Assembly: GCA_945638575.1 (NCBI GenBank)
Contig: CALZDP010000004.1
Coordinates: 8,485 to 72,484, forward strand
Reading direction: 5' to 3'
Length of the DNA stretch: 64,000 nt
Source: an uncultured Clostridia bacterium
GTDB taxonomy: Bacteria; Bacillota; Clostridia; Christensenellales; Borkfalkiaceae
Shown here: positions 1-64,000 of the stretch, in pieces
Position numbering within the stretch: position 1 is the stretch's first letter
Layout of the letters: every line of letters starts with the position of its first letter
Notes under the pieces: model-generated
Databases searched by the model: none
Told to the model about the DNA's origin: nothing
What the model saw: only the letters and a program-made list of their open reading frames with translations
Translations under genes and position numbers: made by a program

Positions 1-770
1 CGTTGACCGCCCGAAAATTCATGGGGATACCTGCCTGCGTGTTCGGGCAAAAGTCCTACCAAATCGAGCATTTTGTAAACCTTTTCGTCAATGACTTTTT
101 TGTCCTTTTCGCCGTGGATAATCAAACCTTCGGCAATAATATCCCTAACCGTCATACGGGGATCTAAGGAAGCAATGGGATCCTGAAAAATCATTTGAAT
201 CTCGGTAACAAGTCTTTTATGTTTTGCCTTGCGTAATTTGTTATTGTATTCTTTTTCCAAAGACTCTTTTTCTTTACCCTCGGCATTTTGAATAAGCGTA
301 AGATATTCTTCGGAAACTTTTGCCATAATCTTTTTTGCGTAGTCCTTATCGCAATATTTACGGTCGTGGTCAGCCTTTTTTATTTCTTCTTTTTGCGCGC
401 GGACGTATTCGGCGGCTTCCGATATAATTTGAGCCTTTTTTTCGGCGTAATCAACGCAAGTTTTGTCAAGCGTCGATATCGCCTTTTTTACTTCTTCCCG
501 CTTTTTGGCGATATTGTTTTTGTAAGTTTTTGTACCTGCAACGATGCGCTGACCTTTGTAGTAAACGTTACCGTCGGTAGCGTCGTAAAGTTTTATAATG
601 GTGCGTCCCGTTGTGGTTTTACCGCAGCCGGATTCCCCGACAAGACCAAAAACCTCACCCTTTTTAATCTCGAAACTTACGTTATTAACGGCTTTTAATT
701 CCGCCGTACCGAGTTTGAAAAATTGACAAAGGTTTTCGACTTTCAATATTGTTTCGCTTTCGAAATTCAT
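1..770 (-). CDS. oppF: Oligopeptide/dipeptide ABC transporter ATP-binding protein, OppF-like (5' part only, continues past window start)
   Basis: Not in the ORF track because it is open at the window edge. Manual minus-strand translation from ATG 768-770 gives MNFESETILKVENLCQFFKLGTAELKAVNNVSFEIKKGEVFGLVGESGCGKTTTGRTIIKLYD...(K/E-rich stretch)...LVTEIQMIFQD. This shows a Walker A and a Q-loop. The start lies 1 nt after the oppD stop. Confidence 0.85.
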   Translation of the reverse strand, partial: MNFESETILKVENLCQFFKLGTAELKAVNNVSFEIKKGEVFGLVGESGCGKTTTGRTIIKLYDATDGNVYYKGQRIVAGTKTYKNNIAKKREEVKKAISTLDKTCVDYAEKKAQIISEAAEYVRAQKEEIKKADHDRKYCDKDYAKKIMAKVSEEYLTLIQNAEGKEKESLEKEYNNKLRKAKHKRLVTEIQMIFQDPIASLDPRMTVRDIIAEGLIIHGEKDKKVIDEKVYKMLDLVGLLPEHAGRYPHEFSGGQ

Positions 771-771
771 T

Positions 772-2985
772 TTAAGCCTCCTTTTGCAATTCTTTCATTT
801 TGGCTATACGCTCTTTGACCTGTTTGGGAAGTTCGATCTTGGGCGCATTAGGGTGAAGCAGCCATGTTGCAGCAAAGTGTGTGTCGGTAATTTTAAACAT
901 GGGCGGTTGGACTTCGTAATCTATCTCTAAAGCGTACTTGTTTCTTTCCGCAAAAGCGTCGCCCTTAGGGGGATAAATCATATTGGGCGGAGTCCCCGGA
1001 ATCGCCTCTAATTTTTCCTTGGTGTCTAAGTCGGGCATAGAGGACAAAAGCGCCCAGGTGTAAGGATGCGCCGGCGAATAGAAAACTTCTTCCGCAGTAC
1101 CGATTTCCACAATTTTACCTGCGTACATAACGGCAACCCTGTCCGCCGTGTTGGCGACAACCCCTAAGTCATGGGTAATAAAAATAACGGTAAGATCTCT
1201 TTCACGCTTAACTTTGTTGATAAGTTCCAAAATCTGCGACTGAATGGTAACGTCCAAAGCAGTTGTAGGTTCGTCGCAAATAAGAATATCCGGATTAAGC
1301 GAAAGGGCAATAGCGATGACTATACGCTGCCGCATACCGCCGGAAAGTTCAAACGGGTATTGACGGAATCTTTTTCTCGGTTCGGATATACCTACTTCTT
1401 CCAAAAGTTTTATGGCGCGGTTTTTGGCGATTTCTTTTGTAACTTTAAAGACTACCGCCGAAGCCTTTTCCTTAAAAAAGTCTATAAGGGCGACGACCTT
1501 TTGATCAAAATCTTCGTTACCGCTTTCCTTTACGTCCTTTTCGAGTTTGCTTTTGGTCCTTAAAATTAAGTTTATTATATCTTGTTTAGCGTTGTCAAGA
1601 TCAACTAAATCCTTTTCGGGAACCATATAGTCGGGCGTTTTGCCCCTGTCTACAAGGGCTTGACGCTTTGCCGTCTGTTTATTGAAGCGTTCTTCTTCCG
1701 CGGCGTTGCGGATAGCGCCGTCAAAATACATTAAAATTGAAGTTTTTAAACCTGTTTTAAAGGTGCAAAGCAGATTGTCTTTAACGACTTCCAATTTGTC
1801 GATGGATTTTTCAACCGCGTCGATTAAAACCTGCGCTTTTTGCAAAGCCTCTTTTTTATCTTCGCAACTTCTGAAAAAGTCCAAATTTTCTTCCATTACC
1901 GAAATGGCGGATTTTTTTGCTTCCACGGAAAGCGCGTGAGAATATTTTACCCCCTCTTTTGCGATATCTATAAAATGAAGCATAAAATCATCGTCAAGAT
2001 ATTTGCGAAGATATTTATTAAGGCTTTCGATATCCATATCGGGCAATGGCTTGTTTGCAAAAGTAAGATAGTAGCCCATTACGAAAAAGTTTGGCTTAAC
2101 GTAATTTAAAGCCTCATTTAAAATCTCTTTAACGGCGGTAAGTTTTTCCGAAATCAACTGCCAATCGGCGTCTCTTTCGCTGTCGCTTTTTTGGCTTTTA
2201 TTGAACAAAAACCTTACCGACGCCGAAAACTTTTCGGAAAATTTTATGCGAGCGTGCGGTTTGATTTCGTTTATCAAAGATTTTAATTCTTCCCCGCGGG
2301 AATACACCACATAACGCTCGATAGACTTTTCCGCTATCTTTAAAGTTTCAAATAAATCTCTTCTTACGTTTGCGTAAGAATGTTTTTCGATGCGGAAAAG
2401 GATGTCGTTTATATGTTCGAGAGCGGTTTCGGCGCACTCCGTCGCTTTGTTGTAAGAATATTCCAAATCCAAATGTTTGTATTCGAACTTGTCAAAGCTA
2501 CGGCAAAAGCGACGGTTTTCCTCTATTTTTTCGGGAGTGCTTCTCGCCTCGTCCATACGCTTATTTAAAAGCGCAAGCATATCGTTAAAATCCTTTCTCG
2601 ATTCCTTTTGTCTGAGTTTGCCTTTAATAAGGGTGGCTTCGGTCATCTGTTTGCCGACGCGCATAATCGGGTTAAGGCTGGACATGGGGTCCTGAAAAAT
2701 CATTGCGATTTTGTCGCCGCGCAGTTTGTGAAAATCTTCTTCTGTAATCTTCAACAAATCCTGCCCGTTATAAATGATTTCTCCGCCCTCTTTAATGGCG
2801 TTTGCCGCCAAAATGCCCATTATGGCGCGGTTGGTAACCGACTTGCCGGAACCGCTTTCGCCGACCAATGCCAAAGTTTCGCCCTTATATAAATCGAAAT
2901 TTATTCCCCTTACCGCCTGAACGATGCCTGCGTCGGTGCGGAAGGAAATTTTTAAGTTGTTAACGGAAAGTTTTACTTCTTTCAT
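772..2985 (-). CDS. oppD: Oligopeptide ABC transporter ATP-binding protein OppD-like, 737 aa, with ~390-aa insertion between Q-loop and ABC signature
   Basis: Walker A GESGSGKS, MIFQDPMSSLNP, signature LSGGMRQR, Walker B ILICDEPTTALD, and an OppD/F C-terminal oligopeptide domain (YSPAHPYTWALLSSMP). It is translationally linked to the flanking opp genes. Confidence 0.9.
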   Translation of the reverse strand: MKEVKLSVNNLKISFRTDAGIVQAVRGINFDLYKGETLALVGESGSGKSVTNRAIMGILAANAIKEGGEIIYNGQDLLKITEEDFHKLRGDKIAMIFQDPMSSLNPIMRVGKQMTEATLIKGKLRQKESRKDFNDMLALLNKRMDEARSTPEKIEENRRFCRSFDKFEYKHLDLEYSYNKATECAETALEHINDILFRIEKHSYANVRRDLFETLKIAEKSIERYVVYSRGEELKSLINEIKPHARIKFSEKFSASVRFLFNKSQKSDSERDADWQLISEKLTAVKEILNEALNYVKPNFFVMGYYLTFANKPLPDMDIESLNKYLRKYLDDDFMLHFIDIAKEGVKYSHALSVEAKKSAISVMEENLDFFRSCEDKKEALQKAQVLIDAVEKSIDKLEVVKDNLLCTFKTGLKTSILMYFDGAIRNAAEEERFNKQTAKRQALVDRGKTPDYMVPEKDLVDLDNAKQDIINLILRTKSKLEKDVKESGNEDFDQKVVALIDFFKEKASAVVFKVTKEIAKNRAIKLLEEVGISEPRKRFRQYPFELSGGMRQRIVIAIALSLNPDILICDEPTTALDVTIQSQILELINKVKRERDLTVIFITHDLGVVANTADRVAVMYAGKIVEIGTAEEVFYSPAHPYTWALLSSMPDLDTKEKLEAIPGTPPNMIYPPKGDAFAERNKYALEIDYEVQPPMFKITDTHFAATWLLHPNAPKIELPKQVKERIAKMKELQKEA

Positions 2986-4559
2986 GATCCCTCCGAGCCG
3001 CGCAACGACGGGTTAAATGCGTCCCTAAGTCCGTTACCGAACAGGTTAAACGATAGCATCAGTAAAACCAAGAAAAGGGATGGAAACATCGCTACGAAAG
3101 GCGCTGTTGCAAGTGATTGCTGTCCTGCCGCGATAAGCGTGCCGACGCTTGTAATATTACCCGATTCCAAATTTATTATGCCAAGGTATGACAGGTTGGT
3201 TTCGGAATAAATCATTGAAGGTATAACGAGCGCGCACGCCGTAACTAAGGTACCTATCGCATTAGGAAAAATATGTTTGAACATAAGACGGAAATCGTTT
3301 GCGCCAAGGGTTCTTGCCGCCAAAACGTATTCCTGATTTTTGTAACGGTAAAATTGCATACGGGTGGTTCCTGCCATGCCTATCCAACCTGTTAAAAAGA
3401 AGGTTAAAAACAGCACTAAAATTTGACTTGACGACCCCATATGAAGTTTTAAAAGGGTAATAACTATCATCATTGGGATTGCCCCCAAAACGTCGGTAAT
3501 CCTTTCCATTATAAGGTCGGTTTTACCGCCGAAGTAACCTGCTATTGAGCCGTATAACGCCCCAACCGCCAAGTTTACGACGGCAACGACGATGGCGAAT
3601 ATAAACGAAAATCTTGCGCCCGAAGAAAGACAGGTCAAAATGTCTTTACCTGCGCCCGTTGTTCCGAAAAGGAAGTAAGGTTCGGTTATGCCGTCTTTAA
3701 GAACGTCGCTATGATAATACGTGTAGTATTCGTAGTAATTTATACGGCACTCTACGCCGCTTGAAGTAGTCCTTGCGTAACAATATTTATATACTTTTCC
3801 GTCCAAAGTGTATTCGTCGCCGGATATTCTTAAAGAGTTATATCCGTCCGAAGGATCACGATACTTACCGGAAGTTTCGCCTTCTGCGTAAGTCCAATAT
3901 ACGGGGATTACGTTACCGTTTTCGTCATATTCGATACGAGTTTTGTTTGTACCCGTTGTTTTATAGTAATAGTTGGCGTTATCGCTGTCCTGCAAAGCCT
4001 TAGGTCTGTCTTCGATTTTTACGGTTGGGTAAATTACCTGAATACCCGTTCTGTTTTGATAGTCCTGAATGGCGCGATATTCTTCCAAACTTAAATGTTT
4101 GTAAATTACGCCCGTTTGATGATAGGTGTCAAGCCTAAACTCGTATAACCCTGCCTCGTTAACGGTATACGACTGATTTTTAACGGCGTTGTGCCCCGTT
4201 TCCTGCCCCATGGCGTAATAGTAGGTAAAGTTTAGTTTGCTCGTTTCCGTTTTTTGACAGCCGTCCCAAAAGGAAGTGTTTGCGAACAAATTGTTTTTAG
4301 GCCGTACGTAAGAGTAATTTTTATCGCTGTATGATACTTCGTAAGGGGTGGTAAAGGGCGCTATTACGGCGAACAAAACCAAAAGTAAAATTATTACCGC
4401 CGCCACCACGGCGCCTTTGTTTTTACTGAAACGGCGGAAGGCGTCCTGAAAATACCCGACGGGTTTTGTTTGAAACTTTTTTTCATGCGTAAAGTCGGTA
4501 GATTTTACAAAGCGGAACTTTTCAGCCGGAATATTATCGTATTTATTGAATTTTTCCAT
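2982..4559 (-). CDS. oppC: Oligopeptide ABC transporter permease OppC-like, 525 aa, with enlarged first extracytoplasmic loop
   Basis: N-terminal TM helix, then FGTTGAGKDILT (equivalent to the GTDxxGRD motif of OppC/DppC). The C-terminal BPD-transporter core contains an EAA-like ARTLGANDFRLMFKHIFPN. There is a 4-nt overlap with oppD. Confidence 0.85.
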   Translation of the reverse strand: MEKFNKYDNIPAEKFRFVKSTDFTHEKKFQTKPVGYFQDAFRRFSKNKGAVVAAVIILLLVLFAVIAPFTTPYEVSYSDKNYSYVRPKNNLFANTSFWDGCQKTETSKLNFTYYYAMGQETGHNAVKNQSYTVNEAGLYEFRLDTYHQTGVIYKHLSLEEYRAIQDYQNRTGIQVIYPTVKIEDRPKALQDSDNANYYYKTTGTNKTRIEYDENGNVIPVYWTYAEGETSGKYRDPSDGYNSLRISGDEYTLDGKVYKYCYARTTSSGVECRINYYEYYTYYHSDVLKDGITEPYFLFGTTGAGKDILTCLSSGARFSFIFAIVVAVVNLAVGALYGSIAGYFGGKTDLIMERITDVLGAIPMMIVITLLKLHMGSSSQILVLFLTFFLTGWIGMAGTTRMQFYRYKNQEYVLAARTLGANDFRLMFKHIFPNAIGTLVTACALVIPSMIYSETNLSYLGIINLESGNITSVGTLIAAGQQSLATAPFVAMFPSLFLVLLMLSFNLFGNGLRDAFNPSLRGSEGS

Positions 4560-4560
4560 T

Positions 4561-5568
4561 TTACTTAGCCCCCATTCTTATTCTCGGATCGATAAAGCCG
4601 TAACTTATATCGATTACTATGCCCGCAAGCAAACTTACCAAACAGTAAAATCCCGACAGCAACATGAAAAAGTCGTAATCTTGATAGGTTATGGAATTAA
4701 GATACAGTCTTCCCACGCCCGGTACCGAAAACATCGACTCTATAATAAGCGAGCCCGAAAGCACTGCGATAAATTCGCTTAATATAGAGGGAAAGATTAC
4801 TACCATTGAATTACGCATGGCGTGTCTGAAAATCGCCTGACCGCGCGTAAGTCCTTTAGTCCTTGCCAAAAACATAAACTCGTTGGTTAGTACTTCGGAA
4901 AGTTCCGCCCTTGTATATCGCGCATAGCCTGCAATAGAGCCGAGGCTTAACGCCAAAACAGGCGGTAACATGGACTTGAACATCGACCAGGAAAAATAAT
5001 CGTAGCCGGAATTCATAATCTGCGGAAGCAAATTCCATTTAAAGCATAAAAAGTATTGAATAATAATGCCCATTACCACAGACGGAAGGGATATAATCAA
5101 AATTATAATTACGTTTATAACTTGATCCTGCCACTTATTCTTTTTAAGCGCCGCAAAAATACCAAGCCCCAAACCGATGGGTACGCCTAAAATAGTGGAA
5201 TACAGATTTATTAAAATCGTGGGGGGAAGATTTTTTGCAAAAACTTCTATAACCGACGCACCGCGGTAAGCAGGCATGGTTACGCCGACGCCGAAATCGC
5301 CGTTAACGAAAATCCTTTTCAAATAATTATATAGTTGTATCAAAATGGGAACCCTGTCATAAGACCACGTTCCGTCCGGATTTAGTACGGCGTTTTGGAT
5401 ATACCCCCTTGCAACAAGCCTTTGCACGATAATATTTGCGTCCTGACCTTGCTGTACGGTAATAACTACGGGCAATAATTTAATAAGCACGAAGCACATT
5501 AACATAATAATGCAAAAGGTCATGATCATCAGCCCGAGGCGTTTCATAACATACTTAAACATATACAT
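4561..5568 (-). CDS. oppB: Oligopeptide ABC transporter permease OppB-like
   Basis: 335 aa, six predicted TM segments, EAA loop FLARTKGLTRGQAIFRHAMRNS, and C-terminal YGFIDPRIR typical of OppB/DppB. Confidence 0.85.
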   Translation of the reverse strand: MYMFKYVMKRLGLMIMTFCIIMLMCFVLIKLLPVVITVQQGQDANIIVQRLVARGYIQNAVLNPDGTWSYDRVPILIQLYNYLKRIFVNGDFGVGVTMPAYRGASVIEVFAKNLPPTILINLYSTILGVPIGLGLGIFAALKKNKWQDQVINVIIILIISLPSVVMGIIIQYFLCFKWNLLPQIMNSGYDYFSWSMFKSMLPPVLALSLGSIAGYARYTRAELSEVLTNEFMFLARTKGLTRGQAIFRHAMRNSMVVIFPSILSEFIAVLSGSLIIESMFSVPGVGRLYLNSITYQDYDFFMLLSGFYCLVSLLAGIVIDISYGFIDPRIRMGAK

Positions 5569-5600
5569 ATTAAATTGCTCCTCCCTTTGTTTTTTGCTAA

Positions 5601-5660
5601 TGCGTAATCGACTTTAACTACGCAAATCGACGACGGGCGAAAAAATTTCCGTCCGCCGTC
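5601..5660 (-). other. Two stem-loops in the oppA-oppB intercistronic spacer
   Basis: TGCGTA...TACGCA (5601-5625) and an 11-bp imperfect stem GACGACGGGCG/CGTCCGCCGTC (5629-5660), with no clear U-tract. Hairpins after the SBP gene are a common way to stabilise the SBP portion of ABC operon mRNAs. Confidence 0.4.
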
Positions 5661-5679
5661 TACTTGGTTATCCGAAGAA

Positions 5680-8232
5680 CTATTCGGATTTTTTGTATTC
5701 GGTTGAAAGGTCGTTGTTGTTGGACGCAACGAAACTTTCCCATTCTGCGTCATTGTAGTTAGGCGTTTTATACCTGATACCGCCAAACCCCATAAAGATG
5801 TTGTATTCGTCGGTTATGTTGGTAAACTTAGCGCTGTTTACGGTTGCGGAATATTCCGAAGTTGTTATCAAAGTAAAATATTTTTTCAAAACGTGTTCTT
5901 CTATCTTTGAAAGAAGTCTCATTCTGGCTTCTTCGGGAATAAATCCTGCGCCCCAGTTGTAAATTTCCGACTGAGAACGGTTTTCCGCTATGCCGTTAAG
6001 ACAGCAATACCAGTTGTAAACGCTCATGGTAAGTTCTTTGCCGGCGCCTTCATAACTGCCTTCGGGCATAGTGAAGGTCATATACTCTTTGGTAGTATCC
6101 CACCATGTGGAGTACATCAAACCTGCTTCGGGGTCAACGTAGCACTGTAAGAATCCTTCGGGATCGAAAGCGCCCCCCTCAAAACCGGTACCCATTGCGA
6201 TATCGTAAGAACCCGACTTAAATTCGTCCGCCCATTTAGCCCCGAAGGAGGCGTCGAAAGTTACTTCTATTTCGCCTTCAAACGGAGTGCCTTGTACCAT
6301 TTCGCCGATGATCTTAACCAAATAGTTGTAATGACGGCGACTGCCTTCGCTGTCGGTGCTGGTACCTACTTTAAGTTCGATTTTCTTATTGGCGTCGTAA
6401 CCGTATTTTTCGGCATTTTGAGTAAGTTCTTGATATACGTCGGCAAGAAGTTCTTTAGACAAAGTTCTGTTCATACCGTTCATTGCGTCATAGGCTTCCT
6501 GATAATCGCCGTAAGTGTTTGTGCCGTCCGTCCAAGTACCGTTTTTGCCCTCGGTGTAGCCGTAAACGCGTAACAGTCCTTCTTTTGCCAACTGCGTATC
6601 TCTGTACACGCCGCCGTTTTCTACGTCATAGTAGTAAGACGGGCCCAAAAGACCGTAGCAAGCCCTGTTAGAAGTGTAGCAAGTTGCGTTGTAATCGTCT
6701 CTGTCGAGATATAGAGATAGTGCCTTTCTGAAGTCGTCGATTGCCAAAACGCCGTTGTTTCTTCCGGACGCTTTTAATACGTCAAGGTTGGCGTAAAGGT
6801 TGAAACCAAAAGTACCCGTACCCGGTTGATAGGTGGTGTATTTTGAGTTTCTGTAATCATTTTTATGGTCTACGTCAAGACCGATTTCATCGATTTGACC
6901 GGATAGGAACATAGTCCATTGCGTGTTAACTACTGAAATTTCTTCACAGTGTATTTTATCTATTTTGTATTGATTTTTGTTTTCCGGAAGATGATAGCCA
7001 TACCACTTGTCATTCTTTTCCAAAGTATAGGATTTACCCGCTTGGAAGTTTGTAAGTTTGTACGGTCCCCAACTTGCGGAAGTTTCCAAACCGGTGTTAT
7101 AGGTTGTGGTGGGAAGGCTTGATCCTTCTTGCGCAGGTTGTTTGCAACTTTCGTACAAAGACTTTTTAACAAGAGGGAAACTTGCAAAACTGTAGGCTGC
7201 TTGATAAGAAAGGCTACCGTCCTCTTTTAAGCAAGCGATAGGCGCGTCTAAGCACACGACAAGTTCATATTTTGAAGGCGCGTAAAAACCTACGTCATCG
7301 AAAGAATATTCGGGATATGTGTAGCGCGTTACAAAAAAGTCTAATTCTTCGTCAGGGTCCGTCTGCCACCAGCCGATTATTTTTTCCCAAGTTGCTTTTA
7401 AATTTTGATCGGCAATAATCTGCGAATAACTTTTGCCTTCAAGCGCCAAAATTTCTTCTGCAGTCGCCGAAACATAACCTGCGTCGACTAAGTAAGCGGC
7501 TACTTCTGCCGCACCGTAAGCGTCGGGGAAACCGAAAGAAGTTCTGAAACTACATTCCGTACCGCTGTATTCCGCAGTGTTTTCGGACGGAGATGCCACG
7601 TTAAAAATCATTTTGTCAAATAAAGATTCTTCAAACTTCGAATACGGACCGTCCGCAGGGAACCAGCCGGATTGACCTTGATAAACGTAACTTCTTGCGC
7701 CGTGTATATTAATGTTATTATAATAGGTGGACGCGCGCATATTTTGGAAAGCAGGGTCCAACTGTTGTTGCATTGTGTACACAAAGTCGGTTGCGTCAAT
7801 GGGGGTTCCGTCATCCCAAGTAAGGTCTTGACGAAGGGTAATCTTCCAAGCATAACTGCCCATTTCCTTCTTTTCGTCGTCGTAATTCCATTTTTGGTCG
7901 ACGGAAGCGGTTACGTCCTCTAACTTAGTCGCCGCCGAATAGTTTACCGTGTAAGCGCCGGATATAATCGCGTCTTTATTAACCTCTCCGCTTTCGGTAA
8001 ACTTTTGACCGTCTTCAAATTTGAAATCGTATTCAAAAAATGCCGAGGACAAATAGTTAAGTATCTGCGTATCGTTTGCGTCCTCATAGTTAAGTTCGTT
8101 CCAGTTGCTCGGCATAACCGCAGTATAGGTGCGATAGGTGTTGTAATCGCCTTCCGTATTTTGCGGATTGCAGGCGGCAAACAGCCCCAGACATACCGAA
8201 ACAACCAATAAAGTTGCTAACAGTTTTTTCAT
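5680..8232 (-). CDS. oppA: Peptide ABC transporter substrate-binding lipoprotein (family 5 SBP, OppA-like), unusually large at 850 aa
   Basis: Signal peptide with lipobox (LGLFAAC), a strong RBS AAGGAGG about 7 nt upstream, and first position of the opp operon. Family assignment comes from context and general SBP-5 features. Confidence 0.8.
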   Translation of the reverse strand: MKKLLATLLVVSVCLGLFAACNPQNTEGDYNTYRTYTAVMPSNWNELNYEDANDTQILNYLSSAFFEYDFKFEDGQKFTESGEVNKDAIISGAYTVNYSAATKLEDVTASVDQKWNYDDEKKEMGSYAWKITLRQDLTWDDGTPIDATDFVYTMQQQLDPAFQNMRASTYYNNINIHGARSYVYQGQSGWFPADGPYSKFEESLFDKMIFNVASPSENTAEYSGTECSFRTSFGFPDAYGAAEVAAYLVDAGYVSATAEEILALEGKSYSQIIADQNLKATWEKIIGWWQTDPDEELDFFVTRYTYPEYSFDDVGFYAPSKYELVVCLDAPIACLKEDGSLSYQAAYSFASFPLVKKSLYESCKQPAQEGSSLPTTTYNTGLETSASWGPYKLTNFQAGKSYTLEKNDKWYGYHLPENKNQYKIDKIHCEEISVVNTQWTMFLSGQIDEIGLDVDHKNDYRNSKYTTYQPGTGTFGFNLYANLDVLKASGRNNGVLAIDDFRKALSLYLDRDDYNATCYTSNRACYGLLGPSYYYDVENGGVYRDTQLAKEGLLRVYGYTEGKNGTWTDGTNTYGDYQEAYDAMNGMNRTLSKELLADVYQELTQNAEKYGYDANKKIELKVGTSTDSEGSRRHYNYLVKIIGEMVQGTPFEGEIEVTFDASFGAKWADEFKSGSYDIAMGTGFEGGAFDPEGFLQCYVDPEAGLMYSTWWDTTKEYMTFTMPEGSYEGAGKELTMSVYNWYCCLNGIAENRSQSEIYNWGAGFIPEEARMRLLSKIEEHVLKKYFTLITTSEYSATVNSAKFTNITDEYNIFMGFGGIRYKTPNYNDAEWESFVASNNNDLSTEYKKSE

Positions 8233-8775
8233 AATTTATATAAAACCTCCTTAAATTTCCTTAATAATATTTAAAAAATTTTTCTCTGTTATTATTTTTG
8301 GCCCCCTTATAAGGTTAACGGCGTTTGCTTAAGCAAACGCCAAAGAGGATCCTCTTTGTTTACGTAAAATTCCATATTTTACGAATTTATCTACTTTTTT
8401 TAAAATTATATTTCAAAAAATGTTTTATACACAAAAACAAATGATTGCGCAGTAAAAACAAATATGTTTATGTTATACGCCTTGACGGTTTTTATGTCAA
8501 CTGTTTTTTTATAAATTTATTCATTTTTTATTTTTTTGTGCAAACTGCACAACTAAATATTTCCATTTTTTGGTATTGTCTTTCATTTGCAAGCAATTAT
8601 TCTTAAAATTTCGCTTATAATACCGATTTTTGACTATTTAAATATACAAATGACAATAAACAGTTTATACAAGTGTTTTTATATTGTGAACATTTGTCCT
8701 TATATAGTAATATATATTTGGCGTTTTAGGGGTAAAAATGATTGTATCTTTAAAATAATTTATGAAAATTGTAAT

Positions 8776-8838
8776 AAAAAAGACAAACAAAAAAGGCAAA
8801 CCTTTCGGCGTATCCGCCAATAAAAGTTTGTCTTTTTT
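8776..8838 (-). terminator. Terminator-like structure downstream of the Mrp-like gene
   Basis: 9-bp outer stem AAGACAAAC...GTTTGTCTT with inner small hairpins. It is flanked by A-runs and T-runs on both sides. Confidence 0.45.
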
Positions 8839-8889
8839 TATCTTTTTATATTCGCTTTAAAAATATTTCCTTATTATATAATACAGACG

Positions 8890-9714
8890 TTACTTGTTCT
8901 GTGAAATGATTTTTTCGCAGAATTCGTTTAAAGCGGTTACTTCGTTAAGTTCGATAAGACCGCGGTCGCAAAAGTTTGCAAGGTTTTTATCGATAGGAAG
9001 TTCGCAATAGTTTTCAATGCCGTGCATTTTAGCAATTTGTTTGGTGTTGCCCTTGCCGTAAATATAATGCTTTTCACCGCACTTATCGCAGACAAAGTAA
9101 GACATATTTTCGATTACGCCGACAATGGGTACGTGCATCATTTCCGCCATATTGACAGCCTTTTCGACTATCATAGAAACCAAATCTTGCGGAGAAGTTA
9201 CCACTATTATGCCGTCAACGGGGATAGACTGGAACACCGTCAAAGGAACGTCGCCCGTTCCCGGAGGACAGTCGATTATCATAAGGTCGACGTCGCCCCA
9301 AATTACGTCCGTCCAAAACTGCTTTACAACCCCTGCGATTATCGGTCCGCGCCATACGACGGGGTCGGTATCGTTTTCCAAAAGCATATTTACAGACATA
9401 ATCTTGGTGCCCATTTTGCTTTCCGCAGGGAAAAGACCGCTGTCGTTACCCGCAGCCTTTTCGGTTATACCGAAGGTTTTGGGAATAGACGGACCTGTTA
9501 CGTCTGCGTCGAGTACGGCAGATTTTAAGCCCATGCGTTGCGCTTCGACCGCCAAAAGCGAGGAAACGAGTGATTTACCCACGCCGCCCTTTCCGCTTAT
9601 GACAGCATAAACTTTTTTAACGTCGGACATAGCGTTTTGCGGTTCTTTTTGTATTTCGCGTTGGGCGCAATCTTCACCGCAATTCGAACAATCATGATTA
9701 CAATTTTCGCTCAT
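8890..9714 (-). CDS. Mrp/NBP35/ApbC-family ATP-binding Fe-S cluster carrier protein
   Basis: Deviant Walker A SGKGGVGKS, a CxxC pair (FVCDKCG), and an N-terminal Cys-rich CNHDCSNCGEDC. Confidence 0.85.
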   Translation of the reverse strand: MSENCNHDCSNCGEDCAQREIQKEPQNAMSDVKKVYAVISGKGGVGKSLVSSLLAVEAQRMGLKSAVLDADVTGPSIPKTFGITEKAAGNDSGLFPAESKMGTKIMSVNMLLENDTDPVVWRGPIIAGVVKQFWTDVIWGDVDLMIIDCPPGTGDVPLTVFQSIPVDGIIVVTSPQDLVSMIVEKAVNMAEMMHVPIVGVIENMSYFVCDKCGEKHYIYGKGNTKQIAKMHGIENYCELPIDKNLANFCDRGLIELNEVTALNEFCEKIISQNK

Positions 9715-9745
9715 ATTATCACCTTAAATAATTATTAACTCTCTT

Positions 9746-9769
9746 AAAAGTCAGCCTATAAGACCGTTA
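9746..9769 (+). repeat. 24-nt motif copy (AAAAGTCAGCCTATAAGACCGTTA), intergenic; its TTA is the stop codon of the LOG gene
   Basis: Read directly; one mismatch to the core CCTATAAGCCCGTTA. Confidence 0.9.
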
Positions 9770-10306
9770 TCTGTTAGTTTCAAGATATTTTATAATGTCA
9801 AACGGGTTGTCTGAGATATAAAATAAACTTTCGTATTCCTTTATAAATCCTTTGTCCTTTCCGTCCTTTATAAGCGCCGAAAGATTATCGAAAAACCCTT
9901 CTACGTTGTAAACGGCAATGGGTTTACTATGCCTTTTTAACTGCTTTGTCGCGGTAACGCCGAAAAACTCGTCGTAAGTACCGATTCCGCCGGGAACCAC
10001 AATAAAGCCGTCAGATATTTCTTCCATAATCTGCTTTCTTTCGTACATAGTATTGCAGGAAAGAATTTGACACCCGTCAAACAAAACCTTTACTTCCCCT
10101 TCCTTAAAAAAGTTCGGAGCAACGCCGATAATTTTTCCGTTGTTTTCGGTCATACCCTGCGCCGCGCTTCCCATAAGTCCCGTACAACCGCCGCCGAAAA
10201 CCAATTCGTGTCCGGATTTTGCAAGCAATTTTGCTAATTTATGTACCGCGGTTTTATAAACGTCGGCGATTTCGTCCGACGCCGAACCGTAAAGACAAAT
10301 CTTCAT
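9767..10306 (-). CDS. LOG family protein (TIGR00730, cytokinin riboside 5'-monophosphate phosphoribohydrolase-like)
   Basis: GGGCTGLMG and PGGIGTYDEF motifs; 179 aa. Confidence 0.85.
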   Translation of the reverse strand: MKICLYGSASDEIADVYKTAVHKLAKLLAKSGHELVFGGGCTGLMGSAAQGMTENNGKIIGVAPNFFKEGEVKVLFDGCQILSCNTMYERKQIMEEISDGFIVVPGGIGTYDEFFGVTATKQLKRHSKPIAVYNVEGFFDNLSALIKDGKDKGFIKEYESLFYISDNPFDIIKYLETNR

Positions 10307-10361
10307 AATTACCTTTTTATATAAATTCTTTTTGCTGTGTCCAAAATCGCTTTGTTACCGC

Positions 10362-10385
10362 AAAAAGCAGGCTATAAGCCCGTTA
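10362..10385 (+). repeat. 24-nt motif copy (AAAAAGCAGGCTATAAGCCCGTTA), intergenic between the SufB/D-like and LOG genes
   Basis: Read directly. Confidence 0.9.
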
Positions 10386-10406
10386 ACTGTGTTTTTTGTT
10401 TTAAAC

Positions 10407-11333
10407 TTATTTTAAAAATCCGTTCACGATTTCTTCTTCCGCCTGCTTTTCGGTAAGCCCTAAAGACATAAGTTTTACAAGTTGTTCGCCTGCGATTTTA
10501 CCGATAGCCGCCTCGTGAATTAAAGTTGCGTCAACGCAGTTTGCGTTGATTCTCGGGATTGCCGAAACGGTGCCGTTATCCATAATTATGGCGTCGCATT
10601 CGGTATGCCCGTTACATTTATTATTGCCGTTTACCAAAGAATTGTAAACTTGATGACTGCTGTCCTTTGCAACCGAACGTGAAATTACGTGTGCGCCGGA
10701 ATTTTCGCCGTTAAGGTCAACGGTAAAGTGCGTTTCCGCAGTCTGTTTGCCGTGAGTCATAATCTTTTCACGAATAATCAGCGTGGCGTCTTTACCCAAT
10801 ACCGCGTTTGTGGTGCGGACGGTGGAGTCAACCCCCTTTATCTGTACGGTTTCCATTTCGAGATAACCGCCTTCGTCGATTTCAACAACGGTTGTAGGAT
10901 TAAGAATTCTTTCGCCGGAGCCGTCCCCTTCGCCGTAATGCTTTTCGACATACTTAACTTTTGCGTTTTTGCCTACGTGGAAGGTGTGTATGCCGTCGTG
11001 CCGTGCGGTATCGCAACCGGGGTTATGAATTCCGCAACCGGCGACTATCAAAACGTCGGCGTTTTCACCAACGTAAAAATCGTTATATACAAGGTCGTTA
11101 AGTCCGCTTTTGGTAATAATTACGGGGATATCCACCCTTTGATTTTTGGTGTTCGGCTTAATAAAAATATCTATGCCCGATTTGTCGGTTTTGGAAACTA
11201 TATCGATATTTTCGGTAGTGCTTCTTCCTTTTAGTCTGCCGTCCTCACGAATGTTATAAGCGCCCGTCGGCACAGATTCTATGTCTGCAATGGTTGACAA
11301 AAGTTGTTTTTCAAGTGCGCTGAATTCTTTCAT
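10407..11333 (-). CDS. SufB/SufD-family Fe-S cluster assembly protein
   Basis: 308 aa with a beta-helix-like repeat region. The C-terminus HEAAIGKIAGEQLVKLMSLGLTEKQAEEEIVNGFL is typical of SufB/D. There is a 4-nt overlap with upstream sufC. Confidence 0.75.
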   Translation of the reverse strand: MKEFSALEKQLLSTIADIESVPTGAYNIREDGRLKGRSTTENIDIVSKTDKSGIDIFIKPNTKNQRVDIPVIITKSGLNDLVYNDFYVGENADVLIVAGCGIHNPGCDTARHDGIHTFHVGKNAKVKYVEKHYGEGDGSGERILNPTTVVEIDEGGYLEMETVQIKGVDSTVRTTNAVLGKDATLIIREKIMTHGKQTAETHFTVDLNGENSGAHVISRSVAKDSSHQVYNSLVNGNNKCNGHTECDAIIMDNGTVSAIPRINANCVDATLIHEAAIGKIAGEQLVKLMSLGLTEKQAEEEIVNGFLK

Positions 11334-12055
11334 GCCTTCACCCCGTTTTCAAGCATTTTGCAGTTTTTTGCCAAAAATAGTTTGTTCATAACCTCTTTCG
11401 GAGCGCCGTCCTCGGTAATTTTGCCGTCGGCTATAACAATTATGCGGTCGGCAATATTAAGTATTCTTTCTTGATGAGAGATAACTATCAAAGAACCGCC
11501 CATTTTATCGCGCAATTTTTCAAAAACTTTTATAAGATTGGTAAAACTCCACAAATCGATGCCCGCTTCCGGTTCGTCGAAAACCGAAAGTTTTGCACCG
11601 CGCGCCATAGCGGTGGCGATTTCTATTCTTTTAAGTTCACCGCCGGACAAACTTGCGTTAACCTCTCTGTTGACATACTCTCTTGCGCACAGTCCGACTT
11701 CGGAAAGATATTCGCAGATTTCGTTCATTTTAAGTTTTCTTTCGCCTGCAAAATTTATAAGGTCGCTTACCGTAATGCCTTTAAACCTTACCGGCTGTTG
11801 AAAGGCAAAACTTATACCTTCTTTAGCCCTTTCGGTTATAGATAATTGGGTAATATCCCGACCTTCGAACATAATTCTGCCCTCGGTGGGTTTAATTATG
11901 CCCATTATAAGTTTGGCAAGGGTAGACTTACCGCCCCCGTTAGGGCCGGTAAGACAGGTAAATTTTTGGTCTATTTCAAAACTTACGTTTTTTATAATTT
12001 CTTTTTCGCCGTCGGCGTTACTTGCAACGTAACTTACGTTTTTAAATTCTAACAT
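11330..12055 (-). CDS. sufC: Fe-S cluster assembly ATPase SufC
   Basis: Walker A GPNGGGKST, signature LSGGELKR, Walker B LSVFDEPEAGID; 241 aa; adjacent to the sufB/D-like gene. Confidence 0.85.
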   Translation of the reverse strand: MLEFKNVSYVASNADGEKEIIKNVSFEIDQKFTCLTGPNGGGKSTLAKLIMGIIKPTEGRIMFEGRDITQLSITERAKEGISFAFQQPVRFKGITVSDLINFAGERKLKMNEICEYLSEVGLCAREYVNREVNASLSGGELKRIEIATAMARGAKLSVFDEPEAGIDLWSFTNLIKVFEKLRDKMGGSLIVISHQERILNIADRIIVIADGKITEDGAPKEVMNKLFLAKNCKMLENGVKA

Positions 12056-12097
12056 ATCGGTTAAACTGTTTTAATAATCTTAGCCCTCTTAGTTACT

Positions 12098-12952
12098 TTA
12101 TGCGGCTATTTCGGTTTCGACTTCTTCTATAGGTCCGTAAGAATTTATACATTCGTACATAAGAGCCCTTACTTCTTCGCCTATTTCGGAAGTATGTTTA
12201 TTTTCTATCTCTTCCGGTTTTATTACCTTTATCAAATCAAGATATACTTTCGTTCTTTTAAAGGGGAAATTTTTGGTTATGTTTTCGGTCCCGTTAACGC
12301 AAAGGACTACTATGGGAACGCCTGCCCTTAAAGCAATTTTAAAGCAACCGTTTTTGAAGGGAAGAAGATCGCGTCTGTGTTTATTTCTTGTTCCTTCCGG
12401 ACAAATACCTATCGAGTATTCCCCTTCTTTAAGATAGTCAACCGCCTGTCCTATAACCGCAAGCGCATTTTTGGGATCGGTTTTCGGCATAAGCAAAAAA
12501 CCCGATTTATGTATGGCAGGACCTGCAATGGGAATTTTGAAGTTACCGGGCTTTGACACCATAAGCGGTTTATATTTTTTATAAACCTTAGAAACTATCA
12601 TGGTATCGAAGTTAGAGCGGTGATTTATCACAAACATGTACGGACCTTCGCCCAACTTTTCCTTCTCGTTAATCTTCAAGTCTATGCCCGACCAAAGAAT
12701 CAAGAAGGAATTTACAATATTATACATGCAAAACCAAAACTTGCTCGGTTTTTTTACAGGCTTATGTACGTTTATAAAAGAGGTTGCGATAAACAGCAAA
12801 ACAATGAGCAATAAAGCCGAACCGACGGTACAACCGATAAATAAAAGTATGGGTATCCATATATCGGATATATCCGTATACAATCCGCCGAGTACCGTAA
12901 TCAAAGCGGTAAATCCCGCGCCCATTATCGCACTTATAATAGTCATCAACAT
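12098..12952 (-). CDS. plsC: 1-acyl-sn-glycerol-3-phosphate acyltransferase family protein
   Basis: Two N-terminal TM helices, HX4D motif NHRSNFD, and a PEGTR motif. Confidence 0.75.
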   Translation of the reverse strand: MLMTIISAIMGAGFTALITVLGGLYTDISDIWIPILLFIGCTVGSALLLIVLLFIATSFINVHKPVKKPSKFWFCMYNIVNSFLILWSGIDLKINEKEKLGEGPYMFVINHRSNFDTMIVSKVYKKYKPLMVSKPGNFKIPIAGPAIHKSGFLLMPKTDPKNALAVIGQAVDYLKEGEYSIGICPEGTRNKHRRDLLPFKNGCFKIALRAGVPIVVLCVNGTENITKNFPFKRTKVYLDLIKVIKPEEIENKHTSEIGEEVRALMYECINSYGPIEEVETEIAA

Positions 12953-12993
12953 ATTGTAAAACCTTGCAAACCAGTGATTAAATTTTTAATAAA

Positions 12994-13848
12994 TTATTTT
13001 TCCGTTTTTACGGTATAAGTAGTAATGTTTCTGTTGGTTTCGCCGTCCACTTGAAGAGCGCAAGGTTTAGAGAAGGAAACGGTTACTTCGTTACCTTCGA
13101 TAACGTCAACGATGGGGCTTGTTACGTGTTTACCCGTGAAAATTTTAGGGAAAACCAAAAGCATTCTCAATCTTGACCAACCGCGAGCAACAACGACGGT
13201 TACGGTGTGCTTTTCGTTAAGCCTGTCTTGTCCGGGGGCAACCATCATACCGCCGCCGTAAAATCTGCCGTTCATAGTAGGACAAATCCAAACGTTTTTA
13301 TATGTTTTGGTAACACCGTCGACAGTTACCACGGCGTCACGGCGTTTAAATTTGTAAAGACACTGCTTTACGGCAATAGAAGTATAGTTAATCGGTTTGT
13401 CCGATTTTAGTTTGATATCGTCGGCTACTTCACAGCAAACGCCGTCAATGCCGTAACCTATACCGTTAATGAAGCGGAAACTTTTACCGTCAACATATAC
13501 GGTGGGCAAGTTTTTAAGATACTTATTTATCTGTACCATTCCGTCAACAACCAAATCTTTGCCCAAATCGTTGCAAAAATCGTTACCGGTTCCGGCAGGA
13601 CAGAAGTACACGGGGGGAAGATCTAATCCGTATGTATAATTGGCAAATCTTTGCAAAGTGCCGTCTCCGCCGACAAGGTATATGGCGTCGTTTGATTTAT
13701 CTAAATTTTTTATAAATGAGGCTAAATCTTCGGGACTTCTTTTTGTAACGTCGACTTCGTTCATACGGCCGAGTTTGGAAAAAAGTTCGTCAACTTTTAC
13801 TTTTCCCCGTTTGTTGTTTGCCATAGGGTTAAATAAACAATAATTCAT
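12994..13848 (-). CDS. Diacylglycerol/lipid kinase family protein (DAGK catalytic domain, YegS/DagK-like)
   Basis: GGDGT motif (LVGGDGTLQ), GTGNDF, 284 aa. Confidence 0.75.
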   Translation of the reverse strand: MNYCLFNPMANNKRGKVKVDELFSKLGRMNEVDVTKRSPEDLASFIKNLDKSNDAIYLVGGDGTLQRFANYTYGLDLPPVYFCPAGTGNDFCNDLGKDLVVDGMVQINKYLKNLPTVYVDGKSFRFINGIGYGIDGVCCEVADDIKLKSDKPINYTSIAVKQCLYKFKRRDAVVTVDGVTKTYKNVWICPTMNGRFYGGGMMVAPGQDRLNEKHTVTVVVARGWSRLRMLLVFPKIFTGKHVTSPIVDVIEGNEVTVSFSKPCALQVDGETNRNITTYTVKTEK

Positions 13849-14094
13849 AGTTCACCTTAAATTCATAGTTTACGGCATTTACACCGCCGCGCTATACATT
13901 ATAGCACACCGATTTAATAAATTCCATAGTTTTAGGCGTGTTTTTACTTTTTTGTCAAAAATTGACAACAAATTCCGCTATGTTGCATTGTTTTAACCGT
14001 AATTTTTAACGGTTTTTAAGTTTTTACGCTTTTTTACCGCCGAAAAAACTCCGCCTTTTCCTTCTTAATCTTGATAAATTTTCCTTTTGAAAGG

Positions 14095-14138
14095 TTACAA
14101 AAAAGATGGCCGCCTGACGAATCAGACGGACATCTTTT
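14095..14138 (-). terminator. Rho-independent terminator after the anti-sigma gene
   Basis: Minus strand GATGTCCGTCTGA-TTCG-TCAGGCGGCCATC followed by TTTTTT. Confidence 0.8.
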
Positions 14139-14213
14139 AATATTTCTATATTTTGTAGGAGAGCGAATTAGCAATTTAATAATTTTAACTTAGAAACCTA
14201 TAAAGCCCAAAAA

Positions 14214-15302
14214 TCAGCCGAACAGGTCCTTTAAAACGTCGTACTTTTCAAGCGCATAATCTAACGCCATAAGTTCCAACATGGTTTTATCGCGAAGAGA
14301 TTCCACCGTGTACGAAGAATCACGACACATTATACTGTATATTACGTTGAATTTAGCCCTTTCGGATTCGGTAACAAACCCGTTTTTAACGGCTTCTTCT
14401 TCGATATCCTTGTTAAGTTTGTCGATGTTTGAAGCCTTCATTTCATTTAACTTAGACTTAAGTTCGACGGTGGATAAAGAAGTAATTTCTTCCATATCGC
14501 AACCGAATTCGGTCAAGGTCTTGTAAAGTTCGTAGCGCATAGGCGAAATGTTTTGCTTGTGCGCCGTTTCGATATCTTCTTCGGAAATATAGTTTACAAG
14601 AGATTTTTGCAGGTTGTTAAGCCTTGCCATAGAAAGATCGGAAAGTTTTTCAAGCGTATAACTGTCGTCAAGCGCCAAAACTTCACAGATAATGCTGTAT
14701 TTTAAGGGGGAAATGTTTTCCTTTGCCGCTTTTTTACGCTGATCTTCGGTAAACGCACCGGTAAATACTTCAACCGAATAGCCTTGCTGTTCGGTCAAAT
14801 CGGTCAAGCGGTAATAAAGGGCTTCGATTGTTTGAGTTATCCCTTTATACGAACCTGAATAACCGCTTATAAAAAGTTCGGCATCATTTGAAAAATATCC
14901 GTTTTCGGATAGTACGGTCGTAATAACCGTAACCGCTTCTTCGGGGCTTCTTCCTTTCAAACTTATGCCTTTAAGACAGTCTTTGGCGTCGTCGTTTATA
15001 AGATTTACGCCGCTTACCACGCCGAAACGGTTAACTTCGACTTCGATTGACGGGTTGACGTCAAGATAAACTTCGTAATAACTTTCGCTGTAAAAACCGA
15101 GAAGGGTAATCGACGCTATAAGCGTCAAAACCAAAGCGCTTAAAACCGCGCCGTAACGGCGCATCGTCAAAAAGAACCTGTTTATCGGCTTTTCGATTAC
15201 GGGGATTTTTGCCGCGCTTTTCAGTACCCTTTCTTTTAGCGCGTCGGAAGGGAGTACGGGCTTGACGTTATTAAACAAATTTTCAAAATCTTTATTTTTC
15301 AT
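14214..15302 (-). CDS. Putative membrane-anchored anti-sigma factor
   Basis: 4-nt overlap with the upstream ECF sigma gene. It has a short cytoplasmic N-terminus and one TM helix (AVLSALVLTLIASITLLGF). The extracytoplasmic part contains three ~35-aa related modules (ISPLKYSIICEVLALDDSYTLEKL / ISPMRYELYKTL... / KFNVIYSIMCRDSSYTVESL). Confidence 0.5.
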   Translation of the reverse strand: MKNKDFENLFNNVKPVLPSDALKERVLKSAAKIPVIEKPINRFFLTMRRYGAVLSALVLTLIASITLLGFYSESYYEVYLDVNPSIEVEVNRFGVVSGVNLINDDAKDCLKGISLKGRSPEEAVTVITTVLSENGYFSNDAELFISGYSGSYKGITQTIEALYYRLTDLTEQQGYSVEVFTGAFTEDQRKKAAKENISPLKYSIICEVLALDDSYTLEKLSDLSMARLNNLQKSLVNYISEEDIETAHKQNISPMRYELYKTLTEFGCDMEEITSLSTVELKSKLNEMKASNIDKLNKDIEEEAVKNGFVTESERAKFNVIYSIMCRDSSYTVESLRDKTMLELMALDYALEKYDVLKDLFG

Positions 15303-15862
15303 TTTCCGTACCTCCTTTCATATTCTTTACGGACCTTGGTAATTGCGTTGTGATATTGCCACCTGACCGTGGCTTCGATTCTGCCTAAAAAGGAAGCGAT
15401 TTCTTTAAAAGGCATACCGTATACCGCGTGGAATAATAAAATTTCATACTCGCCGTCATTTAAAACCTGTCGGCTCAGTTTTATAATTCCGGATTCGTCA
15501 AACGCCGAAGGCGAGTCGACCGAACTTTCGCTGTAATACTTGCCGACGGATACAGAATCGGTAAAATCCACCGACTGCGTACGACCGTTTCTTTGCAAGG
15601 ACTTTAAACAGATGTTTTTCGTTATGGTATACACCCAGTTAAAACCGCTTGTGCCGTTGTACATTTCGATTTTGCTTTTTATGGTTAAAAAGGCTTCTTG
15701 CAAAGCGTCTTCGCTATCCTGCGTGTTATGAAAGTATCCGTAACACAACGCAAAAAGCGGTTTGGAGACACAGTCGTAAAGTTTTTCCATCGCTTCAGGA
15801 TTGCCTGCACGCATTTCAGTTAAATATCGGTCTACTTCGCGACCGGAAAATTTCTCGCTCAT
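15299..15862 (-). CDS. RNA polymerase sigma-70 family, ECF-type sigma factor
   Basis: Region 2 (DSEDALQEAFLTI..., NWVYTITKNICL) and region 4 HTH (GMPFKEIASFLGRIEATVRWQYHNAITKVR); 187 aa. Confidence 0.8.
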   Translation of the reverse strand: MSEKFSGREVDRYLTEMRAGNPEAMEKLYDCVSKPLFALCYGYFHNTQDSEDALQEAFLTIKSKIEMYNGTSGFNWVYTITKNICLKSLQRNGRTQSVDFTDSVSVGKYYSESSVDSPSAFDESGIIKLSRQVLNDGEYEILLFHAVYGMPFKEIASFLGRIEATVRWQYHNAITKVRKEYERRYGK

Positions 15863-15982
15863 AGACTATCTAAAGGACATATCGACATAGAAAACGTGCT
15901 ACAACAAACGCCGCCTACGCGGTAACCACCCGTATTCGGATCGAAAAACTTGTTAGAAGCGTCCTCCCTCCGTTTTTCATTT

Positions 15983-15991
15983 ATTATACCA
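15983..15991 (-). promoter_or_regulatory. Candidate extended -10 element (TGgTATAAT) upstream of the ECF sigma gene
   Basis: Minus strand reads AATGGTATAATAA about 120 nt upstream of the start codon. The -35 is poor. Confidence 0.3.
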
Positions 15992-16083
15992 TTAAATTGC
16001 TCCTTTCGTTTGATTTTTTGCCATATTTTTGAAAAATTTTTTGTAAAAACATTTTTGTCCGTGTAACTTAACGAAAACGCTAA

Positions 16084-16131
16084 ATAAAAAGCGCCCGTAT
16101 CCTATCTGTCTTTAGGACTAAAGGGCGCTGT
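16084..16131 (-). terminator. Rho-independent terminator after the CPBP protease gene
   Basis: Minus strand AGCGCCC...GGGCGCT stem followed by TTTTT. Confidence 0.7.
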
Positions 16132-16186
16132 CACCTTAGCGGCAATTTTAAGTTATTTGTATTTTCGGTTTCGTAATTTTTAAATA

Positions 16187-16210
16187 AAAAGTGGGCCTAT
16201 AGGTCGATTA
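16187..16210 (+). repeat. Diverged motif copy (AAAAGTGGGCCTATAGGTCGATTA); its TTA is the stop codon of the CPBP gene
   Basis: Read directly; several substitutions in the 3' half. Confidence 0.65.
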
Positions 16211-16966
16211 ACTTCTGTTTTTTAAAAACAGTCCTTCACGCTTGCCTTCCGACTTCATATAGTTTATAAAGATATATATTATGGAAACGGCGCCGAATAG
16301 GGCTGTTAAAATTATAAAGGTCAAGTCAACCGAACCGCTGCCTAAAACAGGAATTATTTTTCCGCCGAAATTAAAAACAAAATGAATTAAAGCGGTAATA
16401 AATAAATTTTTGGTTTTGATTGCCGTAAATGACAGCATAAGCCCCAATATAAAAGTGTACACCGCTTGCCCAAGCGTTATTAAAAATCCCGCGCCGTACA
16501 GTAGATTTGTAAAATGCCATAATCCGAATACCGCGGAAGATACCAAACAGGTTTTTAGTATCGGAAATTTTTTATCAAATTTTTTAAGTAAAAAATCTAA
16601 AAGTATTCCCCTAAAAAACAATTCTTCGGCAAAAGCGGTTAAAAGACAGGACAGGGTAAAAATCCAAATTAAGTCCGCTCTGTCGATTTTTGCGCTGCCG
16701 AAAATAAGCGAAGTAAAAGGAAAGTTAACTATTGCCGTTACAAATAAAGGCGTCGCCCACAAAAACCCTTTTTTGTTTATAAAGGGAATTTTCATCGAAC
16801 AAAAAACCGCCGCAACGTAAACGGTAATCGCTGACTTTTGCAAAACTTCTTTAACAAGTCTGTCATAAGTTAAGTCGTTAGGAACAATAGTAAAAAGATT
16901 GCAAACAGCAACGACTAAGCAAACCATTATTATGCCTGCGACTAAGTAAAAATTACGTTTTTTCAT
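16208..16966 (-). CDS. CPBP family intramembrane glutamic endopeptidase (CAAX protease-like)
   Basis: Polytopic membrane protein with EELFFRG, FGLWH and HFVFN motifs. Confidence 0.8.
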   Translation of the reverse strand: MKKRNFYLVAGIIMVCLVVAVCNLFTIVPNDLTYDRLVKEVLQKSAITVYVAAVFCSMKIPFINKKGFLWATPLFVTAIVNFPFTSLIFGSAKIDRADLIWIFTLSCLLTAFAEELFFRGILLDFLLKKFDKKFPILKTCLVSSAVFGLWHFTNLLYGAGFLITLGQAVYTFILGLMLSFTAIKTKNLFITALIHFVFNFGGKIIPVLGSGSVDLTFIILTALFGAVSIIYIFINYMKSEGKREGLFLKNRS

Positions 16967-16980
16967 TAAAAAACATCAAT

Positions 16981-17004
16981 TAACGGGCTTATAGCCTTAC
17001 TTTT
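16981..17004 (-). repeat. 24-nt motif copy, reverse orientation (TAACGGGCTTATAGCCTTACTTTT), between the PepF and CPBP genes; overlaps the pepF stop
   Basis: Read directly. Confidence 0.9.
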
Positions 17005-18697
17005 ATATTTTTTGCAGGTCTTTGCAAATCTTTAAAGAGAAATCTGCAACTTCTTTTAAAGCGCCCTTTTCAAACGGCGATTTAAGATTTGCCAACCTTA
17101 CAAGTTCGCTAAACGGATATCTTCCGCCGCGCTTTACGTGGTCGAAATACCTAAGCAAGGCTTCGTTATAATCTTTTTGAGAGGCTTCTAAAAACTCGAG
17201 CGCGATAACTTGCGCCAAGCAATAATCGATGTAGTAAAAGGGGCTTTCGTAAATGTGCATTTGAAACTGCCAACGAGTGCCTTCATCCAAATAAGGTATG
17301 CCTTCGTAAGTCATATACGGACGATACTTTTTTTCCAACTTTAAATAGGCGTCGTTTCTTTCCTTAGGCGTCATATCGGGGTTTTCGTAAACGATATGCT
17401 GAAACTCGTCCACGATAACGCCGTAAGGGATAAAAGTCAAACAGTTTTCAAGATGTTTTAACTTATATTCTTCGGGGTTATTGAAGAACTTGTCCATATA
17501 CTTCCATGCAAAAAATTCCATACTCATGGAATGGGTTTCGGCGGTTTCCATACTGCCGATTCCGGCTTCCTTATCGCCGAATTCGAAACACAAAATATCG
17601 GCAAGCGCGTGCCCGAACTCATGGGTTACCACGTCTATGTCGCCGGAAGATCCGTTAAAGGTGGCAAGTATAAACGGCTGTTTGAACTTTTCAAAGGAAG
17701 TGCAGTATCCGCCGCCCCACTTACCGTCGCGCGCTTCGGTATCGAAGGCTTCGGCGGAAAGCATTTTATCTATGGCGCTTCCCGTAACATCGCTCATTTC
17801 GGTATACATTCGGCGTGCACTGTCTAAAATCTCTTCACCCTGCACACAGGGTACGGGCGCGGTAGGAATTTCGGTTACGTCGTTATCGTAAAAATAAATT
17901 TTGTCAAGGTTTAAACTTTTTTGAACGTAATTTTTGATTTTTGAAACCACAGGGACAATATCCGTTGCCACGTTTTCACGAAAACTTTTAACCATTTCTT
18001 CGTCGTAATCGATTCTGTCCATACGCAGATAGCCGAGTTCAACAAAGTTTTTGTAGCCGAGTTTTTTCGCCATACGGGTACGAACTTTTACAAGTTTATC
18101 GTAAATTAAGTCAAGTTTATTTGAAACCGACTTTAATCCGTTGCCTATGGAAATAGCCGCTTGACGCCTTACCTCTCTGTCGGTGTCCTCCAAAAAACCG
18201 CGGATATAACTTATCGTTCGCTTTTCACCGCGGAAATCGGTAGTCAGTTGCGACATAAGGTCGGAATATTCGGTAACCAAAGCGTTTTCTTCCCGTTCGT
18301 CGTCCTCGATCTCTTTAGAGTGGCTTTTTATTGCACATTCGTAATATTTAAACAAAGTTATCGGCAAAACCTTACAAAGTTCTTCACGGTAAGGGCATTT
18401 TAGCATTAAACGGTAATATTCGTTGACGTAACCTTGTACGGTAGGAGAAATTTCATCGTAATATTCTTTTTCGGCACGATAAAATTCGTCGTAAGAGTTA
18501 AGCGTATAGCGTGTGTTTGCCAAAGAATCCTGTGTGGAATATTCCTCTAACACGTCAAGAAATTTATCCCTTGCCGACAAAACGTCGTCGGCGTTTTTTG
18601 AAGCGCTTTGCGCCGACTTAAAGTCTTTTAAGGCGGTTTCGATTAAGTTTAATTCAAACCTTTTATACGGTAAGTCTTTGCATTTAATGATTCCCAT
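17003..18697 (-). CDS. pepF: M3 family oligoendopeptidase (PepF-like)
   Basis: 564 aa, zinc motif HEFGH, overall M3B architecture. Confidence 0.85.
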   Translation of the reverse strand: MGIIKCKDLPYKRFELNLIETALKDFKSAQSASKNADDVLSARDKFLDVLEEYSTQDSLANTRYTLNSYDEFYRAEKEYYDEISPTVQGYVNEYYRLMLKCPYREELCKVLPITLFKYYECAIKSHSKEIEDDEREENALVTEYSDLMSQLTTDFRGEKRTISYIRGFLEDTDREVRRQAAISIGNGLKSVSNKLDLIYDKLVKVRTRMAKKLGYKNFVELGYLRMDRIDYDEEMVKSFRENVATDIVPVVSKIKNYVQKSLNLDKIYFYDNDVTEIPTAPVPCVQGEEILDSARRMYTEMSDVTGSAIDKMLSAEAFDTEARDGKWGGGYCTSFEKFKQPFILATFNGSSGDIDVVTHEFGHALADILCFEFGDKEAGIGSMETAETHSMSMEFFAWKYMDKFFNNPEEYKLKHLENCLTFIPYGVIVDEFQHIVYENPDMTPKERNDAYLKLEKKYRPYMTYEGIPYLDEGTRWQFQMHIYESPFYYIDYCLAQVIALEFLEASQKDYNEALLRYFDHVKRGGRYPFSELVRLANLKSPFEKGALKEVADFSLKICKDLQKI

Positions 18698-18716
18698 ATC
18701 TTCTCCTTTTAGGTTA

Positions 18717-18740
18717 AAAAGTGGGGCAATAAGCCCGTTA
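18717..18740 (+). repeat. 24-nt motif copy (AAAAGTGGGGCAATAAGCCCGTTA), between the DUF1667 and PepF genes
   Basis: Read directly; CTATAAG is replaced by CAATAAG. Confidence 0.8.
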
Positions 18741-18749
18741 TTCGGTATT

Positions 18750-19103
18750 TTAGTTTAATTCCGTTTTGGTTGCGATTAAATTTACCCCTTCGTATAAATC
18801 GTTTATAACTATATCCCCCGTATGAACGGGAAGGGTGGGATGAACGCCGTTTATGGTTTCCATAAGAGAAAGCATCATATCACGGGGAATGGGTTTGTCC
18901 GTTTTGACGGGAAGCATTTTACCGCCGACGCATTTAACCGAAGTTGTCAAAACCCTAAGCGGACGAACAACTTCGTTTTCGGCGTAAAGTTTTCCGCGCG
19001 GACAGGTGTTGCCTTTAACGTAAACGGCAACTCCGTTTTCAACGCCGGCTTCTATTTGACAGCCCATAGGACATTCGACACAGGTAAGATTTTTAATTTG
19101 CAT
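18750..19103 (-). CDS. DUF1667 domain protein (small subunit of the flavoprotein trio)
   Basis: 117 aa, N-terminal Cys cluster CVECPMGC. Its position after two FAD oxidoreductase genes fits the conserved three-gene cluster seen in anaerobes. Confidence 0.7.
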   Translation of the reverse strand: MQIKNLTCVECPMGCQIEAGVENGVAVYVKGNTCPRGKLYAENEVVRPLRVLTTSVKCVGGKMLPVKTDKPIPRDMMLSLMETINGVHPTLPVHTGDIVINDLYEGVNLIATKTELN

Positions 19104-19118
19104 AAAAACACCTCTCTA

Positions 19119-20363
19119 TTAGACCTCTAATTCCACGGTTACGGGCGATGAAAGATTTTGCACCTTATCCGCGGTTAAAATAAGAGTTTCCATTTCGCCC
19201 GGAACGGCGATTTTCTTTTTTCTTTCCAAAATAACTTCATTACCGGACTTTATACGAATCGTGCAATTTTTGAAGGTATTTTTAACACGGAAGAAAAGTT
19301 TGACGTTGCCGTCTACACCCTTGTTTATCTTTTGCGGTAATACATAACTTATGTTATCCCCTGCTTGGGTATCCAAAAAGTCGTAAACGCCTTCGCCGTT
19401 TAAAACATACTGCGCGCTGTACCGTCCGGCGATTTCCGCTTCTTCGGAAACAAAGTCCACAAGGTCGTGTACCTGCAAAACGTTACCGCAAGCAAAAATT
19501 CCCCTTTCCATAGTTTCGCGTGTTTGGGAAACTACCGCACCGCGCGTTTTCGGCGACAAGGTAATACCGCAAGATTTTGTAAGTTCGTTTTCGGGTATCA
19601 ACCCTACCGAGAAAAGAACCGTATCGCAGGAAAAGTGCCGCTCTGTGCCCGTTATCGGCCTTTTTTGAGCGTCGACCTCGGATATGGTAACGCCTGTAAC
19701 GCGGTCTGTTCCTTCGATTTTAGTAATGGTGTGATTAAGATATAAAGGTATGCCGAAGTCATCCAAACACTGTACGATGTTGCGTTTTAGTCCGCTTGAA
19801 TAAGGCATGATTTCGCATACGGCGTGGACTTTTGCACCCTCTAAGGTCATACGCCTTGCCATTATTAAACCGATGTCGCCGGAACCTAAAATTACGACTT
19901 CCTTACCCGGCATATAGCCTTTAACGTTGACGTATTTTTGCGCCGTACCAGCCGAATAAATACCGGCAGGTCTGGTACCTGCGACGTTCAATGCGCCGCG
20001 GCTTCTTTCCCTGCAGCCCATTGCAAGAATGATTGATTTTGCTTCTATCGTGAAAAATCCGAGTTCGGGATTGACCGCTTTGACGGTCTTATTTTTATCA
20101 AGGGAAATAACGGTGGTTTCAAGGTAATATTTTATTCCCCTTTCACGCACTTTATCGATAAATCTTTCGGCATATTCCGGACCGGAAAGGCTTTCTTTAA
20201 ACCTTGTTAGACCGAAACCGTTATGAATACACTGATTTAAAATTCCGCCGAGTTCCTCTCCGCGTTCCAAAATTACCACGTCTTTTACTCCGCCGTCAAA
20301 AGCCGCTACGGCTGCGGCAAGACCTGCCGGACCGCCGCCGATTATAACAATATCGTGTTTCAT
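19119..20363 (-). CDS. NAD(P)/FAD-dependent pyridine nucleotide-disulfide oxidoreductase
   Basis: Two Rossmann dinucleotide motifs (IIGGGPAGLAAA and VILGSGDIGLIMA); 4-nt overlap with the upstream gene. Confidence 0.8.
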   Translation of the reverse strand: MKHDIVIIGGGPAGLAAAVAAFDGGVKDVVILERGEELGGILNQCIHNGFGLTRFKESLSGPEYAERFIDKVRERGIKYYLETTVISLDKNKTVKAVNPELGFFTIEAKSIILAMGCRERSRGALNVAGTRPAGIYSAGTAQKYVNVKGYMPGKEVVILGSGDIGLIMARRMTLEGAKVHAVCEIMPYSSGLKRNIVQCLDDFGIPLYLNHTITKIEGTDRVTGVTISEVDAQKRPITGTERHFSCDTVLFSVGLIPENELTKSCGITLSPKTRGAVVSQTRETMERGIFACGNVLQVHDLVDFVSEEAEIAGRYSAQYVLNGEGVYDFLDTQAGDNISYVLPQKINKGVDGNVKLFFRVKNTFKNCTIRIKSGNEVILERKKKIAVPGEMETLILTADKVQNLSSPVTVELEV

Positions 20364-21790
20364 TTGCTTACCCCTTGTAAAAGATTTGATTTTTTACCCG
20401 ATTTGGTTACTTCCGTTAAAGGAAGGTTGTTGCATTTTGCTATTATTTCTGCAACGTAAGGTTGACAAAAACCGCCCTGACATCTGCCCATTCCGGCACG
20501 AGTACGGCGTTTTACGCCGTCGACCGTGGTTGCGCGAGGGTTTTCGGTACAAGCGCAAATGATTTCGCCCTCGGTAATCTGCTCGCAACGGCAAATTATT
20601 CTGCCGTAAGTCGGATCTTTTTTGATTATTTGGTTCTTTTCTTCGTCCGTTAAATTTTTGAAAAAGTAATCTGGACGGCGGTAAGGATTGAATTCAACGT
20701 TTTTATTAAGCGGTAAAAGTGCGCCTATAAGCCCGTTAACCACATATTTTGCTATTGCCGGCGCACTTGTAAGACCGGGGGATTCGATACCTGCGCAGTT
20801 TATCAAGCCTTCTACCTTTGGGCTCTTTTCAACGATAAAATCGTGCCTGTCGGAATACGCCCTTATGCCGGCAAAGGAAGTTATCGTGTTATAAAAAGGT
20901 ATGTTTTTACACATCTTTTTTGCCTTTTCGATAACCCAATTTAAGCCTTCCTGCGTAGTTTCGGTGTCGGGTATATCCATTTCTTCGGCGGTAGGACCGA
21001 GCAATATGTTGTTATCTACGGTGGGAAGCACCAAAACACCTTTGCCGAGTTTGGTGGGCGTAAAGAAGAGCGTGCGTGTCACAAAGCCCGCACATTCACG
21101 GTCAAGCAAAATATATTCGCCCTTTCTTGCCCCTATTTTTATGCTGTCATCACCGAAAAATTCGGCAACTTTACCGCTGTAAAGACCTGCGCAGTTGACA
21201 ACAATTTTACCTTGCACCTGTCTGCCGTCGCTTGCGGTTACCGTAAACGCACCTTTTTCTTTTTTGGCGGAAACCGCTTCAAAATCGGTATACAAAACCG
21301 CGCCGTTATCCATGGCGTTGCCGATTAAAGATATGGTAAGTTCATACGGGCAAACAATTCCGCCCGTTTTTGCGTAAAGAGCGCCTACAGCCTCGTCGGA
21401 AAGGTTAGGTTCTAATTCCCTTAACTCTTCGGCGGAAATTATTTCAAGTTCGCCGACGCCGTTTGCCTCTCCGCGTGCTTTCAGGCTTTGCAAGGTGTTT
21501 AAATCTTCATCGGAAAAGGCAACTACCAATGAGCCGTTCTTTTTATATTTTACGCCGAGTTCTTTGCAAATGCCTTCCATCATAAGGTTGCCTTCAACGT
21601 TGAATTTCGCCTTTAAAGTACCTTCCGCGGCGTCGAAGCCTGCGTGTACCACGCCGGAATTTGCACGGCTTGCGCCCATACAGACGTCGCTTTCCTTTTC
21701 TAAAAGGCAAATCTTCAGATCATACTTACTTAACTCGCGAAGAACGCTTGCGCCGATCACTCCGCCGCCGATAACCAAAACATCAAACAT
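20360..21790 (-). CDS. FAD-dependent oxidoreductase, glycerol-3-phosphate dehydrogenase-like with BFD-like [2Fe-2S] domain
   Basis: N-terminal VIGGGVIGAS FAD motif and a C-terminal CRCEQITEGEI...CQGGFC BFD-type cysteine pattern. Confidence 0.8.
   Translation of the reverse strand: MFDVLVIGGGVIGASVLRELSKYDLKICLLEKESDVCMGASRANSGVVHAGFDAAEGTLKAKFNVEGNLMMEGICKELGVKYKKNGSLVVAFSDEDLNTLQSLKARGEANGVGELEIISAEELRELEPNLSDEAVGALYAKTGGIVCPYELTISLIGNAMDNGAVLYTDFEAVSAKKEKGAFTVTASDGRQVQGKIVVNCAGLYSGKVAEFFGDDSIKIGARKGEYILLDRECAGFVTRTLFFTPTKLGKGVLVLPTVDNNILLGPTAEEMDIPDTETTQEGLNWVIEKAKKMCKNIPFYNTITSFAGIRAYSDRHDFIVEKSPKVEGLINCAGIESPGLTSAPAIAKYVVNGLIGALLPLNKNVEFNPYRRPDYFFKNLTDEEKNQIIKKDPTYGRIICRCEQITEGEIICACTENPRATTVDGVKRRTRAGMGRCQGGFCQPYVAEIIAKCNNLPLTEVTKSGKKSNLLQGVSK
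20715..20738 (+). repeat. 24-nt motif copy inside the G3P-dehydrogenase-like CDS (AAAAGTGCGCCTATAAGCCCGTTA), read on the coding strand as ...NGLIGALL...
   Basis: Read directly; the protein shows VVNGLIGALLPLNK. Confidence 0.9.
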
Positions 21791-21823
21791 ATTTTTTCCT
21801 TTTGCCGTTTAACGACGGCCGTA

Positions 21824-22636
21824 TTACAAAATTATTTTTTCAATACCTTCAAACACGAAGGCGGGCTTTATTTGAAATTCCTGTATATCCTTTAAAGTTG
21901 CTTCTCCGCTTAAAACGCAAACGGTGTCTATACCTGCGTTGTAACCGGAAGTTATGTCCGTAGACAGTCTATCGCCGATAACCACAGTTTCCTCTTTTGT
22001 TACCCCTTCGCGCTCCATTGCGCTGTAAAGCATTTGCGGTTTGGGTTTACCGATATATATGGGGTTTTTGCCCGACGCTTTGAATAGCCCGAAACACATC
22101 GAGCCAAGATCCGGCACGAAGCCGTAATTTACCGGACAAACGTAGTCGGGGTGAGTGGCGTAATAGGTTGCGTTTGTAGTGCAAAGCATTTTGCTTGTAG
22201 TGCTTAACTTTTCAAAAGTAAGTTCGGTATCGAAGCCTAAAAGTATAGCCTTAGCCGACTTATCGTAAACCGTGGTAATATTCAAACCGCCGTCTTTAAG
22301 TTCCTTTATAAAAGAGGCAGTGCCCTGCGCGTAAATAAGCGCGCCTTGGTAAGTCTTTTTTAAAAGCATTACGGAAGCGTTTGTGGAAGTAAAAAAGTTA
22401 TCTTCATTGGCTTTTATGCCCATTTTTTCGACCTTTTTAACATAATCCGCTACCGATTTAGAGGAATTGTTTGTTACAAACACATATTTGGCGTTATGCG
22501 ATAAAATCGAATCCAAAAAAGCCGCAGTACCGCCGAAAACGGTATTTTCGTTATAAACAGTTCCGTCCATATCAAGAAGAAACAGTTTTTTATTTTTAAG
22601 CCTTTCGGCGTTTTGGTTAAAAAAGTCGGTTAACAC
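21824..22636 (-). CDS. HAD-IIA family hydrolase (NagD-like sugar phosphatase)
   Basis: DMDGT motif I (FLLDMDGTVY), TNNS motif II, GKP and GDRLSTD motifs. Confidence 0.8.
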   Translation of the reverse strand: MLTDFFNQNAERLKNKKLFLLDMDGTVYNENTVFGGTAAFLDSILSHNAKYVFVTNNSSKSVADYVKKVEKMGIKANEDNFFTSTNASVMLLKKTYQGALIYAQGTASFIKELKDGGLNITTVYDKSAKAILLGFDTELTFEKLSTTSKMLCTTNATYYATHPDYVCPVNYGFVPDLGSMCFGLFKASGKNPIYIGKPKPQMLYSAMEREGVTKEETVVIGDRLSTDITSGYNAGIDTVCVLSGEATLKDIQEFQIKPAFVFEGIEKIIL

Positions 22637-22764
22637 CTTTCCTTTCCCCTTTTAAATAGTGAATTTACAACAATTTCGCCAAATTATAGTTTAACATACT
22701 TTTTATATAATAACAAGAATAATCGTAAAATTTTACCGCAAAAAATTATTTCGCCACGAAGGTA

Positions 22765-22799
22765 TAAAAAAATACGCCGCGAAAACGCAACGTATTTTT
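22765..22799 (-). terminator. Rho-independent terminator after the DUF2752 gene
   Basis: Minus strand TACGTTGCG-TTTT-CGCGGCGTA (two G:U pairs) followed by TTTTTTT. Confidence 0.7.
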
Positions 22800-22927
22800 A
22801 ATTTAATTTTTTAATTCAAACAAAAAAGTTGCTTACGGCGGTTTTTAGCGGAATTTTGACAATACCCCGATTTTTAAAAAGGGATACAAAGTAAAACCGC
22901 AAAGCAAAAATTGTTTTTTCTTCATCG

Positions 22928-23284
22928 TTAAAATATAACGGTAATAAGATAAAAAACAAAGTTTGCCACCGCCACGGTTACGGTAAATATGTCGATAATT
23001 ATCGGCTTTTTAAACAGAAACCTGTTGATTTCGAGTATCACCGCAACAAACAGCGGAAGGGAAAAGGGCTTAACAAAATAGCCCTTAAAATCGCCCTTGA
23101 ATAGGCAAAGTACCGCCGTGGTGCTTCCGCAAGTGGGACAATCGAAGCCAAGCAAAAGTTTTAGCGGACAGGATATGCCCGTTAAATTAAGCAAAGCGTA
23201 ATAAGCGCAAACCACCGCCAAAACGATAAGGTTTACGATAATTGCTTTTTTTAATTTACTGAATGGCTTGCCAAAGTTTGTCAA
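22928..23284 (-). CDS. DUF2752 domain membrane protein
   Basis: CPLKLLLGFDCPTCGSTTA motif typical of DUF2752; 29-nt overlap with the upstream TM2 gene. Confidence 0.7.
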   Translation of the reverse strand: MTNFGKPFSKLKKAIIVNLIVLAVVCAYYALLNLTGISCPLKLLLGFDCPTCGSTTAVLCLFKGDFKGYFVKPFSLPLFVAVILEINRFLFKKPIIIDIFTVTVAVANFVFYLITVIF

Positions 23285-23594
23285 AGTTCTTCTCTTTGGT
23301 TCTGTTCATAATAAGGAACCAGTCGACGATAGTCATTATACCGCAGCAACCGCAGGTAAGCAATTTTAATACGCCAAGGCCTATATCGCCGACAATAAAC
23401 CTATCTACGCCGAGTGTACCTAAAAACAGTGAAAATAACAGGTTAACAGTCGGTTTTTGAAGTTCTATAAAACTAAGATACTGACTCTTTTCTTCAGGCA
23501 GTGTTAAAAGTTTTTCCCTTATAAACATCATTTTGTCGGAAGGGAAATATTCTTGATGCGTCAATAAATATATATCGACTTTTTCTTGCGTCAT
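23256..23594 (-). CDS. TM2 domain-containing membrane protein
   Basis: GTLGVDRFIVGDIGLGVLKLLT TM2 signature; 112 aa. Confidence 0.75.
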   Translation of the reverse strand: MTQEKVDIYLLTHQEYFPSDKMMFIREKLLTLPEEKSQYLSFIELQKPTVNLLFSLFLGTLGVDRFIVGDIGLGVLKLLTCGCCGIMTIVDWFLIMNRTKEKNFDKLWQAIQ

Positions 23595-23774
23595 TTTTAA
23601 AAACTCCTTAAATTATATTATCTTTTGTGTTGCCTGTATCGGCAACTGAAATTATTATATCACAATTACTTATACATGCCAACCGCGGTAGATAAATATC
23701 TAAACAAGTCAAATTATTATCTTAAAATTTTCTGTTAACCTGCTTTTTGACTGCATTTTTTAAAAAATTGTCGA

Positions 23775-23798
23775 TAATCGGCTTATAGGCCGACTTTT
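23775..23798 (-). repeat. 24-nt motif copy, reverse orientation (TAATCGGCTTATAGGCCGACTTTT), overlapping the malQ stop codon
   Basis: Read directly; the variant GCCGATTA is shared with the copy at 59898. Confidence 0.85.
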
Positions 23799-25284
23799 AA
23801 TTAAATCTTCCGCCTTTCACGGTAAGGTTTAGCATACGCTTTTTTAAGCCTTCCGTTCGGTAATTTTTCGGCAAAATATATGTCCAATTATTTTCCGGCG
23901 TAGAAGGAACGTTCATTCTGGCTTCGTTTCCCAAACGCATATAGTCGATAAGAGGAACCATTGACAGGTTTGCTATGCTTTTATGAGCGAACAAAATCAA
24001 AGCGTCGACAAGGTTTTGACCGCGTTTTACGGGTACCTCTTTAAAAAACTTGGCGCGTGTGTCATCACCCATGTTTTCCGCCCAATACTTAGTGGCGTCG
24101 CTGTCGTGCGTACCCACGTACACCACGCAGTTATCGTTTTCGTAATTTTTGGGAAGATATGCAGCGTCGTTATCGTAAAAGGCAAAATGAAGCATTTTCA
24201 TACCGGGATACCCCGTTTTTTTCATAAGTTCGATAACGTCTTCGGTAATATAACCTAAATCTTCGGCAATTACCTTTAAATTGGGAAGGGCTTTATTTAT
24301 TGCTTCAAACAGCGGATAAGAAACGCCTTCGTAATACCTGCCGTTTTTTGCGGTACTTTCGCCGAAAGGCACTGCATAATATCCTGCAAATCCCCTAAAA
24401 TGGTCTATCCTTACGATGTCGTAAAGATCCTGAGCGCGTTTTACACGCTGTATCCACCAATGATAGCCGTTTTTAGACATTGCCTCCCAATCGTAAATGG
24501 GATTGCCCCATAACTGCCCGTCCGGTGAAAACCCGTCAGGCGGACAGCCTGCAACCAAAATCGGGTTCAAAGTGTCTTTGTCAAGCAAAAACTCGTTCGG
24601 CATAGTCCATACGTCAACGCTGTCCAAACTTACGTAAATGGGCATATCGCCGAGAATAACTATATCCTTTTTGTGCGCATAATCTAAAACCTTCCGCCAT
24701 TCGCACTCGAACTCATACTGCACAAACTTCCAAAAGTCCATTTCCTTTTGAAACTTTTCCGCTTGTAATTTCGCCCTGTTATAAAATTTATACTCATCTT
24801 CCCAACTGTTCCAACTTGCGTAATTATGGGCGACTTTTAGAGCCATAAACAAAGCATAATCGTCAAGCCAACCTTGATTTTTTGTGCAATAATCGACATA
24901 TAGCCCCGTTTTTTGAAATTTAGCATAGGCTAAACGCAATAACTTAAAGCGGTTTGCAAAAAGATATCCATAGTCTATTTTAGGCGACGTCCTTTTAAAT
25001 TGTTCAACCTCTTTTTCGGTTAAAAGTCCCTTTTTATAAAGGGTATAAGGGTCTATAAAATAAGGATTACCTGCAAACGTTGCGGGACTTTGGTAAGGCG
25101 AATCCCCGTAAGCGGTGGGGTTAAGGGGCAAAATTTGCCATACTTTTTGTCCCGTCTGTGCCAAAAAGTCTATAAAATCGTAACATTCCTTACCGAAACC
25201 GCCGATGCCGTAATCGGAAGGAAGCATAGACACGGCGCAAAACACGCCGGCTTTATGTTTAAAACCGAAATTATCTTTAATCAT
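23797..25284 (-). CDS. malQ: 4-alpha-glucanotransferase (amylomaltase)
   Basis: 495 aa GH77-like sequence: GIGGFGKE..., SPYQS, RIDHFRGF, IAEDLG, GTHD motifs. Confidence 0.9.
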   Translation of the reverse strand: MIKDNFGFKHKAGVFCAVSMLPSDYGIGGFGKECYDFIDFLAQTGQKVWQILPLNPTAYGDSPYQSPATFAGNPYFIDPYTLYKKGLLTEKEVEQFKRTSPKIDYGYLFANRFKLLRLAYAKFQKTGLYVDYCTKNQGWLDDYALFMALKVAHNYASWNSWEDEYKFYNRAKLQAEKFQKEMDFWKFVQYEFECEWRKVLDYAHKKDIVILGDMPIYVSLDSVDVWTMPNEFLLDKDTLNPILVAGCPPDGFSPDGQLWGNPIYDWEAMSKNGYHWWIQRVKRAQDLYDIVRIDHFRGFAGYYAVPFGESTAKNGRYYEGVSYPLFEAINKALPNLKVIAEDLGYITEDVIELMKKTGYPGMKMLHFAFYDNDAAYLPKNYENDNCVVYVGTHDSDATKYWAENMGDDTRAKFFKEVPVKRGQNLVDALILFAHKSIANLSMVPLIDYMRLGNEARMNVPSTPENNWTYILPKNYRTEGLKKRMLNLTVKGGRFN

Positions 25285-25291
25285 TTTTTAA

Positions 25292-25315
25292 AAAAGTCAG
25301 CCTATAAGCCTGTTA
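25292..25315 (+). repeat. 24-nt motif copy (AAAAGTCAGCCTATAAGCCTGTTA), between the M18 peptidase gene and malQ
   Basis: Read directly. Confidence 0.9.
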
Positions 25316-25368
25316 TTTGATGTTTTTGAAAGAATCCGATACCTTAAATTTTAGGTATCGGACAACAA

Positions 25369-26754
25369 TTATTTACTTAAATAGAAGCACTTAAATGCTT
25401 TGTAAGTTTCGTATAAATCCTTTTTGGAAATTACTTCTAACGGGGAATGCATGGATAGTACGGGAACACCTACGTCGATAGTATCGATATTGTGGTTTGC
25501 AACGTATTTTGCGATAGTTCCGCCGCCGCCTTGGTCAACCTTACCGAGTTCGCCCATCTGCCAAACAATGCCGTTGGATTCAAACAGGCTTCTTACTTTT
25601 CCCACGAGTTCGCAAGAAGCGTCGCTGGTACCGCCCTTCCCGCGTGAGCCTGTATACTTGCAAAGCGCTACCCCGCCGTTAAGATAGGTTGCGTTGTTCT
25701 TTTCGTAGACTTCGGAATACAAAGGATCGTATGCGGCGGTTACGTCGGCGGACAGACAGGTTGAATTCATTTTAACTTTATTCTTGTTGACGCCGAAATA
25801 TTCGCAGATTTCATCGATTAAATCGTACAAAATTGAGCACTGCGAACCCGTTACGCCGTCCGAACCCGTTTCTTCTTTGTCCGCGAGAAGGCATATACAG
25901 GTATCTGTCGACTTTTCGCTGTCTAAAAATGCGGTGAGCGCCGGATACGCACAAACCCTGTCGTCGTGTCCGTAACCGGAAATCATAGACCTATCTAAGC
26001 CCAAATCTCTTGACTTACCTGCCGGTACGGCGCAAAGTTCTGCGGATAAAAAGTCGGTTTCGGTAATGCCGTATTTTTGATTAAGAAGTTTAAGCACGTT
26101 AAGTTTTACGCCCTTATCGGCATCTTCGGAGATACTGTCCGAACCCAACAAAAGGTTAAGTCCCTCGCCAGTAAAGGCGGTTGCCAACGTTTTTTGGGAT
26201 TGGTCTTGCGCAAGGTGCGGAAGAAGGTCTGTTATGCAAAGTACGGGGTCGGATAAATCTTCACCGATTTTTACTTCTGCCTTAGCGCCGTCTTTTTTAA
26301 CCACTACGCCGTGAAGAGCAAGCGGAATGGTCGTCCATTGATACTTACGGATTCCGCCGTAATAATGGGTTTTAAGGTAGGCAAAATTTTCCTTTTCATA
26401 TAAAGGATTTTGTTTGATGTCAAGCCTTGGAGAATCGATGTGCGCGCCTACCAACTTAACGCCGTTTGATAGGTCGTTACCGATTCTGAAAGCGCAAAGG
26501 GACTTAAATCTGTTATTGAAATAATACTTTCCGCCCTTTTCGAGTTTATCGCCGAAGTTAAAGGCTTTGTAACCTTTGTCTTTTAAAACTTCGCAAGCGT
26601 ATATAACCGCTTCACGCTCGGTTTTGGATTGGTCGATAAAGTTTTTATAATCTTCGGCGTAGTTAAAAATAACTTCGTCCATAGGTTTTGAAGCAAGGCT
26701 TTCACGTTTAAACGATAAATCTTTGGTTGTCTTTTCTAATTCTTTTTTAGTCAT
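25369..26754 (-). CDS. M18 family aminopeptidase
   Basis: 461 aa with HIDSPRLD, GHDDR, ADKEETGS and SMHSP motifs. Confidence 0.85.
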   Translation of the reverse strand: MTKKELEKTTKDLSFKRESLASKPMDEVIFNYAEDYKNFIDQSKTEREAVIYACEVLKDKGYKAFNFGDKLEKGGKYYFNNRFKSLCAFRIGNDLSNGVKLVGAHIDSPRLDIKQNPLYEKENFAYLKTHYYGGIRKYQWTTIPLALHGVVVKKDGAKAEVKIGEDLSDPVLCITDLLPHLAQDQSQKTLATAFTGEGLNLLLGSDSISEDADKGVKLNVLKLLNQKYGITETDFLSAELCAVPAGKSRDLGLDRSMISGYGHDDRVCAYPALTAFLDSEKSTDTCICLLADKEETGSDGVTGSQCSILYDLIDEICEYFGVNKNKVKMNSTCLSADVTAAYDPLYSEVYEKNNATYLNGGVALCKYTGSRGKGGTSDASCELVGKVRSLFESNGIVWQMGELGKVDQGGGGTIAKYVANHNIDTIDVGVPVLSMHSPLEVISKKDLYETYKAFKCFYLSK

Positions 26755-26947
26755 AAATCCACCTTTATGTATTGTTGTAATCTTTTTATTTTTATATATT
26801 GTAACACACTTTTATTTGCTTTTGAACAGTTTTTTTATAAAAATTGTTGACTTTTCACAAAAAATCCGAAATAAATTTCAAATTTAGAAATACACCTTAA
26901 AATTTCGTAAATTAAAATCTTAAAAAGGCTTAAAAATCTTTTTAAGT

Positions 26948-28309
26948 TTACTTTTTATCAAAACCGTTTACCCAATTTGAAAACTTATAATAAATCAAAA
27001 AGATAATACTGCTGATTATCCAGGTAACGGGATATACGGGATAGATATAAGAGATGTCGTTAAACATTTTCATAACGATGGTTATATAAATAATACGGAA
27101 TACGCACCAAATCGAAAACATTACCAGCATCGGCACGAAAGCCTTGCCCGAACCGCGGCAAACCGCCGCCACCCCGTGTGAAAAAGCAAGTACGCCGTAA
27201 AACAAACTTACCGTTTTAGCCTGCATTTCGCCGTAGAACAAAACTTCGGGCGAGCCGTCGAAAAAACCTACAAAGTTTTTTGCAAAAATAAAGTAAACGA
27301 CCCCTATGACTTCGGCAAGCAACACGCAGATAATCAGTCCGAACCGAGCGCCCTTTTTAGCCCTTTCTTTATTGCCTGCGCCAAGGTTTTGGCTTATAAA
27401 GGTAGAAATAGCCATGGTGAAACTGTTTATGGGCAAAAAGGCAAACCCTTCTATTTTGCAATGCGCGCCGTAAGCCGCCATGGCAAACTTGCCGAAAGAA
27501 TTTATATAGGACTGAACTATTACGTTGACAAATCCGATTACGGAATTTTGCACCCCCGACGGCAGACCGTATTTTACGATTTCGGAAACCATTTTTCCGT
27601 GGAATTTTATTTTTGAAATGTTTACGGAAATAACCCTTCCCTTTTTGGTTAATTTGATAAAGCACAAAATCACGCTTAAAAGTTGAGATATGCCCGTTGC
27701 AACCGCCGCCGCCCAAACGCCGAAGCGAAACACCGCAAGAAATATTACGTCCAAAACGATATTCGTTACAGATGAAAATATAAGGTAATACAAGGGGCTT
27801 TTGCTGTCCCCTACGGCGTTCATGATGCTTTGGCAGACGTTGTACATTATCATAGGGATTCCGCCGAGAAAATAGTAGCGGAAGTACTCTATAGCCTCGG
27901 GCAGAACTTCGGGATCGGTTTTCATAAGTTTAAGTAAAAACGGGGTTAAAAACACGCCGATTAAAGTTAATAAGCATCCGCCTAAAAGTCCTAAGGCTAT
28001 GTGGGTATGTACCGCTTTATGAACAGATTCGTAATCGCCTGCGCCGAAGTAGCGTGAAATTACTATTCCCGCCCCCAAAGAGGTGCCTATAAAAAAACTT
28101 GTAAGCAAAAATATCAAGTTGCCGGAAGAAGTTACCGCCGCCAAAGCGTTTGTACCTAAAACCCTTCCCACGATAAAAGCGTCGGCAGAATTGTACAACT
28201 GCTGAAAAAACTGACTTAAAAGTATAGGAAGGGCAAACCCCGTCATCAAAACGGGTACACTGCCCTTTGTCATATCCTTTTGAAATTGTTTGCCGACCTT
28301 TGCGTTCAT
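26948..28309 (-). CDS. MATE family efflux transporter
   Basis: 453 aa, 12 TM segments, N-terminal GSVPVLMTGFALPILLSQFFQQLYNSADAFIVGR typical of MATE/NorM. Confidence 0.85.
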   Translation of the reverse strand: MNAKVGKQFQKDMTKGSVPVLMTGFALPILLSQFFQQLYNSADAFIVGRVLGTNALAAVTSSGNLIFLLTSFFIGTSLGAGIVISRYFGAGDYESVHKAVHTHIALGLLGGCLLTLIGVFLTPFLLKLMKTDPEVLPEAIEYFRYYFLGGIPMIMYNVCQSIMNAVGDSKSPLYYLIFSSVTNIVLDVIFLAVFRFGVWAAAVATGISQLLSVILCFIKLTKKGRVISVNISKIKFHGKMVSEIVKYGLPSGVQNSVIGFVNVIVQSYINSFGKFAMAAYGAHCKIEGFAFLPINSFTMAISTFISQNLGAGNKERAKKGARFGLIICVLLAEVIGVVYFIFAKNFVGFFDGSPEVLFYGEMQAKTVSLFYGVLAFSHGVAAVCRGSGKAFVPMLVMFSIWCVFRIIYITIVMKMFNDISYIYPVYPVTWIISSIIFLIYYKFSNWVNGFDKK

Positions 28310-28322
28310 GTTTTTGCTCGTT

Positions 28323-28358
28323 TAACAGGCTTATATAATTTAATTGCGCCTGCTTTTT
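28323..28358 (-). repeat. Interrupted or degenerate motif copy (TAACAGGCTTATA[taatttaatt]GCGCCTGCTTTTT), just upstream of the MATE gene start
   Basis: Both halves are recognisable but separated by about 10 extra nt. Confidence 0.5.
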
Positions 28359-28483
28359 ATCCCGATTGTTATAATGAATTATAGAACAATTTTGCGATTA
28401 AATCAAACTGTTTTTTGTCCGTATGCGTTTTTTGCTTTGCTTTTTAAGGTTTTCGGATATATAATAGTAACATAAATTAAGTT

Positions 28484-28507
28484 TTGGCTTTGGCTTTGGC
28501 TTTGGCT
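28484..28507. repeat. Hexanucleotide tandem repeat (TTGGCT)x4 in the leader of the M42 peptidase gene
   Basis: Direct reading: gTTTTGGCTTTGGCTTTGGCTTTGGCTTTTat. It lies between a TATAAT hexamer (28460-28465) and the RBS AAGAGG. Confidence 0.9.
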
Positions 28508-28538
28508 TTTATAAAATAGCGAAATTAAGAGGTAAATT

Positions 28539-29576
28539 ATGGATTTTAAATATGCCGAATACGCAACCGAAAGGGCGGTTGAACTTTTAAATATAGACAG
28601 TCCCACGGGGTTTACGGACAACGCGATAAAATGGGTAAAGGAAAAGTTTGAAAGTTTTGGGTATAAAGGAGAATACACCGTTAAAGGCGGAGTTATCATA
28701 GACCTTGGCGGTGAAGATTCGGACAACGCCCTTCTACTTGAAGCGCACACCGACACTTTGGGCGGTATGGTTGCCGAAATAAAGGCTAACGGAAGGCTTC
28801 GTTTAACCAACCTTGGCGGAATGAATGCCAACAACGGCGAAGCGGAAAACGTTAAAGTTTACACGCGTGAAGGAAAGGTCGTGGAAGGCACGTTACAACT
28901 TATAAACGCTTCCTTGCACGTAAACGGCGGCTACAACGACGTTAAACGTTCCTTTGATACTACCGAAGTAGTTCTTGACGAAGAAGTCAAAACCAAAGAC
29001 GACGTTAAAAAATCAGGTATAGAGGTCGGCGATATCGTTTGTTTTGAGCCGAGAACGCGCATTACCGAAAGCGGATATATAAAAAGTCGTTTTTTGGACG
29101 ATAAACTGTCCGTCGGCATACTTTTAGGTCTTGCAAAATATCTTAAAGAAAACAAGGTTTACCTAAAACGTAAAGTTTACGTACACGTTACCGTATATGA
29201 AGAAGTAGGCCACGGCGGAGCGGCGTCGGTACCCGTTGGGGTTAAAGAAGCGATTTCTGTAGATATGGGTTGCGTCGGCGAAGGCCTTGGCTGCACCGAA
29301 ACAATGGTTTCTATCTGCGCGAAAGATTCCCACGGTCCGTATGCCTATGAAGTTGTCGGCAAACTTATAGAAGCGGCAAAAAAATCGGGTGCCGATTATG
29401 CTGTTGACGTTTATCCCCATTACGGCTCTGACGTGGAAACCACGCTTTCGGCAGGCGCGGACGTGAAACACGGACTTATCGGGGCAGGTGTTTACGCAAG
29501 CCACGGTTACGAAAGAAGCCATAAAAAAGGCGTTTACAACACCTTACTCGTTTTAGCGGAGTATCTTGGTTTGTAA
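28539..29576 (+). CDS. M42 family metallopeptidase (glutamyl aminopeptidase / FrvX-like)
   Basis: 345 aa with EAHTDTLG, FLDDKLSVG and YEEVGHGGA motifs; RBS AAGAGG 7 nt upstream. Confidence 0.85.
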   Translation: MDFKYAEYATERAVELLNIDSPTGFTDNAIKWVKEKFESFGYKGEYTVKGGVIIDLGGEDSDNALLLEAHTDTLGGMVAEIKANGRLRLTNLGGMNANNGEAENVKVYTREGKVVEGTLQLINASLHVNGGYNDVKRSFDTTEVVLDEEVKTKDDVKKSGIEVGDIVCFEPRTRITESGYIKSRFLDDKLSVGILLGLAKYLKENKVYLKRKVYVHVTVYEEVGHGGAASVPVGVKEAISVDMGCVGEGLGCTETMVSICAKDSHGPYAYEVVGKLIEAAKKSGADYAVDVYPHYGSDVETTLSAGADVKHGLIGAGVYASHGYERSHKKGVYNTLLVLAEYLGL

Positions 29577-29601
29577 TTTTTTGCAAAACAAAGAAAATCC
29601 C

Positions 29602-29630
29602 TTGACTTTTAAAATAAAATATGTTTTAAT
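29602..29630 (+). promoter_or_regulatory. Sigma-A-type promoter of the riboswitch-mntP unit
   Basis: TTGACT (29602-29607), a 17-nt spacer, then TTTAAT (29625-29630). Confidence 0.6.
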
Positions 29631-29633
29631 TTA

Positions 29634-29735
29634 TCTACCCGTGGGGGAGTAGCAAGCGTATTTTTTGCGCAACAAGTCAACACACCGTCCATAAATGGTC
29701 TGGCTTGTTTTAATTTGCGAGACTCATGTATATCT
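29634..29735 (+). promoter_or_regulatory. yybP-ykoY (Mn2+) riboswitch aptamer
   Basis: Conserved GGGGAGUAGC (29643-29652), pairing AACAAG/CUUGUU, GUCAACACA, and UUUGCGAGAC (compare UUAGCAAGACC in the L. lactis element). It sits directly upstream of mntP, the canonical regulated gene. Confidence 0.8.
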
Positions 29736-29769
29736 ATTATGGCTATACACCCCTCGTTTACACTGCTTT

Positions 29770-29806
29770 TGCGTCGGATATAGCGATATATCCGACTTTT
29801 TGTTTA
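29770..29806 (+). terminator. Intrinsic terminator, the likely expression platform of the Mn2+ riboswitch
   Basis: GTCGGATATA-GCG-ATATATCCGAC followed by TTTTTGTTT, ending 3 nt before the mntP ATG. Confidence 0.75.
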
Positions 29807-29808
29807 TT

Positions 29809-30396
29809 ATGTGGACTTTTGATTTCTTTCTTAACGGCATTCTGCTCGGCGTCGGGCTTGCCATGGACGCATTTTGCGTTTCTTTGGCGAACGGTATGAA
29901 CGAACCTAAAATGCCATTTAAAAAAACTAACGCCATCGGCTTGACTTTTTCCGTTTTTCAAGGGATAATGCCCCTTTTAGGGTGGCTTCTTTGTCATACC
30001 GTTCTTACCTATTTTAAGGTTTTCGAACATTTTATTCCTTGGATAGCCATATCGCTTTTAGGGTATATCGGCGGAAAAATGCTTTACGAAGGCATTAAAA
30101 ATAAGGGCGAAGAAAAGCCGGCGACTACCTTTATCGCACTTTTACTGCAAGGAATAGCAACTTCTATCGACGCTTTGTCGGCAGGGCTTACCATAGCAAG
30201 TTACGATTTTTTGTTTGCGGCGGTAACTGCGATTTTGATTGCCTCTGTAACATATTTGATTTCGATTGTCGGTGTGTTTATAGGCAAAAAATTCGGTACG
30301 GCGATTTCCGGTAAAGCAACCGTTTTCGGCGGTATTATTTTAATCATTATCGGTATCGAAATTTTCATTAAGTGTATGATAAACCTATATAGTTAA
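29809..30396 (+). CDS. mntP: Manganese efflux pump MntP
   Basis: The ORF track starts at 29695, which is inside the riboswitch. The Met at 29809 (MWTFDFFLNGILLGVGLAMDAFCVSLANG...) gives a ~195-aa protein with the two MntP DAF/DAL repeats. No obvious SD precedes it. Confidence 0.8.
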   Translation: MWTFDFFLNGILLGVGLAMDAFCVSLANGMNEPKMPFKKTNAIGLTFSVFQGIMPLLGWLLCHTVLTYFKVFEHFIPWIAISLLGYIGGKMLYEGIKNKGEEKPATTFIALLLQGIATSIDALSAGLTIASYDFLFAAVTAILIASVTYLISIVGVFIGKKFGTAISGKATVFGGIILIIIGIEIFIKCMINLYS

Positions 30397-30663
30397 GAAT
30401 TAAGAATACCTATGGTTACTCAAGTTTGAGATAGCATATGGGCGCAGCCACTCTGTCAACTGCGTTGACATCTCCCCTTGCACAGTACCCCTCAGGTGCT
30501 TCGCACCAGCTCCCCTTAAAAGGGGCGCCATAAGTGAATAGTTCGGTGCTTGGTAGTATACTGTACAGGTTTGAGTGTGCGTCAGCATTTTATATAATTA
30601 CTCCAATACCACAATTCTTAATTCAAAATTCTTAATTCTTAATTAAAAGGGCACGAAGTGCCC
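30393..30663 (+). repeat. Structured AT-rich repeat element A, bounded by 15-bp inverted repeats TTAAGAATTAAGAAT
   Basis: Left arm 30393-30407 overlaps the mntP stop; right arm is 30628-30642. The interior has several perfect hairpins (GTCAAC-TGC-GTTGAC, GGTG-CTTCG-CACC, CCCCTT-AAA-AGGGG). Segment 30567-30642 is near-identical to the reverse complement of parts of 37504-37680. The element ends with hairpin GGGCAC-GAA-GTGCCC. Confidence 0.7.
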
Positions 30664-30664
30664 G

Positions 30665-30689
30665 TAAACAGGCTTATAGCCCCACTTTT
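30665..30689 (-). repeat. 24-nt motif copy, reverse orientation (TAAACAGGCTTATAGCCCCACTTTT), immediately after repeat element A
   Basis: Read directly. Confidence 0.85.
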
Positions 30690-30728
30690 ATACGATTTTA
30701 CATTTTTATAACAAAGGAGATTTATCTG

Positions 30729-31727
30729 ATGTTGGAAGCAGTTTTACTGTTTTTACTTGGCTTTATTTTGCTTATTAAAGGCGGAGATTGGTTTGTCGAC
30801 GGATCCGCGGGAATTGCAAAAAGATTTAAAATACCCGAACTTATCATCGGCGCAACCGTGGTATCTATCGGCACGACGTTACCCGAAGTCATGGTGTCGT
30901 CAAGCGCGGCGGCAATCGGTAACGGCGCAACCGCTTACGGCAATGCGATAGGTTCGATTATTTGCAATTCCGCACTTATCTGCGGTATAACCATTACGGC
31001 AAAGCCTGCGCTTGTTGACAGAAAACCTTTGATTATCCCCGTAATATTCTTCTTTTCGGCGGCAATCTTTTATTCGTTGGTAGCGTATATCGGCGGAGAG
31101 TTTACAAGGCTTGTGGGTATAATACTTCTTTGCGTATTCATTATATATATGGTTTTGTCGGTCGTAAGCATTAAAAAATCGCCCAAGCCTTTAGATACGG
31201 AACCCGAAAACGAAAGCAAGACAGGAAGATTTCCTAAATGGGATAAATTTAAAACTACCGTCGCCTATGAGATTATTGCGCTTATAGTGGGCGCAGCCTG
31301 TATCGCCGTCGGCGCAAGACTGCTTGTAGATAACTGCACGATTATAGCAAAGGAAATAGGGGTACCGGAAACCGTTATCGCCCTTACGTTAGTAGCACTC
31401 GGAACCTCCTTGCCGGAACTTGTAACCGCCATAACCTCTTTAATAAAAGGACACGGCTCCCTTTCTTTGGGCAATATTATAGGCGCTAACCTGTTTAACC
31501 TGGTATTGGTAAGCGGTATGGCTATTACGATTAACCCCTTCCCCGTTCCGTCGGAAAAGTTGTTCATGGGATATAACGCTTCGTTTGTTATCGACATACC
31601 CGTAATGTTCCTTGTGATGGGAATTTTGACCATTCCTACCATATTTACCAAAAAAACGTCAAGATGGCAAGGTATTGCATTACTCGCTATCTGCGTTAGT
31701 TATTACGTGTTTCAATTTGCCGTTTAA
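30729..31727 (+). CDS. Calcium/sodium antiporter, CaCA family (YrbG-like)
   Basis: 332 aa with two alpha-repeats (GATVVSIGTTLPE and LTLVALGTSLPELVT) and 10 TM segments. Confidence 0.85.
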   Translation: MLEAVLLFLLGFILLIKGGDWFVDGSAGIAKRFKIPELIIGATVVSIGTTLPEVMVSSSAAAIGNGATAYGNAIGSIICNSALICGITITAKPALVDRKPLIIPVIFFFSAAIFYSLVAYIGGEFTRLVGIILLCVFIIYMVLSVVSIKKSPKPLDTEPENESKTGRFPKWDKFKTTVAYEIIALIVGAACIAVGARLLVDNCTIIAKEIGVPETVIALTLVALGTSLPELVTAITSLIKGHGSLSLGNIIGANLFNLVLVSGMAITINPFPVPSEKLFMGYNASFVIDIPVMFLVMGILTIPTIFTKKTSRWQGIALLAICVSYYVFQFAV

Positions 31728-31790
31728 TAATAAAAAACCGCCCCTCTTTTTAAGGACTCTGGCGGTTTTATTTTTGCTAAAATAGGTCAA

Positions 31791-31814
31791 TAACGGGCTT
31801 ATAGGCAAACTTTT
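31791..31814 (-). repeat. 24-nt motif copy, reverse orientation (TAACGGGCTTATAGGCAAACTTTT), abutting the NCS2 permease stop codon
   Basis: Read directly. Confidence 0.9.
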
Positions 31815-33266
31815 TTAATTTTGTTTGGTCTTAGCATCGGTGAATTTTGACCGTTTTTTAAAAGTAAAATTCATATCGTCGGGTAAAATCCAACTTAGTA
31901 TAAAGGATATTACGAACATATTAAGAACGTTATTTGAAAGCATATCCGCAAGGTAATTGAGCCCCGCTTCATTTAAGTAGGTAAAAAGCCCCGTTACCGT
32001 AGTTAACCCGAAGCCCAAACAAAGGGACAGAGAAATTATAAGAACGTTTTTTGCGGAAAAGCCTTGCTTTGCACACATTTCCATACCGACAACGGCGATT
32101 GAACCGAACAGTATAACCATAGTTCCGCCGATTACGCAGTCGGGAATGGTAAGCAAAAAGTTTGATATTATCGGGAAAAACGACGCCGCTATTAAAAACA
32201 GCGAACCGATAAACACAGTAAAACGGTTTACCGCTTTAGTGCTTGTTACTATGCTTACGTTTTGAGCAAAGGTTGTAAGCGGAAGGGCGCCGAAGAAAGA
32301 ACATAAAAAGGAATTGAAGCCGTCCGCAACCAAAGTACCCGTGATTTCACGATTGGTCGGTTCTCTGTTTAAGGCTCCTCGGCAAATTGCCGTGGCGTCC
32401 CCTATGCCTTCCACAACCGAAATTAAGAAAAATATCGTGGTTAAAAGTATGGGAATCGGCTCGAAACGGAATTTTGCTATATCGGCAAACTCGGGATAAA
32501 AAATTACGTCGGAAAAATCTTTTATTTGCAGGGCGGAAAAATCTATTACGTTCGGCACAAAAAGGCAAATTACGTAGCCTACCGCCATACCGAATATTAT
32601 ATTCAAATTTTTCCACACGCCCTTGGCAAAAATCTGCCAAAACACCGCGGAAAGCAAGGAAGCCGCCGCAATAATTATATAAACGTAAACAGGTTGCGGA
32701 TTTTTATCGCCGACAAGACCGTTTACCACCGTTTGTCCGCCCAAAAATTGGGTTGCACCGCTGTTAACAAGGCTTAGCCCTATGGCAAGCACCACTACGC
32801 AAGGCACAATGGGCTTGATTAACCTTCCCCACCACTTTATAAATAAGCACAAAACGGAAGATATAAGCCCACCTGCCATTACAGAACCTAAAATAAGGTA
32901 ATATCCGCCTTCACCGCCGCCTGCAGAAGTGCCTATGGAAGTAAAAATACCGACGAATGTAAAGGAAGTTCCTATTACTATCGGAAGTTTTGCGCCTATA
33001 AATACTTGCACAGCCGTACCGATACCTGCCATGAACAAAGCGCCGGTCATGGCGGAAGTCGCTAAGTCCGTACCGTAAATACCCAACCCGCCAAAAACTA
33101 TCAACAGCGGTGTTACGTTGGCAACGAACATAGCAAGAACGTGCTGTATGCCAAACGGAATTGCTCGGCTTAACGGAACCCTTCCGTTAATTTTATAAAT
33201 ATTGTTAACGTCCTTACCTTTAAAAACGGCTTTGATTCCGTCCAAAAGGTCTTTAAAAAAAGTCAT
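31815..33266 (-). CDS. Nucleobase:cation symporter-2 (NCS2) family permease (xanthine/uracil-type)
   Basis: 483 aa polytopic protein; FGIQHVLAMFVANVTP and the general NCS2 layout. Confidence 0.8.
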   Translation of the reverse strand: MTFFKDLLDGIKAVFKGKDVNNIYKINGRVPLSRAIPFGIQHVLAMFVANVTPLLIVFGGLGIYGTDLATSAMTGALFMAGIGTAVQVFIGAKLPIVIGTSFTFVGIFTSIGTSAGGGEGGYYLILGSVMAGGLISSVLCLFIKWWGRLIKPIVPCVVVLAIGLSLVNSGATQFLGGQTVVNGLVGDKNPQPVYVYIIIAAASLLSAVFWQIFAKGVWKNLNIIFGMAVGYVICLFVPNVIDFSALQIKDFSDVIFYPEFADIAKFRFEPIPILLTTIFFLISVVEGIGDATAICRGALNREPTNREITGTLVADGFNSFLCSFFGALPLTTFAQNVSIVTSTKAVNRFTVFIGSLFLIAASFFPIISNFLLTIPDCVIGGTMVILFGSIAVVGMEMCAKQGFSAKNVLIISLSLCLGFGLTTVTGLFTYLNEAGLNYLADMLSNNVLNMFVISFILSWILPDDMNFTFKKRSKFTDAKTKQN

Positions 33267-33436
33267 TTTTTACCCCGACTAAGCGTACGGACATAAAATT
33301 TTTTATTTTATATCGGCACGTTTTTACGCTCATTACAGTATAAACATATTGTAATATAAAAATTCGGTTTTGTAAACCCCCGATAATAAAATTACCGTAA
33401 AACATCGCCCCGTTCGGCAATTTTTTAAAAAAACGG

Positions 33437-34864
33437 TTGCCTTTTTACAAAATAGCGATTAAACTACTATTGATGGATACTATGAATACAGTCGATAGAT
33501 ATTACAAAAAAATGACGGAAACTTCCGTCTATAAATTGATACTTAAACTCGGGCTTCCCACCACCATATCCATGCTTATAACCAACATTTATAATTTGGC
33601 GGACACCTATTTTGTGGGAACGCTTGGTAAAAGCGCACAAGCGGCGACCGGGGTTTTGTTTACCTTGCAGGCAATTATTCAGGCGGTTGCTTTTATGCTC
33701 GGACACGGGTCGGGCACTTACTGCTCTAAATCGCTTGCCGAAAAGGATAAAGATACCGCAACGACTTATGTTTCCACTGCATTCTTTTCGGGGCTTATCT
33801 TCGGTGGATTTTTACTTATCGCAGGACTTATCTTTTTAACCCCCTTTATGCGACTTTTGGGAAGCACCGACACCATTTTGCCTTACGCCGAAGATTACGG
33901 TTTTTGGGTTCTTATCGCCTGCCCGTTTATGATAGGTTCGCTTATACTAAACAACAATTTGCGTTATGAAGGCATTGCCATGTTTTCCATGATAGGGCTT
34001 TGCTTCGGCGGACTTTTGAACATCTTGGGCGACTACATATTTATTATGAAAATGGATATGGGCGTTTACGGCGCAGGGCTTTCGACGGCTATATCTCAAG
34101 TGGTAAGTTTTGTAATTTTGCTTGTTTTGTATATTTTTAAGGCGCAGGCGTCGCTAAAAATCAAAGCGGTAAAATTTAATCAAGAAGTTTTTGTCAATAT
34201 CATAAAGGGCGGACTGCCTTCGCTTATACGTCAAGGTCTTACCTCTTTATCCAACGGCATATTAAATAACCTGACCAAACCCTTCGGCGACGCGGCTATT
34301 GCGGCAATTAGCATTGTAAACAGGTACTCTTCCTTCGTATTGGCTATAGGCATAGGCTTGGGGCAAGGCTTTCAGCCGGTATGCTCATTTAACTACAGCG
34401 CAGGTAAAATCAAACGTGTAAAACAAGGACTTTTGTTTGTTTGGATATTCTCAACCGCGCTTGTCGGTCTTTTATCCTTTTTCGGAATAATATTCGCGCC
34501 AAACGTAATTGCGCTTTTCCAAAAAAACGATGAAGTTATTAAAATCGGCTCAACCGCGTTAAGATTTGCCTCGGTAGGCTTGCTGTTTTTATCATCGTCG
34601 ACCACCGCCAATATGCTTTATCAAAGCATAAGAAGCGCAAAAATCGCTTCTATTTTAGCCCTGCTTCGTTCAGGCCTGGTACTTATCCCCGTTTTGTTTT
34701 TGCTTTCAAACTTTTTCGGGCTTTTCGGAATACAAAGCGCACAAGGAATTTCCGACGTGATTTCCGGCATAATAAGTATCCCCTTTATAATCAGATTTTT
34801 ACGCCTTAAAACGGAAGAAATCGATCAAAAGTCCGCCTATAAGCCCGTTAACGGTCGTTTTTAA
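33437..34864 (+). CDS. MATE family efflux transporter (start codon uncertain; C-terminal tail encoded by the 24-nt motif)
   Basis: 12 TM segments; LGLPTTISMLITNIYNLADTYFVG is a MATE N-terminus. The true start is probably one of the downstream Met codons (MNTVDRYY or MTETSV). Confidence 0.8.
   Translation: MPFYKIAIKLLLMDTMNTVDRYYKKMTETSVYKLILKLGLPTTISMLITNIYNLADTYFVGTLGKSAQAATGVLFTLQAIIQAVAFMLGHGSGTYCSKSLAEKDKDTATTYVSTAFFSGLIFGGFLLIAGLIFLTPFMRLLGSTDTILPYAEDYGFWVLIACPFMIGSLILNNNLRYEGIAMFSMIGLCFGGLLNILGDYIFIMKMDMGVYGAGLSTAISQVVSFVILLVLYIFKAQASLKIKAVKFNQEVFVNIIKGGLPSLIRQGLTSLSNGILNNLTKPFGDAAIAAISIVNRYSSFVLAIGIGLGQGFQPVCSFNYSAGKIKRVKQGLLFVWIFSTALVGLLSFFGIIFAPNVIALFQKNDEVIKIGSTALRFASVGLLFLSSSTTANMLYQSIRSAKIASILALLRSGLVLIPVLFLLSNFFGLFGIQSAQGISDVISGIISIPFIIRFLRLKTEEIDQKSAYKPVNGRF
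34827..34850 (+). repeat. 24-nt motif copy (AAAAGTCCGCCTATAAGCCCGTTA) forming the last codons of the MATE gene (…QKSAYKPVNGRF*)
   Basis: Read directly; the protein tail in the ORF track ends KSAYKPVNGRF. Confidence 0.9.
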
Positions 34865-34999
34865 TATCCGACAATCATTGTTTAGTACGCTAAAAACACA
34901 AACTCAACCAATAGTTTAGTTTTATTTTTTAAAAAAGTATTTACAAAAATAATTTTCCGGTTATAATATTATCAACAACAGATATTCAAAAAAGGACGG

Positions 35000-35458
35000 T
35001 TGAAAATGTTGAACGGTGCAAATAAAAAATTGTTTGGACTTTTGGCACTATTTTGTGTGGCAAGCCTATTACTGCTTTCAACAGGTTGCAACGGCAAGAC
35101 TGACTTTACCAAAGGCAGTTGGAAAGCAACAGATGTCACCATTGGTGATAAAAAAATTGATGAAATAGTGTTGTCCGTAAATGAGCAAAAAAAAGATTCT
35201 TCTTGCGTTATTACTTCTTGTGATATCGATTACGAATTACTGCTGACTATTAACGGCGAGCCGGTAACTGATTTAAGTGCAACTTACTATAGAAAAGAAC
35301 TAAGACTCGCTTTTGATTGGAATAATAATGGCATAAGACTTTCTGCCGTTATGAGAAGAAGAGAACAAAATACTTACATCGATACCCATATTATCCTTAT
35401 AGAAAACAATTCTTCTTTTAGCCAAACATCACAGGAAGTCTACATTATATTAAAATAA
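35000..35458 (+). CDS. Hypothetical lipoprotein
   Basis: Signal peptide plus lipobox LLSTGC. ATG at 35006 with AGGA 9 nt upstream is a more likely start than TTG at 35000. No recognisable family. Confidence 0.6.
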   Translation: MKMLNGANKKLFGLLALFCVASLLLLSTGCNGKTDFTKGSWKATDVTIGDKKIDEIVLSVNEQKKDSSCVITSCDIDYELLLTINGEPVTDLSATYYRKELRLAFDWNNNGIRLSAVMRRREQNTYIDTHIILIENNSSFSQTSQEVYIILK

Positions 35459-35515
35459 ACTATGCGCCGTAACTAACAAAGCAATATTTTAAAAAAACAC
35501 CGAGGGTAACATATA

Positions 35516-36115
35516 GTGATGAAAACATTGACAAAGACATCATTTATAATTATTATTTTAGTTATTTCGTTTATATTTAGTGCTTGCAATCCGTTTGACA
35601 ATACTTCCGGCGATTACTTAACAAAAAAGATGGATGAAATTTCGATTGAGTTTGAGGGATATGAGATAGTTAAAACTACAGCCCAAGATACAATGGTTGG
35701 ATTTGAGGGAAATGCCACGATAAACGAAGAGCCTATTCAAATATCAAGAAACGGCGGCGAAGAATACGTCATTCAATTTAGGAATAAAACGATTGCTATT
35801 AACGATGATTTTATGAGAGAAAATTGCCGTGCGTATGTTGAGATTCATTCAATTTGGATTAACTACTATTCAAAAACGACACAGGGTACAAATGAAAGTA
35901 GCAGAATTTATGGTGTGTTCGTTTATGACAATAATTTATTTATTATTACAAACGGATTAAGAAATTCCTTATCCCAATATGATTGTGCGTGGAAATATCC
36001 CATCACCTTATACTTATACAATTTTGAGTCGGGGAATGTTTTATATGCGGGTTATTATTCTGATTTTAGAAAGGATGAGACAAGTTTAAAAGTTTTAAAA
36101 AAGGAAAACACATAA
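35516..36115 (+). CDS. Hypothetical lipoprotein
   Basis: Signal peptide plus lipobox IFSAC; likely start ATG 35519. No recognisable family. Confidence 0.6.
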   Translation: MMKTLTKTSFIIIILVISFIFSACNPFDNTSGDYLTKKMDEISIEFEGYEIVKTTAQDTMVGFEGNATINEEPIQISRNGGEEYVIQFRNKTIAINDDFMRENCRAYVEIHSIWINYYSKTTQGTNESSRIYGVFVYDNNLFIITNGLRNSLSQYDCAWKYPITLYLYNFESGNVLYAGYYSDFRKDETSLKVLKKENT

Positions 36116-36229
36116 TCTATAAAAACATGAAAATAATATATATTTGTATACGATTATCGGCTTTGTTTATCTGTGATACAGATGGCGTTACGCCTGTAAA
36201 ACGGGTTTATAAAAAAGCAGAATAAGTAC

Positions 36230-36271
36230 AAAAAACAGGCGTGTTTGAAATTCCAAACACGCCTGTTTTTT
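36230..36271. terminator. Bidirectional rho-independent terminator between convergent genes
   Basis: AAAAAACAGGCGTGTTTG-AAATTC-CAAACACGCCTGTTTTTT: a perfect 13-bp stem with A-run and T-run flanks. Confidence 0.9.
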
Positions 36272-36314
36272 ATATATTGTCGTAAATCGTTTTAAATATT
36301 GTTTTATTTTATTT

Positions 36315-36788
36315 TTAATTACCGCTATTTGCGTCGTCATCTATGGCGGTTTCGGTTTTTACCGAATTCGCGGTTTCCGTTTGGCTGTTATCGTTCGTGG
36401 TTTTATCGCCGTCGACTGCTTTTTTATCGCTTGTTTCGGACTTTTTAGTGGTAGCGATACGTGCGTTTTTTTGTTCGTTTTTTATCCCCCACTGTACAAA
36501 AATCGAAAGCGCCGCCATAAGCACGATAATGATACCCAAAATGGCAAGTTCCTGAAGTTCGCGAACGATTAAAGTTCTTAAAACCTCACTGCCGAGTTTA
36601 AATTCCAAGGCAAGAGCGATACCTTCGGAAACTTCCAAACGGATGTCGTTTTTACCGCGAATAAGGTTTATAAGCGATTTTATAATGGTAAAACAAATAA
36701 TGCCTGCGCTTATAAGTTCTATCATTATAACGGCAAACCTTATTATGTATTCGTAAATCTCATTAAATTTTGTAAAAAACGCTTCCAT
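36315..36788 (-). CDS. DUF1622-like membrane protein with low-complexity C-terminal tail
   Basis: IELISAGIICFTIIKSLINLIRG...EGIALALEFKLGSEVLRT pattern recalled from DUF1622 proteins. It lies 6 nt downstream of the V-ATPase D gene, so it is possibly co-transcribed. Confidence 0.55.
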   Translation of the reverse strand: MEAFFTKFNEIYEYIIRFAVIMIELISAGIICFTIIKSLINLIRGKNDIRLEVSEGIALALEFKLGSEVLRTLIVRELQELAILGIIIVLMAALSIFVQWGIKNEQKNARIATTKKSETSDKKAVDGDKTTNDNSQTETANSVKTETAIDDDANSGN

Positions 36789-36794
36789 AAAGAC

Positions 36795-37427
36795 TTAGTC
36801 CTTCCTTTCGTTTATCATGCTTTTAACCTTCATAAGTCTGGTTAATGCACCCCTTTCGTTTTCGCCGAGTTTAGAGTTGATATATTTTATGGTTTCTTCA
36901 AGTTGAGGAATCATTACGTACTCTAAGGCATTGACGCGGCGTTTGTTTCTGACGATTTCTTCGGCAAGCATCTGCACCTTTTTTTCGACAACGGCAAGTT
37001 CAACCAAAACGCTTATAGCCTCGGTTATCTTTTTTACGGAATAATCGGCTTCGCTTGTAACGTTGGCATAAGAATACGGCATACCGCTACGCTTGGTTGC
37101 GGTAACCGAAATTTTAGGAACAATAACGTTCATAATGCTTTCGGTATCGAGTTCTAAGTTTAAAGAAGTCGAAGGCATATTAAAAGCATTCTCGGTTTCC
37201 GCCTCGCCCATAAGGGCGCGCGCGGAAGAGAATTCCTTTAATGCGTCTGCAAGCATGGCTTTTGCCTGTTCGCGCAAACGCTTGTTTTCCTTTATCATTA
37301 CGGAAAACCGACGAATCATTTCGTCAGACTTGTCTTTTAAAAGTTTATGCCCACGTTTGGCGGTACTTAACCTTTGTTTAAGTTTTTTAAGTTCCATCCT
37401 GGTGGGATTAACGTTTAGTCTTGCCAT
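36795..37427 (-). CDS. ntpD: V-type ATP synthase subunit D
   Basis: MARLNVNPTRMELKKLKQRLSTAKRGHKLLKDK is the canonical V/A-ATPase D N-terminus; 210 aa. Confidence 0.95.
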   Translation of the reverse strand: MARLNVNPTRMELKKLKQRLSTAKRGHKLLKDKSDEMIRRFSVMIKENKRLREQAKAMLADALKEFSSARALMGEAETENAFNMPSTSLNLELDTESIMNVIVPKISVTATKRSGMPYSYANVTSEADYSVKKITEAISVLVELAVVEKKVQMLAEEIVRNKRRVNALEYVMIPQLEETIKYINSKLGENERGALTRLMKVKSMINERKD

Positions 37428-37685
37428 AAATTACCTTGGTTTTTATAAGTTTGCCCATTAAGGTCGGCTTCGCCGACAGCGTCGGCAAAGCCGACAATTA
37501 AAAATTAAGAATTAAGAATTGCGGTATTGGAGTAATTATTGAAGTGCGATTACATCGCACGACCATTCCGCCCTGCGAACAAGTTCGCTTTCCTCCTTTG
37601 CTACATACGAAGGCTTTGTCCTTCAAATTAAGAATTACGGTCGGAAAATAATTATATAAAACGCCGAAGCAAACTCAAACTTAAA
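37428..37685 (-). repeat. Structured repeat element B, occupying the ntpB-ntpD intercistronic spacer
   Basis: Contains AATTAAGAATTAAGAATTGCGGTATTGGAGTAATTAT (37504-37539) and AATAATTATATAAAACGCCGAAGCAAACTCAAAC (37646-37680). Both match element A in inverted orientation. It also has twin hairpins GTCGGC-TTC-GCCGAC and GTCGGC-AAA-GCCGAC (37463-37495), plus GTGCGAT-TAC-ATCGCAC and GCGAAC-AA-GTTCGC. Confidence 0.7.
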
Positions 37686-39074
37686 TTATTCGTTTAAATA
37701 TTTTTCGATATACTTTTCTTTAATACGTTTTAACTCGGACTTGGGCAAAATTTTAAGAAGTTTCCAACCTAAATTCAAAGTTTCTTCGATAGGTCTGTCG
37801 GTATTTGTTCCTTGCGAAACGTATTCCTTTTCAAACTTATCGGCAAATTCCGCATACAGTCTGTCGGTAGGGGTAAGCGCGGCGTCGCCCAAAATGGCGG
37901 CAAGTTCTTTACTTTCCTTACCTTTTGCGTAAGCAGAGAAAAGTTGGTTCATTGTATCTGCGTGATCTTCCCTTGTCTTGCCTTCGCCGATACCCTTATC
38001 TTTAAGACGGGAAAGGGACGGAAGTACGTCTATAGGCGGATTAACGCCACGTTTATAAAGTTCCCTTGACAAAATAATCTGTCCTTCCGTAATATAACCG
38101 GTAAGGTCGGGGATGGGGTGCGTTTTATCGTCTTCCGGCATGGTAAGAATAGGAATTTGAGTTATAGATCCCTTTTTACCTTTGATTCTGCCGGCGCGTT
38201 CATACAGCGTTGCTAAGTCGGTATATAGATAGCCGGGGTAACCGCGGCGGCCGGGTACTTCCTTTCTTGCTGCGGAAACTTCACGCAAGGCTTCGGCGTA
38301 GTTGGTGATGTCGGTAATGATTACCAAAACGTGCATACCTAAGTCAAAAGCCAGATATTCCGCGCAGGTAAGCGCCATACGGGGGGTAGCAATACGTTCT
38401 ACCGCAGGGTCGTTTGCCAAGTTTGTGAAAAGTACCGTTCTTTCGATAGCGCCCGTTCTTCTGAAGTCGTTAATGAAATACTCGGCTTCTTCAAAAGTAA
38501 TACCTACGGCGGCAAATACAACCGCGAACTTTTCGCCCGATCTAACCTTTGCCTGACGGGCAATTTGAGCGGCAAGTTCGGCATGATTAAGACCGCTCAT
38601 GGAAAATACAGGTAATTTTTGTCCCCTTACCAAAGTGTTAAGGCCGTCTATTGCGGAAATACCCGTTTGAATAAACTCGTTGGGATAGTCGCGAGCCGCA
38701 GGGTTAATAGGTTCGCCGTTTATGTCCATTCTCTTTTTGGGAATAATGGGCGCACCGCCGTCACGGGGGTTACCCATACCGTCGAAAACTCTGCCAAGCA
38801 TATCCTCGGAAACGCCGAGTTCCTGACTTCTGCCTAAAAATCTTGCTTTGGAAGTGGAAATTTGCAGTCCGTTAGAGGATTCAAAAAGTTGAACGACGGC
38901 TTTGTCGTCTTTTACTTCCAAAACCTTGCCCATTCTGACGTTGCCGTCTTTTTGGGTGATTTCCACAAGTTCGTTATATTTAACCCCTTCGACTCCCTCA
39001 ACGAGCATTAAAGGACCTACTACTTCCTTAATGGTTTTATACTCTTTATACATCTTCTCTTCCTCCGCGGGCAA
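37686..39074 (-). CDS. ntpB: V-type ATP synthase subunit B
   Basis: 462 aa with full-length similarity to V/A-type B subunits (e.g. [34 protein letters not shown]). The real start is probably the internal [11 protein letters not shown] (about 39052), which reduces the overlap with ntpA. Confidence 0.95.
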
Positions 39075-40815
39075 CCGCTTTAAGTTCGGATATTAAGTCG
39101 GTAAGAATTTTATCGAGTTCGTCGATATCCTTTTCTTCGACGTATTTTGCCCTGCCTATCCTTTCCGCGGAAGGAACGCCTAAAATTTCATCAAGTTCGG
39201 CGTAACTGTCTACCGCGCGGTTGGCATAAACGTAGAAGGCATTTATCAGTTTTATCATCTTATACTGCTTTTCAAGGGTGGTATAAGTATCTGTTTCGTG
39301 GAAGGCGTTTTGGTGCAGATAGTCTTCCCTTATCATCTTAGCCGTTTCCATAGTGATACGGTCGCGGTAAGATAAAGAATCCATACCGACAAGTCTGACG
39401 ATTTCGTCCAAAGCGGCTTCTTCCTGTAAAATCTTCATGGTGAAAGTTCTCAATTCGGGGAAATCGTTTGCGACGTTTTCCTTGTACCAATCCGCCATTT
39501 TGTCCGCATAAAGGGAATAACTCACCAACCAGTCGATTGCCGGGAAGTGGCGTTTGTACGCAAGCGAGGCGGAAAGCCCCCAGAAAACTTTAACGATACG
39601 CAACGTCGCCTGTGAAACAGGTTCGGACAGGTCGCCGCCCGGAGGGGATACGGCACCGATTGCCGTAACCGAACCTATTTTATCGGTACTGCCTAAAACC
39701 TTGACTATACCTGCCCTTTCATAAAATTCGGCAAGTCTTGAAGACAGATATGCGGGGTAACCTTCGTCGCCGGGCATTTCTTCAAGTCTACCGCTGATTT
39801 CACGCAAGGCTTCCGCCCAACGGGAAGTAGAGTCTGCCATGATGGCGACCGAATACCCCATATCCCTAAAATATTCCGCAATGGTGATACCCGTATATAT
39901 CGAGGCTTCACGCGCGGCAACGGGCATATCGGAAGTATTGGCGATAAGAACGGTCCTTTTCATCAAAGGCTCGCCCGACTTCGGATCTTTAAGTTCCGGA
40001 AACTCGTTTAAAACGTCGGTCATTTCGTTACCGCGTTCACCGCAGCCTACGTAAACGATAATCTGTGCGTCCGCCCACTTGGCAAGTTGGTGCTGAACAA
40101 CCGTTTTACCGCTGCCGAAAGGTCCCGGTACGGCGGCGCAACCGCCTTTCGCTATCGGGAAAAGCATATCTATAACCCTTTGTCCCGTAACCATAGGCAT
40201 TTCGGGCGAGAGTTTTTCTTTATACTTACGGGCGCGGCGGACGGGCCATTTACGCATCATGGGAACTTCCCTTTTGCCATTTTCCGTTTCAATAACCGCA
40301 ATAGGCTCTAATACGTTGAAACTTCCGCTTTTAATGGAAACAAGTTTGCCGTTAACGCCTTCGGGAACCATAACGGAATGGCGAACGATAGAAGTTTCCT
40401 GAACGAAACCAAGTTCGTCGCCGACGGTCATTACGTCGCCTATTTTAGCGGTTGCAACAAAATCCCATTTCTTTTCATGGTCGATGTTGTTTATGACTAT
40501 CCCGCGGGAAATTCTGTCGCCGTACTTTTCGACAAGTTTATTGAGCGGTCTTTGAATTCCGTCGAAAATACCTTCGATTAGACCGGGGGCTAATTCAACG
40601 GACAACGGCGCGCCGGTGGATACCACTTTGTCGCCTACGCCCAAACCTGCGGTTTCTTCGTAAACTTCGATAGAGGCTTTGTCTCCGCGAAGTTCGATTA
40701 TTTCGCCGATAAGTCCTAATTCGCCAACCCTTACCACGTCGAACATTTTGCAGTCAGCCATGTTCTCGGCAACGATAAGGGGTCCGGCAACCTTTACTAT
40801 TCTGCCTTCTTGCAT
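39046..40815 (-). CDS. ntpA: V-type ATP synthase catalytic subunit A
   Basis: 589 aa, Walker [18 protein letters not shown], and the non-homologous insert typical of A subunits. Confidence 0.97.
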
Positions 40816-41136
40816 TTATTTGTCCTCTCTTCCGAATAATATGTCTACGCCCAAAGCACTTTCCATTGCCGAGCGCAATAATTCCATTCCGTAATCACCA
40901 TCGCCGTCCGGCACCGGTATTATAATAGGATATGCGGATTCGTTAAAACGTTTTAAGTATGCGGAAAGTTCTCTGCAAAAACCGTCCGTTATAAAAATAA
41001 CGGCGTAGTCTTTGGCGAGAGTTCTCAACTTTTCGCGCGCTTTTTCCGCACTGTTTACGGTAAATGCGTCGACGCCGCCCGCTTTAAATGCCAAAACGTT
41101 GTCTCCGCTGCCGATTATAGCCATTTTTCCTGTCAT
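40816..41136 (-). CDS. V-type ATP synthase subunit F
   Basis: 106 aa, MAIIGSGDNVLAFKAGGVD pattern, positioned between the C and A subunit genes. Confidence 0.85.
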   Translation of the reverse strand: MTGKMAIIGSGDNVLAFKAGGVDAFTVNSAEKAREKLRTLAKDYAVIFITDGFCRELSAYLKRFNESAYPIIIPVPDGDGDYGMELLRSAMESALGVDILFGREDK

Positions 41137-41154
41137 AGATTTTTCCTTAATTTA

Positions 41155-42111
41155 TCAGTAACTTTCACGCAACTTGTTTTTGATAACCGCTTTATCGATT
41201 CCGCTTCTTAAACTAACCATTACAATCCTTACGTTTTTAAGGTCTGCCTTTCTGTAAGAAACATACAGTAAATAGGGCTCCGTACCGCGGTTAAAAAATC
41301 TGTTTTCTTTAAGTTTTGAAAGGTTGTAACTTTCCGCAAGTTTTTCATACCCCGTTAAAGGATTGCCTATATCGTCGACCGCTTTTAAAATAAAATCGTA
41401 TAAATCGTTAAGTTTAAAAGCCTCGGTTATTTTGCCCTTGTCCTTACCCGATAAAAGGGCTTCCTGCTCGCAACTCAAAGTGCCGTAAGGGAGTTTCATG
41501 CTTTGGTATTCTTCTAAACTTTCGCACCTTAATAATACGGAAATATTTTTAAGGTCGACTTCCCTTTCGATAAACTTTTTGACGTTTTTATCCTTAACCA
41601 AACGTTGCATGGCTTTGTAGCAATATTTTAAAAAGACCGTATCCACCATAGCGCCGCTCGGGGCTTCGCCGTCGAAAAGTTTTTCCGCTTCCGTAAAAGC
41701 CTCGTTTAGTTCAGTAATCGCGCAAGGCTTACCCTCTAACGCCTTTTTTACTTCCGATATGGAAAGAGCGCCTTCGTGCGTCAAATACTTTTCTTCAAGA
41801 CCGAGTTTTTTGCACTTGAAAAGAGCCTCTCCGTTCATAAAGTCGTAAGGCAATAGAAAATAATATTTTGCGCCGCCTTTGGGGGCGTAGTCTTTTATAA
41901 AATCGATAAGATCTTCTTCTTCGGCGTAGATAAGTTCATTAAGACCGTCGCCTTCTTGCGCGGTCTTGCCAAACCCGTATTCACGCAAAAGTTTTAATCC
42001 TTCTTCATAACTGCCCGAATCTATAAGCCTTAAATACTTATCCTTCCCAAGCAAAAACTTTTCGCGGGATTTACAGGCAGCGTCGATAAACAAAATATCT
42101 TTCTGCATCAT
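41155..42111 (-). CDS. ntpC: V-type ATP synthase subunit C (d-like)
   Basis: 318 aa helical protein at the C position of the E. hirae-type ntp operon order. Confidence 0.8.
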   Translation of the reverse strand: MMQKDILFIDAACKSREKFLLGKDKYLRLIDSGSYEEGLKLLREYGFGKTAQEGDGLNELIYAEEEDLIDFIKDYAPKGGAKYYFLLPYDFMNGEALFKCKKLGLEEKYLTHEGALSISEVKKALEGKPCAITELNEAFTEAEKLFDGEAPSGAMVDTVFLKYCYKAMQRLVKDKNVKKFIEREVDLKNISVLLRCESLEEYQSMKLPYGTLSCEQEALLSGKDKGKITEAFKLNDLYDFILKAVDDIGNPLTGYEKLAESYNLSKLKENRFFNRGTEPYLLYVSYRKADLKNVRIVMVSLRSGIDKAVIKNKLRESY

Positions 42112-42119
42112 TTTTTAAA

Positions 42120-42692
42120 TCAATCGAAAAGTTTTTCCGCAACAAAAGTTTCATACCTTTCCTTAAGTCCGTCGATTATGGCTTCAAAACTTAAGTTTAT
42201 GTCGGAATTTTGACTTTCGATTACAATACCGCCGTTAAAATTACCGCCGTCCGCAACCTTTAAACCGAGTTCTTTTACCACCTCGAAATTATAAACTTCG
42301 CCTTTACTGAAAGGGCAGTTTTTAGGTATGACAACGGTTGCGCCTTTTTGGGCGTTTTCCTTAATTAAACGGCAGATAATCGACTTATAGGTCGACTTAT
42401 CCAGTTTGTTTAATTTTTCGAGCGCGTTTAAAAAGACTTCCGAGACCGCTTCGGTTTTTTTAGACAAATAAAGTTTTTTACCGTCTAACGAAGCAACGAC
42501 TTTTCTTCTTCTTATAGTTTCGGCTTCTTCATCGCAAAACTCTTTACGGGCGGACGTCAAAATCTCTTCCGCATTTTTTTGTGCGGAAGATATCGCCATA
42601 CGATAGTCGTTGTCTGCTTTATCGGTAACTTCCGTTTTATAAAGATCGGCGTCTTTTAAAATTTGCTCTATAATTTTATCTTTTCCGTCCAT
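42120..42692 (-). CDS. ntpE: V-type ATP synthase subunit E
   Basis: 190 aa with an N-terminal long helix and a C-terminal globular part; operon position. Confidence 0.8.
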   Translation of the reverse strand: MDGKDKIIEQILKDADLYKTEVTDKADNDYRMAISSAQKNAEEILTSARKEFCDEEAETIRRRKVVASLDGKKLYLSKKTEAVSEVFLNALEKLNKLDKSTYKSIICRLIKENAQKGATVVIPKNCPFSKGEVYNFEVVKELGLKVADGGNFNGGIVIESQNSDINLSFEAIIDGLKERYETFVAEKLFD

Positions 42693-42698
42693 GTCGAA

Positions 42699-43136
42699 TT
42701 ATAACAGCATTATCGAGATAACAAGTGCCAAAATAGCGTAAGTTTCTACCATTGCGGGGAAAAGTATAAGTTTACCGGAAATAGTTTCGTTTTTGGAAAT
42801 TGCCAATATACCGGCAACTGAAGTCAGCCCTTGGAATATTGCCGATAAAAAGCCGACAATAGTCAAAGGAAGTACCGTAAAGAATACAGACCAACCTGCC
42901 GCAACCGTCATATCCGCAACGACGCTGTTGCTTCCTAAAATGGCAAGTACGAAACCGTAAATACCCTGCGTTGCGGGAAGAACGGATAAAACCAAAACTT
43001 TAGAGAACTTTTTACCGTCTTCGGCAAGAACGCCTGCCGCGGCGGAACCGGTTTTCCATAAAGCAATGGCACTGCCTGCGCCGCAAAGAACTACGCACAA
43101 TGCAAGACCGAGTAAAGCAATTGATTGACCATCCAT
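42699..43136 (-). CDS. ntpK: V-type ATP synthase proteolipid subunit K (4-TM duplicated c subunit)
   Basis: 145 aa. LPATQGIYGF, SAIFQG and AMVETYAIL closely match E. hirae NtpK LPGTQGLYGF, SGIAQG and AMVETYAIL. Confidence 0.9.
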   Translation of the reverse strand: MDGQSIALLGLALCVVLCGAGSAIALWKTGSAAAGVLAEDGKKFSKVLVLSVLPATQGIYGFVLAILGSNSVVADMTVAAGWSVFFTVLPLTIVGFLSAIFQGLTSVAGILAISKNETISGKLILFPAMVETYAILALVISIMLL

Positions 43137-43255
43137 AAATATTACCTCCGATTGTTTCCAATCATTTTTTTTATTATTTTAACGGCTTTCGCCGATTTTT
43201 TTATGTTATTTTTTATATTTTTCGGTTAGTTAATTTTGCAAGTTGACCGATAATT

Positions 43256-45205
43256 TTATTTGTCGGCAAAATAAATATTGTCGAACTTCGTTCCGAAAGG
43301 TTGGAAAAGTTCCCCTTCGCCTTCGTAGAATCTTCCGTAGAATTCAATGTACTGCAATCTTGAATCGTGAATGTACGCGCCCAATAAACCCATTGCTATA
43401 TTGAACACGTGTCCGATTATGAGTATCAAAACGCCTACTATCGACATCGCGCCGTGCATCATCGGAAGCGACATTGAAGTTACTATCTGCGCTATCTGCG
43501 CGCCGGAAAGCATTAAACCGTAAAGCCTTGCGTAACTTAAAATATCCGACATATAGTTGATAAGTCCGTATACCGCGGAAAAACTTTTTGAAACCTTTCC
43601 GAAGCCTTTTTCGTGCCTGCCGGCGGTCAATGCGCCGACGACTACCGAAACGCCCATTATGATTGCGGAAGCCGTTGTTAATCCGTGGGTTACGCCGGCA
43701 AGATCCAATACAAGAAGTATAAGTCCGCCTAAGAACACCGCCCAAACAACGCCGTCGAAGATTCCGTCTAAAATATTTCCATTGCTAAAGCACGCCGCGG
43801 CTTTCATAAGTAAACTTGCCATAATCTGCACTACGCCCATACCCAAACTTAGCAAAAGCAGGGTGGGAACGGAAATACCTGCAACGTCTAATTTGTGGTT
43901 TATGGCATCGGGCATAATGGGTTGACTTAACAGCCCCAACTGTCTTAAAAGGCCGTAGCCGAAGAAACTGTCGAACAGCACACCGAAGATAAAGGTAAAA
44001 ATTCCGCCGAAAGCAATAATATTGCACAGCCTTGCGGTGCCCGTATCCCTGCCGATTTTTTTCGCCATCAAATAACCGACAACCGTCATAATGATACCGT
44101 ATCCCATGTCCGCCATAATAAAGCCCATGAAAACGCTGAAGAATATCATCATTATAAAGTTTTGGTCGATGGTACCGTACTTCGGCGGTGAATAAAGGTT
44201 TGTAACGAACTCAAACTGACGGGTAACTTTATTGTTTTTCATAAGCGTCGGCGCAAATTCGTCTTTGCTTATTACTTCAAACTGCGTGTAAACCTTAACG
44301 CCTGCGTTTTTAAGCGCTTCTTCAACCCTTTCGGTCGCCTCGGTAGGAACGTAGGCTTCCATTAAAAAGGTGCTGTCCGTCCTGTCGAAACCTTTTTTGT
44401 CTTTACCCTTCTCAAGTTCGAAAGAATACCTGTCGAGAAGTATCTTCATATCCTTTAAACGGTCTGCGTAAGAAAGAATTCTTTGGTCAAGGACTAAAAG
44501 TTCTTTTTCCGTCTTTTTTATAAGGGAATTTAATTCGCCGACCTTGTCTTTTGCGGTAAAGTCGCCCGAAAAGGAAGTGCGGTTAAAGCCGTATGTCGAT
44601 AAAAGAGCAAGCGTTTCCGCCTCGTCTTTAACGTGATAAATAACCGAAACCACAGCCGTTATCGAATCGCAACATTCCAAATTAACGATGCAAGGGGCTT
44701 CTGTTTCCTCCAACGCTTTTGCTTGCGCGGTCTTCATAAGCCCTAATAAAACCTTTGTGTTAGCGGTATCTTTAAAAACGGAAAATTTAGATTTTAGCCC
44801 GATAAACGGCTTATAGGCGTTCATTTCGTTAACAAGCGACGCCATATCGGCTTTTAAATCCACCGTCTTTTTACTGATCTCATAAAGGTCGTCTACGATA
44901 GGATTTATTTCTTCTTCCAAAGAAAGCGCAGAAACAAAGTTGTCGTAAGTTACGCCGTAAACTTCTTCTTTGACAGGCTCTGCAGACTTATCGATTTTTG
45001 CGATACGATTTACGTTATTAAATAAAAAATCACAAGCAAAACTAAGTCTGTCGAATTTATCGACAAACAGGTCGCTGCTTTGTTCAGTTACGCTGTCGCT
45101 TGAGATTATCTGCACCGAACAGGTCTTGTGCAGAGCGGCAAGGATAGTATCTTCCTCGCTTTTAACGCCCACAAGCTTCATGCGGGACATTTTAGCAATC
45201 GCCAT
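43256..45205 (-). CDS. ntpI: V-type ATP synthase subunit I (a-like stator/proton-path subunit)
   Basis: 649 aa with a soluble N-terminal half, a polytopic C-terminal half, and the conserved YARLYGLMLSG arginine motif. Confidence 0.9.
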   Translation of the reverse strand: MAIAKMSRMKLVGVKSEEDTILAALHKTCSVQIISSDSVTEQSSDLFVDKFDRLSFACDFLFNNVNRIAKIDKSAEPVKEEVYGVTYDNFVSALSLEEEINPIVDDLYEISKKTVDLKADMASLVNEMNAYKPFIGLKSKFSVFKDTANTKVLLGLMKTAQAKALEETEAPCIVNLECCDSITAVVSVIYHVKDEAETLALLSTYGFNRTSFSGDFTAKDKVGELNSLIKKTEKELLVLDQRILSYADRLKDMKILLDRYSFELEKGKDKKGFDRTDSTFLMEAYVPTEATERVEEALKNAGVKVYTQFEVISKDEFAPTLMKNNKVTRQFEFVTNLYSPPKYGTIDQNFIMMIFFSVFMGFIMADMGYGIIMTVVGYLMAKKIGRDTGTARLCNIIAFGGIFTFIFGVLFDSFFGYGLLRQLGLLSQPIMPDAINHKLDVAGISVPTLLLLSLGMGVVQIMASLLMKAAACFSNGNILDGIFDGVVWAVFLGGLILLVLDLAGVTHGLTTASAIIMGVSVVVGALTAGRHEKGFGKVSKSFSAVYGLINYMSDILSYARLYGLMLSGAQIAQIVTSMSLPMMHGAMSIVGVLILIIGHVFNIAMGLLGAYIHDSRLQYIEFYGRFYEGEGELFQPFGTKFDNIYFADK

Positions 45206-45512
45206 TTATAACCTTCCCTACGATTTCATCGGATAATTCATTGATTTTTTGCAACAAAGAGTTGTAAAGCGCGTCGGAATCGTTTTTTGCGGTTGCAATA
45301 ATTTCGGCGTAAAGTTTTTCAACCTTTTTAGCGGTGGATACTTTATATTCCTTTTTAAGTTCTTTAACGGAGGCTTCCGCTTGCTTTAAAAGGGAATCGC
45401 ACTTTTCTTCGGCTTCTTTGCTTTTTTGCGTAGCGTATTCGTTCGCAGAAAGTCTTATTTCAGCCGCCTTTTCTTCGGCGAGTTTTATTTCTTCCAAAAC
45501 TTGTTCTATCAT
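45192..45512 (-). CDS. V-type ATP synthase subunit G/H-like coiled-coil stalk protein (first gene of the operon)
   Basis: 106 aa and K/E/A-rich helical. It occupies the position of E. hirae NtpF and overlaps ntpI by 14 nt. Confidence 0.65.
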   Translation of the reverse strand: MIEQVLEEIKLAEEKAAEIRLSANEYATQKSKEAEEKCDSLLKQAEASVKELKKEYKVSTAKKVEKLYAEIIATAKNDSDALYNSLLQKINELSDEIVGKVINGDC

Positions 45513-45710
45513 TGTTTGCCACCTTCGGCGAAAGTTTTAAATAAAAATCCGTCGTTACAGTTCATATGTATTTATGATAGCAAAAAATCAAAATTTTTAC
45601 AAGGCTTTTGGGCAATATTTTGTAATTTAACAGGTTTTTTAATATGTTAAGTTTTATTAAAAATTAGGTGAAAATTTTTTTCTTTTGCGATTTTTAACAA
45701 AATATGTCGT

Positions 45711-45735
45711 TAACGGGCTTATAGCCCTGCTTTTT
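45711..45735 (-). repeat. 24-nt motif copy, reverse orientation (TAACGGGCTTATAGCCCTGCTTTTT), upstream of the V-ATPase operon
   Basis: Read directly. Confidence 0.9.
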
Positions 45736-45747
45736 GTTTTTTTGGGC

Positions 45748-45792
45748 TTTAACTTATCTTATTTTTAAGTTTTAACTTATCCTATTTTTAAA
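45748..45792. repeat. Tandem direct repeat TTTAACTTATC(T/C)TATTTTTAA x2 in the divergent promoter region
   Basis: Read directly: tttaacttatcttatttttaag followed by ttttaacttatcctatttttaaa. It lies between the V-ATPase operon start (45512) and the CNNM gene (46008). Confidence 0.8.
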
Positions 45793-46007
45793 TGGAAAAC
45801 ACTGCGGCGGTAAAAAGTGGTTTTTACGTTAAAAATTTTTACGGCAAAACCTATTTAAGGCTATGCATTTAACTTTAAATAAATTTTAGCGTATAACACC
45901 GCAGATTTTACAATATCTTAATCAATAACACACAAAACAGTTTACTTTTTTATACAAATGTGCTAAAATAACCGATATATTCACAAAAGGAGTTTTTTTA
46001 TCAAGTT

Positions 46008-47360
46008 ATGCAACCCGAACCTGAGCCTGACAGTATGATTTTTGTGCAGTTATTCGTACTGATCATTCTTGTTTTGCTATCCTCTTTCTTTTCAGCGAGC
46101 GAAACCGCTTTTACCTCTATTAACCGTTCAAGGTTAAAAACCCGTATGCAAGACGACAAGCGCACGCCGTCGCAACAGAAAAGATCGGAAAAAGCGCTTA
46201 AAATGTCGGACGACTACGACAGAATTCTGTTCACACTTTTAATCGGCAACAACATCGTAAACATCACCGCAACCACCATCTGCACCTTGCTTTTCATAAA
46301 CATTATGAACGGAAGCGAGGTTGCGCCTACCGTTTCAACCATTGTGCTTACCGCCGTCATATTGATCTTCGGCGAAATTATCCCTAAGGCCCTTGCAAAA
46401 GAAAGGCCGGAAGCCTATGCGGAAACCTTTTGCGGACTTATTCAATTTTTTATCTATATATTGTGGCCGATTTGCATAATCTTCAGAGGTCTTAAAAAGT
46501 TACTTGTAAAAATCTTTAAACTTGAAAAAGCCGAAGGGGTTACCGAAGAGGAAATTCTTAACATCGTTGAAGAAGCAAGCGAAGACGGCGCGCTGAATAA
46601 AAGCGAGTCCGAACTTATTTCCAACGCCATAGAGTTTCACGATTGCGAGGTCGGTGAAATTTTAGTACCGCGCGTAAACGTCGTCGCTATCAAACTTGAT
46701 ACGCCGATGGAAAAAATTAAAACCGTGTTCTTGAAAAACGGATATTCTCGTTTGCCGGTTTACACAGACACTATCGACCGTATTGTCGGTATGGTACACG
46801 AAAAAGACTTTTTAAATTCGTTAGACCGCGGCGATAAAAATATTTCTTCCATTATTAAAAAGGTGGCTATCGCTACCGAACATATGAAGATTTCAACCCT
46901 GCTTAGGGTTTTCCAAAAATCCAAAGTACACATGGCTGTCGTCGTCGACGAATACGGCGGAACGCTCGGCATCGTTACCTTAGAGGACGTTTTGGAAGAA
47001 CTTGTCGGCGAGATTTGGGACGAGCACGACGAAGTTGTGGAATACTTTGAAAAGATTTCCGACAACACTTACCGTGTTGACGCCAACGCCGATTTAGGAG
47101 ACTTTTTCGAACTGTTTTCCATTGAAGCGGAAGACGATGATTTTGACTCTCAAACCGTAGGCGGTTGGGTTGTGGAAAAGTTGGGCGATATGCCGAAACG
47201 CAACTCTTCATTCGACTTTGAACATTTACACATCGTGGTTACGCGTTGCAGTCAAAGAAAGGTCGGCGAACTTAAAGTCGTCGTTTTGGACGAAGAGGCT
47301 TCCGACAAAGCGGAAACGGAAATTATGGAACAGGAAGAAACCATGCTCGATGACAATTAA
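46008..47360 (+). CDS. Hemolysin/CNNM family protein (DUF21 - CBS pair - CorC_HlyC)
   Basis: 450 aa: an N-terminal 4-TM DUF21 (SASETAFTS), CBS pair region, and C-terminal CorC_HlyC (GGWVVEKLGDMPK). Confidence 0.85.
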   Translation: MQPEPEPDSMIFVQLFVLIILVLLSSFFSASETAFTSINRSRLKTRMQDDKRTPSQQKRSEKALKMSDDYDRILFTLLIGNNIVNITATTICTLLFINIMNGSEVAPTVSTIVLTAVILIFGEIIPKALAKERPEAYAETFCGLIQFFIYILWPICIIFRGLKKLLVKIFKLEKAEGVTEEEILNIVEEASEDGALNKSESELISNAIEFHDCEVGEILVPRVNVVAIKLDTPMEKIKTVFLKNGYSRLPVYTDTIDRIVGMVHEKDFLNSLDRGDKNISSIIKKVAIATEHMKISTLLRVFQKSKVHMAVVVDEYGGTLGIVTLEDVLEELVGEIWDEHDEVVEYFEKISDNTYRVDANADLGDFFELFSIEAEDDDFDSQTVGGWVVEKLGDMPKRNSSFDFEHLHIVVTRCSQRKVGELKVVVLDEEASDKAETEIMEQEETMLDDN

Positions 47361-47386
47361 TTTTTAATAAACCAAATGCGTATTTT

Positions 47387-47414
47387 AAAAGGCTGCCGAC
47401 CGGTAGCCTTTTTC
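47387..47414 (+). terminator. Rho-independent terminator after the CNNM gene
   Basis: AAAGGCTGCCG-AC-CGGTAGCCTTT followed by TTCGTTT. Confidence 0.7.
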
Positions 47415-47462
47415 GTTTATCGCGCTTTTCCTTGCCCACTTTTAACCGCAAGGTATAAAGTT

Positions 47463-48020
47463 TTAATATAAAAATTCGACCTTCAAAGTAAAATCATCAT
47501 CGCCTATTTTGTAATTTATGTCGTAAAAATAAATGACTTTGCCCGTAAAACACAGATTTATAAAAACTTCTTTGCAATCGCTTACGGGATTTATGAAAAA
47601 GTCGGACAAATACTTTTGCTTTACGGCGGCGCTAAAAACCTTAGCGGAAGCAGACTTTTGGCTTTTATCCGTAAAATAACGATTGCGAAACTTAAAATAA
47701 ACGGGCGGACTTTTGGCGGCGAAAGTGTAATTAAAAGTTTCATACACGTCTTTTGACAAAGGGTTTTCGGATAATTTTTGCTCGGTTACCGTAACCGAAT
47801 ATCCGCCGTCCGATTTTTCGTAAAAGGAGATTTTTTTGTTTACCGTTTCGCCGTAATAGGTTTGGGTAAGCGTTATTTTGATTTTATCCGCTTTATCGAA
47901 ATTTTCAAACGCGCGCTTTGCCGAATTAACGGGACTAAAGTATACCGCGGTTATCGCGGTTGCAATAATGCCGACCGAAAGGACTGAAGATAATAAAATT
48001 ATTAAAACTTTTTTACTCAT
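47463..48020 (-). CDS. Hypothetical membrane-anchored protein, translationally coupled to the giant surface protein gene
   Basis: N-terminal signal-anchor MSKKVLIILLSSVLSVGIIATAITAVYF; ATGA start/stop overlap with the upstream gene. Confidence 0.6.
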   Translation of the reverse strand: MSKKVLIILLSSVLSVGIIATAITAVYFSPVNSAKRAFENFDKADKIKITLTQTYYGETVNKKISFYEKSDGGYSVTVTEQKLSENPLSKDVYETFNYTFAAKSPPVYFKFRNRYFTDKSQKSASAKVFSAAVKQKYLSDFFINPVSDCKEVFINLCFTGKVIYFYDINYKIGDDDFTLKVEFLY

Positions 48021-51000
48021 GACTTGCCCCCTTTCGGTTTTAGCGCGATAGCCGTAAAAAACGTTAGCAGCAAAAGGGATAAATCCCCTAAGTTTTTTGT
48101 ACCCAAAGCGCCGTTTGCGGTTTCGTAATTTTGTGTTTTATCGTTATAAAAATCTTCGTAAGCCTTTATATATTGCTCGATAACCGACTTATAGGCGGAT
48201 ATTTTGTTAATTTGGGCATTATCGCCTTCGGTAAAAAAAGCGACAACTTCCTTAATTTTCAACAGATTAGTCATTTTTAAAGACTCTTCTTTTTTAAGTT
48301 CTTCAAGCAAAGCGGAAATTTTATCTACTTTACCTTTTACGTCGACGCAGGCTGTAAAGGTTTTTACCGCTTCGCCCTTATAGTTATCGTCTATAACGGT
48401 TATTTTTACTGAAAATTCCCCCTCCTTATCGGGGTTTGAAACAAGCGTTTCTCCATAATAATATTCTTCTTTAAGTTTAGCGTTATATCCTAAAAGTCGA
48501 GCTATAGGTCGGTTTTTGCCTATTACGATAAACTTTCCGTAATCGGAATCAACATCTATATATTGACCTATGTCCGCCTTATCTACCGTTAAAATAAAGG
48601 CGTTGGAATTTGTAAATTCAAAGTATCTGTCGTCAAGATAAACTTTTACGGTATAACTTCCGGCGTTTACTACCTTATTGTCGTTATCGCCCGTTACGGT
48701 TATATAAAAGCCTTGCGGAGATAGTCCGCCAAGACCGCCGATGTTTTTATTTACGTCAAAAAATTCTATTTGATTTCCGTTGTAAACAAAATCTGTTTTC
48801 ACGTCTTTAAGCCATACCTGTTTTTTGGTAACAAAAAGATTGCATGATTTAGCGGTAACGCAATAATTGGGGTTACAGTCAAAAATGTACAAGCGGTAAT
48901 TGCCTATCATGTCGGGAGCGCCGAAAAACTCTGTGTCGATTTTCAGGTCGTCCTTTTTTGCAAAAAACTCAAGCGACAACTCGTCGCCGTCTAACAGGCT
49001 TCCGCTTGTTACCGTAAAGGAAACCTTTTTTGCGATTTCATTAAAAGTGTCGGTAAATTCCGCATAGACGTCATCAAGTTCAAGGGTTACTTCACGCTTT
49101 GTAATCGTCAAAAGGGAGTGATCGCCGTATTCGTAATCAAAATTTACGGTGAAATTGTCGTTTATTTTTTGGGCGTAAATTTTGTAACTTCCTACTGCGT
49201 TTTGGTTGTCGCAAGTAATTTTAATCACATTTTCAAGACATATGCCGTACGGCAGATCTGTCGACGCAGCCGTTATATTTATATTTTCCCCGTACACCGC
49301 ACTGACGTTTGGAAGGCTTACGGTAATATTAAGCGGCAAAATTTCCGCATTTGCACCGATAAAATCAATGCGGTAGTTTGGATTTGTCGGCGTTGCAAAA
49401 ATTTTATAAACGCCGACCGTGTCGCCTTTTTCACGATATAAATCGACAATCTTTGAAAGTTCGTCAAAGTAGGCAAGGCTTCCTTTGATTACTCGGACGG
49501 TAAGTTCAAAATCTTCGCCGTATTTAGCCGAAACGGGATTTGCCGTAACCGTAATCGGCCTTGGCAATATATCGTATTTTGCGTCTATTACGATAACGTC
49601 ATAATTGTCATTGACACATTCCGCGCTTATTTTATAACTTCCCACCCCTTCGCCTTGTTCGCGAAAGAAAGTCAAAATTTTGCCTATACTGTCAAACTCG
49701 CAAACATAGCCTTTTATTATACTGCAGGAAATCGCCTCGTCAAAATCGCCGTAAAACTTTATCTTATCATCTATTTTGACGGTTATACGGCGCGGTAAAA
49801 CCTTTATTTGTTTGAAGGAATTTATAAAGTAATTCGTGTTTAAACATTCCGCCGAAACAAATTCGTTTACGGTAAATTTAGCATTGCAAACTTCAAGCGG
49901 AATATCGGAAACAAAATTCAAACTTTCCGCCCTATCGCCGTAGTATATGTAATCTTCGACGGCGGTAATGTTTACGGGACAGGGCTTAACGGTAAAGTTT
50001 GCATAAAACTTGCTTTCGTTAATCTCTGCCGTAACAAGATAACTTCCTTTATTTAAAATTTTCGAAACAACACAGCCGTCAAGTGTTACGGTTATATTTA
50101 CGGAAGGGGTAACGGCAGTATTCAAATTGTCGATTGCGGAAACGGTAAAATCCAAACTTTTGCCGTCGTATACCTTTTCGTCTCCGCTTGTAAAACCGAA
50201 ATTAACGGTATATCTTCCGCCCTTTAAAACGGTAAGGGTTGCGGTATTGCCTTCCGCTATAAAATTATCGTTATCGAAAACAGGCGTAACTGTGTAAACG
50301 CCTTCGGTCAAAATTTCGGATAAGTTGCCCGATAGGTCGATTATTGCGCTGTTTTTGTCATTTGAAACCTTGAAATATTTTATGGCGTTATAGTCCGAAA
50401 CGTAATCGAAAGGGATAATATTACATTCGTTTAGATACACGGTTTTATCTTTAATTTTTACGGTTATCTTTCTTTTTGCGATTTCGTAATTTGCATTGGC
50501 AAAAATTACGTCATAAAAAGGGCTGTCGCATTTACCCGTAACAGAATAATTGCCTGCAACGGAATTATCAGTTGCGGTTGTGTAAAGGGTAACGGACGGT
50601 TGGTCGGAAAGTTCTTCGGTAAATCTTCCGGTAAGCGGTTTAATCGCGTCAAGATAAACACCGCTTTTGCTATCGATAATATAGGTAACTTTTTTAGGGT
50701 TGACGTTTGTCAAAACCTTTTCCAAAGTATATGAAACGCCGTTAAAGTTGCCCGTGTATTCCGCCCTAACCGTAATATCGCCCAAACTGTAGCTATAATC
50801 GTAAAGGGTTGCCGTTTGGATGATTTTAGTACCGTCGACAGATAAGGTTACAACCTTTGTCGAAGTATCGCCGTAAGTTACGTTTTGCGCGCAAAAGTCG
50901 ATAACGTAACTAAAATCGCAGTAACCGTCTAATACGGTTTTTATAAAAGATAAATCCTCGGCGTTTCTGTTTTCGGTTAAATTCAGGTACTCGTTATAGA

Positions 51001-52948
51001 CGGAAGTTACCGATTCTTTACTCAAATGTCCGCCTATAAGCCCGTTATAGTTGTTTTTATAGTCGTCAAAACTATTTAGATAAAAATAAACTTTATGGGT
51101 TAAACTATCCAAAATATACCCGTCGCTTGTAAAATCGGCAACGGCAACATAGTCGCTTGTTTTGTTGTAATCGGGGGTAACTTCTATTCTTTCGGTCCGT
51201 CCGCCGTAGAAACTAACGATAGCGAAAAACTTACGCGCAAAACCTTCTTTAATGACGTAATCGTCATCTAATACTATGCTTTTTACAACGCTGTCAAGCA
51301 AAACGTCGCTATCATAAACCACTTCCGCTTTACGGCTGAAATTATCTTTGCCTGCAGTATGGTAAGTTACGCCGTCGGACAAATAAATTTCGGCGGTAAA
51401 TTTACCGTCTTTATTAGTGTAATAATCTTTGCCGTTAAGGTTTACGCACACGTTTTTAACTGCTTCACCTATGTAAAAGGTTACGTCCGAAACATAACCG
51501 CCATCTGTAAAACATAAAAACCTGCCCGTACAAGTTTGGTTGATTTCAATAATATGATTTTTATATTCTGTCGGCAAATCGCCGTAAATAACCTTGTCTA
51601 TGCTAACCGTTTTTAATAAAAACGGGCTTATAGCCCCGCTTTTATAGGTTTTGCCCCTTTCAAGAGCGATAAACCCGTTAAGCGCATAGGCTTTTGCGGA
51701 CGCCGTAAATTCACAAAGATTACCGAATTTTTTAACGGAAAAGCCTTCCGTAACGGTATCCGTTAACAGGGCGGTTTCGGACACGTTTATAAGTCCGTTT
51801 TGCGATTCGGTTTGCACCGTTCCGTAAAAACGTCCGTTAATGTTTAAAGTGCCGTTTACTATCAAACTTCCGCTGCCGCTTAAACCCATTTTTTGTAAAG
51901 TTTGGCTGTCTAAATAGGATACGCCCGAATATTCTCCGCTGTAAAAACCGTCGTAAACGCCAAACGTTCCGTCTACATTTAAACTTGCACCGTCAAAAAC
52001 CTTAAAAGTTGCGCCGGTCATTATTTTAAGTTTTGCGTTTTCGGTTACGTTAAAATTGCCTTCCTTTACGTTGATATCCCAAAAATAAGGAACGGACAGA
52101 AAGCGGTTAAAAGAGGAATAGGTTTTATCAAATACAAAATCCGCGCTTTTTACGCTTACGTTGCCGTAAAAGGATAAATCCGTTTTGCATAGGTTGTCGA
52201 TACCGCATACTTTAGCGTCAAGATTTTGATTTTTGTCATAGGAAATTTCCGCCCTTCCGTCCGTAAGAGCGAACAAACCGTCGCTTGCGATAAAATTTAT
52301 AAATGTTTCGCTCGGCAAAACGCCCAAAAAACGACCGTTTGCGTTTATAGTCCTTTTGATTTTTACGGTGTTTAAATAATATTGATTAAACGGAAGGTTT
52401 CCCCTTTTATAGATATCATCCGCAACTTCACTAAAATAGTCGGGTATAAAAAGCGGTTCGTAAAAGGTTCCGTTTACTGTAATACAGCCTTCGCCGACGA
52501 CTAAAGCATAAACTTCCAAAACGCCGTTCACGGTAATATTGCCGTTACAAACCACAGCGTCGGGCGTAGCGGAAGTCAAATCATCTTTATTGCCGATTAG
52601 CATTTTACCGTCGACGACTAAATTTACATCGCTATTTATTACCAAACCGCAGCAGTCCGCACTTAAAGTTACGCCCTTTGGAACGGTAAGGTCGGAATCG
52701 ATTACTCCGTTTTCTATATAAACGGTTTTACCGACGTCGGCTTTATTTAAAGCCTCGCTTAAAGTATAAACCTTGCCGTCAAGCGTGGCGGTAATTTTTG
52801 AATTACCGTCAAAATTTTTCCTAAGGCCGTCTATAAGCCCGTTAGCGCAATAAATCGGCATGGTTTTTATGATAACCGAAACACCTATAATCAAAAGAAA
52901 AGTCAAAAAGATTTCGGCTATTTTTGAAATTTTTTCTGAAAAATTCAT
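48017..52948 (-). CDS. Giant (1643 aa) cell-surface protein with beta-helix-like N-terminal region and multiple MBG (YGx-type) repeat domains
   Basis: N-terminal signal-anchor. Repeated modules of the form ...KYGE/YGD...GSL...D....L.REKG..VGxYKI......NPNY.I.....A...ILP..ITV (e.g. ITVTANPVSAKYGEDFELTV...GDTVGVYKIFATPTNPNYRIDFIGANAEILPLNITV). C-terminal hydrophobic helix plus basic tail. Confidence 0.8.
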   Translation of the reverse strand: MNFSEKISKIAEIFLTFLLIIGVSVIIKTMPIYCANGLIDGLRKNFDGNSKITATLDGKVYTLSEALNKADVGKTVYIENGVIDSDLTVPKGVTLSADCCGLVINSDVNLVVDGKMLIGNKDDLTSATPDAVVCNGNITVNGVLEVYALVVGEGCITVNGTFYEPLFIPDYFSEVADDIYKRGNLPFNQYYLNTVKIKRTINANGRFLGVLPSETFINFIASDGLFALTDGRAEISYDKNQNLDAKVCGIDNLCKTDLSFYGNVSVKSADFVFDKTYSSFNRFLSVPYFWDINVKEGNFNVTENAKLKIMTGATFKVFDGASLNVDGTFGVYDGFYSGEYSGVSYLDSQTLQKMGLSGSGSLIVNGTLNINGRFYGTVQTESQNGLINVSETALLTDTVTEGFSVKKFGNLCEFTASAKAYALNGFIALERGKTYKSGAISPFLLKTVSIDKVIYGDLPTEYKNHIIEINQTCTGRFLCFTDGGYVSDVTFYIGEAVKNVCVNLNGKDYYTNKDGKFTAEIYLSDGVTYHTAGKDNFSRKAEVVYDSDVLLDSVVKSIVLDDDYVIKEGFARKFFAIVSFYGGRTERIEVTPDYNKTSDYVAVADFTSDGYILDSLTHKVYFYLNSFDDYKNNYNGLIGGHLSKESVTSVYNEYLNLTENRNAEDLSFIKTVLDGYCDFSYVIDFCAQNVTYGDTSTKVVTLSVDGTKIIQTATLYDYSYSLGDITVRAEYTGNFNGVSYTLEKVLTNVNPKKVTYIIDSKSGVYLDAIKPLTGRFTEELSDQPSVTLYTTATDNSVAGNYSVTGKCDSPFYDVIFANANYEIAKRKITVKIKDKTVYLNECNIIPFDYVSDYNAIKYFKVSNDKNSAIIDLSGNLSEILTEGVYTVTPVFDNDNFIAEGNTATLTVLKGGRYTVNFGFTSGDEKVYDGKSLDFTVSAIDNLNTAVTPSVNITVTLDGCVVSKILNKGSYLVTAEINESKFYANFTVKPCPVNITAVEDYIYYGDRAESLNFVSDIPLEVCNAKFTVNEFVSAECLNTNYFINSFKQIKVLPRRITVKIDDKIKFYGDFDEAISCSIIKGYVCEFDSIGKILTFFREQGEGVGSYKISAECVNDNYDVIVIDAKYDILPRPITVTANPVSAKYGEDFELTVRVIKGSLAYFDELSKIVDLYREKGDTVGVYKIFATPTNPNYRIDFIGANAEILPLNITVSLPNVSAVYGENINITAASTDLPYGICLENVIKITCDNQNAVGSYKIYAQKINDNFTVNFDYEYGDHSLLTITKREVTLELDDVYAEFTDTFNEIAKKVSFTVTSGSLLDGDELSLEFFAKKDDLKIDTEFFGAPDMIGNYRLYIFDCNPNYCVTAKSCNLFVTKKQVWLKDVKTDFVYNGNQIEFFDVNKNIGGLGGLSPQGFYITVTGDNDNKVVNAGSYTVKVYLDDRYFEFTNSNAFILTVDKADIGQYIDVDSDYGKFIVIGKNRPIARLLGYNAKLKEEYYYGETLVSNPDKEGEFSVKITVIDDNYKGEAVKTFTACVDVKGKVDKISALLEELKKEESLKMTNLLKIKEVVAFFTEGDNAQINKISAYKSVIEQYIKAYEDFYNDKTQNYETANGALGTKNLGDLSLLLLTFFTAIALKPKGGKS
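51024..51047 (+). repeat. Motif copy inside the giant surface-protein CDS (AAATGTCCGCCTATAAGCCCGTTA), encoding ...YNGLIGGH...
   Basis: Read directly; the protein shows NNYNGLIGGHLSKE. Confidence 0.9.
51618..51643 (-). repeat. Motif copy inside the giant surface-protein CDS (AAAACGGGCTTATAGCCCCGCTTTT), encoding ...KSGAISPFL...
   Basis: Read directly; this uses a different reading frame from the other in-gene copies. Confidence 0.85.
52825..52844 (+). repeat. Partial motif copy inside the giant surface-protein CDS (GGCCGTCTATAAGCCCGTTA), encoding ...ANGLIDG...
   Basis: Read directly. Confidence 0.75.
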
Positions 52949-52970
52949 AACGTTACCTATATGGTTATAA

Positions 52971-53010
52971 ACAAAAATGCGCAGTAAATATAAACACTGC
53001 GCATATTTTA
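52971..53010. terminator. Terminator-like hairpin about 25 nt upstream of the giant gene start
   Basis: ATGCGCAGT-(10 nt)-ACTGCGCAT with an A-run upstream and a T-rich tract downstream, so it is bidirectional in form. On the minus strand it is followed by TTTTTGTTT. Confidence 0.55.
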
Positions 53011-53329
53011 TAAAATACTTAAATTTGCAAAGTAGATATACACTCTCGTCAATATTCCGCCGACGGTTATATAAAGCAACGCAAGGGGCGCAAACGAACT
53101 ATCGGAAGTTATTTTGATAGTTAAAACACTTTGGCAGGTTAAAAACCGCTAATTAAATATTTTTAATATCTTTCATATGCGTGTCGTTAAAATTGCTTCT
53201 TACTTTTAAAGAATGAATTTTGTCTTAAAATAGATTATCGAAACCTAACGGCGAAATACCTACGGTAAGCAAATTTGACGCAATTCATAAGCAAAAATCT
53301 TTAAAAAACCGTGATAGCAAATTGACCTC

Positions 53330-54094
53330 TTATTTACGTTTTCTTTTTGCTTTGGTGTCGTCTATAATTTTTTTGCTTTGCTCTACAAGGTATCTGTTAA
53401 GTTCGTAAACAACTTCCCCAGGACCTTTAAGCGAGAAAATGAAACTGTTTTTTTGTTTTAATTTTTCGGCATTCTGTTTAATGTTAAGCCTAAACTGTTC
53501 GTATTTAACGACGATGTCGTTTTCGGTCGCCCATTTTTTGATTTTTGCAACCACCCTGAAGGAGTAGAAGTTATCCAAAATGAAGATACCGCTAAGTATA
53601 CCTAAAATGAAATAGAATTCCGTATGTACCGCAACGAATTCCGCCATAACGGAGACGTAAGGATGCAATAAAAGGTTATAAACGGCGCCGATTACGCCCC
53701 AGATTAAGGAAAACAGCGGACAAATAATGCCTTGAATATTGCCCTTTCGGTCGGAATAATCCCAAAGTTTTACCTTAAGCCCTTTTATAAAAATAATGCC
53801 TGTTACGTATTCGAGCAAGGTCATAAGAAGGGTAATAACCGCAATCAAACAAACCTTTTGCAAAAAAATGTTTTGGATAAATGAAAGGTCTATAGAGGAC
53901 ATTCCGTACAATCCCAAAAGCCCCAACCCGTATAACGGCAACCACGGACCTGCCAAAAAGCCGGGATTAACCCACTTTTTATGGGCAAATCTTCTGAAAA
54001 ACAGTTCCATTACCCAACCGCACATAGCCCCGAAGAAAAATATCTGCACAAGTTTTATTAAAATTATCATAAACTTACCTTTTGTTAATTTCAA
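53330..54094 (-). CDS. Putative ABC-transporter type IV family membrane protein (PF06541-like)
   Basis: 254 aa; FFFGAMCGWVMELFFRRF...NPGFLAGPWLPLYG signature recalled from this family. Confidence 0.6.
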   Translation of the reverse strand: MKLTKGKFMIILIKLVQIFFFGAMCGWVMELFFRRFAHKKWVNPGFLAGPWLPLYGLGLLGLYGMSSIDLSFIQNIFLQKVCLIAVITLLMTLLEYVTGIIFIKGLKVKLWDYSDRKGNIQGIICPLFSLIWGVIGAVYNLLLHPYVSVMAEFVAVHTEFYFILGILSGIFILDNFYSFRVVAKIKKWATENDIVVKYEQFRLNIKQNAEKLKQKNSFIFSLKGPGEVVYELNRYLVEQSKKIIDDTKAKRKRK

Positions 54095-54139
54095 AAATCA
54101 CAGAACTTTCAGCCCTTGAATTGTAACCCTTGTTCGGTC

Positions 54140-54715
54140 TTATAAAGAATTATAAAGATTTTGTACGAGTGAAAGGAATTCGTCGGGTTCGGAAAGTTCC
54201 AATTTTATTTTATCGTTTATGCCGGTTACGGTAACCGTATTACGTTTTTTTGTTACGTCAATCAAATCTTCAAGGCGTATGACCTTGCTTTCGGTGTAGT
54301 TGGCTTTACCGCAGGCAATAATTTTATCGCTTGTTAAAATTACCGTAAAGTTACCTGTACGCACCGCCTTACGATAAATGCAAATGCCCCAGAAAACTTC
54401 CGGCACGATATGCGCTATAAGGCAGGCTACCGCAATAACTGTGGTAAAAGTGGTGTTTAGGTCGGCTATAATTTTAGTGAACAGCGACGAACTGAATATA
54501 AATGCGTCCGCACCGACGGAAATCACGGCGCAGACAAAAAGCAAAACCGTTTCTATATACGGGCTTTTTACCTTTTTGGGCTTTACTATTGCTATAAGTT
54601 TGGTCGGCGGAAACAACGTTGCGATAGGAAGTTCCTCGTCAAGCATGGGGTGGTCTTCGGCAAGAAATATCTCCCGTTCCTTTTCCGTTTTCTTTTTGGT
54701 TTGGAAATTACTCAT
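54140..54715 (-). CDS. Hypothetical membrane protein (two TM helices plus a small C-terminal domain)
   Basis: ORF with an 8-nt overlap to upstream tcdA; two hydrophobic segments. No family recognised. Confidence 0.55.
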   Translation of the reverse strand: MSNFQTKKKTEKEREIFLAEDHPMLDEELPIATLFPPTKLIAIVKPKKVKSPYIETVLLFVCAVISVGADAFIFSSSLFTKIIADLNTTFTTVIAVACLIAHIVPEVFWGICIYRKAVRTGNFTVILTSDKIIACGKANYTESKVIRLEDLIDVTKKRNTVTVTGINDKIKLELSEPDEFLSLVQNLYNSL

Positions 54716-55457
54716 TAACTTCTCCTTTACTTTGAATTAAATCTTTTATTACCTCGGAAGCAATAATAAAACCTGCCACCGGCGGTACGAAAGATATGCT
54801 TGCAGGCACACGCTTATCGCCGAGCGGAGAGATAGGCTCTTCTTCGGAATACACTGTTTTAAGACTTTCTATATTACGTTTACGCAGTTCCCTTCTTATG
54901 ACCTTTGCAAGCGGACAGACTTTGGTTTGATAAATATCCCCTACTTTAAAAGCGGTGGGATTCAACTTGTTTCCCGTACCTAAACAGGCGATAACGGGCT
55001 TATAGGCGGACTTTGAGGCTTCGCACAGTAAAATTTTCGCCGTTACCGTATCCACGCAATCCACTACGTAATCGTAACTTTGAAAATCAAAAAGGCGCAA
55101 GGTTTCCGCCGAAAAATATACGGGGAATTTTTCCACTTCGATATTCGGATTTATGTCCTTAAGCCTGTCGTAAGCAACGTCGGTTTTTAATTTTCCGACG
55201 GTAGAGTTAAGCGCGTAAAGTTGTCGATTTATGTTGGTAACGTCAACTTTGTCTCCGTCGCAGATAACAAGTTTGCCAACCCCTGCGCGGGCAAGGGCTT
55301 CCGCCGTAAAAGACCCGACGCCGCCAAGCCCGAAAAGGGCGACTGTTTTATGAGCGAGCAAAAGACGCTTATCTTTACCTATTAAGTTATCTTCCCTTGA
55401 AAAAATATCAGACAATTTTACCACCGTCGATTTTAAAAGTTTTGTAATCTGCGTCAT
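54708..55457 (-). CDS. tcdA: tRNA threonylcarbamoyladenosine dehydratase (ThiF/MoeB-like E1 fold, TcdA)
   Basis: FSREDNLIGKDKRLLLAHKTVALFGLGGVGS Rossmann motif and DCVD. The real start is probably the GTG/TTG near 55418-55427, not ATG 55457. Confidence 0.8.
   Translation of the reverse strand: MTQITKLLKSTVVKLSDIFSREDNLIGKDKRLLLAHKTVALFGLGGVGSFTAEALARAGVGKLVICDGDKVDVTNINRQLYALNSTVGKLKTDVAYDRLKDINPNIEVEKFPVYFSAETLRLFDFQSYDYVVDCVDTVTAKILLCEASKSAYKPVIACLGTGNKLNPTAFKVGDIYQTKVCPLAKVIRRELRKRNIESLKTVYSEEEPISPLGDKRVPASISFVPPVAGFIIASEVIKDLIQSKGEVNE
54992..55014 (-). repeat. Motif copy inside tcdA (TAACGGGCTTATAGGCGGACTTT), encoding ...KSAYKPVI...
   Basis: Read directly; the protein shows ASKSAYKPVIACLG. 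Confidence 0.9.
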
Positions 55458-56493
55458 AAAGGCTTTGGTCCACGTGGGTACAGGTAACGATAGTTTGTAC
55501 GCCGTCTATGGCTTTAAGCAATCTTTTTTGACGGTAAAGGTCAAGTTCGCTCATGGCGTCATCTAAAATAAGAACGGGGTATTCCCCGAAATGTTCTTTA
55601 TACACGTTAAGTTCCGCAAGTTTAAGGGAAATAGCGGCTGTGCGCTGTTGACCTTGGGACCCGTAATTTTTAACGTCTTCACCGCTGACGGTGATTTTTA
55701 AATCTTCCCTGTGCGGGCCTACGGTGGTGTAACCCAAAATTACGTCCTTTTCCATATTGACTGCGAGCGCCGTCTTTATGTTTTCGTAAATTTCCTCTTT
55801 AGTGTCGGCGTATTTGCCGACTAAAGAAACCTCTAAATCCTCTTTGCCGTCGGTAATAAAAGAATGTGCTTCCTTGCAAAAAGGGGCAAGTTTTTTAACG
55901 TAATCGCGCCGTGCGCCTATTATATCGGCGGCGTAAACGGATAATTGTTCGTCCCACACCGGCAAAGTGTCGAAAATAACGCTTTTATCGGGGTTTTTAA
56001 GCAGGTTATTGCGCTGATTCAAAATCTTTTTATAAACGGACAACGCCGAAAAATACTGTTTGTTCAGTTGAGAAATGGAAATATCCAAAAATCTTCTTCT
56101 GTCTTCGGGGCTTTCTTGAACAAGTTTAAGTTCGCCGGGGTTAAAAAATACCGCAAAAAGATTGCCCAATAAGTCCGAAACCTTTTTTGTTTCCTGCCCG
56201 TTTACGGTAACCGATTTATTTGCGTCCGCAAAATACTCGATTTTAGCGCTGACCGCGCCGTAAGAAGTAATCGCTTCGGCAGAGATTTCGGCGGAACGCT
56301 CCCCGTAACGGATGACCTGTTTATCCCGCTTCACCTTAGGCGAATACCCCGTTGCAAGCAAAAAAACAGCCTCGACGGCGTTGGTCTTGCCCTGTGCGTT
56401 GCGACCGCAAATTATATTAAGTCCGTCCGAAAAATCGAATTCCTCTCTTTCGTAATTACGGAAGTTTTTAAGATTTAATTTTTTTACAAACAT
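55408..56493 (-). CDS. recF: DNA replication and repair protein RecF
   Basis: 361 aa, Walker A GRNAQGKTN, signature GSQGQQRT, Walker B LILDDAMSELD. Confidence 0.93.
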   Translation of the reverse strand: MFVKKLNLKNFRNYEREEFDFSDGLNIICGRNAQGKTNAVEAVFLLATGYSPKVKRDKQVIRYGERSAEISAEAITSYGAVSAKIEYFADANKSVTVNGQETKKVSDLLGNLFAVFFNPGELKLVQESPEDRRRFLDISISQLNKQYFSALSVYKKILNQRNNLLKNPDKSVIFDTLPVWDEQLSVYAADIIGARRDYVKKLAPFCKEAHSFITDGKEDLEVSLVGKYADTKEEIYENIKTALAVNMEKDVILGYTTVGPHREDLKITVSGEDVKNYGSQGQQRTAAISLKLAELNVYKEHFGEYPVLILDDAMSELDLYRQKRLLKAIDGVQTIVTCTHVDQSLYDADYKTFKIDGGKIV

Positions 56494-56680
56494 TTACTAT
56501 CGCTACGAGCAAAAAACCTTGCTTTTTTTTACCTTTTATAATACAATTAGAATAATTAAATTATATAGGTTATTGCCGTTTGTGTCAACATAAATTTAAC
56601 TTTTACACTTAAAAACCCTTGTTAGCAGAGTTGACAGAAGGCATTTTTTACCGAAAACTTAAATTACAGGGGCTTACGCT

Positions 56681-58015
56681 ATGGAAAATTTTGAAATTCT
56701 TTGGAAAAACACGATGAGAGAACTCGAAAAGAATATTTCGAGAATCACCTATTCCACTTATATCGAAAAATTAAAGCCCGTGGACCTTTTGGGAACCACT
56801 TTGATTTTACATACGGACACCCAACTTTTTGCAAAACAGGCGTCAAGGCTTTCGGACAAAATTATCGAAGCCATGAAAGCGGCTAACACGGGACTTACCG
56901 ACTTTCAAATTTACGTTGGAAGCGACAACGACCCCATGTTTTCTTCGGGAAAGGAAGCGGAAACCATTTCCTCCCCCATCGACCCGAGATACACTTTTAA
57001 CTCTTTTGTGGTAGGGAATTCCAACCGCTATCTTTACGCCGCCGCTAAAGCGGTTGCGGACGATCCCGGCAACAGTTATAATCCTTTGTTTATTTACGGC
57101 AATTCCGGACTCGGTAAAACCCACATAATGCACGCTATCGCAAATAAACTGTCAAAAGACAGGCCCGACTTAAACGTACTGTATTCCACTTGCGAAAAGT
57201 TTACCAACGACCTTATAAACAGCATACGAAGCGGTAAAGCCTATCAGGGCGCAGGCGGAGAACAGTTTAGAACAAAATACAGAAACGTCGACGTTTTGAT
57301 TATCGACGACGTACAGTTTCTTGCCAAAAAACAGTCCACGCAGGAGGAGTTTTTTCACACTTTTAACGAACTTTACGGCAAAAACAAGCAGATTATACTT
57401 TCCGCCGACTGTCCGCCAAAGGACATCGAACTTTTGGAAGAAAGACTTGTTACACGCTTTCAATGCGGACTTTTGGCGCAAGTGCTTCCGCCCGATATAG
57501 AAACAAAAATTGCCATTGTTCAGAAAAAGGGCGCGGAAAAAAAGTGCATGATAAATAACGAAGTGGCAAACTTCATTGCCGAAAACAGCGGCGACGACGT
57601 AAGGTCTTTGGAAGGGCTTTTAAACAAGGTGATTTTTGCGGCAAGTTTAATGGAAACGGATATAAACTTAAACCTTGCCATGGAAGCGCTTTCCCTTTCT
57701 TCAAACAGCGACAGCCACGAGGACGCCGTTACCGCAACGGTGATTATAAACACCGTTTGCAACTTCTATAAGATTTCTAAAAACGACCTTTTGGGAAAGA
57801 AGAAAAACAAGGAACTTGTAGAACCCCGACAGATTTGCACCTATCTTATGACGGAACTGTTGGATCTTCCCCTTGTATCAATAGGTCAAGCAATGGGCGG
57901 AAAGGACCATACCACCATAATTTACACCCGTGATAAGATTGCAGGTCTTATAAAAACCAATCCGCGAGTGGCAACCGAAGTAAGCGACCTTAAAAATCTT
58001 ATTCTTAAAAAATAA
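56681..58015 (+). CDS. dnaA: Chromosomal replication initiator protein DnaA
   Basis: 444 aa, AAA+ Walker A GNSGLGKTH, Walker B LIIDDVQF, and domain IV PRQICTYLMTELLDLPLVSIGQAMGGKDHTTIIYTRDKI. Confidence 0.97.
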   Translation: MENFEILWKNTMRELEKNISRITYSTYIEKLKPVDLLGTTLILHTDTQLFAKQASRLSDKIIEAMKAANTGLTDFQIYVGSDNDPMFSSGKEAETISSPIDPRYTFNSFVVGNSNRYLYAAAKAVADDPGNSYNPLFIYGNSGLGKTHIMHAIANKLSKDRPDLNVLYSTCEKFTNDLINSIRSGKAYQGAGGEQFRTKYRNVDVLIIDDVQFLAKKQSTQEEFFHTFNELYGKNKQIILSADCPPKDIELLEERLVTRFQCGLLAQVLPPDIETKIAIVQKKGAEKKCMINNEVANFIAENSGDDVRSLEGLLNKVIFAASLMETDINLNLAMEALSLSSNSDSHEDAVTATVIINTVCNFYKISKNDLLGKKKNKELVEPRQICTYLMTELLDLPLVSIGQAMGGKDHTTIIYTRDKIAGLIKTNPRVATEVSDLKNLILKK

Positions 58016-58033
58016 CTAATCTAAACGCTCGAA

Positions 58034-59890
58034 ATGGAAACTATCTTTGTTGAAGACAACTTTGATGCGGTAGTAGTCGGCGCGGGACACGCAGGCGTGG
58101 AAGCGGCTCTTGCCCTTGCAAAAAAGGGACATAAAACCGCCCTTTTGACGCTCAACCCCGACAATATCGCTTTTATGGCGTGCAACCCTTCTATCGGCGG
58201 AACGGCAAAAGGGCATCTTGTACGCGAAATAGACGCACTTGGCGGATTTATGGGCATTGCTGCGGACAAAACCATGATGCAGATAAAAATGCTTAACCGC
58301 GGTAAAGGCGCGGCGGTACAAAGTTTGCGCGCTCAGTCGGACAAAAACTATTATCACCGCTACGTTAAAAGCGTGTTGGAAAACACCGATAACTTACGCA
58401 TACTTTCCTGCGAAGCCGTGGAAGTCTTAACCGAAAACGGAAAAGTTACAGGGGTAAAAACGGCTTTCGGAAGTGTTTTATACGCGAAAGCAGTCGTGCT
58501 TTGCACAGGCGTATACCTAAAGTCACGCGTGGTTGCAGGCGAATGGTTTAAAAACGCAGGGCCGTCCGGCTTTGAGCCGAGCAACAACCTTACCGCAAAT
58601 TTAATAGATTTGGGATTTAACGTTCGCCGTTTTAAAACCGGTACGCCGGCAAGGGTGGACGGAAGAACCGTGGACTATTCAAAAATGGAAGTGCAGGAAG
58701 GCGAAACCAACGTTTACCCGTTTTCCTTTTTATCACCGCAAGTGCCCGAAAAGCAAACACCTTGCTATTTGACTTACACCAACGAAACCACCCATAAAAT
58801 CATAAGGGACAACCTTGAGAGGTCGCCCCTGTTTAACGGCATGATTCAGTCCACGGGACCGAGATATTGCCCGTCGATAGAAACCAAAGTTTACCGCTTT
58901 AAGGACAAAACCCGTCATCAGATTTTTATCGAACCCGAAGGCGCGGATACCAATGAAGTTTACGTTCAAGGAATGTCGTCATCGCTTCCGCACGACGTGC
59001 AAAAAGCCATGTATAGGTCGGTTAAAGGCTTAGAACATTGCGAAATAGTGCGCTATGCTTACGCCATAGAATACGACTGTATCGACAGCCTTGACCTTAC
59101 TTTGTCGCTTATGTTCAAAAAGGTAAAGGGGCTTTTTACGGCAGGGCAGATTAACGGAACCAGCGGTTACGAAGAAGCCGCCGCCCAAGGTCTTATGGCA
59201 GGCATTAACGCCGCTTTATACCTTGAAGGAAAACCGCCTTTTATTTTACGGCGAGACGAGGCTTACATCGGCGTTTTAATCGACGACTTAGTAACCAAAG
59301 GCACCGACGAACCGTACAGAATGATGACTTCTCGCGCAGAATACCGCATTTTTTTACGGCAGGATAACGCCGACGAACGCCTTACCGAACTTGGCAGACA
59401 GGTTGGCTTGGTAGACGATTACCGCTACCGCGTTTTTATGGACAAAAACAAGGCTTTGGCGGAAGCAAAAAAGGAGTTTACCCTTTCACGCTCGCCTAAA
59501 GAGGTTAAAGAGTTTGTTGAAAGTTACGGCGGAGAATTATCCGGCGGAATTTCTTACGAAGGAATGGTTAAGCGCGGTATTCCGTTAGAAGATATAGTAA
59601 ATCGTTTCGGCGCATTTAAAGGGCTTTCTTACGACCTTTTGGAAAGGCTTGAAACTGACGCTAAATATTCCGGATATCTTGAAAGAGGTCTTGTGGAAAT
59701 CGAACGCGCAAAACGGTTGGAAGCAAAAAAACTTCCGGAAGATATCGACTATGATAAACTTGACGGATTACGCCTTGAAGCAAGAGAAAAATTGCAAAAA
59801 ATTCGCCCGTTAAACCTTGGACAAGCGGCAAGGATTTCCGGCGTAAACCCTGCGGATATTGCCGTACTTATGGTTTATCTTAACAAATAA
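58034..59890 (+). CDS. mnmG: tRNA uridine 5-carboxymethylaminomethyl modification enzyme MnmG (GidA)
   Basis: 618 aa, VVGAGHAGVEAA FAD motif, GTTAKGHLVREIDALGG and GQINGTSGYEEAAAQG motifs. Confidence 0.97.
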   Translation: METIFVEDNFDAVVVGAGHAGVEAALALAKKGHKTALLTLNPDNIAFMACNPSIGGTAKGHLVREIDALGGFMGIAADKTMMQIKMLNRGKGAAVQSLRAQSDKNYYHRYVKSVLENTDNLRILSCEAVEVLTENGKVTGVKTAFGSVLYAKAVVLCTGVYLKSRVVAGEWFKNAGPSGFEPSNNLTANLIDLGFNVRRFKTGTPARVDGRTVDYSKMEVQEGETNVYPFSFLSPQVPEKQTPCYLTYTNETTHKIIRDNLERSPLFNGMIQSTGPRYCPSIETKVYRFKDKTRHQIFIEPEGADTNEVYVQGMSSSLPHDVQKAMYRSVKGLEHCEIVRYAYAIEYDCIDSLDLTLSLMFKKVKGLFTAGQINGTSGYEEAAAQGLMAGINAALYLEGKPPFILRRDEAYIGVLIDDLVTKGTDEPYRMMTSRAEYRIFLRQDNADERLTELGRQVGLVDDYRYRVFMDKNKALAEAKKEFTLSRSPKEVKEFVESYGGELSGGISYEGMVKRGIPLEDIVNRFGAFKGLSYDLLERLETDAKYSGYLERGLVEIERAKRLEAKKLPEDIDYDKLDGLRLEAREKLQKIRPLNLGQAARISGVNPADIAVLMVYLNK

Positions 59891-59897
59891 AACATCA

Positions 59898-59921
59898 AAA
59901 AGTCGGCCTATAAGCCGATTA
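59898..59921 (+). repeat. 24-nt motif copy (AAAAGTCGGCCTATAAGCCGATTA), 7 nt after the mnmG stop
   Basis: Read directly. Confidence 0.85.
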
Positions 59922-59965
59922 TCGCTACATTTTTTAATTACAACTTTGTTTAAGACGGAGAAAAC

Positions 59966-60661
59966 ATGCAACCTGTTATCGGCATAGTTACAAAATATTT
60001 TAATCAAGACACTTATTACGGTTGGAGTTGGATGCGCATAAGCAACAACTTAAGATACGCGCTTATTAAAAACGGCGCAAGCGTTTTAGGGATACTTCCG
60101 CAATCTGAAAAACTTTGCTTTCAGGAAATGGACGAACACGACGAAACCGTTATGGACGAAAATGAAAAAAAGAATTTCGTCAGGTTTTTATCAATGTGCG
60201 ACGGCATTATTTTGCAAGGCGGAATAAATTCCTGCTACTATGAAGAATTTACCGCACAGTATTGCTATGAAAAGGATATTCCCCTTTTGGGCATTTGCGC
60301 CGGTTATAACACCATTATACGGGCGCTTGGCGGAAAGACCAGAAAACTTGAAAACTTAGATCACGAAAAACCCTTTGAAAAATACGTACACGGTTTGACC
60401 GTTACCGACGAAAATTCTCTGTTTTATTCCATAGTTAAAGAAAAGGAATTTATGGTTAACAGTATTCACCAGTACGTAGGCGATGTAATTCCGCCCTGTT
60501 TAAAGGTTGTTGCGAACTCCTCCGACGGACAGGTGGAAGTTGTTGAAGCGCCCGAAAAAAAGTTCTATATGGGCATTAAATACCACCCCGAACTTTTATG
60601 CGACTGCGATAAAAAACAAAACGACATTTTCACCGCTTTTATAAAAGCCTGCAAACACTGA
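59966..60661 (+). CDS. Class I glutamine amidotransferase / peptidase C26 family (gamma-glutamyl-GABA hydrolase-like)
   Basis: Nucleophile elbow LLGICAGYN and an HPE motif (IKYHPE); 231 aa. Confidence 0.8.
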   Translation: MQPVIGIVTKYFNQDTYYGWSWMRISNNLRYALIKNGASVLGILPQSEKLCFQEMDEHDETVMDENEKKNFVRFLSMCDGIILQGGINSCYYEEFTAQYCYEKDIPLLGICAGYNTIIRALGGKTRKLENLDHEKPFEKYVHGLTVTDENSLFYSIVKEKEFMVNSIHQYVGDVIPPCLKVVANSSDGQVEVVEAPEKKFYMGIKYHPELLCDCDKKQNDIFTAFIKACKH

Positions 60662-60670
60662 TACATACTG

Positions 60671-60699
60671 AAAAAGCGCTTCTTTTTGAAGCGCTTTTA
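60671..60699 (+). terminator. Rho-independent terminator after the C26 gene
   Basis: AAGCGCTTC-TTTT-TGAAGCGCTT followed by TTAT. Confidence 0.75.
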
Positions 60700-60715
60700 T
60701 AAAACTATCTTAAAC

Positions 60716-60757
60716 AAAACAGCCTGCTATGTCCGTAATCGAGCAGGCTGTATTTTT
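60716..60757. terminator. Second, bidirectional terminator hairpin between convergent genes
   Basis: CAGCCTGCT-(13 nt)-AGCAGGCTG flanked by AAAA and TATTTTT. Confidence 0.75.
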
Positions 60758-60780
60758 AATAACGGCAATATTCGGAAAAT

Positions 60781-61119
60781 CTAACGGCGCAATAAAACAC
60801 CCTTCATATACTGTGTGTTATGCGCTTTATATATTGCCGACTTTTCTTCTTCACTGCAACCGATCAGTATCTTAATTTCGGAATCCTTTTTCATTAAATC
60901 CACGGTACAAATAATAGCGTCTATTTGTTTACCGCTACCCACCCACACGTCTATTCCTCCGCCGTCCATCGAGGCTGTGTTTTTTAAATAACCGTAATCG
61001 ACGGGATATATAAAATCCGAAAATTTCGGGTGCGCAGTGCCCTTTGGTCTGTCGATTATTATCTCGGAATTCAACACTAATTCATCTAACGCTTCCCAAA
61101 ATTCTTTATTGCTTTGCAT
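60781..61119 (-). CDS. Small inorganic-pyrophosphatase-like protein
   Basis: 112 aa; the IIIDRPKGTAHPKF..YPVDYGYL..T.S.DGGGIDVWVG pattern resembles short proteins usually annotated as inorganic pyrophosphatase. This assignment is from memory only. Confidence 0.5.
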   Translation of the reverse strand: MQSNKEFWEALDELVLNSEIIIDRPKGTAHPKFSDFIYPVDYGYLKNTASMDGGGIDVWVGSGKQIDAIICTVDLMKKDSEIKILIGCSEEEKSAIYKAHNTQYMKGVLLRR

Positions 61120-61316
61120 TTTAAAATCTCCGTCAAATTATTTCATTGCAACTTCGCCGAGCAAACATTTATTCAAAATAATAAGTTTGGTTTTTATTGT
61201 TCTGTATAATAGCGTTTTTTGGTATAACGCAAGTTGGAAACTCTTCGCTTTTTATTATACCTTTCCATATGATTTTCGGCATTTTTCACCCAATATTTCT
61301 ATAATTAGGTTTTTTA

Positions 61317-61790
61317 TTAAAACAAAATATGACTCTTTTTACAATAGTCAATTACTTCGTTGAACAAAACAGGCGTTGTTTTCGGATAAGTTAAGTTTGT
61401 AGGCAACTTATCAAAAACGGCAATCTCTTTCATCTCGAAACTTGGTAAAGTTGACAAGGCGTGCGCTATTGCAACAAAAACCATTCCGTTTGAATGACGT
61501 TCGCTATTGTAGCCGTAATAATCGCAAACGGGATAAATATCGGCCTCTTTTATTCCGCTTTCTTCAAACAGTTCTCTTTTAGCGGTTTCGAGCGGCGACT
61601 CTTTTTCTTCGATATGTCCGCCTTGCGTTTCCCGCGTGCTGCGAATTTTATGTTTGCTTAAAACAAATTTTCCTTGATAAAAAGTGCAAACAACAACATA
61701 TTTATATGTTTTTAAACTATTTAGCGGATAAACGATACATTGCAATTCTTTTCGTATATCTTCCCTTTCTTTATCATCATAAGTATTCAT
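61317..61790 (-). CDS. NUDIX hydrolase
   Basis: Nudix box GGHIEEKESPLETAKRELFEESGI (GX5EX7REUXEEXGU). Confidence 0.85.
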   Translation of the reverse strand: MNTYDDKEREDIRKELQCIVYPLNSLKTYKYVVVCTFYQGKFVLSKHKIRSTRETQGGHIEEKESPLETAKRELFEESGIKEADIYPVCDYYGYNSERHSNGMVFVAIAHALSTLPSFEMKEIAVFDKLPTNLTYPKTTPVLFNEVIDYCKKSHILF

Positions 61791-61840
61791 ATTTAAAACC
61801 CGATAAATTACTGCTAAACTTATTATATCAAAACCAAGTC

Positions 61841-61877
61841 AAAAAGGCAAGGATTGAATTTACCTTGCCTTTATTTG
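61841..61877 (-). terminator. Rho-independent terminator after psuG
   Basis: Minus strand AAAGGCAAGG-(11 nt)-CCTTGCCTTTTT. It lies downstream of the 24-nt motif copy that overlaps the psuG stop. Confidence 0.75.
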
Positions 61878-61909
61878 TTACAACGTAATATAAAACGGCA
61901 ATTTTTTAA

Positions 61910-61933
61910 AAAAGTCCGCCTATAAGCCCGTTA
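61910..61933 (+). repeat. 24-nt motif copy (AAAAGTCCGCCTATAAGCCCGTTA); its TTA is the psuG stop codon
   Basis: Read directly; identical to the copy at 34827. Confidence 0.95.
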
Positions 61934-62851
61934 TTTAGATATTTTATTTAAAGCGCAAGCGGTTTCGGCGGCAAGGCGCGCGTTGTTTAATACAAGTTTT
62001 ATATTAGCGGAAAGACTGTTTCCGCCGGTGATATCGGTTACTTCTTTAAGTAAAAACGGCGTAGTCATTTTGCCGGCAATACCTAATTCTTTAGCCTTTT
62101 TTAAGGCTTTTTCTATGGCGGAATTTATATAATCTTCGTCCATGGAATATTCTTCCGGAATAGGATTGGTTACAAGCATACCGCCTTTTAAGTTTAGTTT
62201 ATCCCTGACGTTGATTATCTCGGCAAGTTCTTGGGGGGTGGAAACCGAATAGTCCACCTTAAAGCCGCTTTTACGGGTATAAAAGGCAGGGAGTTCATTC
62301 GTATTATAACCGATTACCGGCACGCCTTTCGTTTCAAGATACTCAAGCGTAAGCCCTAAATCCAAAATGGATTTTGCGCCTGCGCACACTACGGTTACAG
62401 GGGTGGAAGCAAGTTCTTCAAGGTCGGCGGAAATGTCCATAGTGGTTTCGGCACCGCGGTGAACGCCCCCTATGCCGCCGGTTGCAAAAATCTTTATTCC
62501 TGCCATGTTGGCTATCATCATTGTGGTGGTAACGGTAGTCGCGCCGTCGAGTTTTTTTGCGATAATAGGCGCTATATCACGGCGTGAGGCTTTTGTGATA
62601 GCCGTCCCCTTTTTGCCGAAGTAATCTATTTCTTCCTTGGTTAAGCCCACTTTAAGTCTTCCGCCGATTATGGCGATGGTTGCAGGTACGGCGCCGAACT
62701 TTTTCACGGTTTCTTCTACAAGTAAAGCGGTTTCCACGTTTTGCGGATAAGGCATTCCGTGGGAAATTATAGTAGATTCGAGTGCAACCACGGGAAGCCC
62801 TTTTTGTAATGCGTCCGCTACTTTATCAGATATATCGAGATATTGATTCAT
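61931..62851 (-). CDS. psuG: Pseudouridine-5'-phosphate glycosidase
   Basis: 306 aa; ALESTIISHGMPYPQN, TGGIGGVHRG and VVCAGAKSILD motifs characteristic of PsuG/IndA. Confidence 0.9.
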   Translation of the reverse strand: MNQYLDISDKVADALQKGLPVVALESTIISHGMPYPQNVETALLVEETVKKFGAVPATIAIIGGRLKVGLTKEEIDYFGKKGTAITKASRRDIAPIIAKKLDGATTVTTTMMIANMAGIKIFATGGIGGVHRGAETTMDISADLEELASTPVTVVCAGAKSILDLGLTLEYLETKGVPVIGYNTNELPAFYTRKSGFKVDYSVSTPQELAEIINVRDKLNLKGGMLVTNPIPEEYSMDEDYINSAIEKALKKAKELGIAGKMTTPFLLKEVTDITGGNSLSANIKLVLNNARLAAETACALNKISK

Positions 62852-62966
62852 AAAATCTTTCTCCTTGTTTTGTTACCTAAAAATTATAACCCAAAATTGA
62901 CTTTTCGGTCAACGTTTTTTTAAATAAATCGACTTTTTACCCAAATTTAATTTCAGACCGACTTGT

Positions 62967-63016
62967 AAAATAAACATATGCACCGCCGAAAGCGTAAAGA
63001 CTTTCGGGGTGCATAT
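62967..63016 (-). terminator. Rho-independent terminator after the MsmX-like ATPase gene
   Basis: Minus strand ATATGCACCCCGAAAG...CTTTCGGCGGTGCATAT followed by GTTTATTTT. Confidence 0.75.
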
Positions 63017-63044
63017 CGTTTATATCTTACTTGTCGTAAAAATT

Positions 63045-64000
63045 TTATACAAGACGGATATCCATATTTGCCTGAATAATGGCAATTTTATCGATATCGG
63101 GTACCAGATGTACTTCGCCTGCGTCAATGCCCTCCTCTGCCTTAACGTAAATGGTAGAGTTGCCTACGGCGCAACGAAGGAATTTTTCTTTACCGTAATC
63201 GCATATACCGAGCACTTTCGCCGGAATTCCTTGATCGGCAAAACGCAAATCGTAAGGCGAACATTCATAACGATACTTCATCTCGAATGCTTTATGTACG
63301 CCGAGTGCCGAGAATAATTTTTGTGCGAGTTCGTCGGGAGCAACAAATTCCGTTCCTGCGATATCGAACATAAATTTTATAACTTTCTTGCGGACGCCGA
63401 GTTCTTCTTCAACCGTCTTAACCTTCTTAAAGTTACCGTCGAAAGAAACAGTGAGCGGCATGGGGGTAACTACTTCTTTACCCTGTTGCAAAATAGTAAT
63501 CTTCTTCATGTCGATAGCAAGTTTCAACTGTTTTTCCTGCGGTTCTTCGTCGGAAACGGCATAAATACGTCTTCCGCAAACTTCCATGGCAATAACCTTT
63601 TTGCCGTTTACGTCCTCGACGCCTAAAAGGGTTGCGTCGATTTCGCCGTCAAAGGAAATCGCGTCGGTAGGAATCAAAAGTTCACCCTTGCCGTCCGCAC
63701 AGGAAATTGCAGAAGGCATCTTAATTTTTGTGCCGATAAATTCGATTTCGCCGTTTTTAACTTCGCAATCGAAATAATTGTATTCCGGTATACGGGGCAA
63801 AATGGAAACTTCGGTTTCTTCATCGAACAAGTGAATTTTGTTAAGGTTGAGCGCAGCGTCCAAAACGTCGCCCGATTTATATTCAACCTCTCCTGTCGCC
63901 TTAATGATTACCCTTGTAGAACTTTCGGCATAGCCGTCGCCTTCCATGTTGATGTCGCCGTAAATTAAAGTTTCGCTGCCGAGTTCTTCGGTATGTGAAA
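63045..64000 (-). CDS. Sugar-type ABC transporter ATP-binding protein (MsmX/MalK-like), 3' part only, with a long C-terminal extension
   Basis: The frame stays open upstream of the track's Met (63947) to the window end: ...HTEELGSETLIYGDINMEGDG...LNLNKIHLFDEETEVSI is the usual MalK/MsmX regulatory-domain ending. About 255 further residues follow it. Confidence 0.75.
   Translation of the reverse strand, partial: SHTEELGSETLIYGDINMEGDGYAESSTRVIIKATGEVEYKSGDVLDAALNLNKIHLFDEETEVSILPRIPEYNYFDCEVKNGEIEFIGTKIKMPSAISCADGKGELLIPTDAISFDGEIDATLLGVEDVNGKKVIAMEVCGRRIYAVSDEEPQEKQLKLAIDMKKITILQQGKEVVTPMPLTVSFDGNFKKVKTVEEELGVRKKVIKFMFDIAGTEFVAPDELAQKLFSALGVHKAFEMKYRYECSPYDLRFADQGIPAKVLGICDYGKEKFLRCAVGNSTIYVKAEEGIDAGEVHLVPDIDKIAIIQANMDIRLV

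Follow-up and report, generated by a model that had tools for sequence, protein, structure and literature searches.

What is the short word that recurs throughout a 64-kb stretch of DNA from an uncultured Clostridia bacterium (here termed the window), how did its copies arise, and what might keep them in place? Inspection of the letters had led to the original prediction of an asymmetric motif, AAAAGT followed by three variable nucleotides and a 15-mer core, repeated far beyond chance and with no described counterpart. When up to 3 mismatches are allowed, the core CCTATAAGCCCGTTA is found 23 times on the two strands of the window, six times as a perfect 15-mer, as compared with 2.3 ± 1.5 (maximum 7) in 100 dinucleotide shuffles. 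A scan with a 38-column weight matrix and a threshold of at least 12 bits returned 24 copies from the window and none from shuffled sequence, where the top score was -2 bits. A copy is present at every predicted coordinate, including 16187 and those of the two short copies within coding sequence, 44804 and 48181, and the matrix contributed further ones at 19631, 24878 and 48492. Supposed relics near 14196, 36197 and 43180 proved indistinguishable from background in the window; the orthologous spacer of the first carries a good copy in the stretch L116. A search of the literature found no description of the motif and no paper containing its sequence.

The AAAAGT flank and the core had been recognised correctly, but the conserved unit is longer than predicted, its 3' half, ending in [T/a]CG-n4-TTTT, having been missed. 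The full unit, AAAAGT-ssG-[G/C]CTATAAGCCCGTTA-[T/a]CG-nnnn-TTTT, extends from position -9 to position +26, a length of 36 bp, and is asymmetric, in keeping with the earlier remark that it is not a consistent palindrome, although the W/S pattern of the core is symmetric. It holds approximately 40 bits of information, as against the approximately 12 bits that would suffice for one site per ~2 kb. Long-range helical phasing of the flanks and a clade-wide distribution had also escaped the first reading.

Many copies in the window are intergenic or lie at or near stop codons. These include 9746..9781 (+ strand, 36.3 bits; orthologous copy in L063 and L116), 10362..10397 (+, 40.3 bits; in a SLOG/LOG-like/SufBD spacer that is likewise occupied in L063 and L116), 16187..16222 (+, 27.2 bits; a TATAGG/TCGA variant with 4 core mismatches), 16969..17004 (-, 40.3 bits; its A-tract overlapped by the stop codon of ORF 17003-18697), 18717..18752 (+, 38.6 bits; of the GGGGC 5'-arm class, orthologous copy in L104 and L116) and 25292..25327 (+, 41.0 bits; orthologous in L104 and L116). 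The tcggC-CTATAA-Gccga variant at 23763..23798 (-, 45.8 bits) overlaps the stop codon of ORF 23797-25284 and has a counterpart in L116, with none at this spot in L104. Further along are 30654..30689 (-, 34.4 bits), followed by a separate GC hairpin and T-run; a perfect-core copy at 31779..31814 (-, 46.0 bits) in a convergent-gene spacer, adjoining a separate hairpin terminator; 45699..45734 (-, 48.4 bits), upstream of the V-ATPase operon in the spacer between divergent genes; a tcggC/Gccga variant at 59898..59933 (+, 45.0 bits), 8 bp past the mnmG stop codon; and a perfect-core copy at 61910..61945 (+, 47.7 bits), in which TTA 61931-61933 serves as stop codon for a psuG-like ORF of the - strand, 61931-62851. 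The TTA at 9767-9769 within the copy 9746..9781 is likewise a stop codon (TAA, - strand), that of ORF 9767-10306. An interrupted or degenerate copy at 28323..28346 (-, below 12 bits) has the core TATATAAGCCTGTTA without the AAAAGT flank, and its orthologous spacer in L116 holds a good copy.

Other copies lie within genes: a weaker one at 19631..19666 (+, 27.1 bits) in the Pyr_redox_2 ORF 19119-20363, a perfect-core one at 20715..20750 (+, 48.7 bits) on the opposite strand of the FAD-dependent (GlpA-like) oxidoreductase ORF 20360-21790, a marginal one at 24878..24913 (-, 15.2 bits) in a 4-alpha-glucanotransferase ORF, and a perfect-core one at 34827..34862 (+, 51.3 bits) that makes up the final 12 codons of the MatE ORF 33437-34864. 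A tcgaC-CTATAA-Gtcga variant at 42365..42400 (-, 22.0 bits; V-ATPase E-like ORF) and the copy at 44791..44826 (-, 23.5 bits; V-ATPase subunit I ORF) are both conserved in L025. The ORF of a 1643-aa surface protein (48017-52948) holds five to six copies, among them 48169..48204 (-, 32.0 bits), the weaker 48492..48527 (+, 21.3 bits), the perfect-core 51024..51059 (+, 41.4 bits), 51608..51643 (-, 28.7 bits) and, near its 5' end, 52821..52856 (+, 26.1 bits); all of these except 48492..48527 keep their relative positions in the L121 orthologue. A degenerate inverted partner of 51608..51643 is seen at 51657-51680. A perfect-core copy at 54980..55015 (-, 46.0 bits) lies on the same strand as the TcdA/ThiF-family ORF 54708-55457.

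The location of the typical copy directly past a stop codon, with the core flanked by an A-tract and a T-tract, might suggest that the motif acts in transcribed RNA, whether as a terminator, as a stabiliser of the 3' UTR or as a small structured RNA. We regard this as scarcely credible: both orientations are about equally frequent, as was predicted, with counts relative to transcription of 60 and 44 (co-directional spacers) and of 46 and 44 (ORFs); the copies show neither a stable fold nor covariation, and no Rfam family matches. Moreover, separate canonical hairpin terminators stand beside or after some copies, which bears out the original distinction between the two. The motif is shown to be a 36-bp asymmetric double-stranded DNA signal that is read as a duplex, neither as a hairpin nor as RNA.

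The motif is not peculiar to the window. It occurs at 0.3-0.65 copies/kb, or about every 2-3 kb, in at least 23 species-level metagenome-assembled genomes (MAGs) of uncultured gut Christensenellales, the exact 23-nt pattern being found in more than 108 stretches from about 23 of them. Four stretches that had not been selected for the motif (the window, L116, L120 and L121) carry 0.38-0.65 copies/kb. The outgroup loci L114 and L115 have 0 copies in 43 kb. In 2.9 million viral contigs the 23-nt pattern has 0 matches, and an 18-nt pattern has a single match, flankless and chance-like.

Comparison between species reveals how copies arise. Most stand at orthologous positions in species that are only 70-80% identical (for the window copies at 9.7-28 kb, about 7/8 have a counterpart in L116), and between species 68-80% identical no part of the neighbourhood is as well conserved as the motif, synonymous sites included. 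In two coding copies, ancestral residues have been replaced with no change in length. The copy at 20715..20750 encodes VNGLIGALL and is kept in L104, L079 and L116; the outgroup has VETLVGGML at this place, without an indel; the GlpA-like homologues are uniformly 474-476 aa long, and VNGLIG in the motif clade differs from the outgroup VETLVG by about 11 nucleotide changes. The copy at 54980..55015 encodes KSAYKPVI and is conserved in L018, L109, L063 and L121; a graded series leads from xxxxxTPIIS through KALNKPII, KSLNKSII and KSSNKPVI to KSAYKPVI, with DNA intermediates in L119 and L120 that represent partial proto-sites, again without an indel. These data show that copies are not inserted but arise in place by point substitution from partial proto-sites, even at the cost of amino-acid changes, and then stay at the same chromosomal positions while their surroundings diverge by 20-30%.

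Such an origin bears on one of the three roles originally proposed, a short REP-like mobile unit, considered here as any REP/REPIN- or MITE-like element whose spread depends on a transposase (RAYT-type or other) acting on a single-stranded hairpin. The high copy number and information content, an intergenic density about 11-fold that of coding sequence, the linked arm variants tcggC...Gccga in a minority of copies and the 8-bp outer inverted arms AAAAGTGG...CCACTTTT in one lineage would suit it. It is nonetheless very improbable, because Watson-Crick covariation is absent in every inner and outer stem register (248 copies), 36% of 250 copies lie within ORFs, where residues are altered and length is not, the coding copies examined are substitutions rather than ends of larger insertions, and positions are orthologous across species. 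The folds of window copies are also no more stable than those of shuffles (z between -1.1 and +1.4), inverted pairs are absent from the spacing analysis, viral contigs lack the motif, and a Pfam scan of ~40 window ORFs found no transposase, as predicted. The other two proposals survive, namely that the motif is a signal of the uptake type or that an abundant DNA-binding protein recognises it.

Placement is informative for both. In coding copies each orientation keeps to a single reading frame: those on the same strand as the ORF encode KSAYKPVI, and those on the opposite strand encode (V/D)NGLIG(G/A)L(L/F). Copies follow stop codons at a median distance of 14.5 bp, and convergent spacers are 3 times denser per kb than divergent ones. 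Copies are densest where constraint is weakest, as illustrated by the 1643-aa ORF and a 9.7-kb Opp operon with none. No pairs occur less than 110 bp apart, where about 6 such intervals were expected, a pattern that fits a second tag bringing less benefit to a DNA fragment than the first; close pairs are in direct orientation only, and the spacing CV in the window is 0.69.

A further property lies outside the conserved word. A/T content around copies has a periodicity of 11.6 bp, symmetric about position 8.5-8.75, the middle of the core, and reaching about ±125-140 bp from this dyad, with an amplitude of 0.09-0.10 within ±85 bp and ~0.05 at 85-140 bp; control amplitudes are merely 0.005-0.03. 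Intergenic copies (n=158) show it, as do coding ones (n=87), and it recurs in each of two species subsets that do not overlap. The 36-bp core is thus shown to sit on the dyad of ~250 bp of helically phased A/T tracts, a long-range phasing that is new here. Phased flanks are a signature of DNA bending or wrapping, and such an arrangement implies that whatever reads the motif either bends or wraps the DNA itself or depends on DNA that is already bent.

This evidence also sustains the main rival explanation, an architectural or topological site, for instance a strong gyrase site analogous to BIME, which we consider possible but doubtful. A sequence-specific bending protein or DNA gyrase would bind the core, the ~250 bp would wrap or form the apical loop of a plectoneme, and the sites would relax or organise supercoils at gene ends, as a functional analogue of the E. 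coli BIME-2/REP strong gyrase sites maintained by selection and not by transposition. Periodicity centred exactly on the core in coding and intergenic copies, the symmetric W/S pattern, the position past stop codons, the convergent bias, the exclusion zone and the direct close pairs all agree with it. BIME-2 REPs are strong gyrase sites independent of transcription, a published gyrase motif likewise has a 36-bp centre with symmetric periodic flanks (PMC6379681), and in a second study three gyrases favour GC at periodic positions up to 120 bp from the cleavage site, the more so when the DNA is positively supercoiled (PMC12324340). However, 40 asymmetric bits far exceed the need of gyrase indirect readout or of any known many-site nucleoid protein, the correlation of the W/S pattern with the consensus for E. 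coli gyrase is only weak (r = 0.15, with its maximum at zero shift), and the period is 11.6 bp, not 10.75 bp. The clustering of copies in one weakly constrained ORF and their lack in the Opp operon look like tolerance-limited accumulation and not need-based placement, and the creation of sites inside enzymes by 3-4 residue changes would require sizeable positive selection per site.

We therefore favour, with a probability of roughly 0.38, a self-DNA tag of the USS/DUS type that would be kept by biased transfer and recombination, since the molecular drive of DNA uptake sequences is, to our knowledge, the sole process that yields hundreds of high-information, non-mobile coding and non-coding copies clade-wide. 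A sequence-specific receptor of a gene-transfer route, most simply competence-type DNA uptake, would favour DNA from relatives that carries the motif and bends easily, and homologous recombination would swap resident alleles for better-matching ones, so that the word would accumulate wherever it is tolerated, just after stop codons first and in weakly constrained coding regions next. Helically phased A/T tracts also adjoin the core of the Haemophilus USS. Several points speak against this reading. We know of no sequence-specific DNA uptake in the phylum, Bacillota. The nearly invariant core of at least 24 bp exceeds any uptake signal known to us, and we know of no described uptake mechanism that predicts symmetric 11.6-bp phasing to ±125-140 bp, which more naturally fits a wrapped chromosomal nucleoprotein complex. 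The convergent excess would also follow from a topology-related function, and inverted pairs, common for DUS, are missing. A prepilin-motif scan found none in ~1 Mb of sampled DNA, too small a sample to be informative.

The same drive-type signatures would be left by another biased-transmission tag, either a pac-like small-terminase site of a domesticated GTA or transducing phage or a recombination/repair hotspot, through which motif-carrying DNA would be packaged or converted more often and copies would spread. Small terminases recognise asymmetric ~20-bp sites, possibly inside genes, and bend or wrap DNA, which would account for the phasing. Yet GTA or terminase genes were not seen in the window, the motif is absent from the viral contigs, and we know of no GTA that packages DNA from dispersed specific sites; this explanation is improbable.

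Among known systems, other phased-tract sites share A/T tracts phased over at least 100 bp around a central site but are single or degenerate, without a conserved 36-bp word. Cyanobacterial HIP1 (GCGATCGC) is also an abundant word that propagates by substitution, lies within genes at conserved positions and occurs in genomes with strong ~11-bp periodicity; unlike the motif, it is palindromic, only 8 bp long and much poorer in information, and we know of no report of phased flanks. E. coli REP/BIME elements (BIME-2 strong gyrase sites and BIME-1 with an IHF site) resemble the motif as dispersed conserved units of ~35 bp, enriched past stop codons and between convergent genes and associated with DNA-wrapping or -bending proteins, and the published gyrase motif shares the 36-bp centre and periodic symmetric flanks; REPs, however, are imperfectly palindromic, lie strictly outside genes, usually come in pairs and are spread by RAYT transposases, none of which holds for the motif. 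Pasteurellaceae USS (a 9-bp core with phased A/T flanks, ~30 bp) and Neisseriaceae DUS (12 bp, with dialects) differ from the motif, which lies in a host phylum without known uptake specificity and has a core 2-3 times longer, symmetric phasing over ~250 bp, no inverted pairs and an approximately 3-fold lower density. In common with them, the motif has copies in either orientation that number hundreds to thousands in a genome, in intergenic DNA (gene 3' ends especially) and in preferred frames of ORFs, originating by point mutation and not insertion, with family-level conservation in one clade next to lineages that lack it, information far in excess of what site frequency needs and, as in USS, helically phased A/T tracts.

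The core CCTATAAGCCCGTTA matches the 64-kb window 23 times with up to three mismatches (six of these matches are perfect), against 2.3 ± 1.5 matches and a maximum of seven in dinucleotide shuffles. A weight matrix of 38 columns, derived from the full set of copies, places 24 sites in the window at or above the cut-off of 12 bits, where the best site of the shuffled window scores -2 bits. The over-representation claimed in the original prediction is therefore real, and each position named there as a copy does contain one, including the TATAGG/TCGA variant at 16187; the "relics" proposed at 14196, 36197 and 43180 are, in the window, no different from background. Forward and reverse copies are about equally numerous, although most genes and the GC skew have one sign. 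Density in unbiased loci, the window included, is 0.38-0.65 copies per kb, and copies in the window are spaced 2.6 kb apart on average (CV 0.69).

With position 0 set at the first base of CCTATAAG, 248 non-redundant copies define a conserved unit from -9 to +26, AAAAGT-ssG-[G/C]CTATAAGCCCGTTA-[T/a]CG-nnnn-TTTT(T). The alignment bears out the AAAAGT flank described previously but not the proposed extent of about 24 nt, since a conserved 3' extension is also present. Copies from unbiased loci carry about 40 bits of summed information, where some 12 bits suffice for one site per ~2 kb on either strand. The motif had been described as no consistent palindrome, and this is confirmed: single-strand folding of the window copies is no better than that of shuffles (z from -1.1 to +1.4), and the 248 copies show no Watson-Crick covariation above shuffles in two inner and three outer stem registers, on which ground hairpin, cruciform and RNA models were rejected. 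There are two main forms of the 5' arm, nGGGC, which can pair with GCCC, and the commonest, TCCGCC, which is unable to pair with GCCCG; compensatory-looking variants (tcggC/Gccga and tcgaC/Gtcga) are a small minority. Given no fold above shuffles and no covariation, the unit is read as duplex DNA, and it is at this level that the signal acts. The unit of the CALVUR lineage varies less, and its two ends make up an 8-bp inverted repeat, AAAAGTGG-GGCTATAAGCCCGTTATCG-CCACTTTT, with a predicted fold of -10.2 kcal/mol (copies in L036, L040 and L058, and at 532, 2427 and 15327 of L116, a comparison stretch chosen through its proteins). This repeat is not general, and the window's species is without it.

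That the copies are transcribed RNA elements or terminators is extremely improbable, given their unbiased orientation, the lack of a fold and the absence of any Rfam match in the window at gathering thresholds; an ARAGORN tRNA search of the window also returned nothing. As an intrinsic terminator, the unit would have a best stem of 4-5 bp lying 10 nt from the T-run, in both orientations and with copies inside ORFs. Three kinds of protein-binding site were likewise tried and set aside. A promoter reading, with TATAAG as the -10 element, fails for want of a correctly spaced -35, and because copies point both ways and some conserved ones lie within ORFs. The DnaA-box likeness of TTATCGCCAC is a lineage-specific trait, and the window shows no enrichment of DnaA-box-like 9-mers. 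The IHF consensus is WATCAANNNNTTR; positions 13-25 of the motif read TATCG-n5-TT, and 65% of copies have G where the consensus conserves A at its position 5. The recF-like (-), dnaA (+) and mnmG (+) genes are adjacent at 55408-59890, a locus unlike a classical oriC because it contains neither a DnaA-box cluster nor a sign change in GC skew.

The genes of the window are ordinary housekeeping ones (a V-type ATPase operon, a glpA-like operon, dnaA-mnmG, a recF-like gene, tcdA, psuG and an Opp transporter), and Logan metagenome contigs match its sequence at 99.8-99.95% identity. The original prediction had called for a search of relatives. When GTDB representatives (one genome per species) were scanned with the exact pattern AAAGTNNNSCTATAAGCCCGTTA, more than 108 stretches were recovered, and the same consensus was present in at least about 23 species-level MAGs among the matches listed, with minor variants of positions 7-11 (GTCGA, GCCGA, GTCGG, GCCTG) common to all these species. 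Among the same matches, the source MAGs are labelled Christensenellaceae, Christensenella sp. or uncultured Clostridia, with a few implausible labels. The latter include motif-bearing MAGs syntenic with the window that were deposited as Parasutterella excrementihominis or Acidiphilium sp. (CAVJMJ, CAZNKA, CAYVKZ and CAYZWD; stretches L015, L021, L025, L041, L049 and L082, among others), and these are probably mislabelled bins.

The motif is shared within this clade and missing from the neighbouring loci sampled. MAGs with the motif include CALVUR, CAYNLN and CATZIC, and JAZMWC and JAZNDR are relatives without it. Loci of about 21 kb each, fetched through proteins and not through the motif, contain 14 copies in L116 (0.65 per kb), 12 in each of L120 and L121 (0.58 per kb), five weak, divergent copies in L119, which is syntenic across dnaA-mnmG-recF-tcdA (0.24 per kb), and none in the outgroup loci L114 and L115 (0 per kb), whose GlpA-like proteins are 67-70% identical to that of the window. 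An alternative over-represented word was not seen in the outgroup loci, 21 kb each being too little to judge. A separate dialect in L119 was considered and is not established, the repeated 12-mers there being one local tandem array: in the mnmG-dnaA spacer (L119 7308-7440) a motif copy is followed by four tandem 30-nt units, AAGCCCTTAACTTGATTAACGGGCTTTTTA, which derive from the motif's 3' half. The dnaA-mnmG gap of the window is just 18 bp and has no such array. Accessory or defence stretches (L120 1-4700 and L119 12000-20700, with AbiH, an SLFN-like helicase, a YD-shell toxin and many small ORFs without a Pfam hit) are free of copies, and adjoining core genes have them. In the IMG/VR viral collection a 23-nt pattern found no match and an 18-nt pattern found one, without flanks.

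Copies are 64% intergenic and 36% within ORFs (250 copies), in DNA that is ~87% coding. Convergent spacers hold 2.15 copies per kb, co-directional spacers 1.5 and divergent spacers 0.67; in co-directional spacers the median distance from a stop codon to the downstream copy is 14.5 bp, and a quarter of the copies overlap the stop codon itself. A TTA or TAA of the motif serves as the stop codon of five window genes, the former (motif positions 12-14) for genes on the opposite strand and the latter, overlapping the A-tract, for genes on the same strand. Stops supplied in this manner lie at 9767-9769, 61931-61933, 17003-17005 and 23797-23799, and the final 12 codons of a MatE ORF are motif-encoded (34827-34862). 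As originally noted, orientation shows no preference with respect to transcription, the split being 60 to 44 among copies of co-directional spacers and 46 to 44 among those in ORFs. Copies in ORFs keep to a single frame per orientation: same-strand copies encode KSAYKPVI and opposite-strand copies (V/D)NGLIG(G/A)L(L/F). No interval shorter than 110 bp occurs among 141, against about six expected, and all seven pairs less than 400 bp apart are direct repeats. The sole inverted arrangement seen, at 51608-51680, has a good copy (-) facing a degenerate copy (+) 46 bp away, within a 1643-aa ORF (48017-52948) that has faint MBG-domain hits and contains 5-6 motif copies. The Opp-type ABC transporter operon (1-9700) has no copy in 9.7 kb; its GC content is slightly higher (0.43 versus 0.40), and the operon may be a more recent acquisition or be under stronger constraint.

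At syntenic loci of other species the motif stands at the same positions, and no other part of the alignment is as well conserved, its synonymous sites sharing in this. Copy 20724 (20715-20750, +) is conserved in L104, L079 and L116, copy 54992 (54980-55015, -) in L018, L109, L063 and L121, copies 42377 and 44803 in L025, copies 18726 and 25301 in L104, and copy 9755 in L063. L116 has counterparts for about seven of the eight window copies between 9.7 and 28 kb, and four copies of the 1643-aa ORF recur at the same relative positions in its L121 orthologue (12590-17503). There is some turnover of positions, copy 23775, for example, being missing in L104.

Comparison of two coding copies with at least 20 homologues each revealed no indel and the replacement of ancestral residues. 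GlpA-like homologues are uniformly 474-476 aa long, and the motif clade has YVVNGLIG(G/A)LLPL where relatives at 67-70% identity have YVVETLVGGMLPL, a difference of about 11 nucleotide changes and no indels. At the TcdA site, distant homologues read xxxxxTPIIS, nearer ones KALNKPII, KSLNKSII or KSSNKPVI, and the motif clade KSAYKPVI, with partial motifs as intermediates in the DNA of L120 and L119. The lack of indels and the DNA intermediates therefore show stepwise growth of copies from proto-sites by substitution, overriding protein sequence, a mode of origin that excludes mobile-element insertion and demands a directional force. A MITE or transposon end was rejected on the constant length of orthologous loci, which differ by substitutions, and on the lack of terminal inverted repeats in the window's species. 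The original suggestion of a short REP-like mobile unit fares poorly for similar reasons: a REP/REPIN or MITE element is highly unlikely in view of the missing palindrome, the copies in ORFs, the conserved positions without indels, and the lack of inverted pairs and of viral-contig matches. No Y1 (RAYT) transposase was found among the ~40 window ORFs scanned.

The A/T content of the DNA surrounding the copies rises and falls in phase with the motif. Fitting a symmetric cosine to the flanks puts the period at 11.6 bp and the centre at position 8.5-8.75, with R² = 0.57 as far as ±125 bp; two disjoint species subsets yield identical values. The amplitude, 0.09-0.10 within ±85 bp, drops to about 0.05 at 85-140 bp and to noise past 145 bp; control anchors consisting of AAAAGT only (n = 1515) or of A4-N27-T4 (n = 944) give 0.005-0.03. 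Phasing is seen in copies between genes (n = 158) and in coding ones (n = 87), the centre of phasing is the midpoint of the 36-bp core (-9 to +26), and the A/T blocks of the core (AAAA, TATAA, TTAT, TTTT) carry on the flank pattern. Phased flanks centred on the core thus indicate that the motif is the dyad of ~250 bp of DNA that is curved or that wraps round a symmetric surface.

Such phasing and a dyad-centred 36-bp core fit a wrapped complex, as do the exclusion zone around copies and their bias towards convergent spacers and the 3' ends of genes, and an architectural or topological chromosomal site is a serious, if doubtful, alternative. The E. coli gyrase motif consists of a 36-bp centre between flanks that are symmetric and periodic, and strong gyrase sites include the BIME-2 REPs (PMC6379681); for three gyrases, GC is preferred periodically within 120 bp of the point of cleavage (PMC12324340). 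Were the dyad a gyrase cleavage centre, the cut would fall at TATAA^GCCC^G. However, the W/S pattern of the motif is a weak match to the published E. coli consensus (r = 0.15), the period of its flanks is 11.6 bp instead of 10.75 bp, and indirect readout does not yield 40 bits in an asymmetric sequence.

As to the motif's reader and function, we infer, tentatively, a USS/DUS-type tag kept by biased transfer and recombination. The fuller proposal is more tentative still, with a probability of roughly 0.35: in the motif, Bacillota would have their first sequence-specific signal for DNA uptake (or for gene transfer of another kind), in the form of a 36-bp tag for self-recognition. Its reader would need ~250 bp of pre-bent DNA, and the tag would drive its own accumulation across the clade, even rewriting protein sequences. 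An uptake tag would account for the threefold excess of information, for the stepwise substitutional origin inside genes with fixed frames, for accumulation where constraint is weak (5-6 copies in the surface-protein ORF, none in the Opp operon), and for the clade limits and the absence from viral contigs. The over-regular spacing would follow because a fragment that already has one tag gains less from another. To our knowledge, uptake sequences are the only known class to combine these properties. A prepilin-signature scan of about 1 Mb of genome fragments found none, in a sample too small to be informative. Some other drive mechanism, for example a pac-like site, is quite unlikely.

We know of no comparable element described for Bacillota; the motif sequence was not found in the literature searched, and literature on Christensenellaceae competence, pili or repeats yielded nothing relevant. 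Should the motif be a transfer tag, DNA exchange in a major uncultured group of gut commensals would favour kin, which would bear on the cohesion of these heritable, health-associated gut Christensenellales lineages and offer a handle for genetic manipulation through addition of the tag to donor DNA. If its role is architectural or topological, no other sequence-defined element that positions a wrapped bacterial nucleoprotein complex would be as clear, and each genome would offer hundreds of phased sites suited to Topo-seq or ChIP. On either reading, the 36-mer is a sharp taxonomic and binning marker for these MAGs that points to probably mislabelled bins, and a striking DNA-level signal that overrides protein sequence.

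Set beside known systems, the motif departs from REP and BIME elements, which are strictly extragenic and commonly form inverted pairs, whereas more than a third of its copies (36%) lie in ORFs and its close pairs are direct (7/7). The Haemophilus USS has phased A/T tracts, but symmetric phasing over 250 bp, as seen here, is not predicted by the USS/DUS reading. The motif's mode of evolution is nearest to that of uptake sequences, and its physical signature to that of BIMEs and strong gyrase sites.

Follow-up and report, generated by a model that had tools for sequence, protein, structure and literature searches.

Does a DNA word that recurs inside unrelated genes, in different reading frames, reflect selection on the DNA itself or on the peptides that it encodes, and if on the DNA, what might read it? 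The word in question is the non-palindromic 14-base CTATAAGCCCGTTA, which we usually searched for in its 13-base form CTATAAGCCCGTT. The window, by which we mean the whole 64-kb stretch of DNA that was analysed, contains 11 exact copies of the 13-mer (0.00 in shuffled sequence) and 24 copies with at most two mismatches (2.3 expected). With a position weight matrix trained only on copies from outside the window, we found 24 matches of at least 12 bits, as compared to 0.05 per shuffle. This corresponds to one exact copy per 5.8 kb or one family member per 2.7 kb. Five of the exact copies are intergenic and six are coding. The original prediction had cited five exact coding copies (in a GlpA-like gene, three times in a giant gene that encodes a 1,643-amino-acid protein with MBG domains, and in tcdA), and all of them are where it placed them and in the frames that it gave; the sixth, at 34837, makes up the final nine codons of a MatE gene. 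Two sites that had been listed as partial hits proved to be true two-mismatch copies (44804-44816 in ntpI and 48182-48194 in the giant gene). The copies in the window are:

9756..9768, plus strand: one-mismatch copy CTATAAGACCGTT, 35.6 bits; in reverse complement, it supplies the TAA stop codon of the gene at 9767-10306
10372..10384, plus strand: exact core, intergenic, 22 nt past the stop of a SufBD-like gene (10407-11333); AGG subtype, with a mini-hairpin
16197..16209, plus strand: minor-dialect copy CTATAGGTCGATT, intergenic, 21.1 bits, with AAAAAGT and TTTTT flanks
16982..16994, minus strand: exact core, intergenic, 8 nt past the stop of a peptidase M3 gene (17003-18697)
18727..18739, plus strand: one-mismatch copy CAATAAGCCCGTT, 39.0 bits, 10 nt past the stop of a DUF1667 gene
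19641..19653, plus strand: degenerate copy CTCTGTGCCCGTT with full flanks, 31.4 bits, within a Pyr_redox_2 gene (19119-20363)
20725..20737, plus strand: exact core within the GlpA-like DAO/BFD gene (20360-21790), encoding NGLI (VVNGLIGAL) on the opposite strand; kept in orthologue L109
23776..23788, minus strand: minor-dialect copy CTATAAGCCGATT, 40.5 bits, 8 nt past the stop of a 4-alpha-glucanotransferase gene
25302..25314, plus strand: one-mismatch copy CTATAAGCCTGTT, intergenic, 37.1 bits
30667..30679, minus strand: one-mismatch copy, intergenic, 31.3 bits
31792..31804, minus strand: exact core in a convergent intergenic region, with two stop codons at 10 nt and 64 nt
34837..34849, plus strand: exact core in the end codons (KSAYKPVNG*) of the MatE gene (33437-34864)
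38030..38042, plus strand: weak, degenerate and borderline copy, 12.7 bits (equal to the null maximum), in an ORF (37686-39074) of the V-ATPase operon
42378..42390, minus strand: degenerate copy CTATAAGTCGATT, 16.6 bits, within an ORF (42120-42692)
44804..44816, minus strand: two-mismatch copy in ntpI, encoding NAYKPFIG; orthologue L030 has the same two mismatches
45712..45724, minus strand: exact core, intergenic, between divergent genes (45192-45512, minus, and 46008-47360, plus)
48182..48194, minus strand: two-mismatch copy in the giant gene, encoding ISAYKSVIE; exact copy at the orthologous position in L117
48502..48514, plus strand: minor-dialect copy CTATAGGTCGGTT in the giant gene, 15.3 bits
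51034..51046, plus strand: exact core in the giant gene, encoding NGLIG on the opposite strand; kept in L117, one mismatch in L120
51621..51633, minus strand: exact core in the giant gene, encoding SGAISPFL on the same strand; kept in L117 and L120
52831..52843, plus strand: exact core in the giant gene, encoding NGLID on the opposite strand; kept in L117 and L120
54993..55005, minus strand: exact core in tcdA (ThiF family), encoding KSAYKPVI; exact core also in L022
59908..59920, plus strand: minor-dialect copy between mnmG and a GATase gene; position kept in L115, L117, L119 and L120
61920..61932, plus strand: exact core; in reverse complement, it supplies the TAA stop codon of the gene at 61931-62851

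As originally predicted, three of the six frames of the 14-mer contain stop codons (CTA-TAA forward; TAA-CGG and TTA-TAG reverse). Among 52 coding copies from the window and its relatives, the stop-free frames encode NGLI (28 copies), (A/G)YKPV (18 copies), or ISP(F/L) (6 copies), and none of the 52 uses a stop-containing frame.

One explanation for in-gene copies would be a conserved peptide motif, or an artefact of codon usage, with the nucleotides shared by chance. NGLI and AYKPV are ordinary and partly conservative replacements, as this explanation would allow. However, one DNA word gives three unrelated peptides in three frames and on two strands, and 65% of all copies are non-coding. Furthermore, distant orthologues of the host proteins do not encode the motif peptides. 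At the motif's position in TcdA, E. coli has RRNKIPLV, in a gap-free alignment with no indel. Among 120 TcdA homologues, those from the clade read KSAYKP(V/I)I here, apart from a few exceptions such as KSSNKPVI, and those from elsewhere are hypervariable in this stretch. Similarly, NGLI occurs in the GlpA-like protein of 20 of 20 homologues from the clade but of 0 of 100 from outgroups, which mostly have ETLV or a variant of it at that position. Outgroup homologues thus lack the encoded peptides, so the constraint is on the DNA and not on the protein.

The codons tell the same story. Considering only comparable columns in orthologues that are about 70-75% identical, all of the codons in motif columns were identical (5/5 in tcdA and 12/12 in the giant gene), but outside of the motif only 18-32% of codons were identical (23/127 in tcdA and 101/316 in the giant gene). 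Given the pooled rate of 124/443, a simple binomial probability for 17 of 17 is about 2e-9. In a codon-by-codon comparison of five species, the tcdA motif codons (GCC TAT AAG CCC GTT) are invariant. The giant protein keeps just 19% identical residues overall. Thus, motif codons are frozen while neighbouring synonymous sites vary. Together with the TcdA and GlpA-like comparisons, this refutes the peptide or codon-usage explanation, to which we assign next to no probability, and it bears out the proposal that selection acts on the DNA string. The in-gene copies arose by substitution in place and were then held at the nucleotide level.

Beyond the window, the motif is found every 3-6 kb and in both orientations in the genomes of a clade of uncultured gut and rumen Clostridia, and it is present in many species-level metagenome-assembled genomes (MAGs) of Christensenellaceae and Clostridia. 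Its unascertained density in relatives is 2-6 copies per 13-21 kb. Sister lineages have variant "dialects" of the motif. What we see is a DNA signal that extends across whole genomes and is specific to this lineage.

Such a signal could stem from a miniature element that is mobile or copied, similar to MITEs or REPs, with a RAYT or other transposase inserting it in units of about 36 bp. The motif has the many copies and the high information content expected of such an element; the genome CALVUR has near-identical 37-bp copies, which could also indicate copying; the outgroup L121 has a 30-bp tandem array of its dialect unit; and some intergenic copies lie opposite gaps in relatives (L083 5083 versus the window). 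Against this, coding copies lie in gap-free alignments and were born by substitution, different species keep copies at orthologous positions, coding as well as intergenic, and viral contigs lack copies with conserved flanks. Nor did we see terminal inverted repeats with covariation, target-site duplications, or an association with a transposase. We consider a mobile element to be very improbable.

Of 150 copies from the window and related loci, 98 (65%) are intergenic, which is about an 11-fold enrichment, and the other 35% lie within genes. Intergenic copies are located a median of 24 nt past a stop codon, in both orientations (within 40 nt past stop codons, 33 have the same orientation as the gene and 22 the opposite). 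In tandem intergenic regions, 56 of 62 copies are closer to the stop codon on their upstream side, and fewer copies than expected lie in divergent promoter regions (6 versus 15). There is no strand skew: left of dnaA, we found 5 exact copies on the plus strand and 5 on the minus strand (12 and 10 for family members).

A function connected with transcription or supercoiling would explain this placement as well. The motif might be an intrinsic terminator that works weakly in both directions (A-tract, short GC hairpin, T-tract), or one that depends on a factor or a roadblock, with the coding copies being incidental. Like Rho-independent bidirectional terminators, it has a short GC-rich stem bracketed by A- and T-tracts and lies about 8-30 nt past stop codons. 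The consensus of the GGG subtype folds at -10.8 kcal/mol in either orientation, and at the orthologous site at the 3' end of mnmG, the outgroup L121 carries a canonical hairpin terminator with a motif-like arm (AAAAAGTCCGCG) and loop. Also, canonical terminators are found at just 16 of 123 gene ends, as compared to 28 of 123 for the motif family. However, the CCGC-C subtype, which accounts for about 40% of intergenic copies, forms no hairpin (-3.5 and -4.8 kcal/mol; z = -1.3 and -0.2), and about 10 nt separate the stem from the T-tract in the forward orientation. It is the sequence that is conserved and not the pairing: there is no covariation in the flanks, with pairing frequencies matching the expectation from the marginal base frequencies. 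The motif has no match in Rfam. Independent terminators are not depleted at gene ends that bear the motif (6/28 versus 10/95), and terminators within genes should be selected against, yet the coding copies are conserved with frozen codons. We consider a terminator to be improbable.

The conserved element is longer than the core. Its extended consensus of about 36 bp is AAAAGTssGs-CTATAAGCCCGTT-ATCGnCnnTTTTT (specific part, -10 to +25), and coding copies have the same flanks. The per-position information sums to about 45 bits; this counts the 13 core and 3 flanking positions that the search pattern itself imposed, and about 14 of the bits come from unascertained flanks. About 13 bits would be enough to mark a few hundred sites. 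Around the motif, A/T content is periodic (about 11.5 bp) and mirror-symmetric about +7.5 to +8; the periodicity reaches to about ±100 bp (about 200 bp in all) and is strongest to ±70. Control anchors have about 100-fold less power, so the phasing is specific to the motif. The reader would be a protein that acts on double-stranded DNA and bends or wraps the flanks.

The main rival to the reading that we favour below is a REP/BIME-like architectural site: a rotationally positioned, high-affinity site for DNA gyrase or for a lineage-specific nucleoid-associated protein, which would absorb transcription-driven supercoiling or insulate neighbours, mainly at the ends of genes and operons, with each copy kept by ordinary selection. 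The E. coli gyrase motif has a 36-bp centre and two 47-bp periodic arms within a 130-bp footprint, and BIME-2/REP elements are intergenic gyrase targets (PMC6379681). The geometry of our element, with its centre of about 36 bp and periodic AT/GC arms, is similar and implies wrapped DNA. Like the REP/BIMEs of Enterobacteria (sites for gyrase, IHF, and Pol I), the motif has hundreds of copies, lies at gene 3' ends, and is species-specific in sequence; the motif-specific phasing, the bias towards the upstream stop, and the depletion from divergent promoter regions also fit. But REPs are extragenic imperfect palindromes, and the motif is asymmetric (only the GGG subtype is palindromic), with a third of copies in genes, where they are conserved. 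The period is about 11.5 bp and not about 10.5 bp, no candidate protein was identified, and neither the 45 bits nor the invariance of an asymmetric 14-mer across species is explained, given how little sequence information gyrase and nucleoid proteins require. We view such a site as possible but rather unlikely.

Our best, still tentative, explanation is that the motif is an uptake-sequence-like tag of self DNA that would be read as double-stranded DNA. The uptake signal sequence (USS) of Pasteurellaceae is AAGTGCGGT with phased T-tracts, and the DNA uptake sequence (DUS) of Neisseriaceae is AT-GCCGTCTGAA. Both are short, non-palindromic, and strongly over-represented words that occur in both orientations, in permissible frames within genes, and often at gene 3' ends or terminators, with lineage-specific dialects, and so is the motif. 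In known systems, 34.5-65% of uptake sequences are in ORFs, at poorly conserved residues, and they are absent from foreign genes (PMC2817400); about half are in terminators (bioRxiv 10.1101/2025.10.24.684340); and their flanking tracts are helically phased (PMC3458573). The motif's coding share (35%, versus 34.5% in N. meningitidis), its phased A/T flanks, and its absence from foreign or viral DNA are similar. As a description of the pattern, the original comparison to USS and DUS was apt, for instance in coding share, poorly conserved residues, and gene-end enrichment. Other over-represented words that are maintained at the DNA level within and outside of genes differ from the motif: HIP1 of cyanobacteria (GCGATCGC) is an 8-bp palindrome, and Chi and KOPS, at 5-8 bp, have a replication-strand skew, whereas the motif spans at least 14 bp, is not symmetric, and shows no skew.

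There are also differences from USS and DUS. The motif's specific part, at about 36 bp, exceeds theirs in length, its density is lower (USS and DUS occur about once per 1.2 kb), and no terminator-forming inverted-repeat pairs were seen among the copies inspected. The phasing is two-sided and symmetric to about ±100 bp, which is not among the described features of USS or DUS and looks more like a DNA-wrapping complex. Known uptake sequences are restricted to two proteobacterial families (bioRxiv 10.1101/2025.10.24.684340), which counts against an uptake tag. To our knowledge, the Firmicutes that have been studied take up DNA without sequence preference. The intergenic enrichment with its tight placement past stop codons and the near-identical 37-bp copies in CALVUR, which have other explanations as noted above, also count against it. 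Another point against it is that we identified no competence gene, pilin, or receptor in the clade. A crude scan for prepilin motifs found nothing in 1.08 Mb of clade DNA, but this is a weak negative because we estimate that it covers roughly half of a genome equivalent.

Under the uptake reading, the clade's machinery for DNA uptake and transformation would prefer DNA that bears the motif, as in Pasteurellaceae and Neisseriaceae. Wherever the protein tolerates them, mutations toward the preferred word would be over-transmitted by biased uptake and recombination. Gene ends would be the cheapest places for a copy, and some of the copies there may double as parts of terminators. Biased uptake would account for the excess information, the use of every stop-free frame, the placement at poorly conserved residues, the persistence at orthologous positions, the dialects, and the absence from viral contigs. 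This reading is based on the motif's over-representation and clade distribution, its extended consensus, its frames, in-place origin and frozen codons, the lack of orientation bias or structure, the dialects, the lack of viral copies, and the match to USS and DUS. The host is a Gram-positive-type lineage of Clostridia (Christensenellales-like MAGs) and not a member of the Proteobacteria, so this would be a USS- or DUS-like signal in a phylum without any known signal of this kind.

The motif, whose 14-base core is CTATAAGCCCGTT(A) (reverse complement, TAACGGGCTTATAG), occurs in 11 exact copies in the 64-kb window, as compared with none in 100 shuffles. Allowing up to two mismatches gives 24 copies, where 2.3 would be expected. 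We also trained a position weight matrix without the window's copies and then scanned the window with it, and this identified 24 family members (0.05 expected), or one per 2.7 kb. At unascertained loci from five other species, there were 2–6 copies per 13–21 kb. The family is absent from the first 9.7 kb of the window (1-9700), for which the window average predicts about 3.6 members. This region holds an Opp-like ABC transporter operon (772-8232), which is conserved in the clade relative L084 and is therefore not obviously foreign.

When we scanned one genome per species, GSCTATAAGCCCGTTA was present in at least 111 stretches. The matches listed were mostly from gut or rumen metagenome-assembled genomes (MAGs) that are labelled as Christensenellaceae, Christensenella, or “Clostridia bacterium,” and several matches per 8 kb were often seen in these. 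Matches in high-GC or flank-less settings (Collinsella, Serratia, Rickettsia, and others) were attributed to chance, as the conserved flanks were absent on checking. There were also 26 single viral matches, none of them with the flanks, and we rejected a phage or prophage signal. The window itself is 41% G+C and encodes recF, dnaA, mnmG, a V-type ATPase operon, and ordinary housekeeping genes; outgroup homologues bear the names Ca. Borkfalkiaceae and Ca. Scatosoma. The clade is represented in our data solely by MAGs and metagenome contigs. Some of the MAGs that carry the motif with its full flanks are labelled as “Parasutterella excrementihominis” or “uncultured Acidiphilium sp.” These labels look wrong because the contigs are syntenic with the Clostridia window or 68–77% identical to it, and by this comparison of sequences, some motif-bearing MAGs are plainly mislabelled. 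The mislabelled-looking loci, all with the motif and full flanks, are:

L120, contig CAVJMJ010000004.1
L048, contig CAZNKA010000036.1
CAYVKZ
CAYZWD

The original prediction was that the motif lies within coding sequence in all three of its stop-free reading frames, which would point to selection on the DNA rather than on a peptide. The copies on which it was based are all present at the places and in the frames given (gene families assigned with Pfam):

20725, GlpA-like (DAO/BFD) gene, exact copy encoding NGLIG
44804, ntpI, degenerate copy
48182, giant gene (48017-52948, a 1,643-residue MBG-domain protein), degenerate copy
51034 and 52831, giant gene, exact copies encoding NGLIG and NGLID
51621, giant gene, exact copy encoding AISPF
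54993, tcdA (ThiF family), exact copy encoding KSAYKPVI

The other three frames of the 14-mer are indeed interrupted by stop codons (TAA, TAA, and TAG), and across the window and the clade loci, none of the 52 coding copies uses them: 28, 18, and 6 copies fall in the three stop-free frames.

If the motif were a conserved peptide, then distant orthologues should encode it as well, and they do not. In TcdA, KSAYKPVI has RRNKIPLV as its gap-free counterpart in the E. coli protein, and of 120 homologues, those from outside the clade are hypervariable at this site (AAGVPVIS, EANTPIIS, AAEVRIIS, and others). Members of the clade (at least ~67% identity) mostly have KSAYKP(V/I)I, with a minority of variants and with intermediates such as KSLNKPII; the motif-rich relative L119 lacks the copy in tcdA and has KSSNKPVI instead. 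Similarly, NGLI of the GlpA-like protein is found in 20 of 20 homologues from the clade but in 0 of 100 outgroup homologues, which have ETLV, EELV, or similar residues at this site.

The codons are also constrained. Five species share the tcdA codons GCC TAT AAG CCC GTT exactly and differ at neighboring synonymous sites. Only 19% of the aligned columns of the giant gene are identical among three species, yet its motif sites have 12 of 15 residues and 12 of 12 codons identical, as compared with 101 of 316 codons elsewhere in the gene. (This adhesin-like, very fast evolving gene has five family members in both orientations, and at least one relative shares the position of each that we checked.) Pooling the genes, 17 of 17 motif codons are identical versus 124 of 443 elsewhere (~2e-9 by a simple binomial). 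Between genes, the copy that separates mnmG from the next gene is conserved in position in five species. Because distant orthologues do not encode the peptides and the synonymous sites are frozen, the constraint acts on the DNA and not on the peptide, as was originally proposed.

The flanks of the coding copies are the same as those of the consensus, which is built on 148 distinct exact copies, drawn both from the window and from the clade loci: AAAAGT(c/g)(g/c)G(G/C)-CTATAAGCCCGTT-ATCGnCnnTTTTT. A mobile mini-element that scattered copies of itself is very unlikely to account for these sites: the coding copies lie in gap-free alignments, and we saw no duplications and no extended identity beyond ~37 bp.

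Most copies lie between genes. Of 150 exact copies, 98 are intergenic, even though just ~14.5% of the DNA is (~11-fold enrichment). In tandem intergenic regions, 56 of 62 copies are nearer to the upstream stop codon, with medians of 24 nt from the stop and 105 nt from the next start. The number of copies in convergent regions is as their length predicts, and divergent regions are depleted (6 copies versus 15 expected). Within 40 nt after stop codons, 33 copies are in the same orientation as the gene and 22 in the opposite orientation. Several genes end at a TAA that belongs to the motif itself or to its complement. Two such cases are in the window, and there are six more in the other loci:

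9756-9768, motif copy supplying the stop codon of the gene at 9767-10306
61920-61932, motif copy supplying the stop codon of the gene at 61931-62851

The MatE gene (33437-34864) has its last nine codons encoded by the motif (KSAYKPVNG*).

These positions might suggest a transcription terminator. However, some 10 nt separate the T-tract from the stem in copies read forward, a stem is lacking in about 40% of intergenic copies, and both orientations are used, so we consider a terminator role improbable; it may be a secondary or co-opted function. With a strict scan for a hairpin plus T-tract, we found canonical terminators at 16 of 123 gene 3' ends (from the window, L115, L117, L119, L120, and L123), versus motif family members at 28 of 123. 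Sixteen is fewer than we expected for a Firmicute. There is no mutual exclusion at these ends: co-occurrence of the two is no rarer than expected, so the idea that the motif stands in for canonical terminators is unsupported. A promoter with TATAAG as the -10 box was also rejected, as copies adjoin stop codons, use both orientations, and are depleted where genes diverge. Over the 56 kb on one side of dnaA, there is no replication-strand skew (5+/5- for exact copies and 12+/10- for family members), which argues against a polar word of the Chi or KOPS type.

The 5' flank comes in two subtypes, xGGG-C and CCGC-C. The xGGG-C subtype can form a mini-hairpin (CGGGCT-ATA-AGCCCG, with a stem of 5–6 bp), and its consensus folds at -10.8 kcal/mol. 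The CCGC-C subtype has no hairpin (-3.5 and -4.8 kcal/mol, no better than shuffles). An outer hairpin between the A-tract and T-tract arms was rejected: Watson-Crick frequencies equal the marginal expectation in four registers, and self pairing (5.0) is like that of chimeras (4.89±0.10). Because the two arms do not co-vary in these tests, the element is a linear sequence and not a structure. Rfam had no matches at the gathering score in the window. Compared by eye, the motif has only partial resemblance to the consensus sequences of the DnaA box, the IHF site, cre, and the Spo0A box. Overall, the motif is very probably a DNA-level signal that is read by a protein, rather than a peptide or an RNA structure.

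Beyond the conserved flanks, A/T content oscillates with a period of ~11.5 bp and is phase-locked to the motif on both sides. The phasing power is 0.125 and 0.135, versus null maxima of 0.018 and 0.028, and the phasing is present in coding and intergenic copies separately. Around control A-tract anchors it is ~100-fold weaker, which rules out a generic periodicity of the genome as its source. It is strongest within about ±70 bp, can be detected as far as about ±120 bp, and has disappeared by ±160–200 bp, with mirror symmetry about +7.5 to +8, the midpoint of the 36-bp specific part. This pattern suggests that a protein bends double-stranded DNA or wraps it on its surface. The same geometry, a 36-bp center with periodic arms, is reported for the gyrase motif of E. 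coli (PMC6379681); the period at our motif is longer.

Given this gyrase-like geometry of the flanking sequence, the phasing that extends symmetrically over a long range, and the strict positioning of copies downstream of stop codons, a REP- or BIME-like site for gyrase or a nucleoid protein is a serious rival. We nevertheless think it somewhat unlikely: just 42 of 98 intergenic copies (those of the xGGG-C subtype) form a stem, the flanks do not covary, and 52 of the 150 exact copies are inside open reading frames and are conserved there. If the motif is an architectural site of this kind, then it would position wrapped DNA on a bacterial chromosome by its sequence and with unusual sharpness.

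The core also varies by lineage. We found the dialect forms TATAAGCCCGTTA, TATAGGTCGATTA, and TATAACTTSRTTA; the minor forms TATAAGCCGATTA and TATAGGTCGATTA are present in all genomes of the clade, and the extended flanks differ genome by genome. In the outgroup L122, whose TcdA is 64% identical, 20.7 kb of sequence holds 11 mixed variants. A second outgroup, L121, has its own dialect, TATAACTT(C/G)(G/A)TTA, and a 30-bp tandem array of it. The array (L121:7320-7440, between the stop of dnaA and the start of mnmG) has four tandem units (CTTAACTTGATTAACGGGCTTTTTAAAGCC), each with the dialect and a small hairpin. At the 3' end of mnmG (window 59891-59965), L121 has a perfect bidirectional terminator (5410-5447; AAAAAGTCCGCG-TTAACGAAGTTATA-CGCGGACTTTTT), whose arm is the 5' flank of the motif and whose loop resembles the reverse complement of the core (10/14). 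Judging from this resemblance, the motif word may have evolved from a family of terminators.

The per-position information sums to ~45 bits, a total to which the positions that the search pattern fixed contribute; flanks that were not ascertained hold ~14 bits by themselves, and ~13 bits would suffice to mark a few hundred sites. This excess of information, together with the origin of copies in place within genes, suggests a process that continually drives sequences toward one word, as is characteristic of uptake sequences kept up by biased uptake and recombination. The motif also has the properties by which the uptake sequences of Haemophilus (USS) and Neisseria (DUS) are recognized: over-representation, both orientations without skew, tolerance of coding sequence in the permissible frames with conservation of the nucleotides, and sharing among related species with dialects. 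Further likenesses to USS and DUS are the share of copies in coding sequence, the poorly conserved residues that these encode, the enrichment in terminator zones, and the phased flanks (PMC2817400; bioRxiv 10.1101/2025.10.24.684340; PMC3458573). Because of the excess information, the origin in place, and these shared features, our analysis tentatively ranks a USS/DUS-like tag of self DNA first. Biased uptake and recombination would then maintain the motif. In this uncultured, Christensenellales-like clade of the gut and rumen, a word of ~36 bp would tag the chromosome every few kilobases, at the dyad of ~150–200 bp of phased, bendable DNA, and a Gram-positive-type cell would then be expected to have an uptake receptor that is sequence-specific and wraps DNA. 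A crude regular expression for GFTLxE-type prepilins matched no open reading frames in 1.08 Mb of DNA from the clade (an estimated half of a genome-equivalent).

Only the Pasteurellaceae and Neisseriaceae are known to take up DNA in a sequence-specific manner (bioRxiv 10.1101/2025.10.24.684340). Our literature search found no paper that links uptake sequences to Christensenellaceae, and the motif string is absent, in a relevant context, from the searchable papers. With still more reserve, then, we propose that this could be the first self-recognition sequence of the DNA-uptake type outside of the Proteobacteria, with an implied DNA-wrapping receptor and with dialects that would track the splits between lineages.

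The gene order around dnaA is a separate matter. Within 55408-58015, there is a 50-nt overlap between recF and tcdA, recF diverges from dnaA, and the gene after dnaA is mnmG and not dnaN. Because there is no switch in GC skew anywhere in the window, a replication origin is not evident despite the presence of dnaA.

However the motif functions, it provides a clear example of a DNA-level constraint that overrides protein sequence: ETLV or a variant in the outgroups becomes NGLI, and a variable stretch of TcdA becomes SAYKPV. Locally frozen codons of this kind may be misread as protein conservation. The word and its dialects also offer a practical marker, both in binning and in correcting the labels of MAGs. 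If the motif is an uptake sequence, then it would be a third and phylogenetically remote case of uptake specificity, and the evolution of that specificity could be tested by comparison. It would also suggest that DNA exchange among abundant but uncultured gut Clostridia is biased toward members of the same lineage.

Follow-up and report, generated by a model that had tools for sequence, protein, structure and literature searches.

A gene-less, heptamer-armed insertion downstream of mntP in a Borkfalkiaceae genome, probably derived from a PF05635 cassette

The window analysed here is a 64,000-nucleotide stretch of one contig of an uncultured Clostridia bacterium from the Borkfalkiaceae. It contains a non-coding, hairpin-rich block of ~270 bases (30393–30663), situated after mntP and before a gene of the Na+/Ca2+ exchanger family. 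This block probably belongs, as a gene-less member, to a family of small heptamer-armed insertions and is an internally deleted non-autonomous derivative of a PF05635 cassette, since the same arms and the same junction bracket a PF05635 gene in the congener G017. On this reading, the 7-base word TTAAGAA/ATTCTTA, repeated in inverted arrays, would form the ends of the block; nested inside would be two genus-wide two-hairpin units together with a species-specific core of ~130 nt. The whole would have entered, after the split from the nearest sampled relatives, the space that separates the stop codon of mntP from a resident motif of ~24 nt, becoming fixed afterwards. New here are the multi-copy gene-less form, the five comparisons with module-less sites of relatives, the patchy species distribution and the nested hairpin repeats.

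Organization of the element and its flanks

All features of the window copy are given on the plus strand. The upstream host gene mntP (29695–30396, taken from the ORF list; PF02659 is the Pfam label of the identical gene in public contigs) ends within the element, its stop codon TAA (30394–30396) lying inside the first TTAA of the left arm. This arm, TTAAGAATTAAGAAT (30393–30407), consists of two heptamer words, TTAAGAA-TTAAGAA-T. An earlier note on this DNA, made from the letters alone, had described perfect 15-bp inverted termini, and indeed positions 30628–30642 of the right arm are the exact complement of the left-arm 15-mer. When at most one mismatch is accepted, the window contains the 15-mer 4 times; shuffles lead one to expect 0.08 such matches. 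The arms close a perfect 15-bp stem, or one of ~19 bp with one mismatch.

The left arm is followed by a linker (30408–30439) with the small hairpin CTCAA-GT-TTGAG (30419–30430). Two-hairpin unit 1 (30440–30485), delimited from an alignment of 15 copies and from covariation, comprises the head GGGCGCAGCCACTCTG, the covarying hairpin GTCAAC-TGC-GTTGAC (30455–30469, hairpin 1) and then an orphan 5’ half of the second hairpin, ATCTCCCCTTGCACAG. Two-hairpin unit 2 (30486–30529) contains TACCCCTCAG, the hairpin GGTGC-TTC-GCACC (30495–30507) and the hairpin AGCTCCCCTT-AAAA-GGGGCGCC, so that the three hairpins named earlier are all present, the last of them as CCCCTT-AAAA-GGGG within 30508–30529. A 38-nt insert at unit 2 is an extra two-hairpin unit, of the genus-wide ‘D’ type, placed inside the second hairpin; it occurs only in the window copy and in the copies on contigs C46 and C21, which are the closest to the window copy (92% identical). 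Next comes the species-specific module B (30530–30569), where the conserved loop ATAGTTCGGTGC sits on a variable G/T-rich stem and is followed by GTAGTATACTGTACAGG. The nested core is surrounded by a direct repeat, AAGTTTGAG in the linker (30422–30430) and AGGTTTGAG on the right (30567–30575), and in other copies the core is likewise flanked by the word ATAAGnnnnGAG. The ‘partial duplicate’ reported at the left end represents one half of this direct repeat.

The right part starts with a match to a sigma-70-like box, TTGAGT-16-TATAAT (30571–30598), directed toward the exchanger gene, and continues with the junction TACTCCAATACC-A-CAATTCTT and the right arm array AATTCTT AATTCAA AATTCTT AATTCTT AATT (together 30599–30644). 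The arms had been taken as the bounds of the block; they hold as its inverted ends, but the insertion extends further, to the terminal GC hairpin GGGCACGAAGTGCCC (GGGCAC-GAA-GTGCCC, 30649–30663), which is absent from the empty sites of relatives. This hairpin stands 3’ of the right arm in most copies and is terminator-like on the minus strand only. Outside the insertion lies the resident genus-wide motif of ~24 nt, GTAAACAGGCTTATAGCCCCACTTTT (30664–30689), which according to adjacency statistics is the preferred neighbourhood of right ends, and then the downstream host gene for a Na+/Ca2+ exchanger family protein (PF01699, 30729–31727).

The second locus of the family in the window occupies 37463–37680 on the minus strand, within the ntpB-ntpD spacer. 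The recurrence of the right-hand module in inverted orientation, noticed before, was observed there at 37496–37680: the locus has two right-end modules (37626–37680 and 37496–37540, minus strand) with GC hairpins between and after them.

No ORF of the window copy is under selection. A 62-aa ORF on the minus strand was considered as a gene and rejected, since ~11 of the ~12 differences found when these three copies (window, C46, C21) are compared turned out non-synonymous, and its GGAG is badly spaced. The earlier dismissal of this ORF therefore stands on the substitution pattern, yet the frame is open in the two closest copies, C46 and C21.

A mosaic repeat family in the genome

The source genome (1.67 Mb in 65 contigs, 41% GC, 97% complete) was searched with the block 30393–30663. 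The search for copies, proposed in the earlier note, yielded 81 BLAST matches, and the stepwise coverage of the query defined three modules. Module A is a two-hairpin unit composed of ACAACCCCTCTG, a variable hairpin and ACATCTCCCCTTGCACAGGGGCGAC. Module B has, family-wide, the conserved loop ATAGTTCGRTRC, a variable stem and then GTAGTATTCTGTATAAGTTTTG. Module C is TTTTATAtAATTACTCCnATACC-R-CAATTCTT followed by 2–5 heptamers and a GC hairpin. A covariance-model search of the source genome identified 16 strong and 3 weaker copies of the A+B core, and the right-end C modules number ~30. The core of ~130 nt is 75–95% conserved and carries the conserved loop ATAGTTCG on a variable stem.

The left arm is present in only ~7–8 of ~33 family members, most copies having the right arm only. 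The word ATTCTTA/TTAAGAA occurs 2–5 times per arm, and the arm length varies in whole heptamers. Every copy is intergenic, none is protein-coding, and the genes beside the copies share no common theme. Relative to the flanking genes, 6 cores are co-oriented, 7 are antisense and 6 are in other or unresolved arrangements; on account of this mixed orientation, a sense-strand 3’-UTR element and an obligate promoter were rejected as readings. Several copies are found at contig ends, hence the true copy number is probably higher. In a genome-wide count, 273 of the 908 intergenic regions share some repeat with another one.

Insertion sites in related genomes

Five orthologous sites were compared, and at all five the nearest congeners have short spacers lacking the repeat modules. 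In G021, whose MntP is 82% identical to that of the source genome, and in G010, the spacer between mntP and the exchanger gene is ~100 nt long, the gene order is unchanged and the element is absent. The ~24-nt motif is present at the matching position without the element in G021, G010 and G004, and in the first two genomes it is as far from the start codon as in the source genome. The locus of the source genome thus reads mntP-TTAA-[element]-hairpin-motif against TTAA-16 nt-motif in G021. In the V-ATPase operon, the ntpB-ntpD spacer measures 65–133 nt in five congeners and contains only the ~24-nt motif, while in the source genome 258 nt of repeat modules are found there and the motif is gone. 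The remaining loci, on contigs C21, C46 and C8, have repeat modules in the source genome and lack them in G021 and/or G020.

TTAA is seen at both edges of the element and once at the empty site of G021. Since TTAA is a part of the repeat word, a TTAA target duplication cannot be demonstrated, and insertion junctions other than that of mntP are too diverged to be read for a target-site duplication. No excision footprint or strain polymorphism was seen. Public contigs from at least 20 samples, encoding an identical MntP or exchanger protein, all stop inside the element, from both sides; since they end within it, the element is now fixed in the species. Judging by the aligned spacers, the insertion between the mntP stop codon and the resident motif most likely postdates the split from the nearest sampled relatives. 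Loss in the relatives is a less probable alternative, for which the distance to the nearest genome (only ~82–86% identical) leaves some room.

Species distribution

The arm and junction pattern (ACC-R-CAATTCTT; CCRYAATTCTTMATTCWW) was found in two of the 151 family genomes sampled, the source genome (18 exact matches) and G017 (43). It had no matches in 140 genomes of 22 other genera, and the reversed pattern used as a control had none among the 151 family genomes. BLAST adds arm matches in G009 and G002, whereas among the matches listed for G021, G022, G010 and G020, which are the nearest relatives, and for G015 and G004 only the ~24-nt motif part of the query is covered. The source species and G017 are not sister species, and an arm family common to them points to transfer or repeated loss as the origin of this patchy distribution.

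The interior is distributed differently. A search of 60 relatives did not yield the full core, and an exact pattern for module B gave six matches, all by chance, in 185,579 species. Several congeners have the two-hairpin unit by itself, often with a T-run after it in the manner of a terminator. BLAST searches of plasmids and phages with the element found nothing, nor did a literature search for the arm sequence return anything relevant.

Relation to PF05635 cassettes

By profile search, PF05635 genes are present in 13 of the 23 genomes of the genus; the source genome has one, G017 four, G009 one and G021 none. One of the G017 genes, encoding a four-helix-bundle protein (C15:42267–42617, 92 bits), has arms identical to those of the window element, and it is the only gene found between such arms. 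The order of features there (C15:42140–42790) is the tuf terminator, (GAAGAAT)x3 AATGAAAAATGAAGAATGAAGAATGAAGAAT, a small hairpin with a promoter-like region, the gene, a hairpin and ACCACAATTCTTAATTCTTAATTCTTAATTC. Two-armed gene-less copies of the source genome (C8:35143–35307, C10:11504–11591, and those on C60, C13 and C56) are colinear with this cassette minus the gene, running from the left arm through the small hairpin and AAGGTnGTT...TATAATTnACTT to ACC-R-CAATTCTT.

The similarity to the cassette is BLAST-significant for the arms and the junction only. The TATAAT region of the window copy aligns with the promoter region of the cassette through colinear short matches that are not BLAST-significant, and therefore the idea that the conserved TATAAT of module C could be a relic of the cassette promoter stays a suggestion. 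Several other PF05635 loci of the genus have the gene beside arrays of a word of their own, for instance GTGATAT, GATTTCAT, GATTACATAC or ATATCGA. The sole PF05635 gene of the source genome (C1:2043–2393) is of this kind, being accompanied by ATTTCAT words and not by ATTCTTA, hence no cognate gene is at hand in this genome. Since G017 has at least 43 such arms, the position of a PF05635 gene between two of them may be due to chance. A G017-type cassette was also looked for downstream of tuf in the source genome and rejected: only the terminator is there, and the synteny beyond it differs.

The closest known systems are the intervening sequences of rRNA. In the Coxiella 23S rRNA, such a sequence has an ORF of the PF05635 family, enclosed by a 28-bp stem that includes tandem heptamers, and it is a substrate that RNase III cuts out (PMC4990558). 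Complementary tandem-heptamer ends likewise close the stem of the intervening sequences of Coxiella burnetii and Leptospira (PMC4990558), and inverted tandem-heptamer arrays closing a stem around an insert are what the window element has. The intervening sequences carry an S23p/PF05635 gene, and a gene of the same family stands between the identical arms in G017. The differences are that the window element lies between protein genes (mntP and the exchanger) instead of helix 9, 25 or 45 of 23S rRNA, that the window copy is gene-less and its family multi-copy (~30 per genome), and that its stem is of 15–19 bp only. Among the papers found in the literature search, the Coxiella paper alone (PMC4990558) connects heptamers with the PF05635 family. 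Taken together, the element resembles a MITE in behaviour, an rRNA intervening sequence in build and BIME/BOX elements in its modular hairpins.

Mobility genes and the resemblance to MITEs

MITEs such as Correia/NEMIS of Neisseria and RUP of pneumococcus are small, non-coding, multi-copy intergenic elements with inverted termini; promoter-like boxes and long RNA stems can be part of them, and relatives have empty sites. The element is like them in being small, multi-copy, non-coding and variably present between related genomes. In contrast to them, it has no cognate transposase that we could find, no demonstrable target duplication and no sequence similarity to either, its termini are tandem heptamers of variable length, and most of its copies are one-armed.

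In the source genome, no Y1/RAYT (PF01797), TnpB (PF07282) or reverse transcriptase gene was found, and control genomes do match PF01797. No IS4/IS5 (PF01609) or IS630 (PF13358) gene was found in the source genome, G017, G009, G002 or G021. The rve profile, run on the same five genomes, gave nothing tied to the element: the one IS3-type gene of the source genome (C33:14999–16186) lies beside a tRNA gene, and its ends are unrelated to the element. On short contigs flanked by the repeat, the ORFs proved to be ordinary genes.

These data bear on the strongest alternative, by which the element would be a classical MITE, an internally deleted version of a DDE transposon with TTAAGAAT-array termini and a TTAA target, moved in trans by a transposase now lost or unassembled. 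We regard it as unlikely. It accounts well for the perfect 15-bp inverted termini with TTAA at both outer edges, for the many small ORF-less copies and for the sites of relatives without the element, and, with contigs interrupted at the repeat, the assembly could lack IS copies. Nevertheless, neither IS4/IS5 and IS630 genes in the five genomes searched nor a reverse transcriptase gene in the source genome were found, the single IS3-type gene is without such ends, most copies have the right arm only, and the arm length varies by whole heptamers, while TTAA belongs to the repeat word and no duplication is demonstrable. A MITE assignment lacks the two features that matter most, a cognate transposase, which the searches did not find, and a provable duplication. 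The proposal of the earlier note that the block could be a non-autonomous mobile element is hence borne out in substance by the many non-coding copies, the module-less orthologous sites and the patchy species distribution, but not in its textbook MITE form, as the left arm is absent in most copies and no transposase with these ends was found.

Folding and covariation of the interior

The region 30393–30663 folds better than shuffles with z = -4.1 on each strand. Hairpin 1 was collected from the source genome and congeners in 30 distinct sequences with 16 different 5-nt stems. Of the 150 outer pairs, 141 are Watson-Crick, whereas shuffling the partners gives 78 on average and 97 at most; there is a single G-T among the 150 pairs, and the loops are mostly of 3 nt. 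Palindromes that are maintained or created at the DNA level would account for such a pattern no less well than an RNA helix. RNAalifold supports hairpins 1 and 2 only. Two further helices, one closing the 5’ part and one of fixed register in module B, were rejected, being 61–68% paired, no better than the shuffle control. The closing helix TATGGGCGC/GGCGCCATA suggested earlier is not retained by most other copies. Module B has its better fold on the plus strand in all but one of 15 copies (14 of 15); its G/T richness alone would produce this bias. The Rfam search at E <= 1, covering the window region, 9 other copies of the source genome and 12 loci of relatives, gave only sub-threshold chance matches.

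We find it quite unlikely that the interior is a functional structured RNA whose copies are retained for its own action, either as a small RNA encoded many times or as an element working in cis on an mRNA, the arms being incidental. Such an RNA would agree with the 75–95% conservation of the core and its conserved loop on a variable stem, with the covariation of hairpin 1, with the better plus-strand fold of module B and with the promoter-like box. However, it leaves unexplained why nothing appears in Rfam at E <= 1, why the core is limited to one species, why the orientation to genes is mixed (6, 7 and 6, as counted above), why hairpin 1 has 141 of 150 Watson-Crick pairs and one G-T only, and why the whole element folds equally well on either strand; the fixed-register helix of module B fails (61% paired, equal to controls), and its strand bias is attributable to G/T richness. 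The earlier suggestion of a structured ncRNA family is accordingly not upheld for an independent RNA gene, given no clean match to any known Rfam family, the mixed orientation and the nearly pure Watson-Crick pairing of hairpin 1, and of the covariation looked for, that of hairpin 1 was found and that of a fixed-register module B helix was not.

Heptamer arrays and palindromic mosaics elsewhere

Inverted tandem-heptamer arrays are scattered in many bacterial genomes. Explanations of them, where given at all, have been ad hoc, invoking regulator sites or quadruplexes; the cyanobacterial STRR are heptanucleotide arrays as well. In Geobacter metallireducens, sites with tandem heptanucleotide repeats are paired on opposite strands (PMC2700814), and GGGNATC heptanucleotide repeats are described in Xanthomonas and Nostoc (PMC4692102). 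Like the arrays of the element, the Geobacter, Xanthomonas/Nostoc and STRR arrays are intergenic tandem 7-nt words with few units per array, whereas the words differ. The Geobacter and Xanthomonas/Nostoc reports name no linked gene and no sites with versus without an array. In the element, the arrays border inserted DNA and are matched by the arms of a PF05635 cassette.

It is very unlikely that the heptamer arrays are DNA-binding sites of a regulator or nucleoid protein that spread by regulating neighbours. Tandem 7-bp words in paired inverted intergenic arrays would be expected of such sites, and the Geobacter case offers a precedent, itself a hypothesis only (PMC2700814); against this, the neighbour genes share no theme, the orthologous promoters of close relatives are without arrays, a 7-bp period keeps the sites off a single helix face, and the arrays come with unrelated hairpin cargo.

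BIMEs/REP and pneumococcal BOX elements are modular mosaics of short GC-rich palindromes in varied orders, with modules nesting in one another. The element is likewise a mosaic of nested GC-rich hairpin modules, but there is no RAYT gene, the modules and heptamer arms are unrelated in sequence, and the family is restricted to a few species of one genus. That it is a REP/BIME/REPIN-type element, moved by a RAYT (Y1) transposase whose substrates are hairpins in single-stranded DNA, is very unlikely indeed, for all its mosaic of perfect GC-rich palindromes with 3-nt loops and its modules nested within hairpins, given that PF01797 is absent from the 97% complete genome while control genomes match, and that there is no conserved GTAG-type head.

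Possible consequences of the insertion

In an RNA reading through from mntP, the arms of the proposed cassette derivative would close an A/U-rich stem of 15–19 bp, of the type cut by RNase III in rRNA intervening sequences. If it were cleaved there, the riboswitch-controlled message of mntP would be parted from that of the exchanger gene. RNase III is encoded in the source genome (C2:59120–59494) and may process the arms in this way; for this enzyme, an A/U stem of 15 bp is on the short side. The predicted TTGAGT-16-TATAAT box may fire toward the exchanger gene; promoter-like boxes in the region are no commoner than in shuffles, and the copies have no orientation preference.

We know of no function for the PF05635 protein of rRNA intervening sequences. 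A tentative generalization is that PF05635 cassettes are a class of mobile DNA spawning gene-less MITE-like offspring, the four-helix-bundle protein recognising its own heptamer word and so spreading the orphans. The ATTCTTA-armed elements of the source genome could then, with equal reserve, be such orphans of a cassette intact in a congener, spread within and between species. If true, this would explain the heptamer arrays of many bacterial phyla. The same arms with and without the gene, ~30 gene-less copies per genome and element-free sites in close relatives make a testable system for asking whether the cassettes move and whether the PF05635 protein reads its own repeat.

Two practical consequences concern genome data. 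The element accounts for the breaks that short-read assemblies of this species show where it lies. For annotation, it draws attention to stems and promoter-like boxes that have been inserted where relatives have adjoining genes, as between mntP and the exchanger gene or inside the V-ATPase operon.

Sequences adjoining the repeat copies

A genus-wide motif of about 24 nt, CGTTAACGGGCTTATAGGCGGACTTTT, adjoins right ends of the repeat family, that is, of the gene-less hairpin-rich insertions with heptamer arms (ATTCTTA/TTAAGAA). It is found at positions 30664–30689 of the window, at about 20 further sites in the window, and has 264 matches genome-wide. The motif lies 20–41 nt downstream, in a single orientation, of 9 out of 33 right ends, the expectation for random intergenic points being 0.85% (p about 7e-12). 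At one locus, on contig C21 of the same assembly, two direct copies of the motif flank the insert, and the congener genome G021 carries a single copy there. At the ntpB-ntpD site the motif is replaced. It may be a favoured target or a recombination anchor.

The species-specific core has a conserved 5’ flank, CCC(T)TTGAATAAGT, containing both TGA and TAA (own-genome copies, e.g. C46:6555–6580 and those on C19 and C51). The C46 copy provides the stop codon of the gene upstream of it from this flank, and the C-terminus encoded by that gene is unlike that of the G021 orthologue.

Hairpin repeats elsewhere in the genome and the genus

In the congener G017, loci L100, L103 and L104 contain extra species-specific repeat modules strung between heptamer arrays, examples being AACGCAACGCGTTTGAAACAACGTCTCGCC and GGATCCTGACGC...GCTCAGGATGAC. 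Every species of the genus seems to possess its own set of hairpin repeats.

The sole gene of the studied genome encoding a PF05635 four-helix-bundle protein (C1:2043–2393, outside the window) closely follows a tRNA cluster. Upstream of it, small hairpins are separated by the words ATTTCAT/ATGAAAT; gene-less arrays of hairpins with ATTTCAT are also present on contig C51, at about 500–620. Further PF05635 genes in the genus have long composite palindromes upstream (G017:C1:16430–17030, G017:C5:120250–120610, G017:C15:6570–6780 and, in a second congener, G009:C142:6080–6270), in which a gene-specific word of 7–10 nt (GATTTCAT, GTGATAT, GATTACATAC) alternates with small hairpins and flips its orientation at the midpoint.

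Additional observations

Also outside the window, in the region C33:10921–16456, a gene for an IS3-family transposase (396 aa, rve domain) is neighboured by a helicase-like gene of 1014 aa, another gene of 300 aa and, at the contig end, a tRNA gene; this region may be a small integrated island.

Upstream of mntP, window positions 29638–29789 match the yybP-ykoY manganese riboswitch weakly (22 bits vs the gathering score of 45) and are followed by a terminator-like hairpin (29773–29796); this is probably a diverged manganese riboswitch. A near-perfect intergenic hairpin of 69 nt occupies positions 36217–36285 on the minus strand. Its match to mir-3327, an animal microRNA family (35.6 bits vs the gathering score of 85), is a chance one to a long terminator-like stem.
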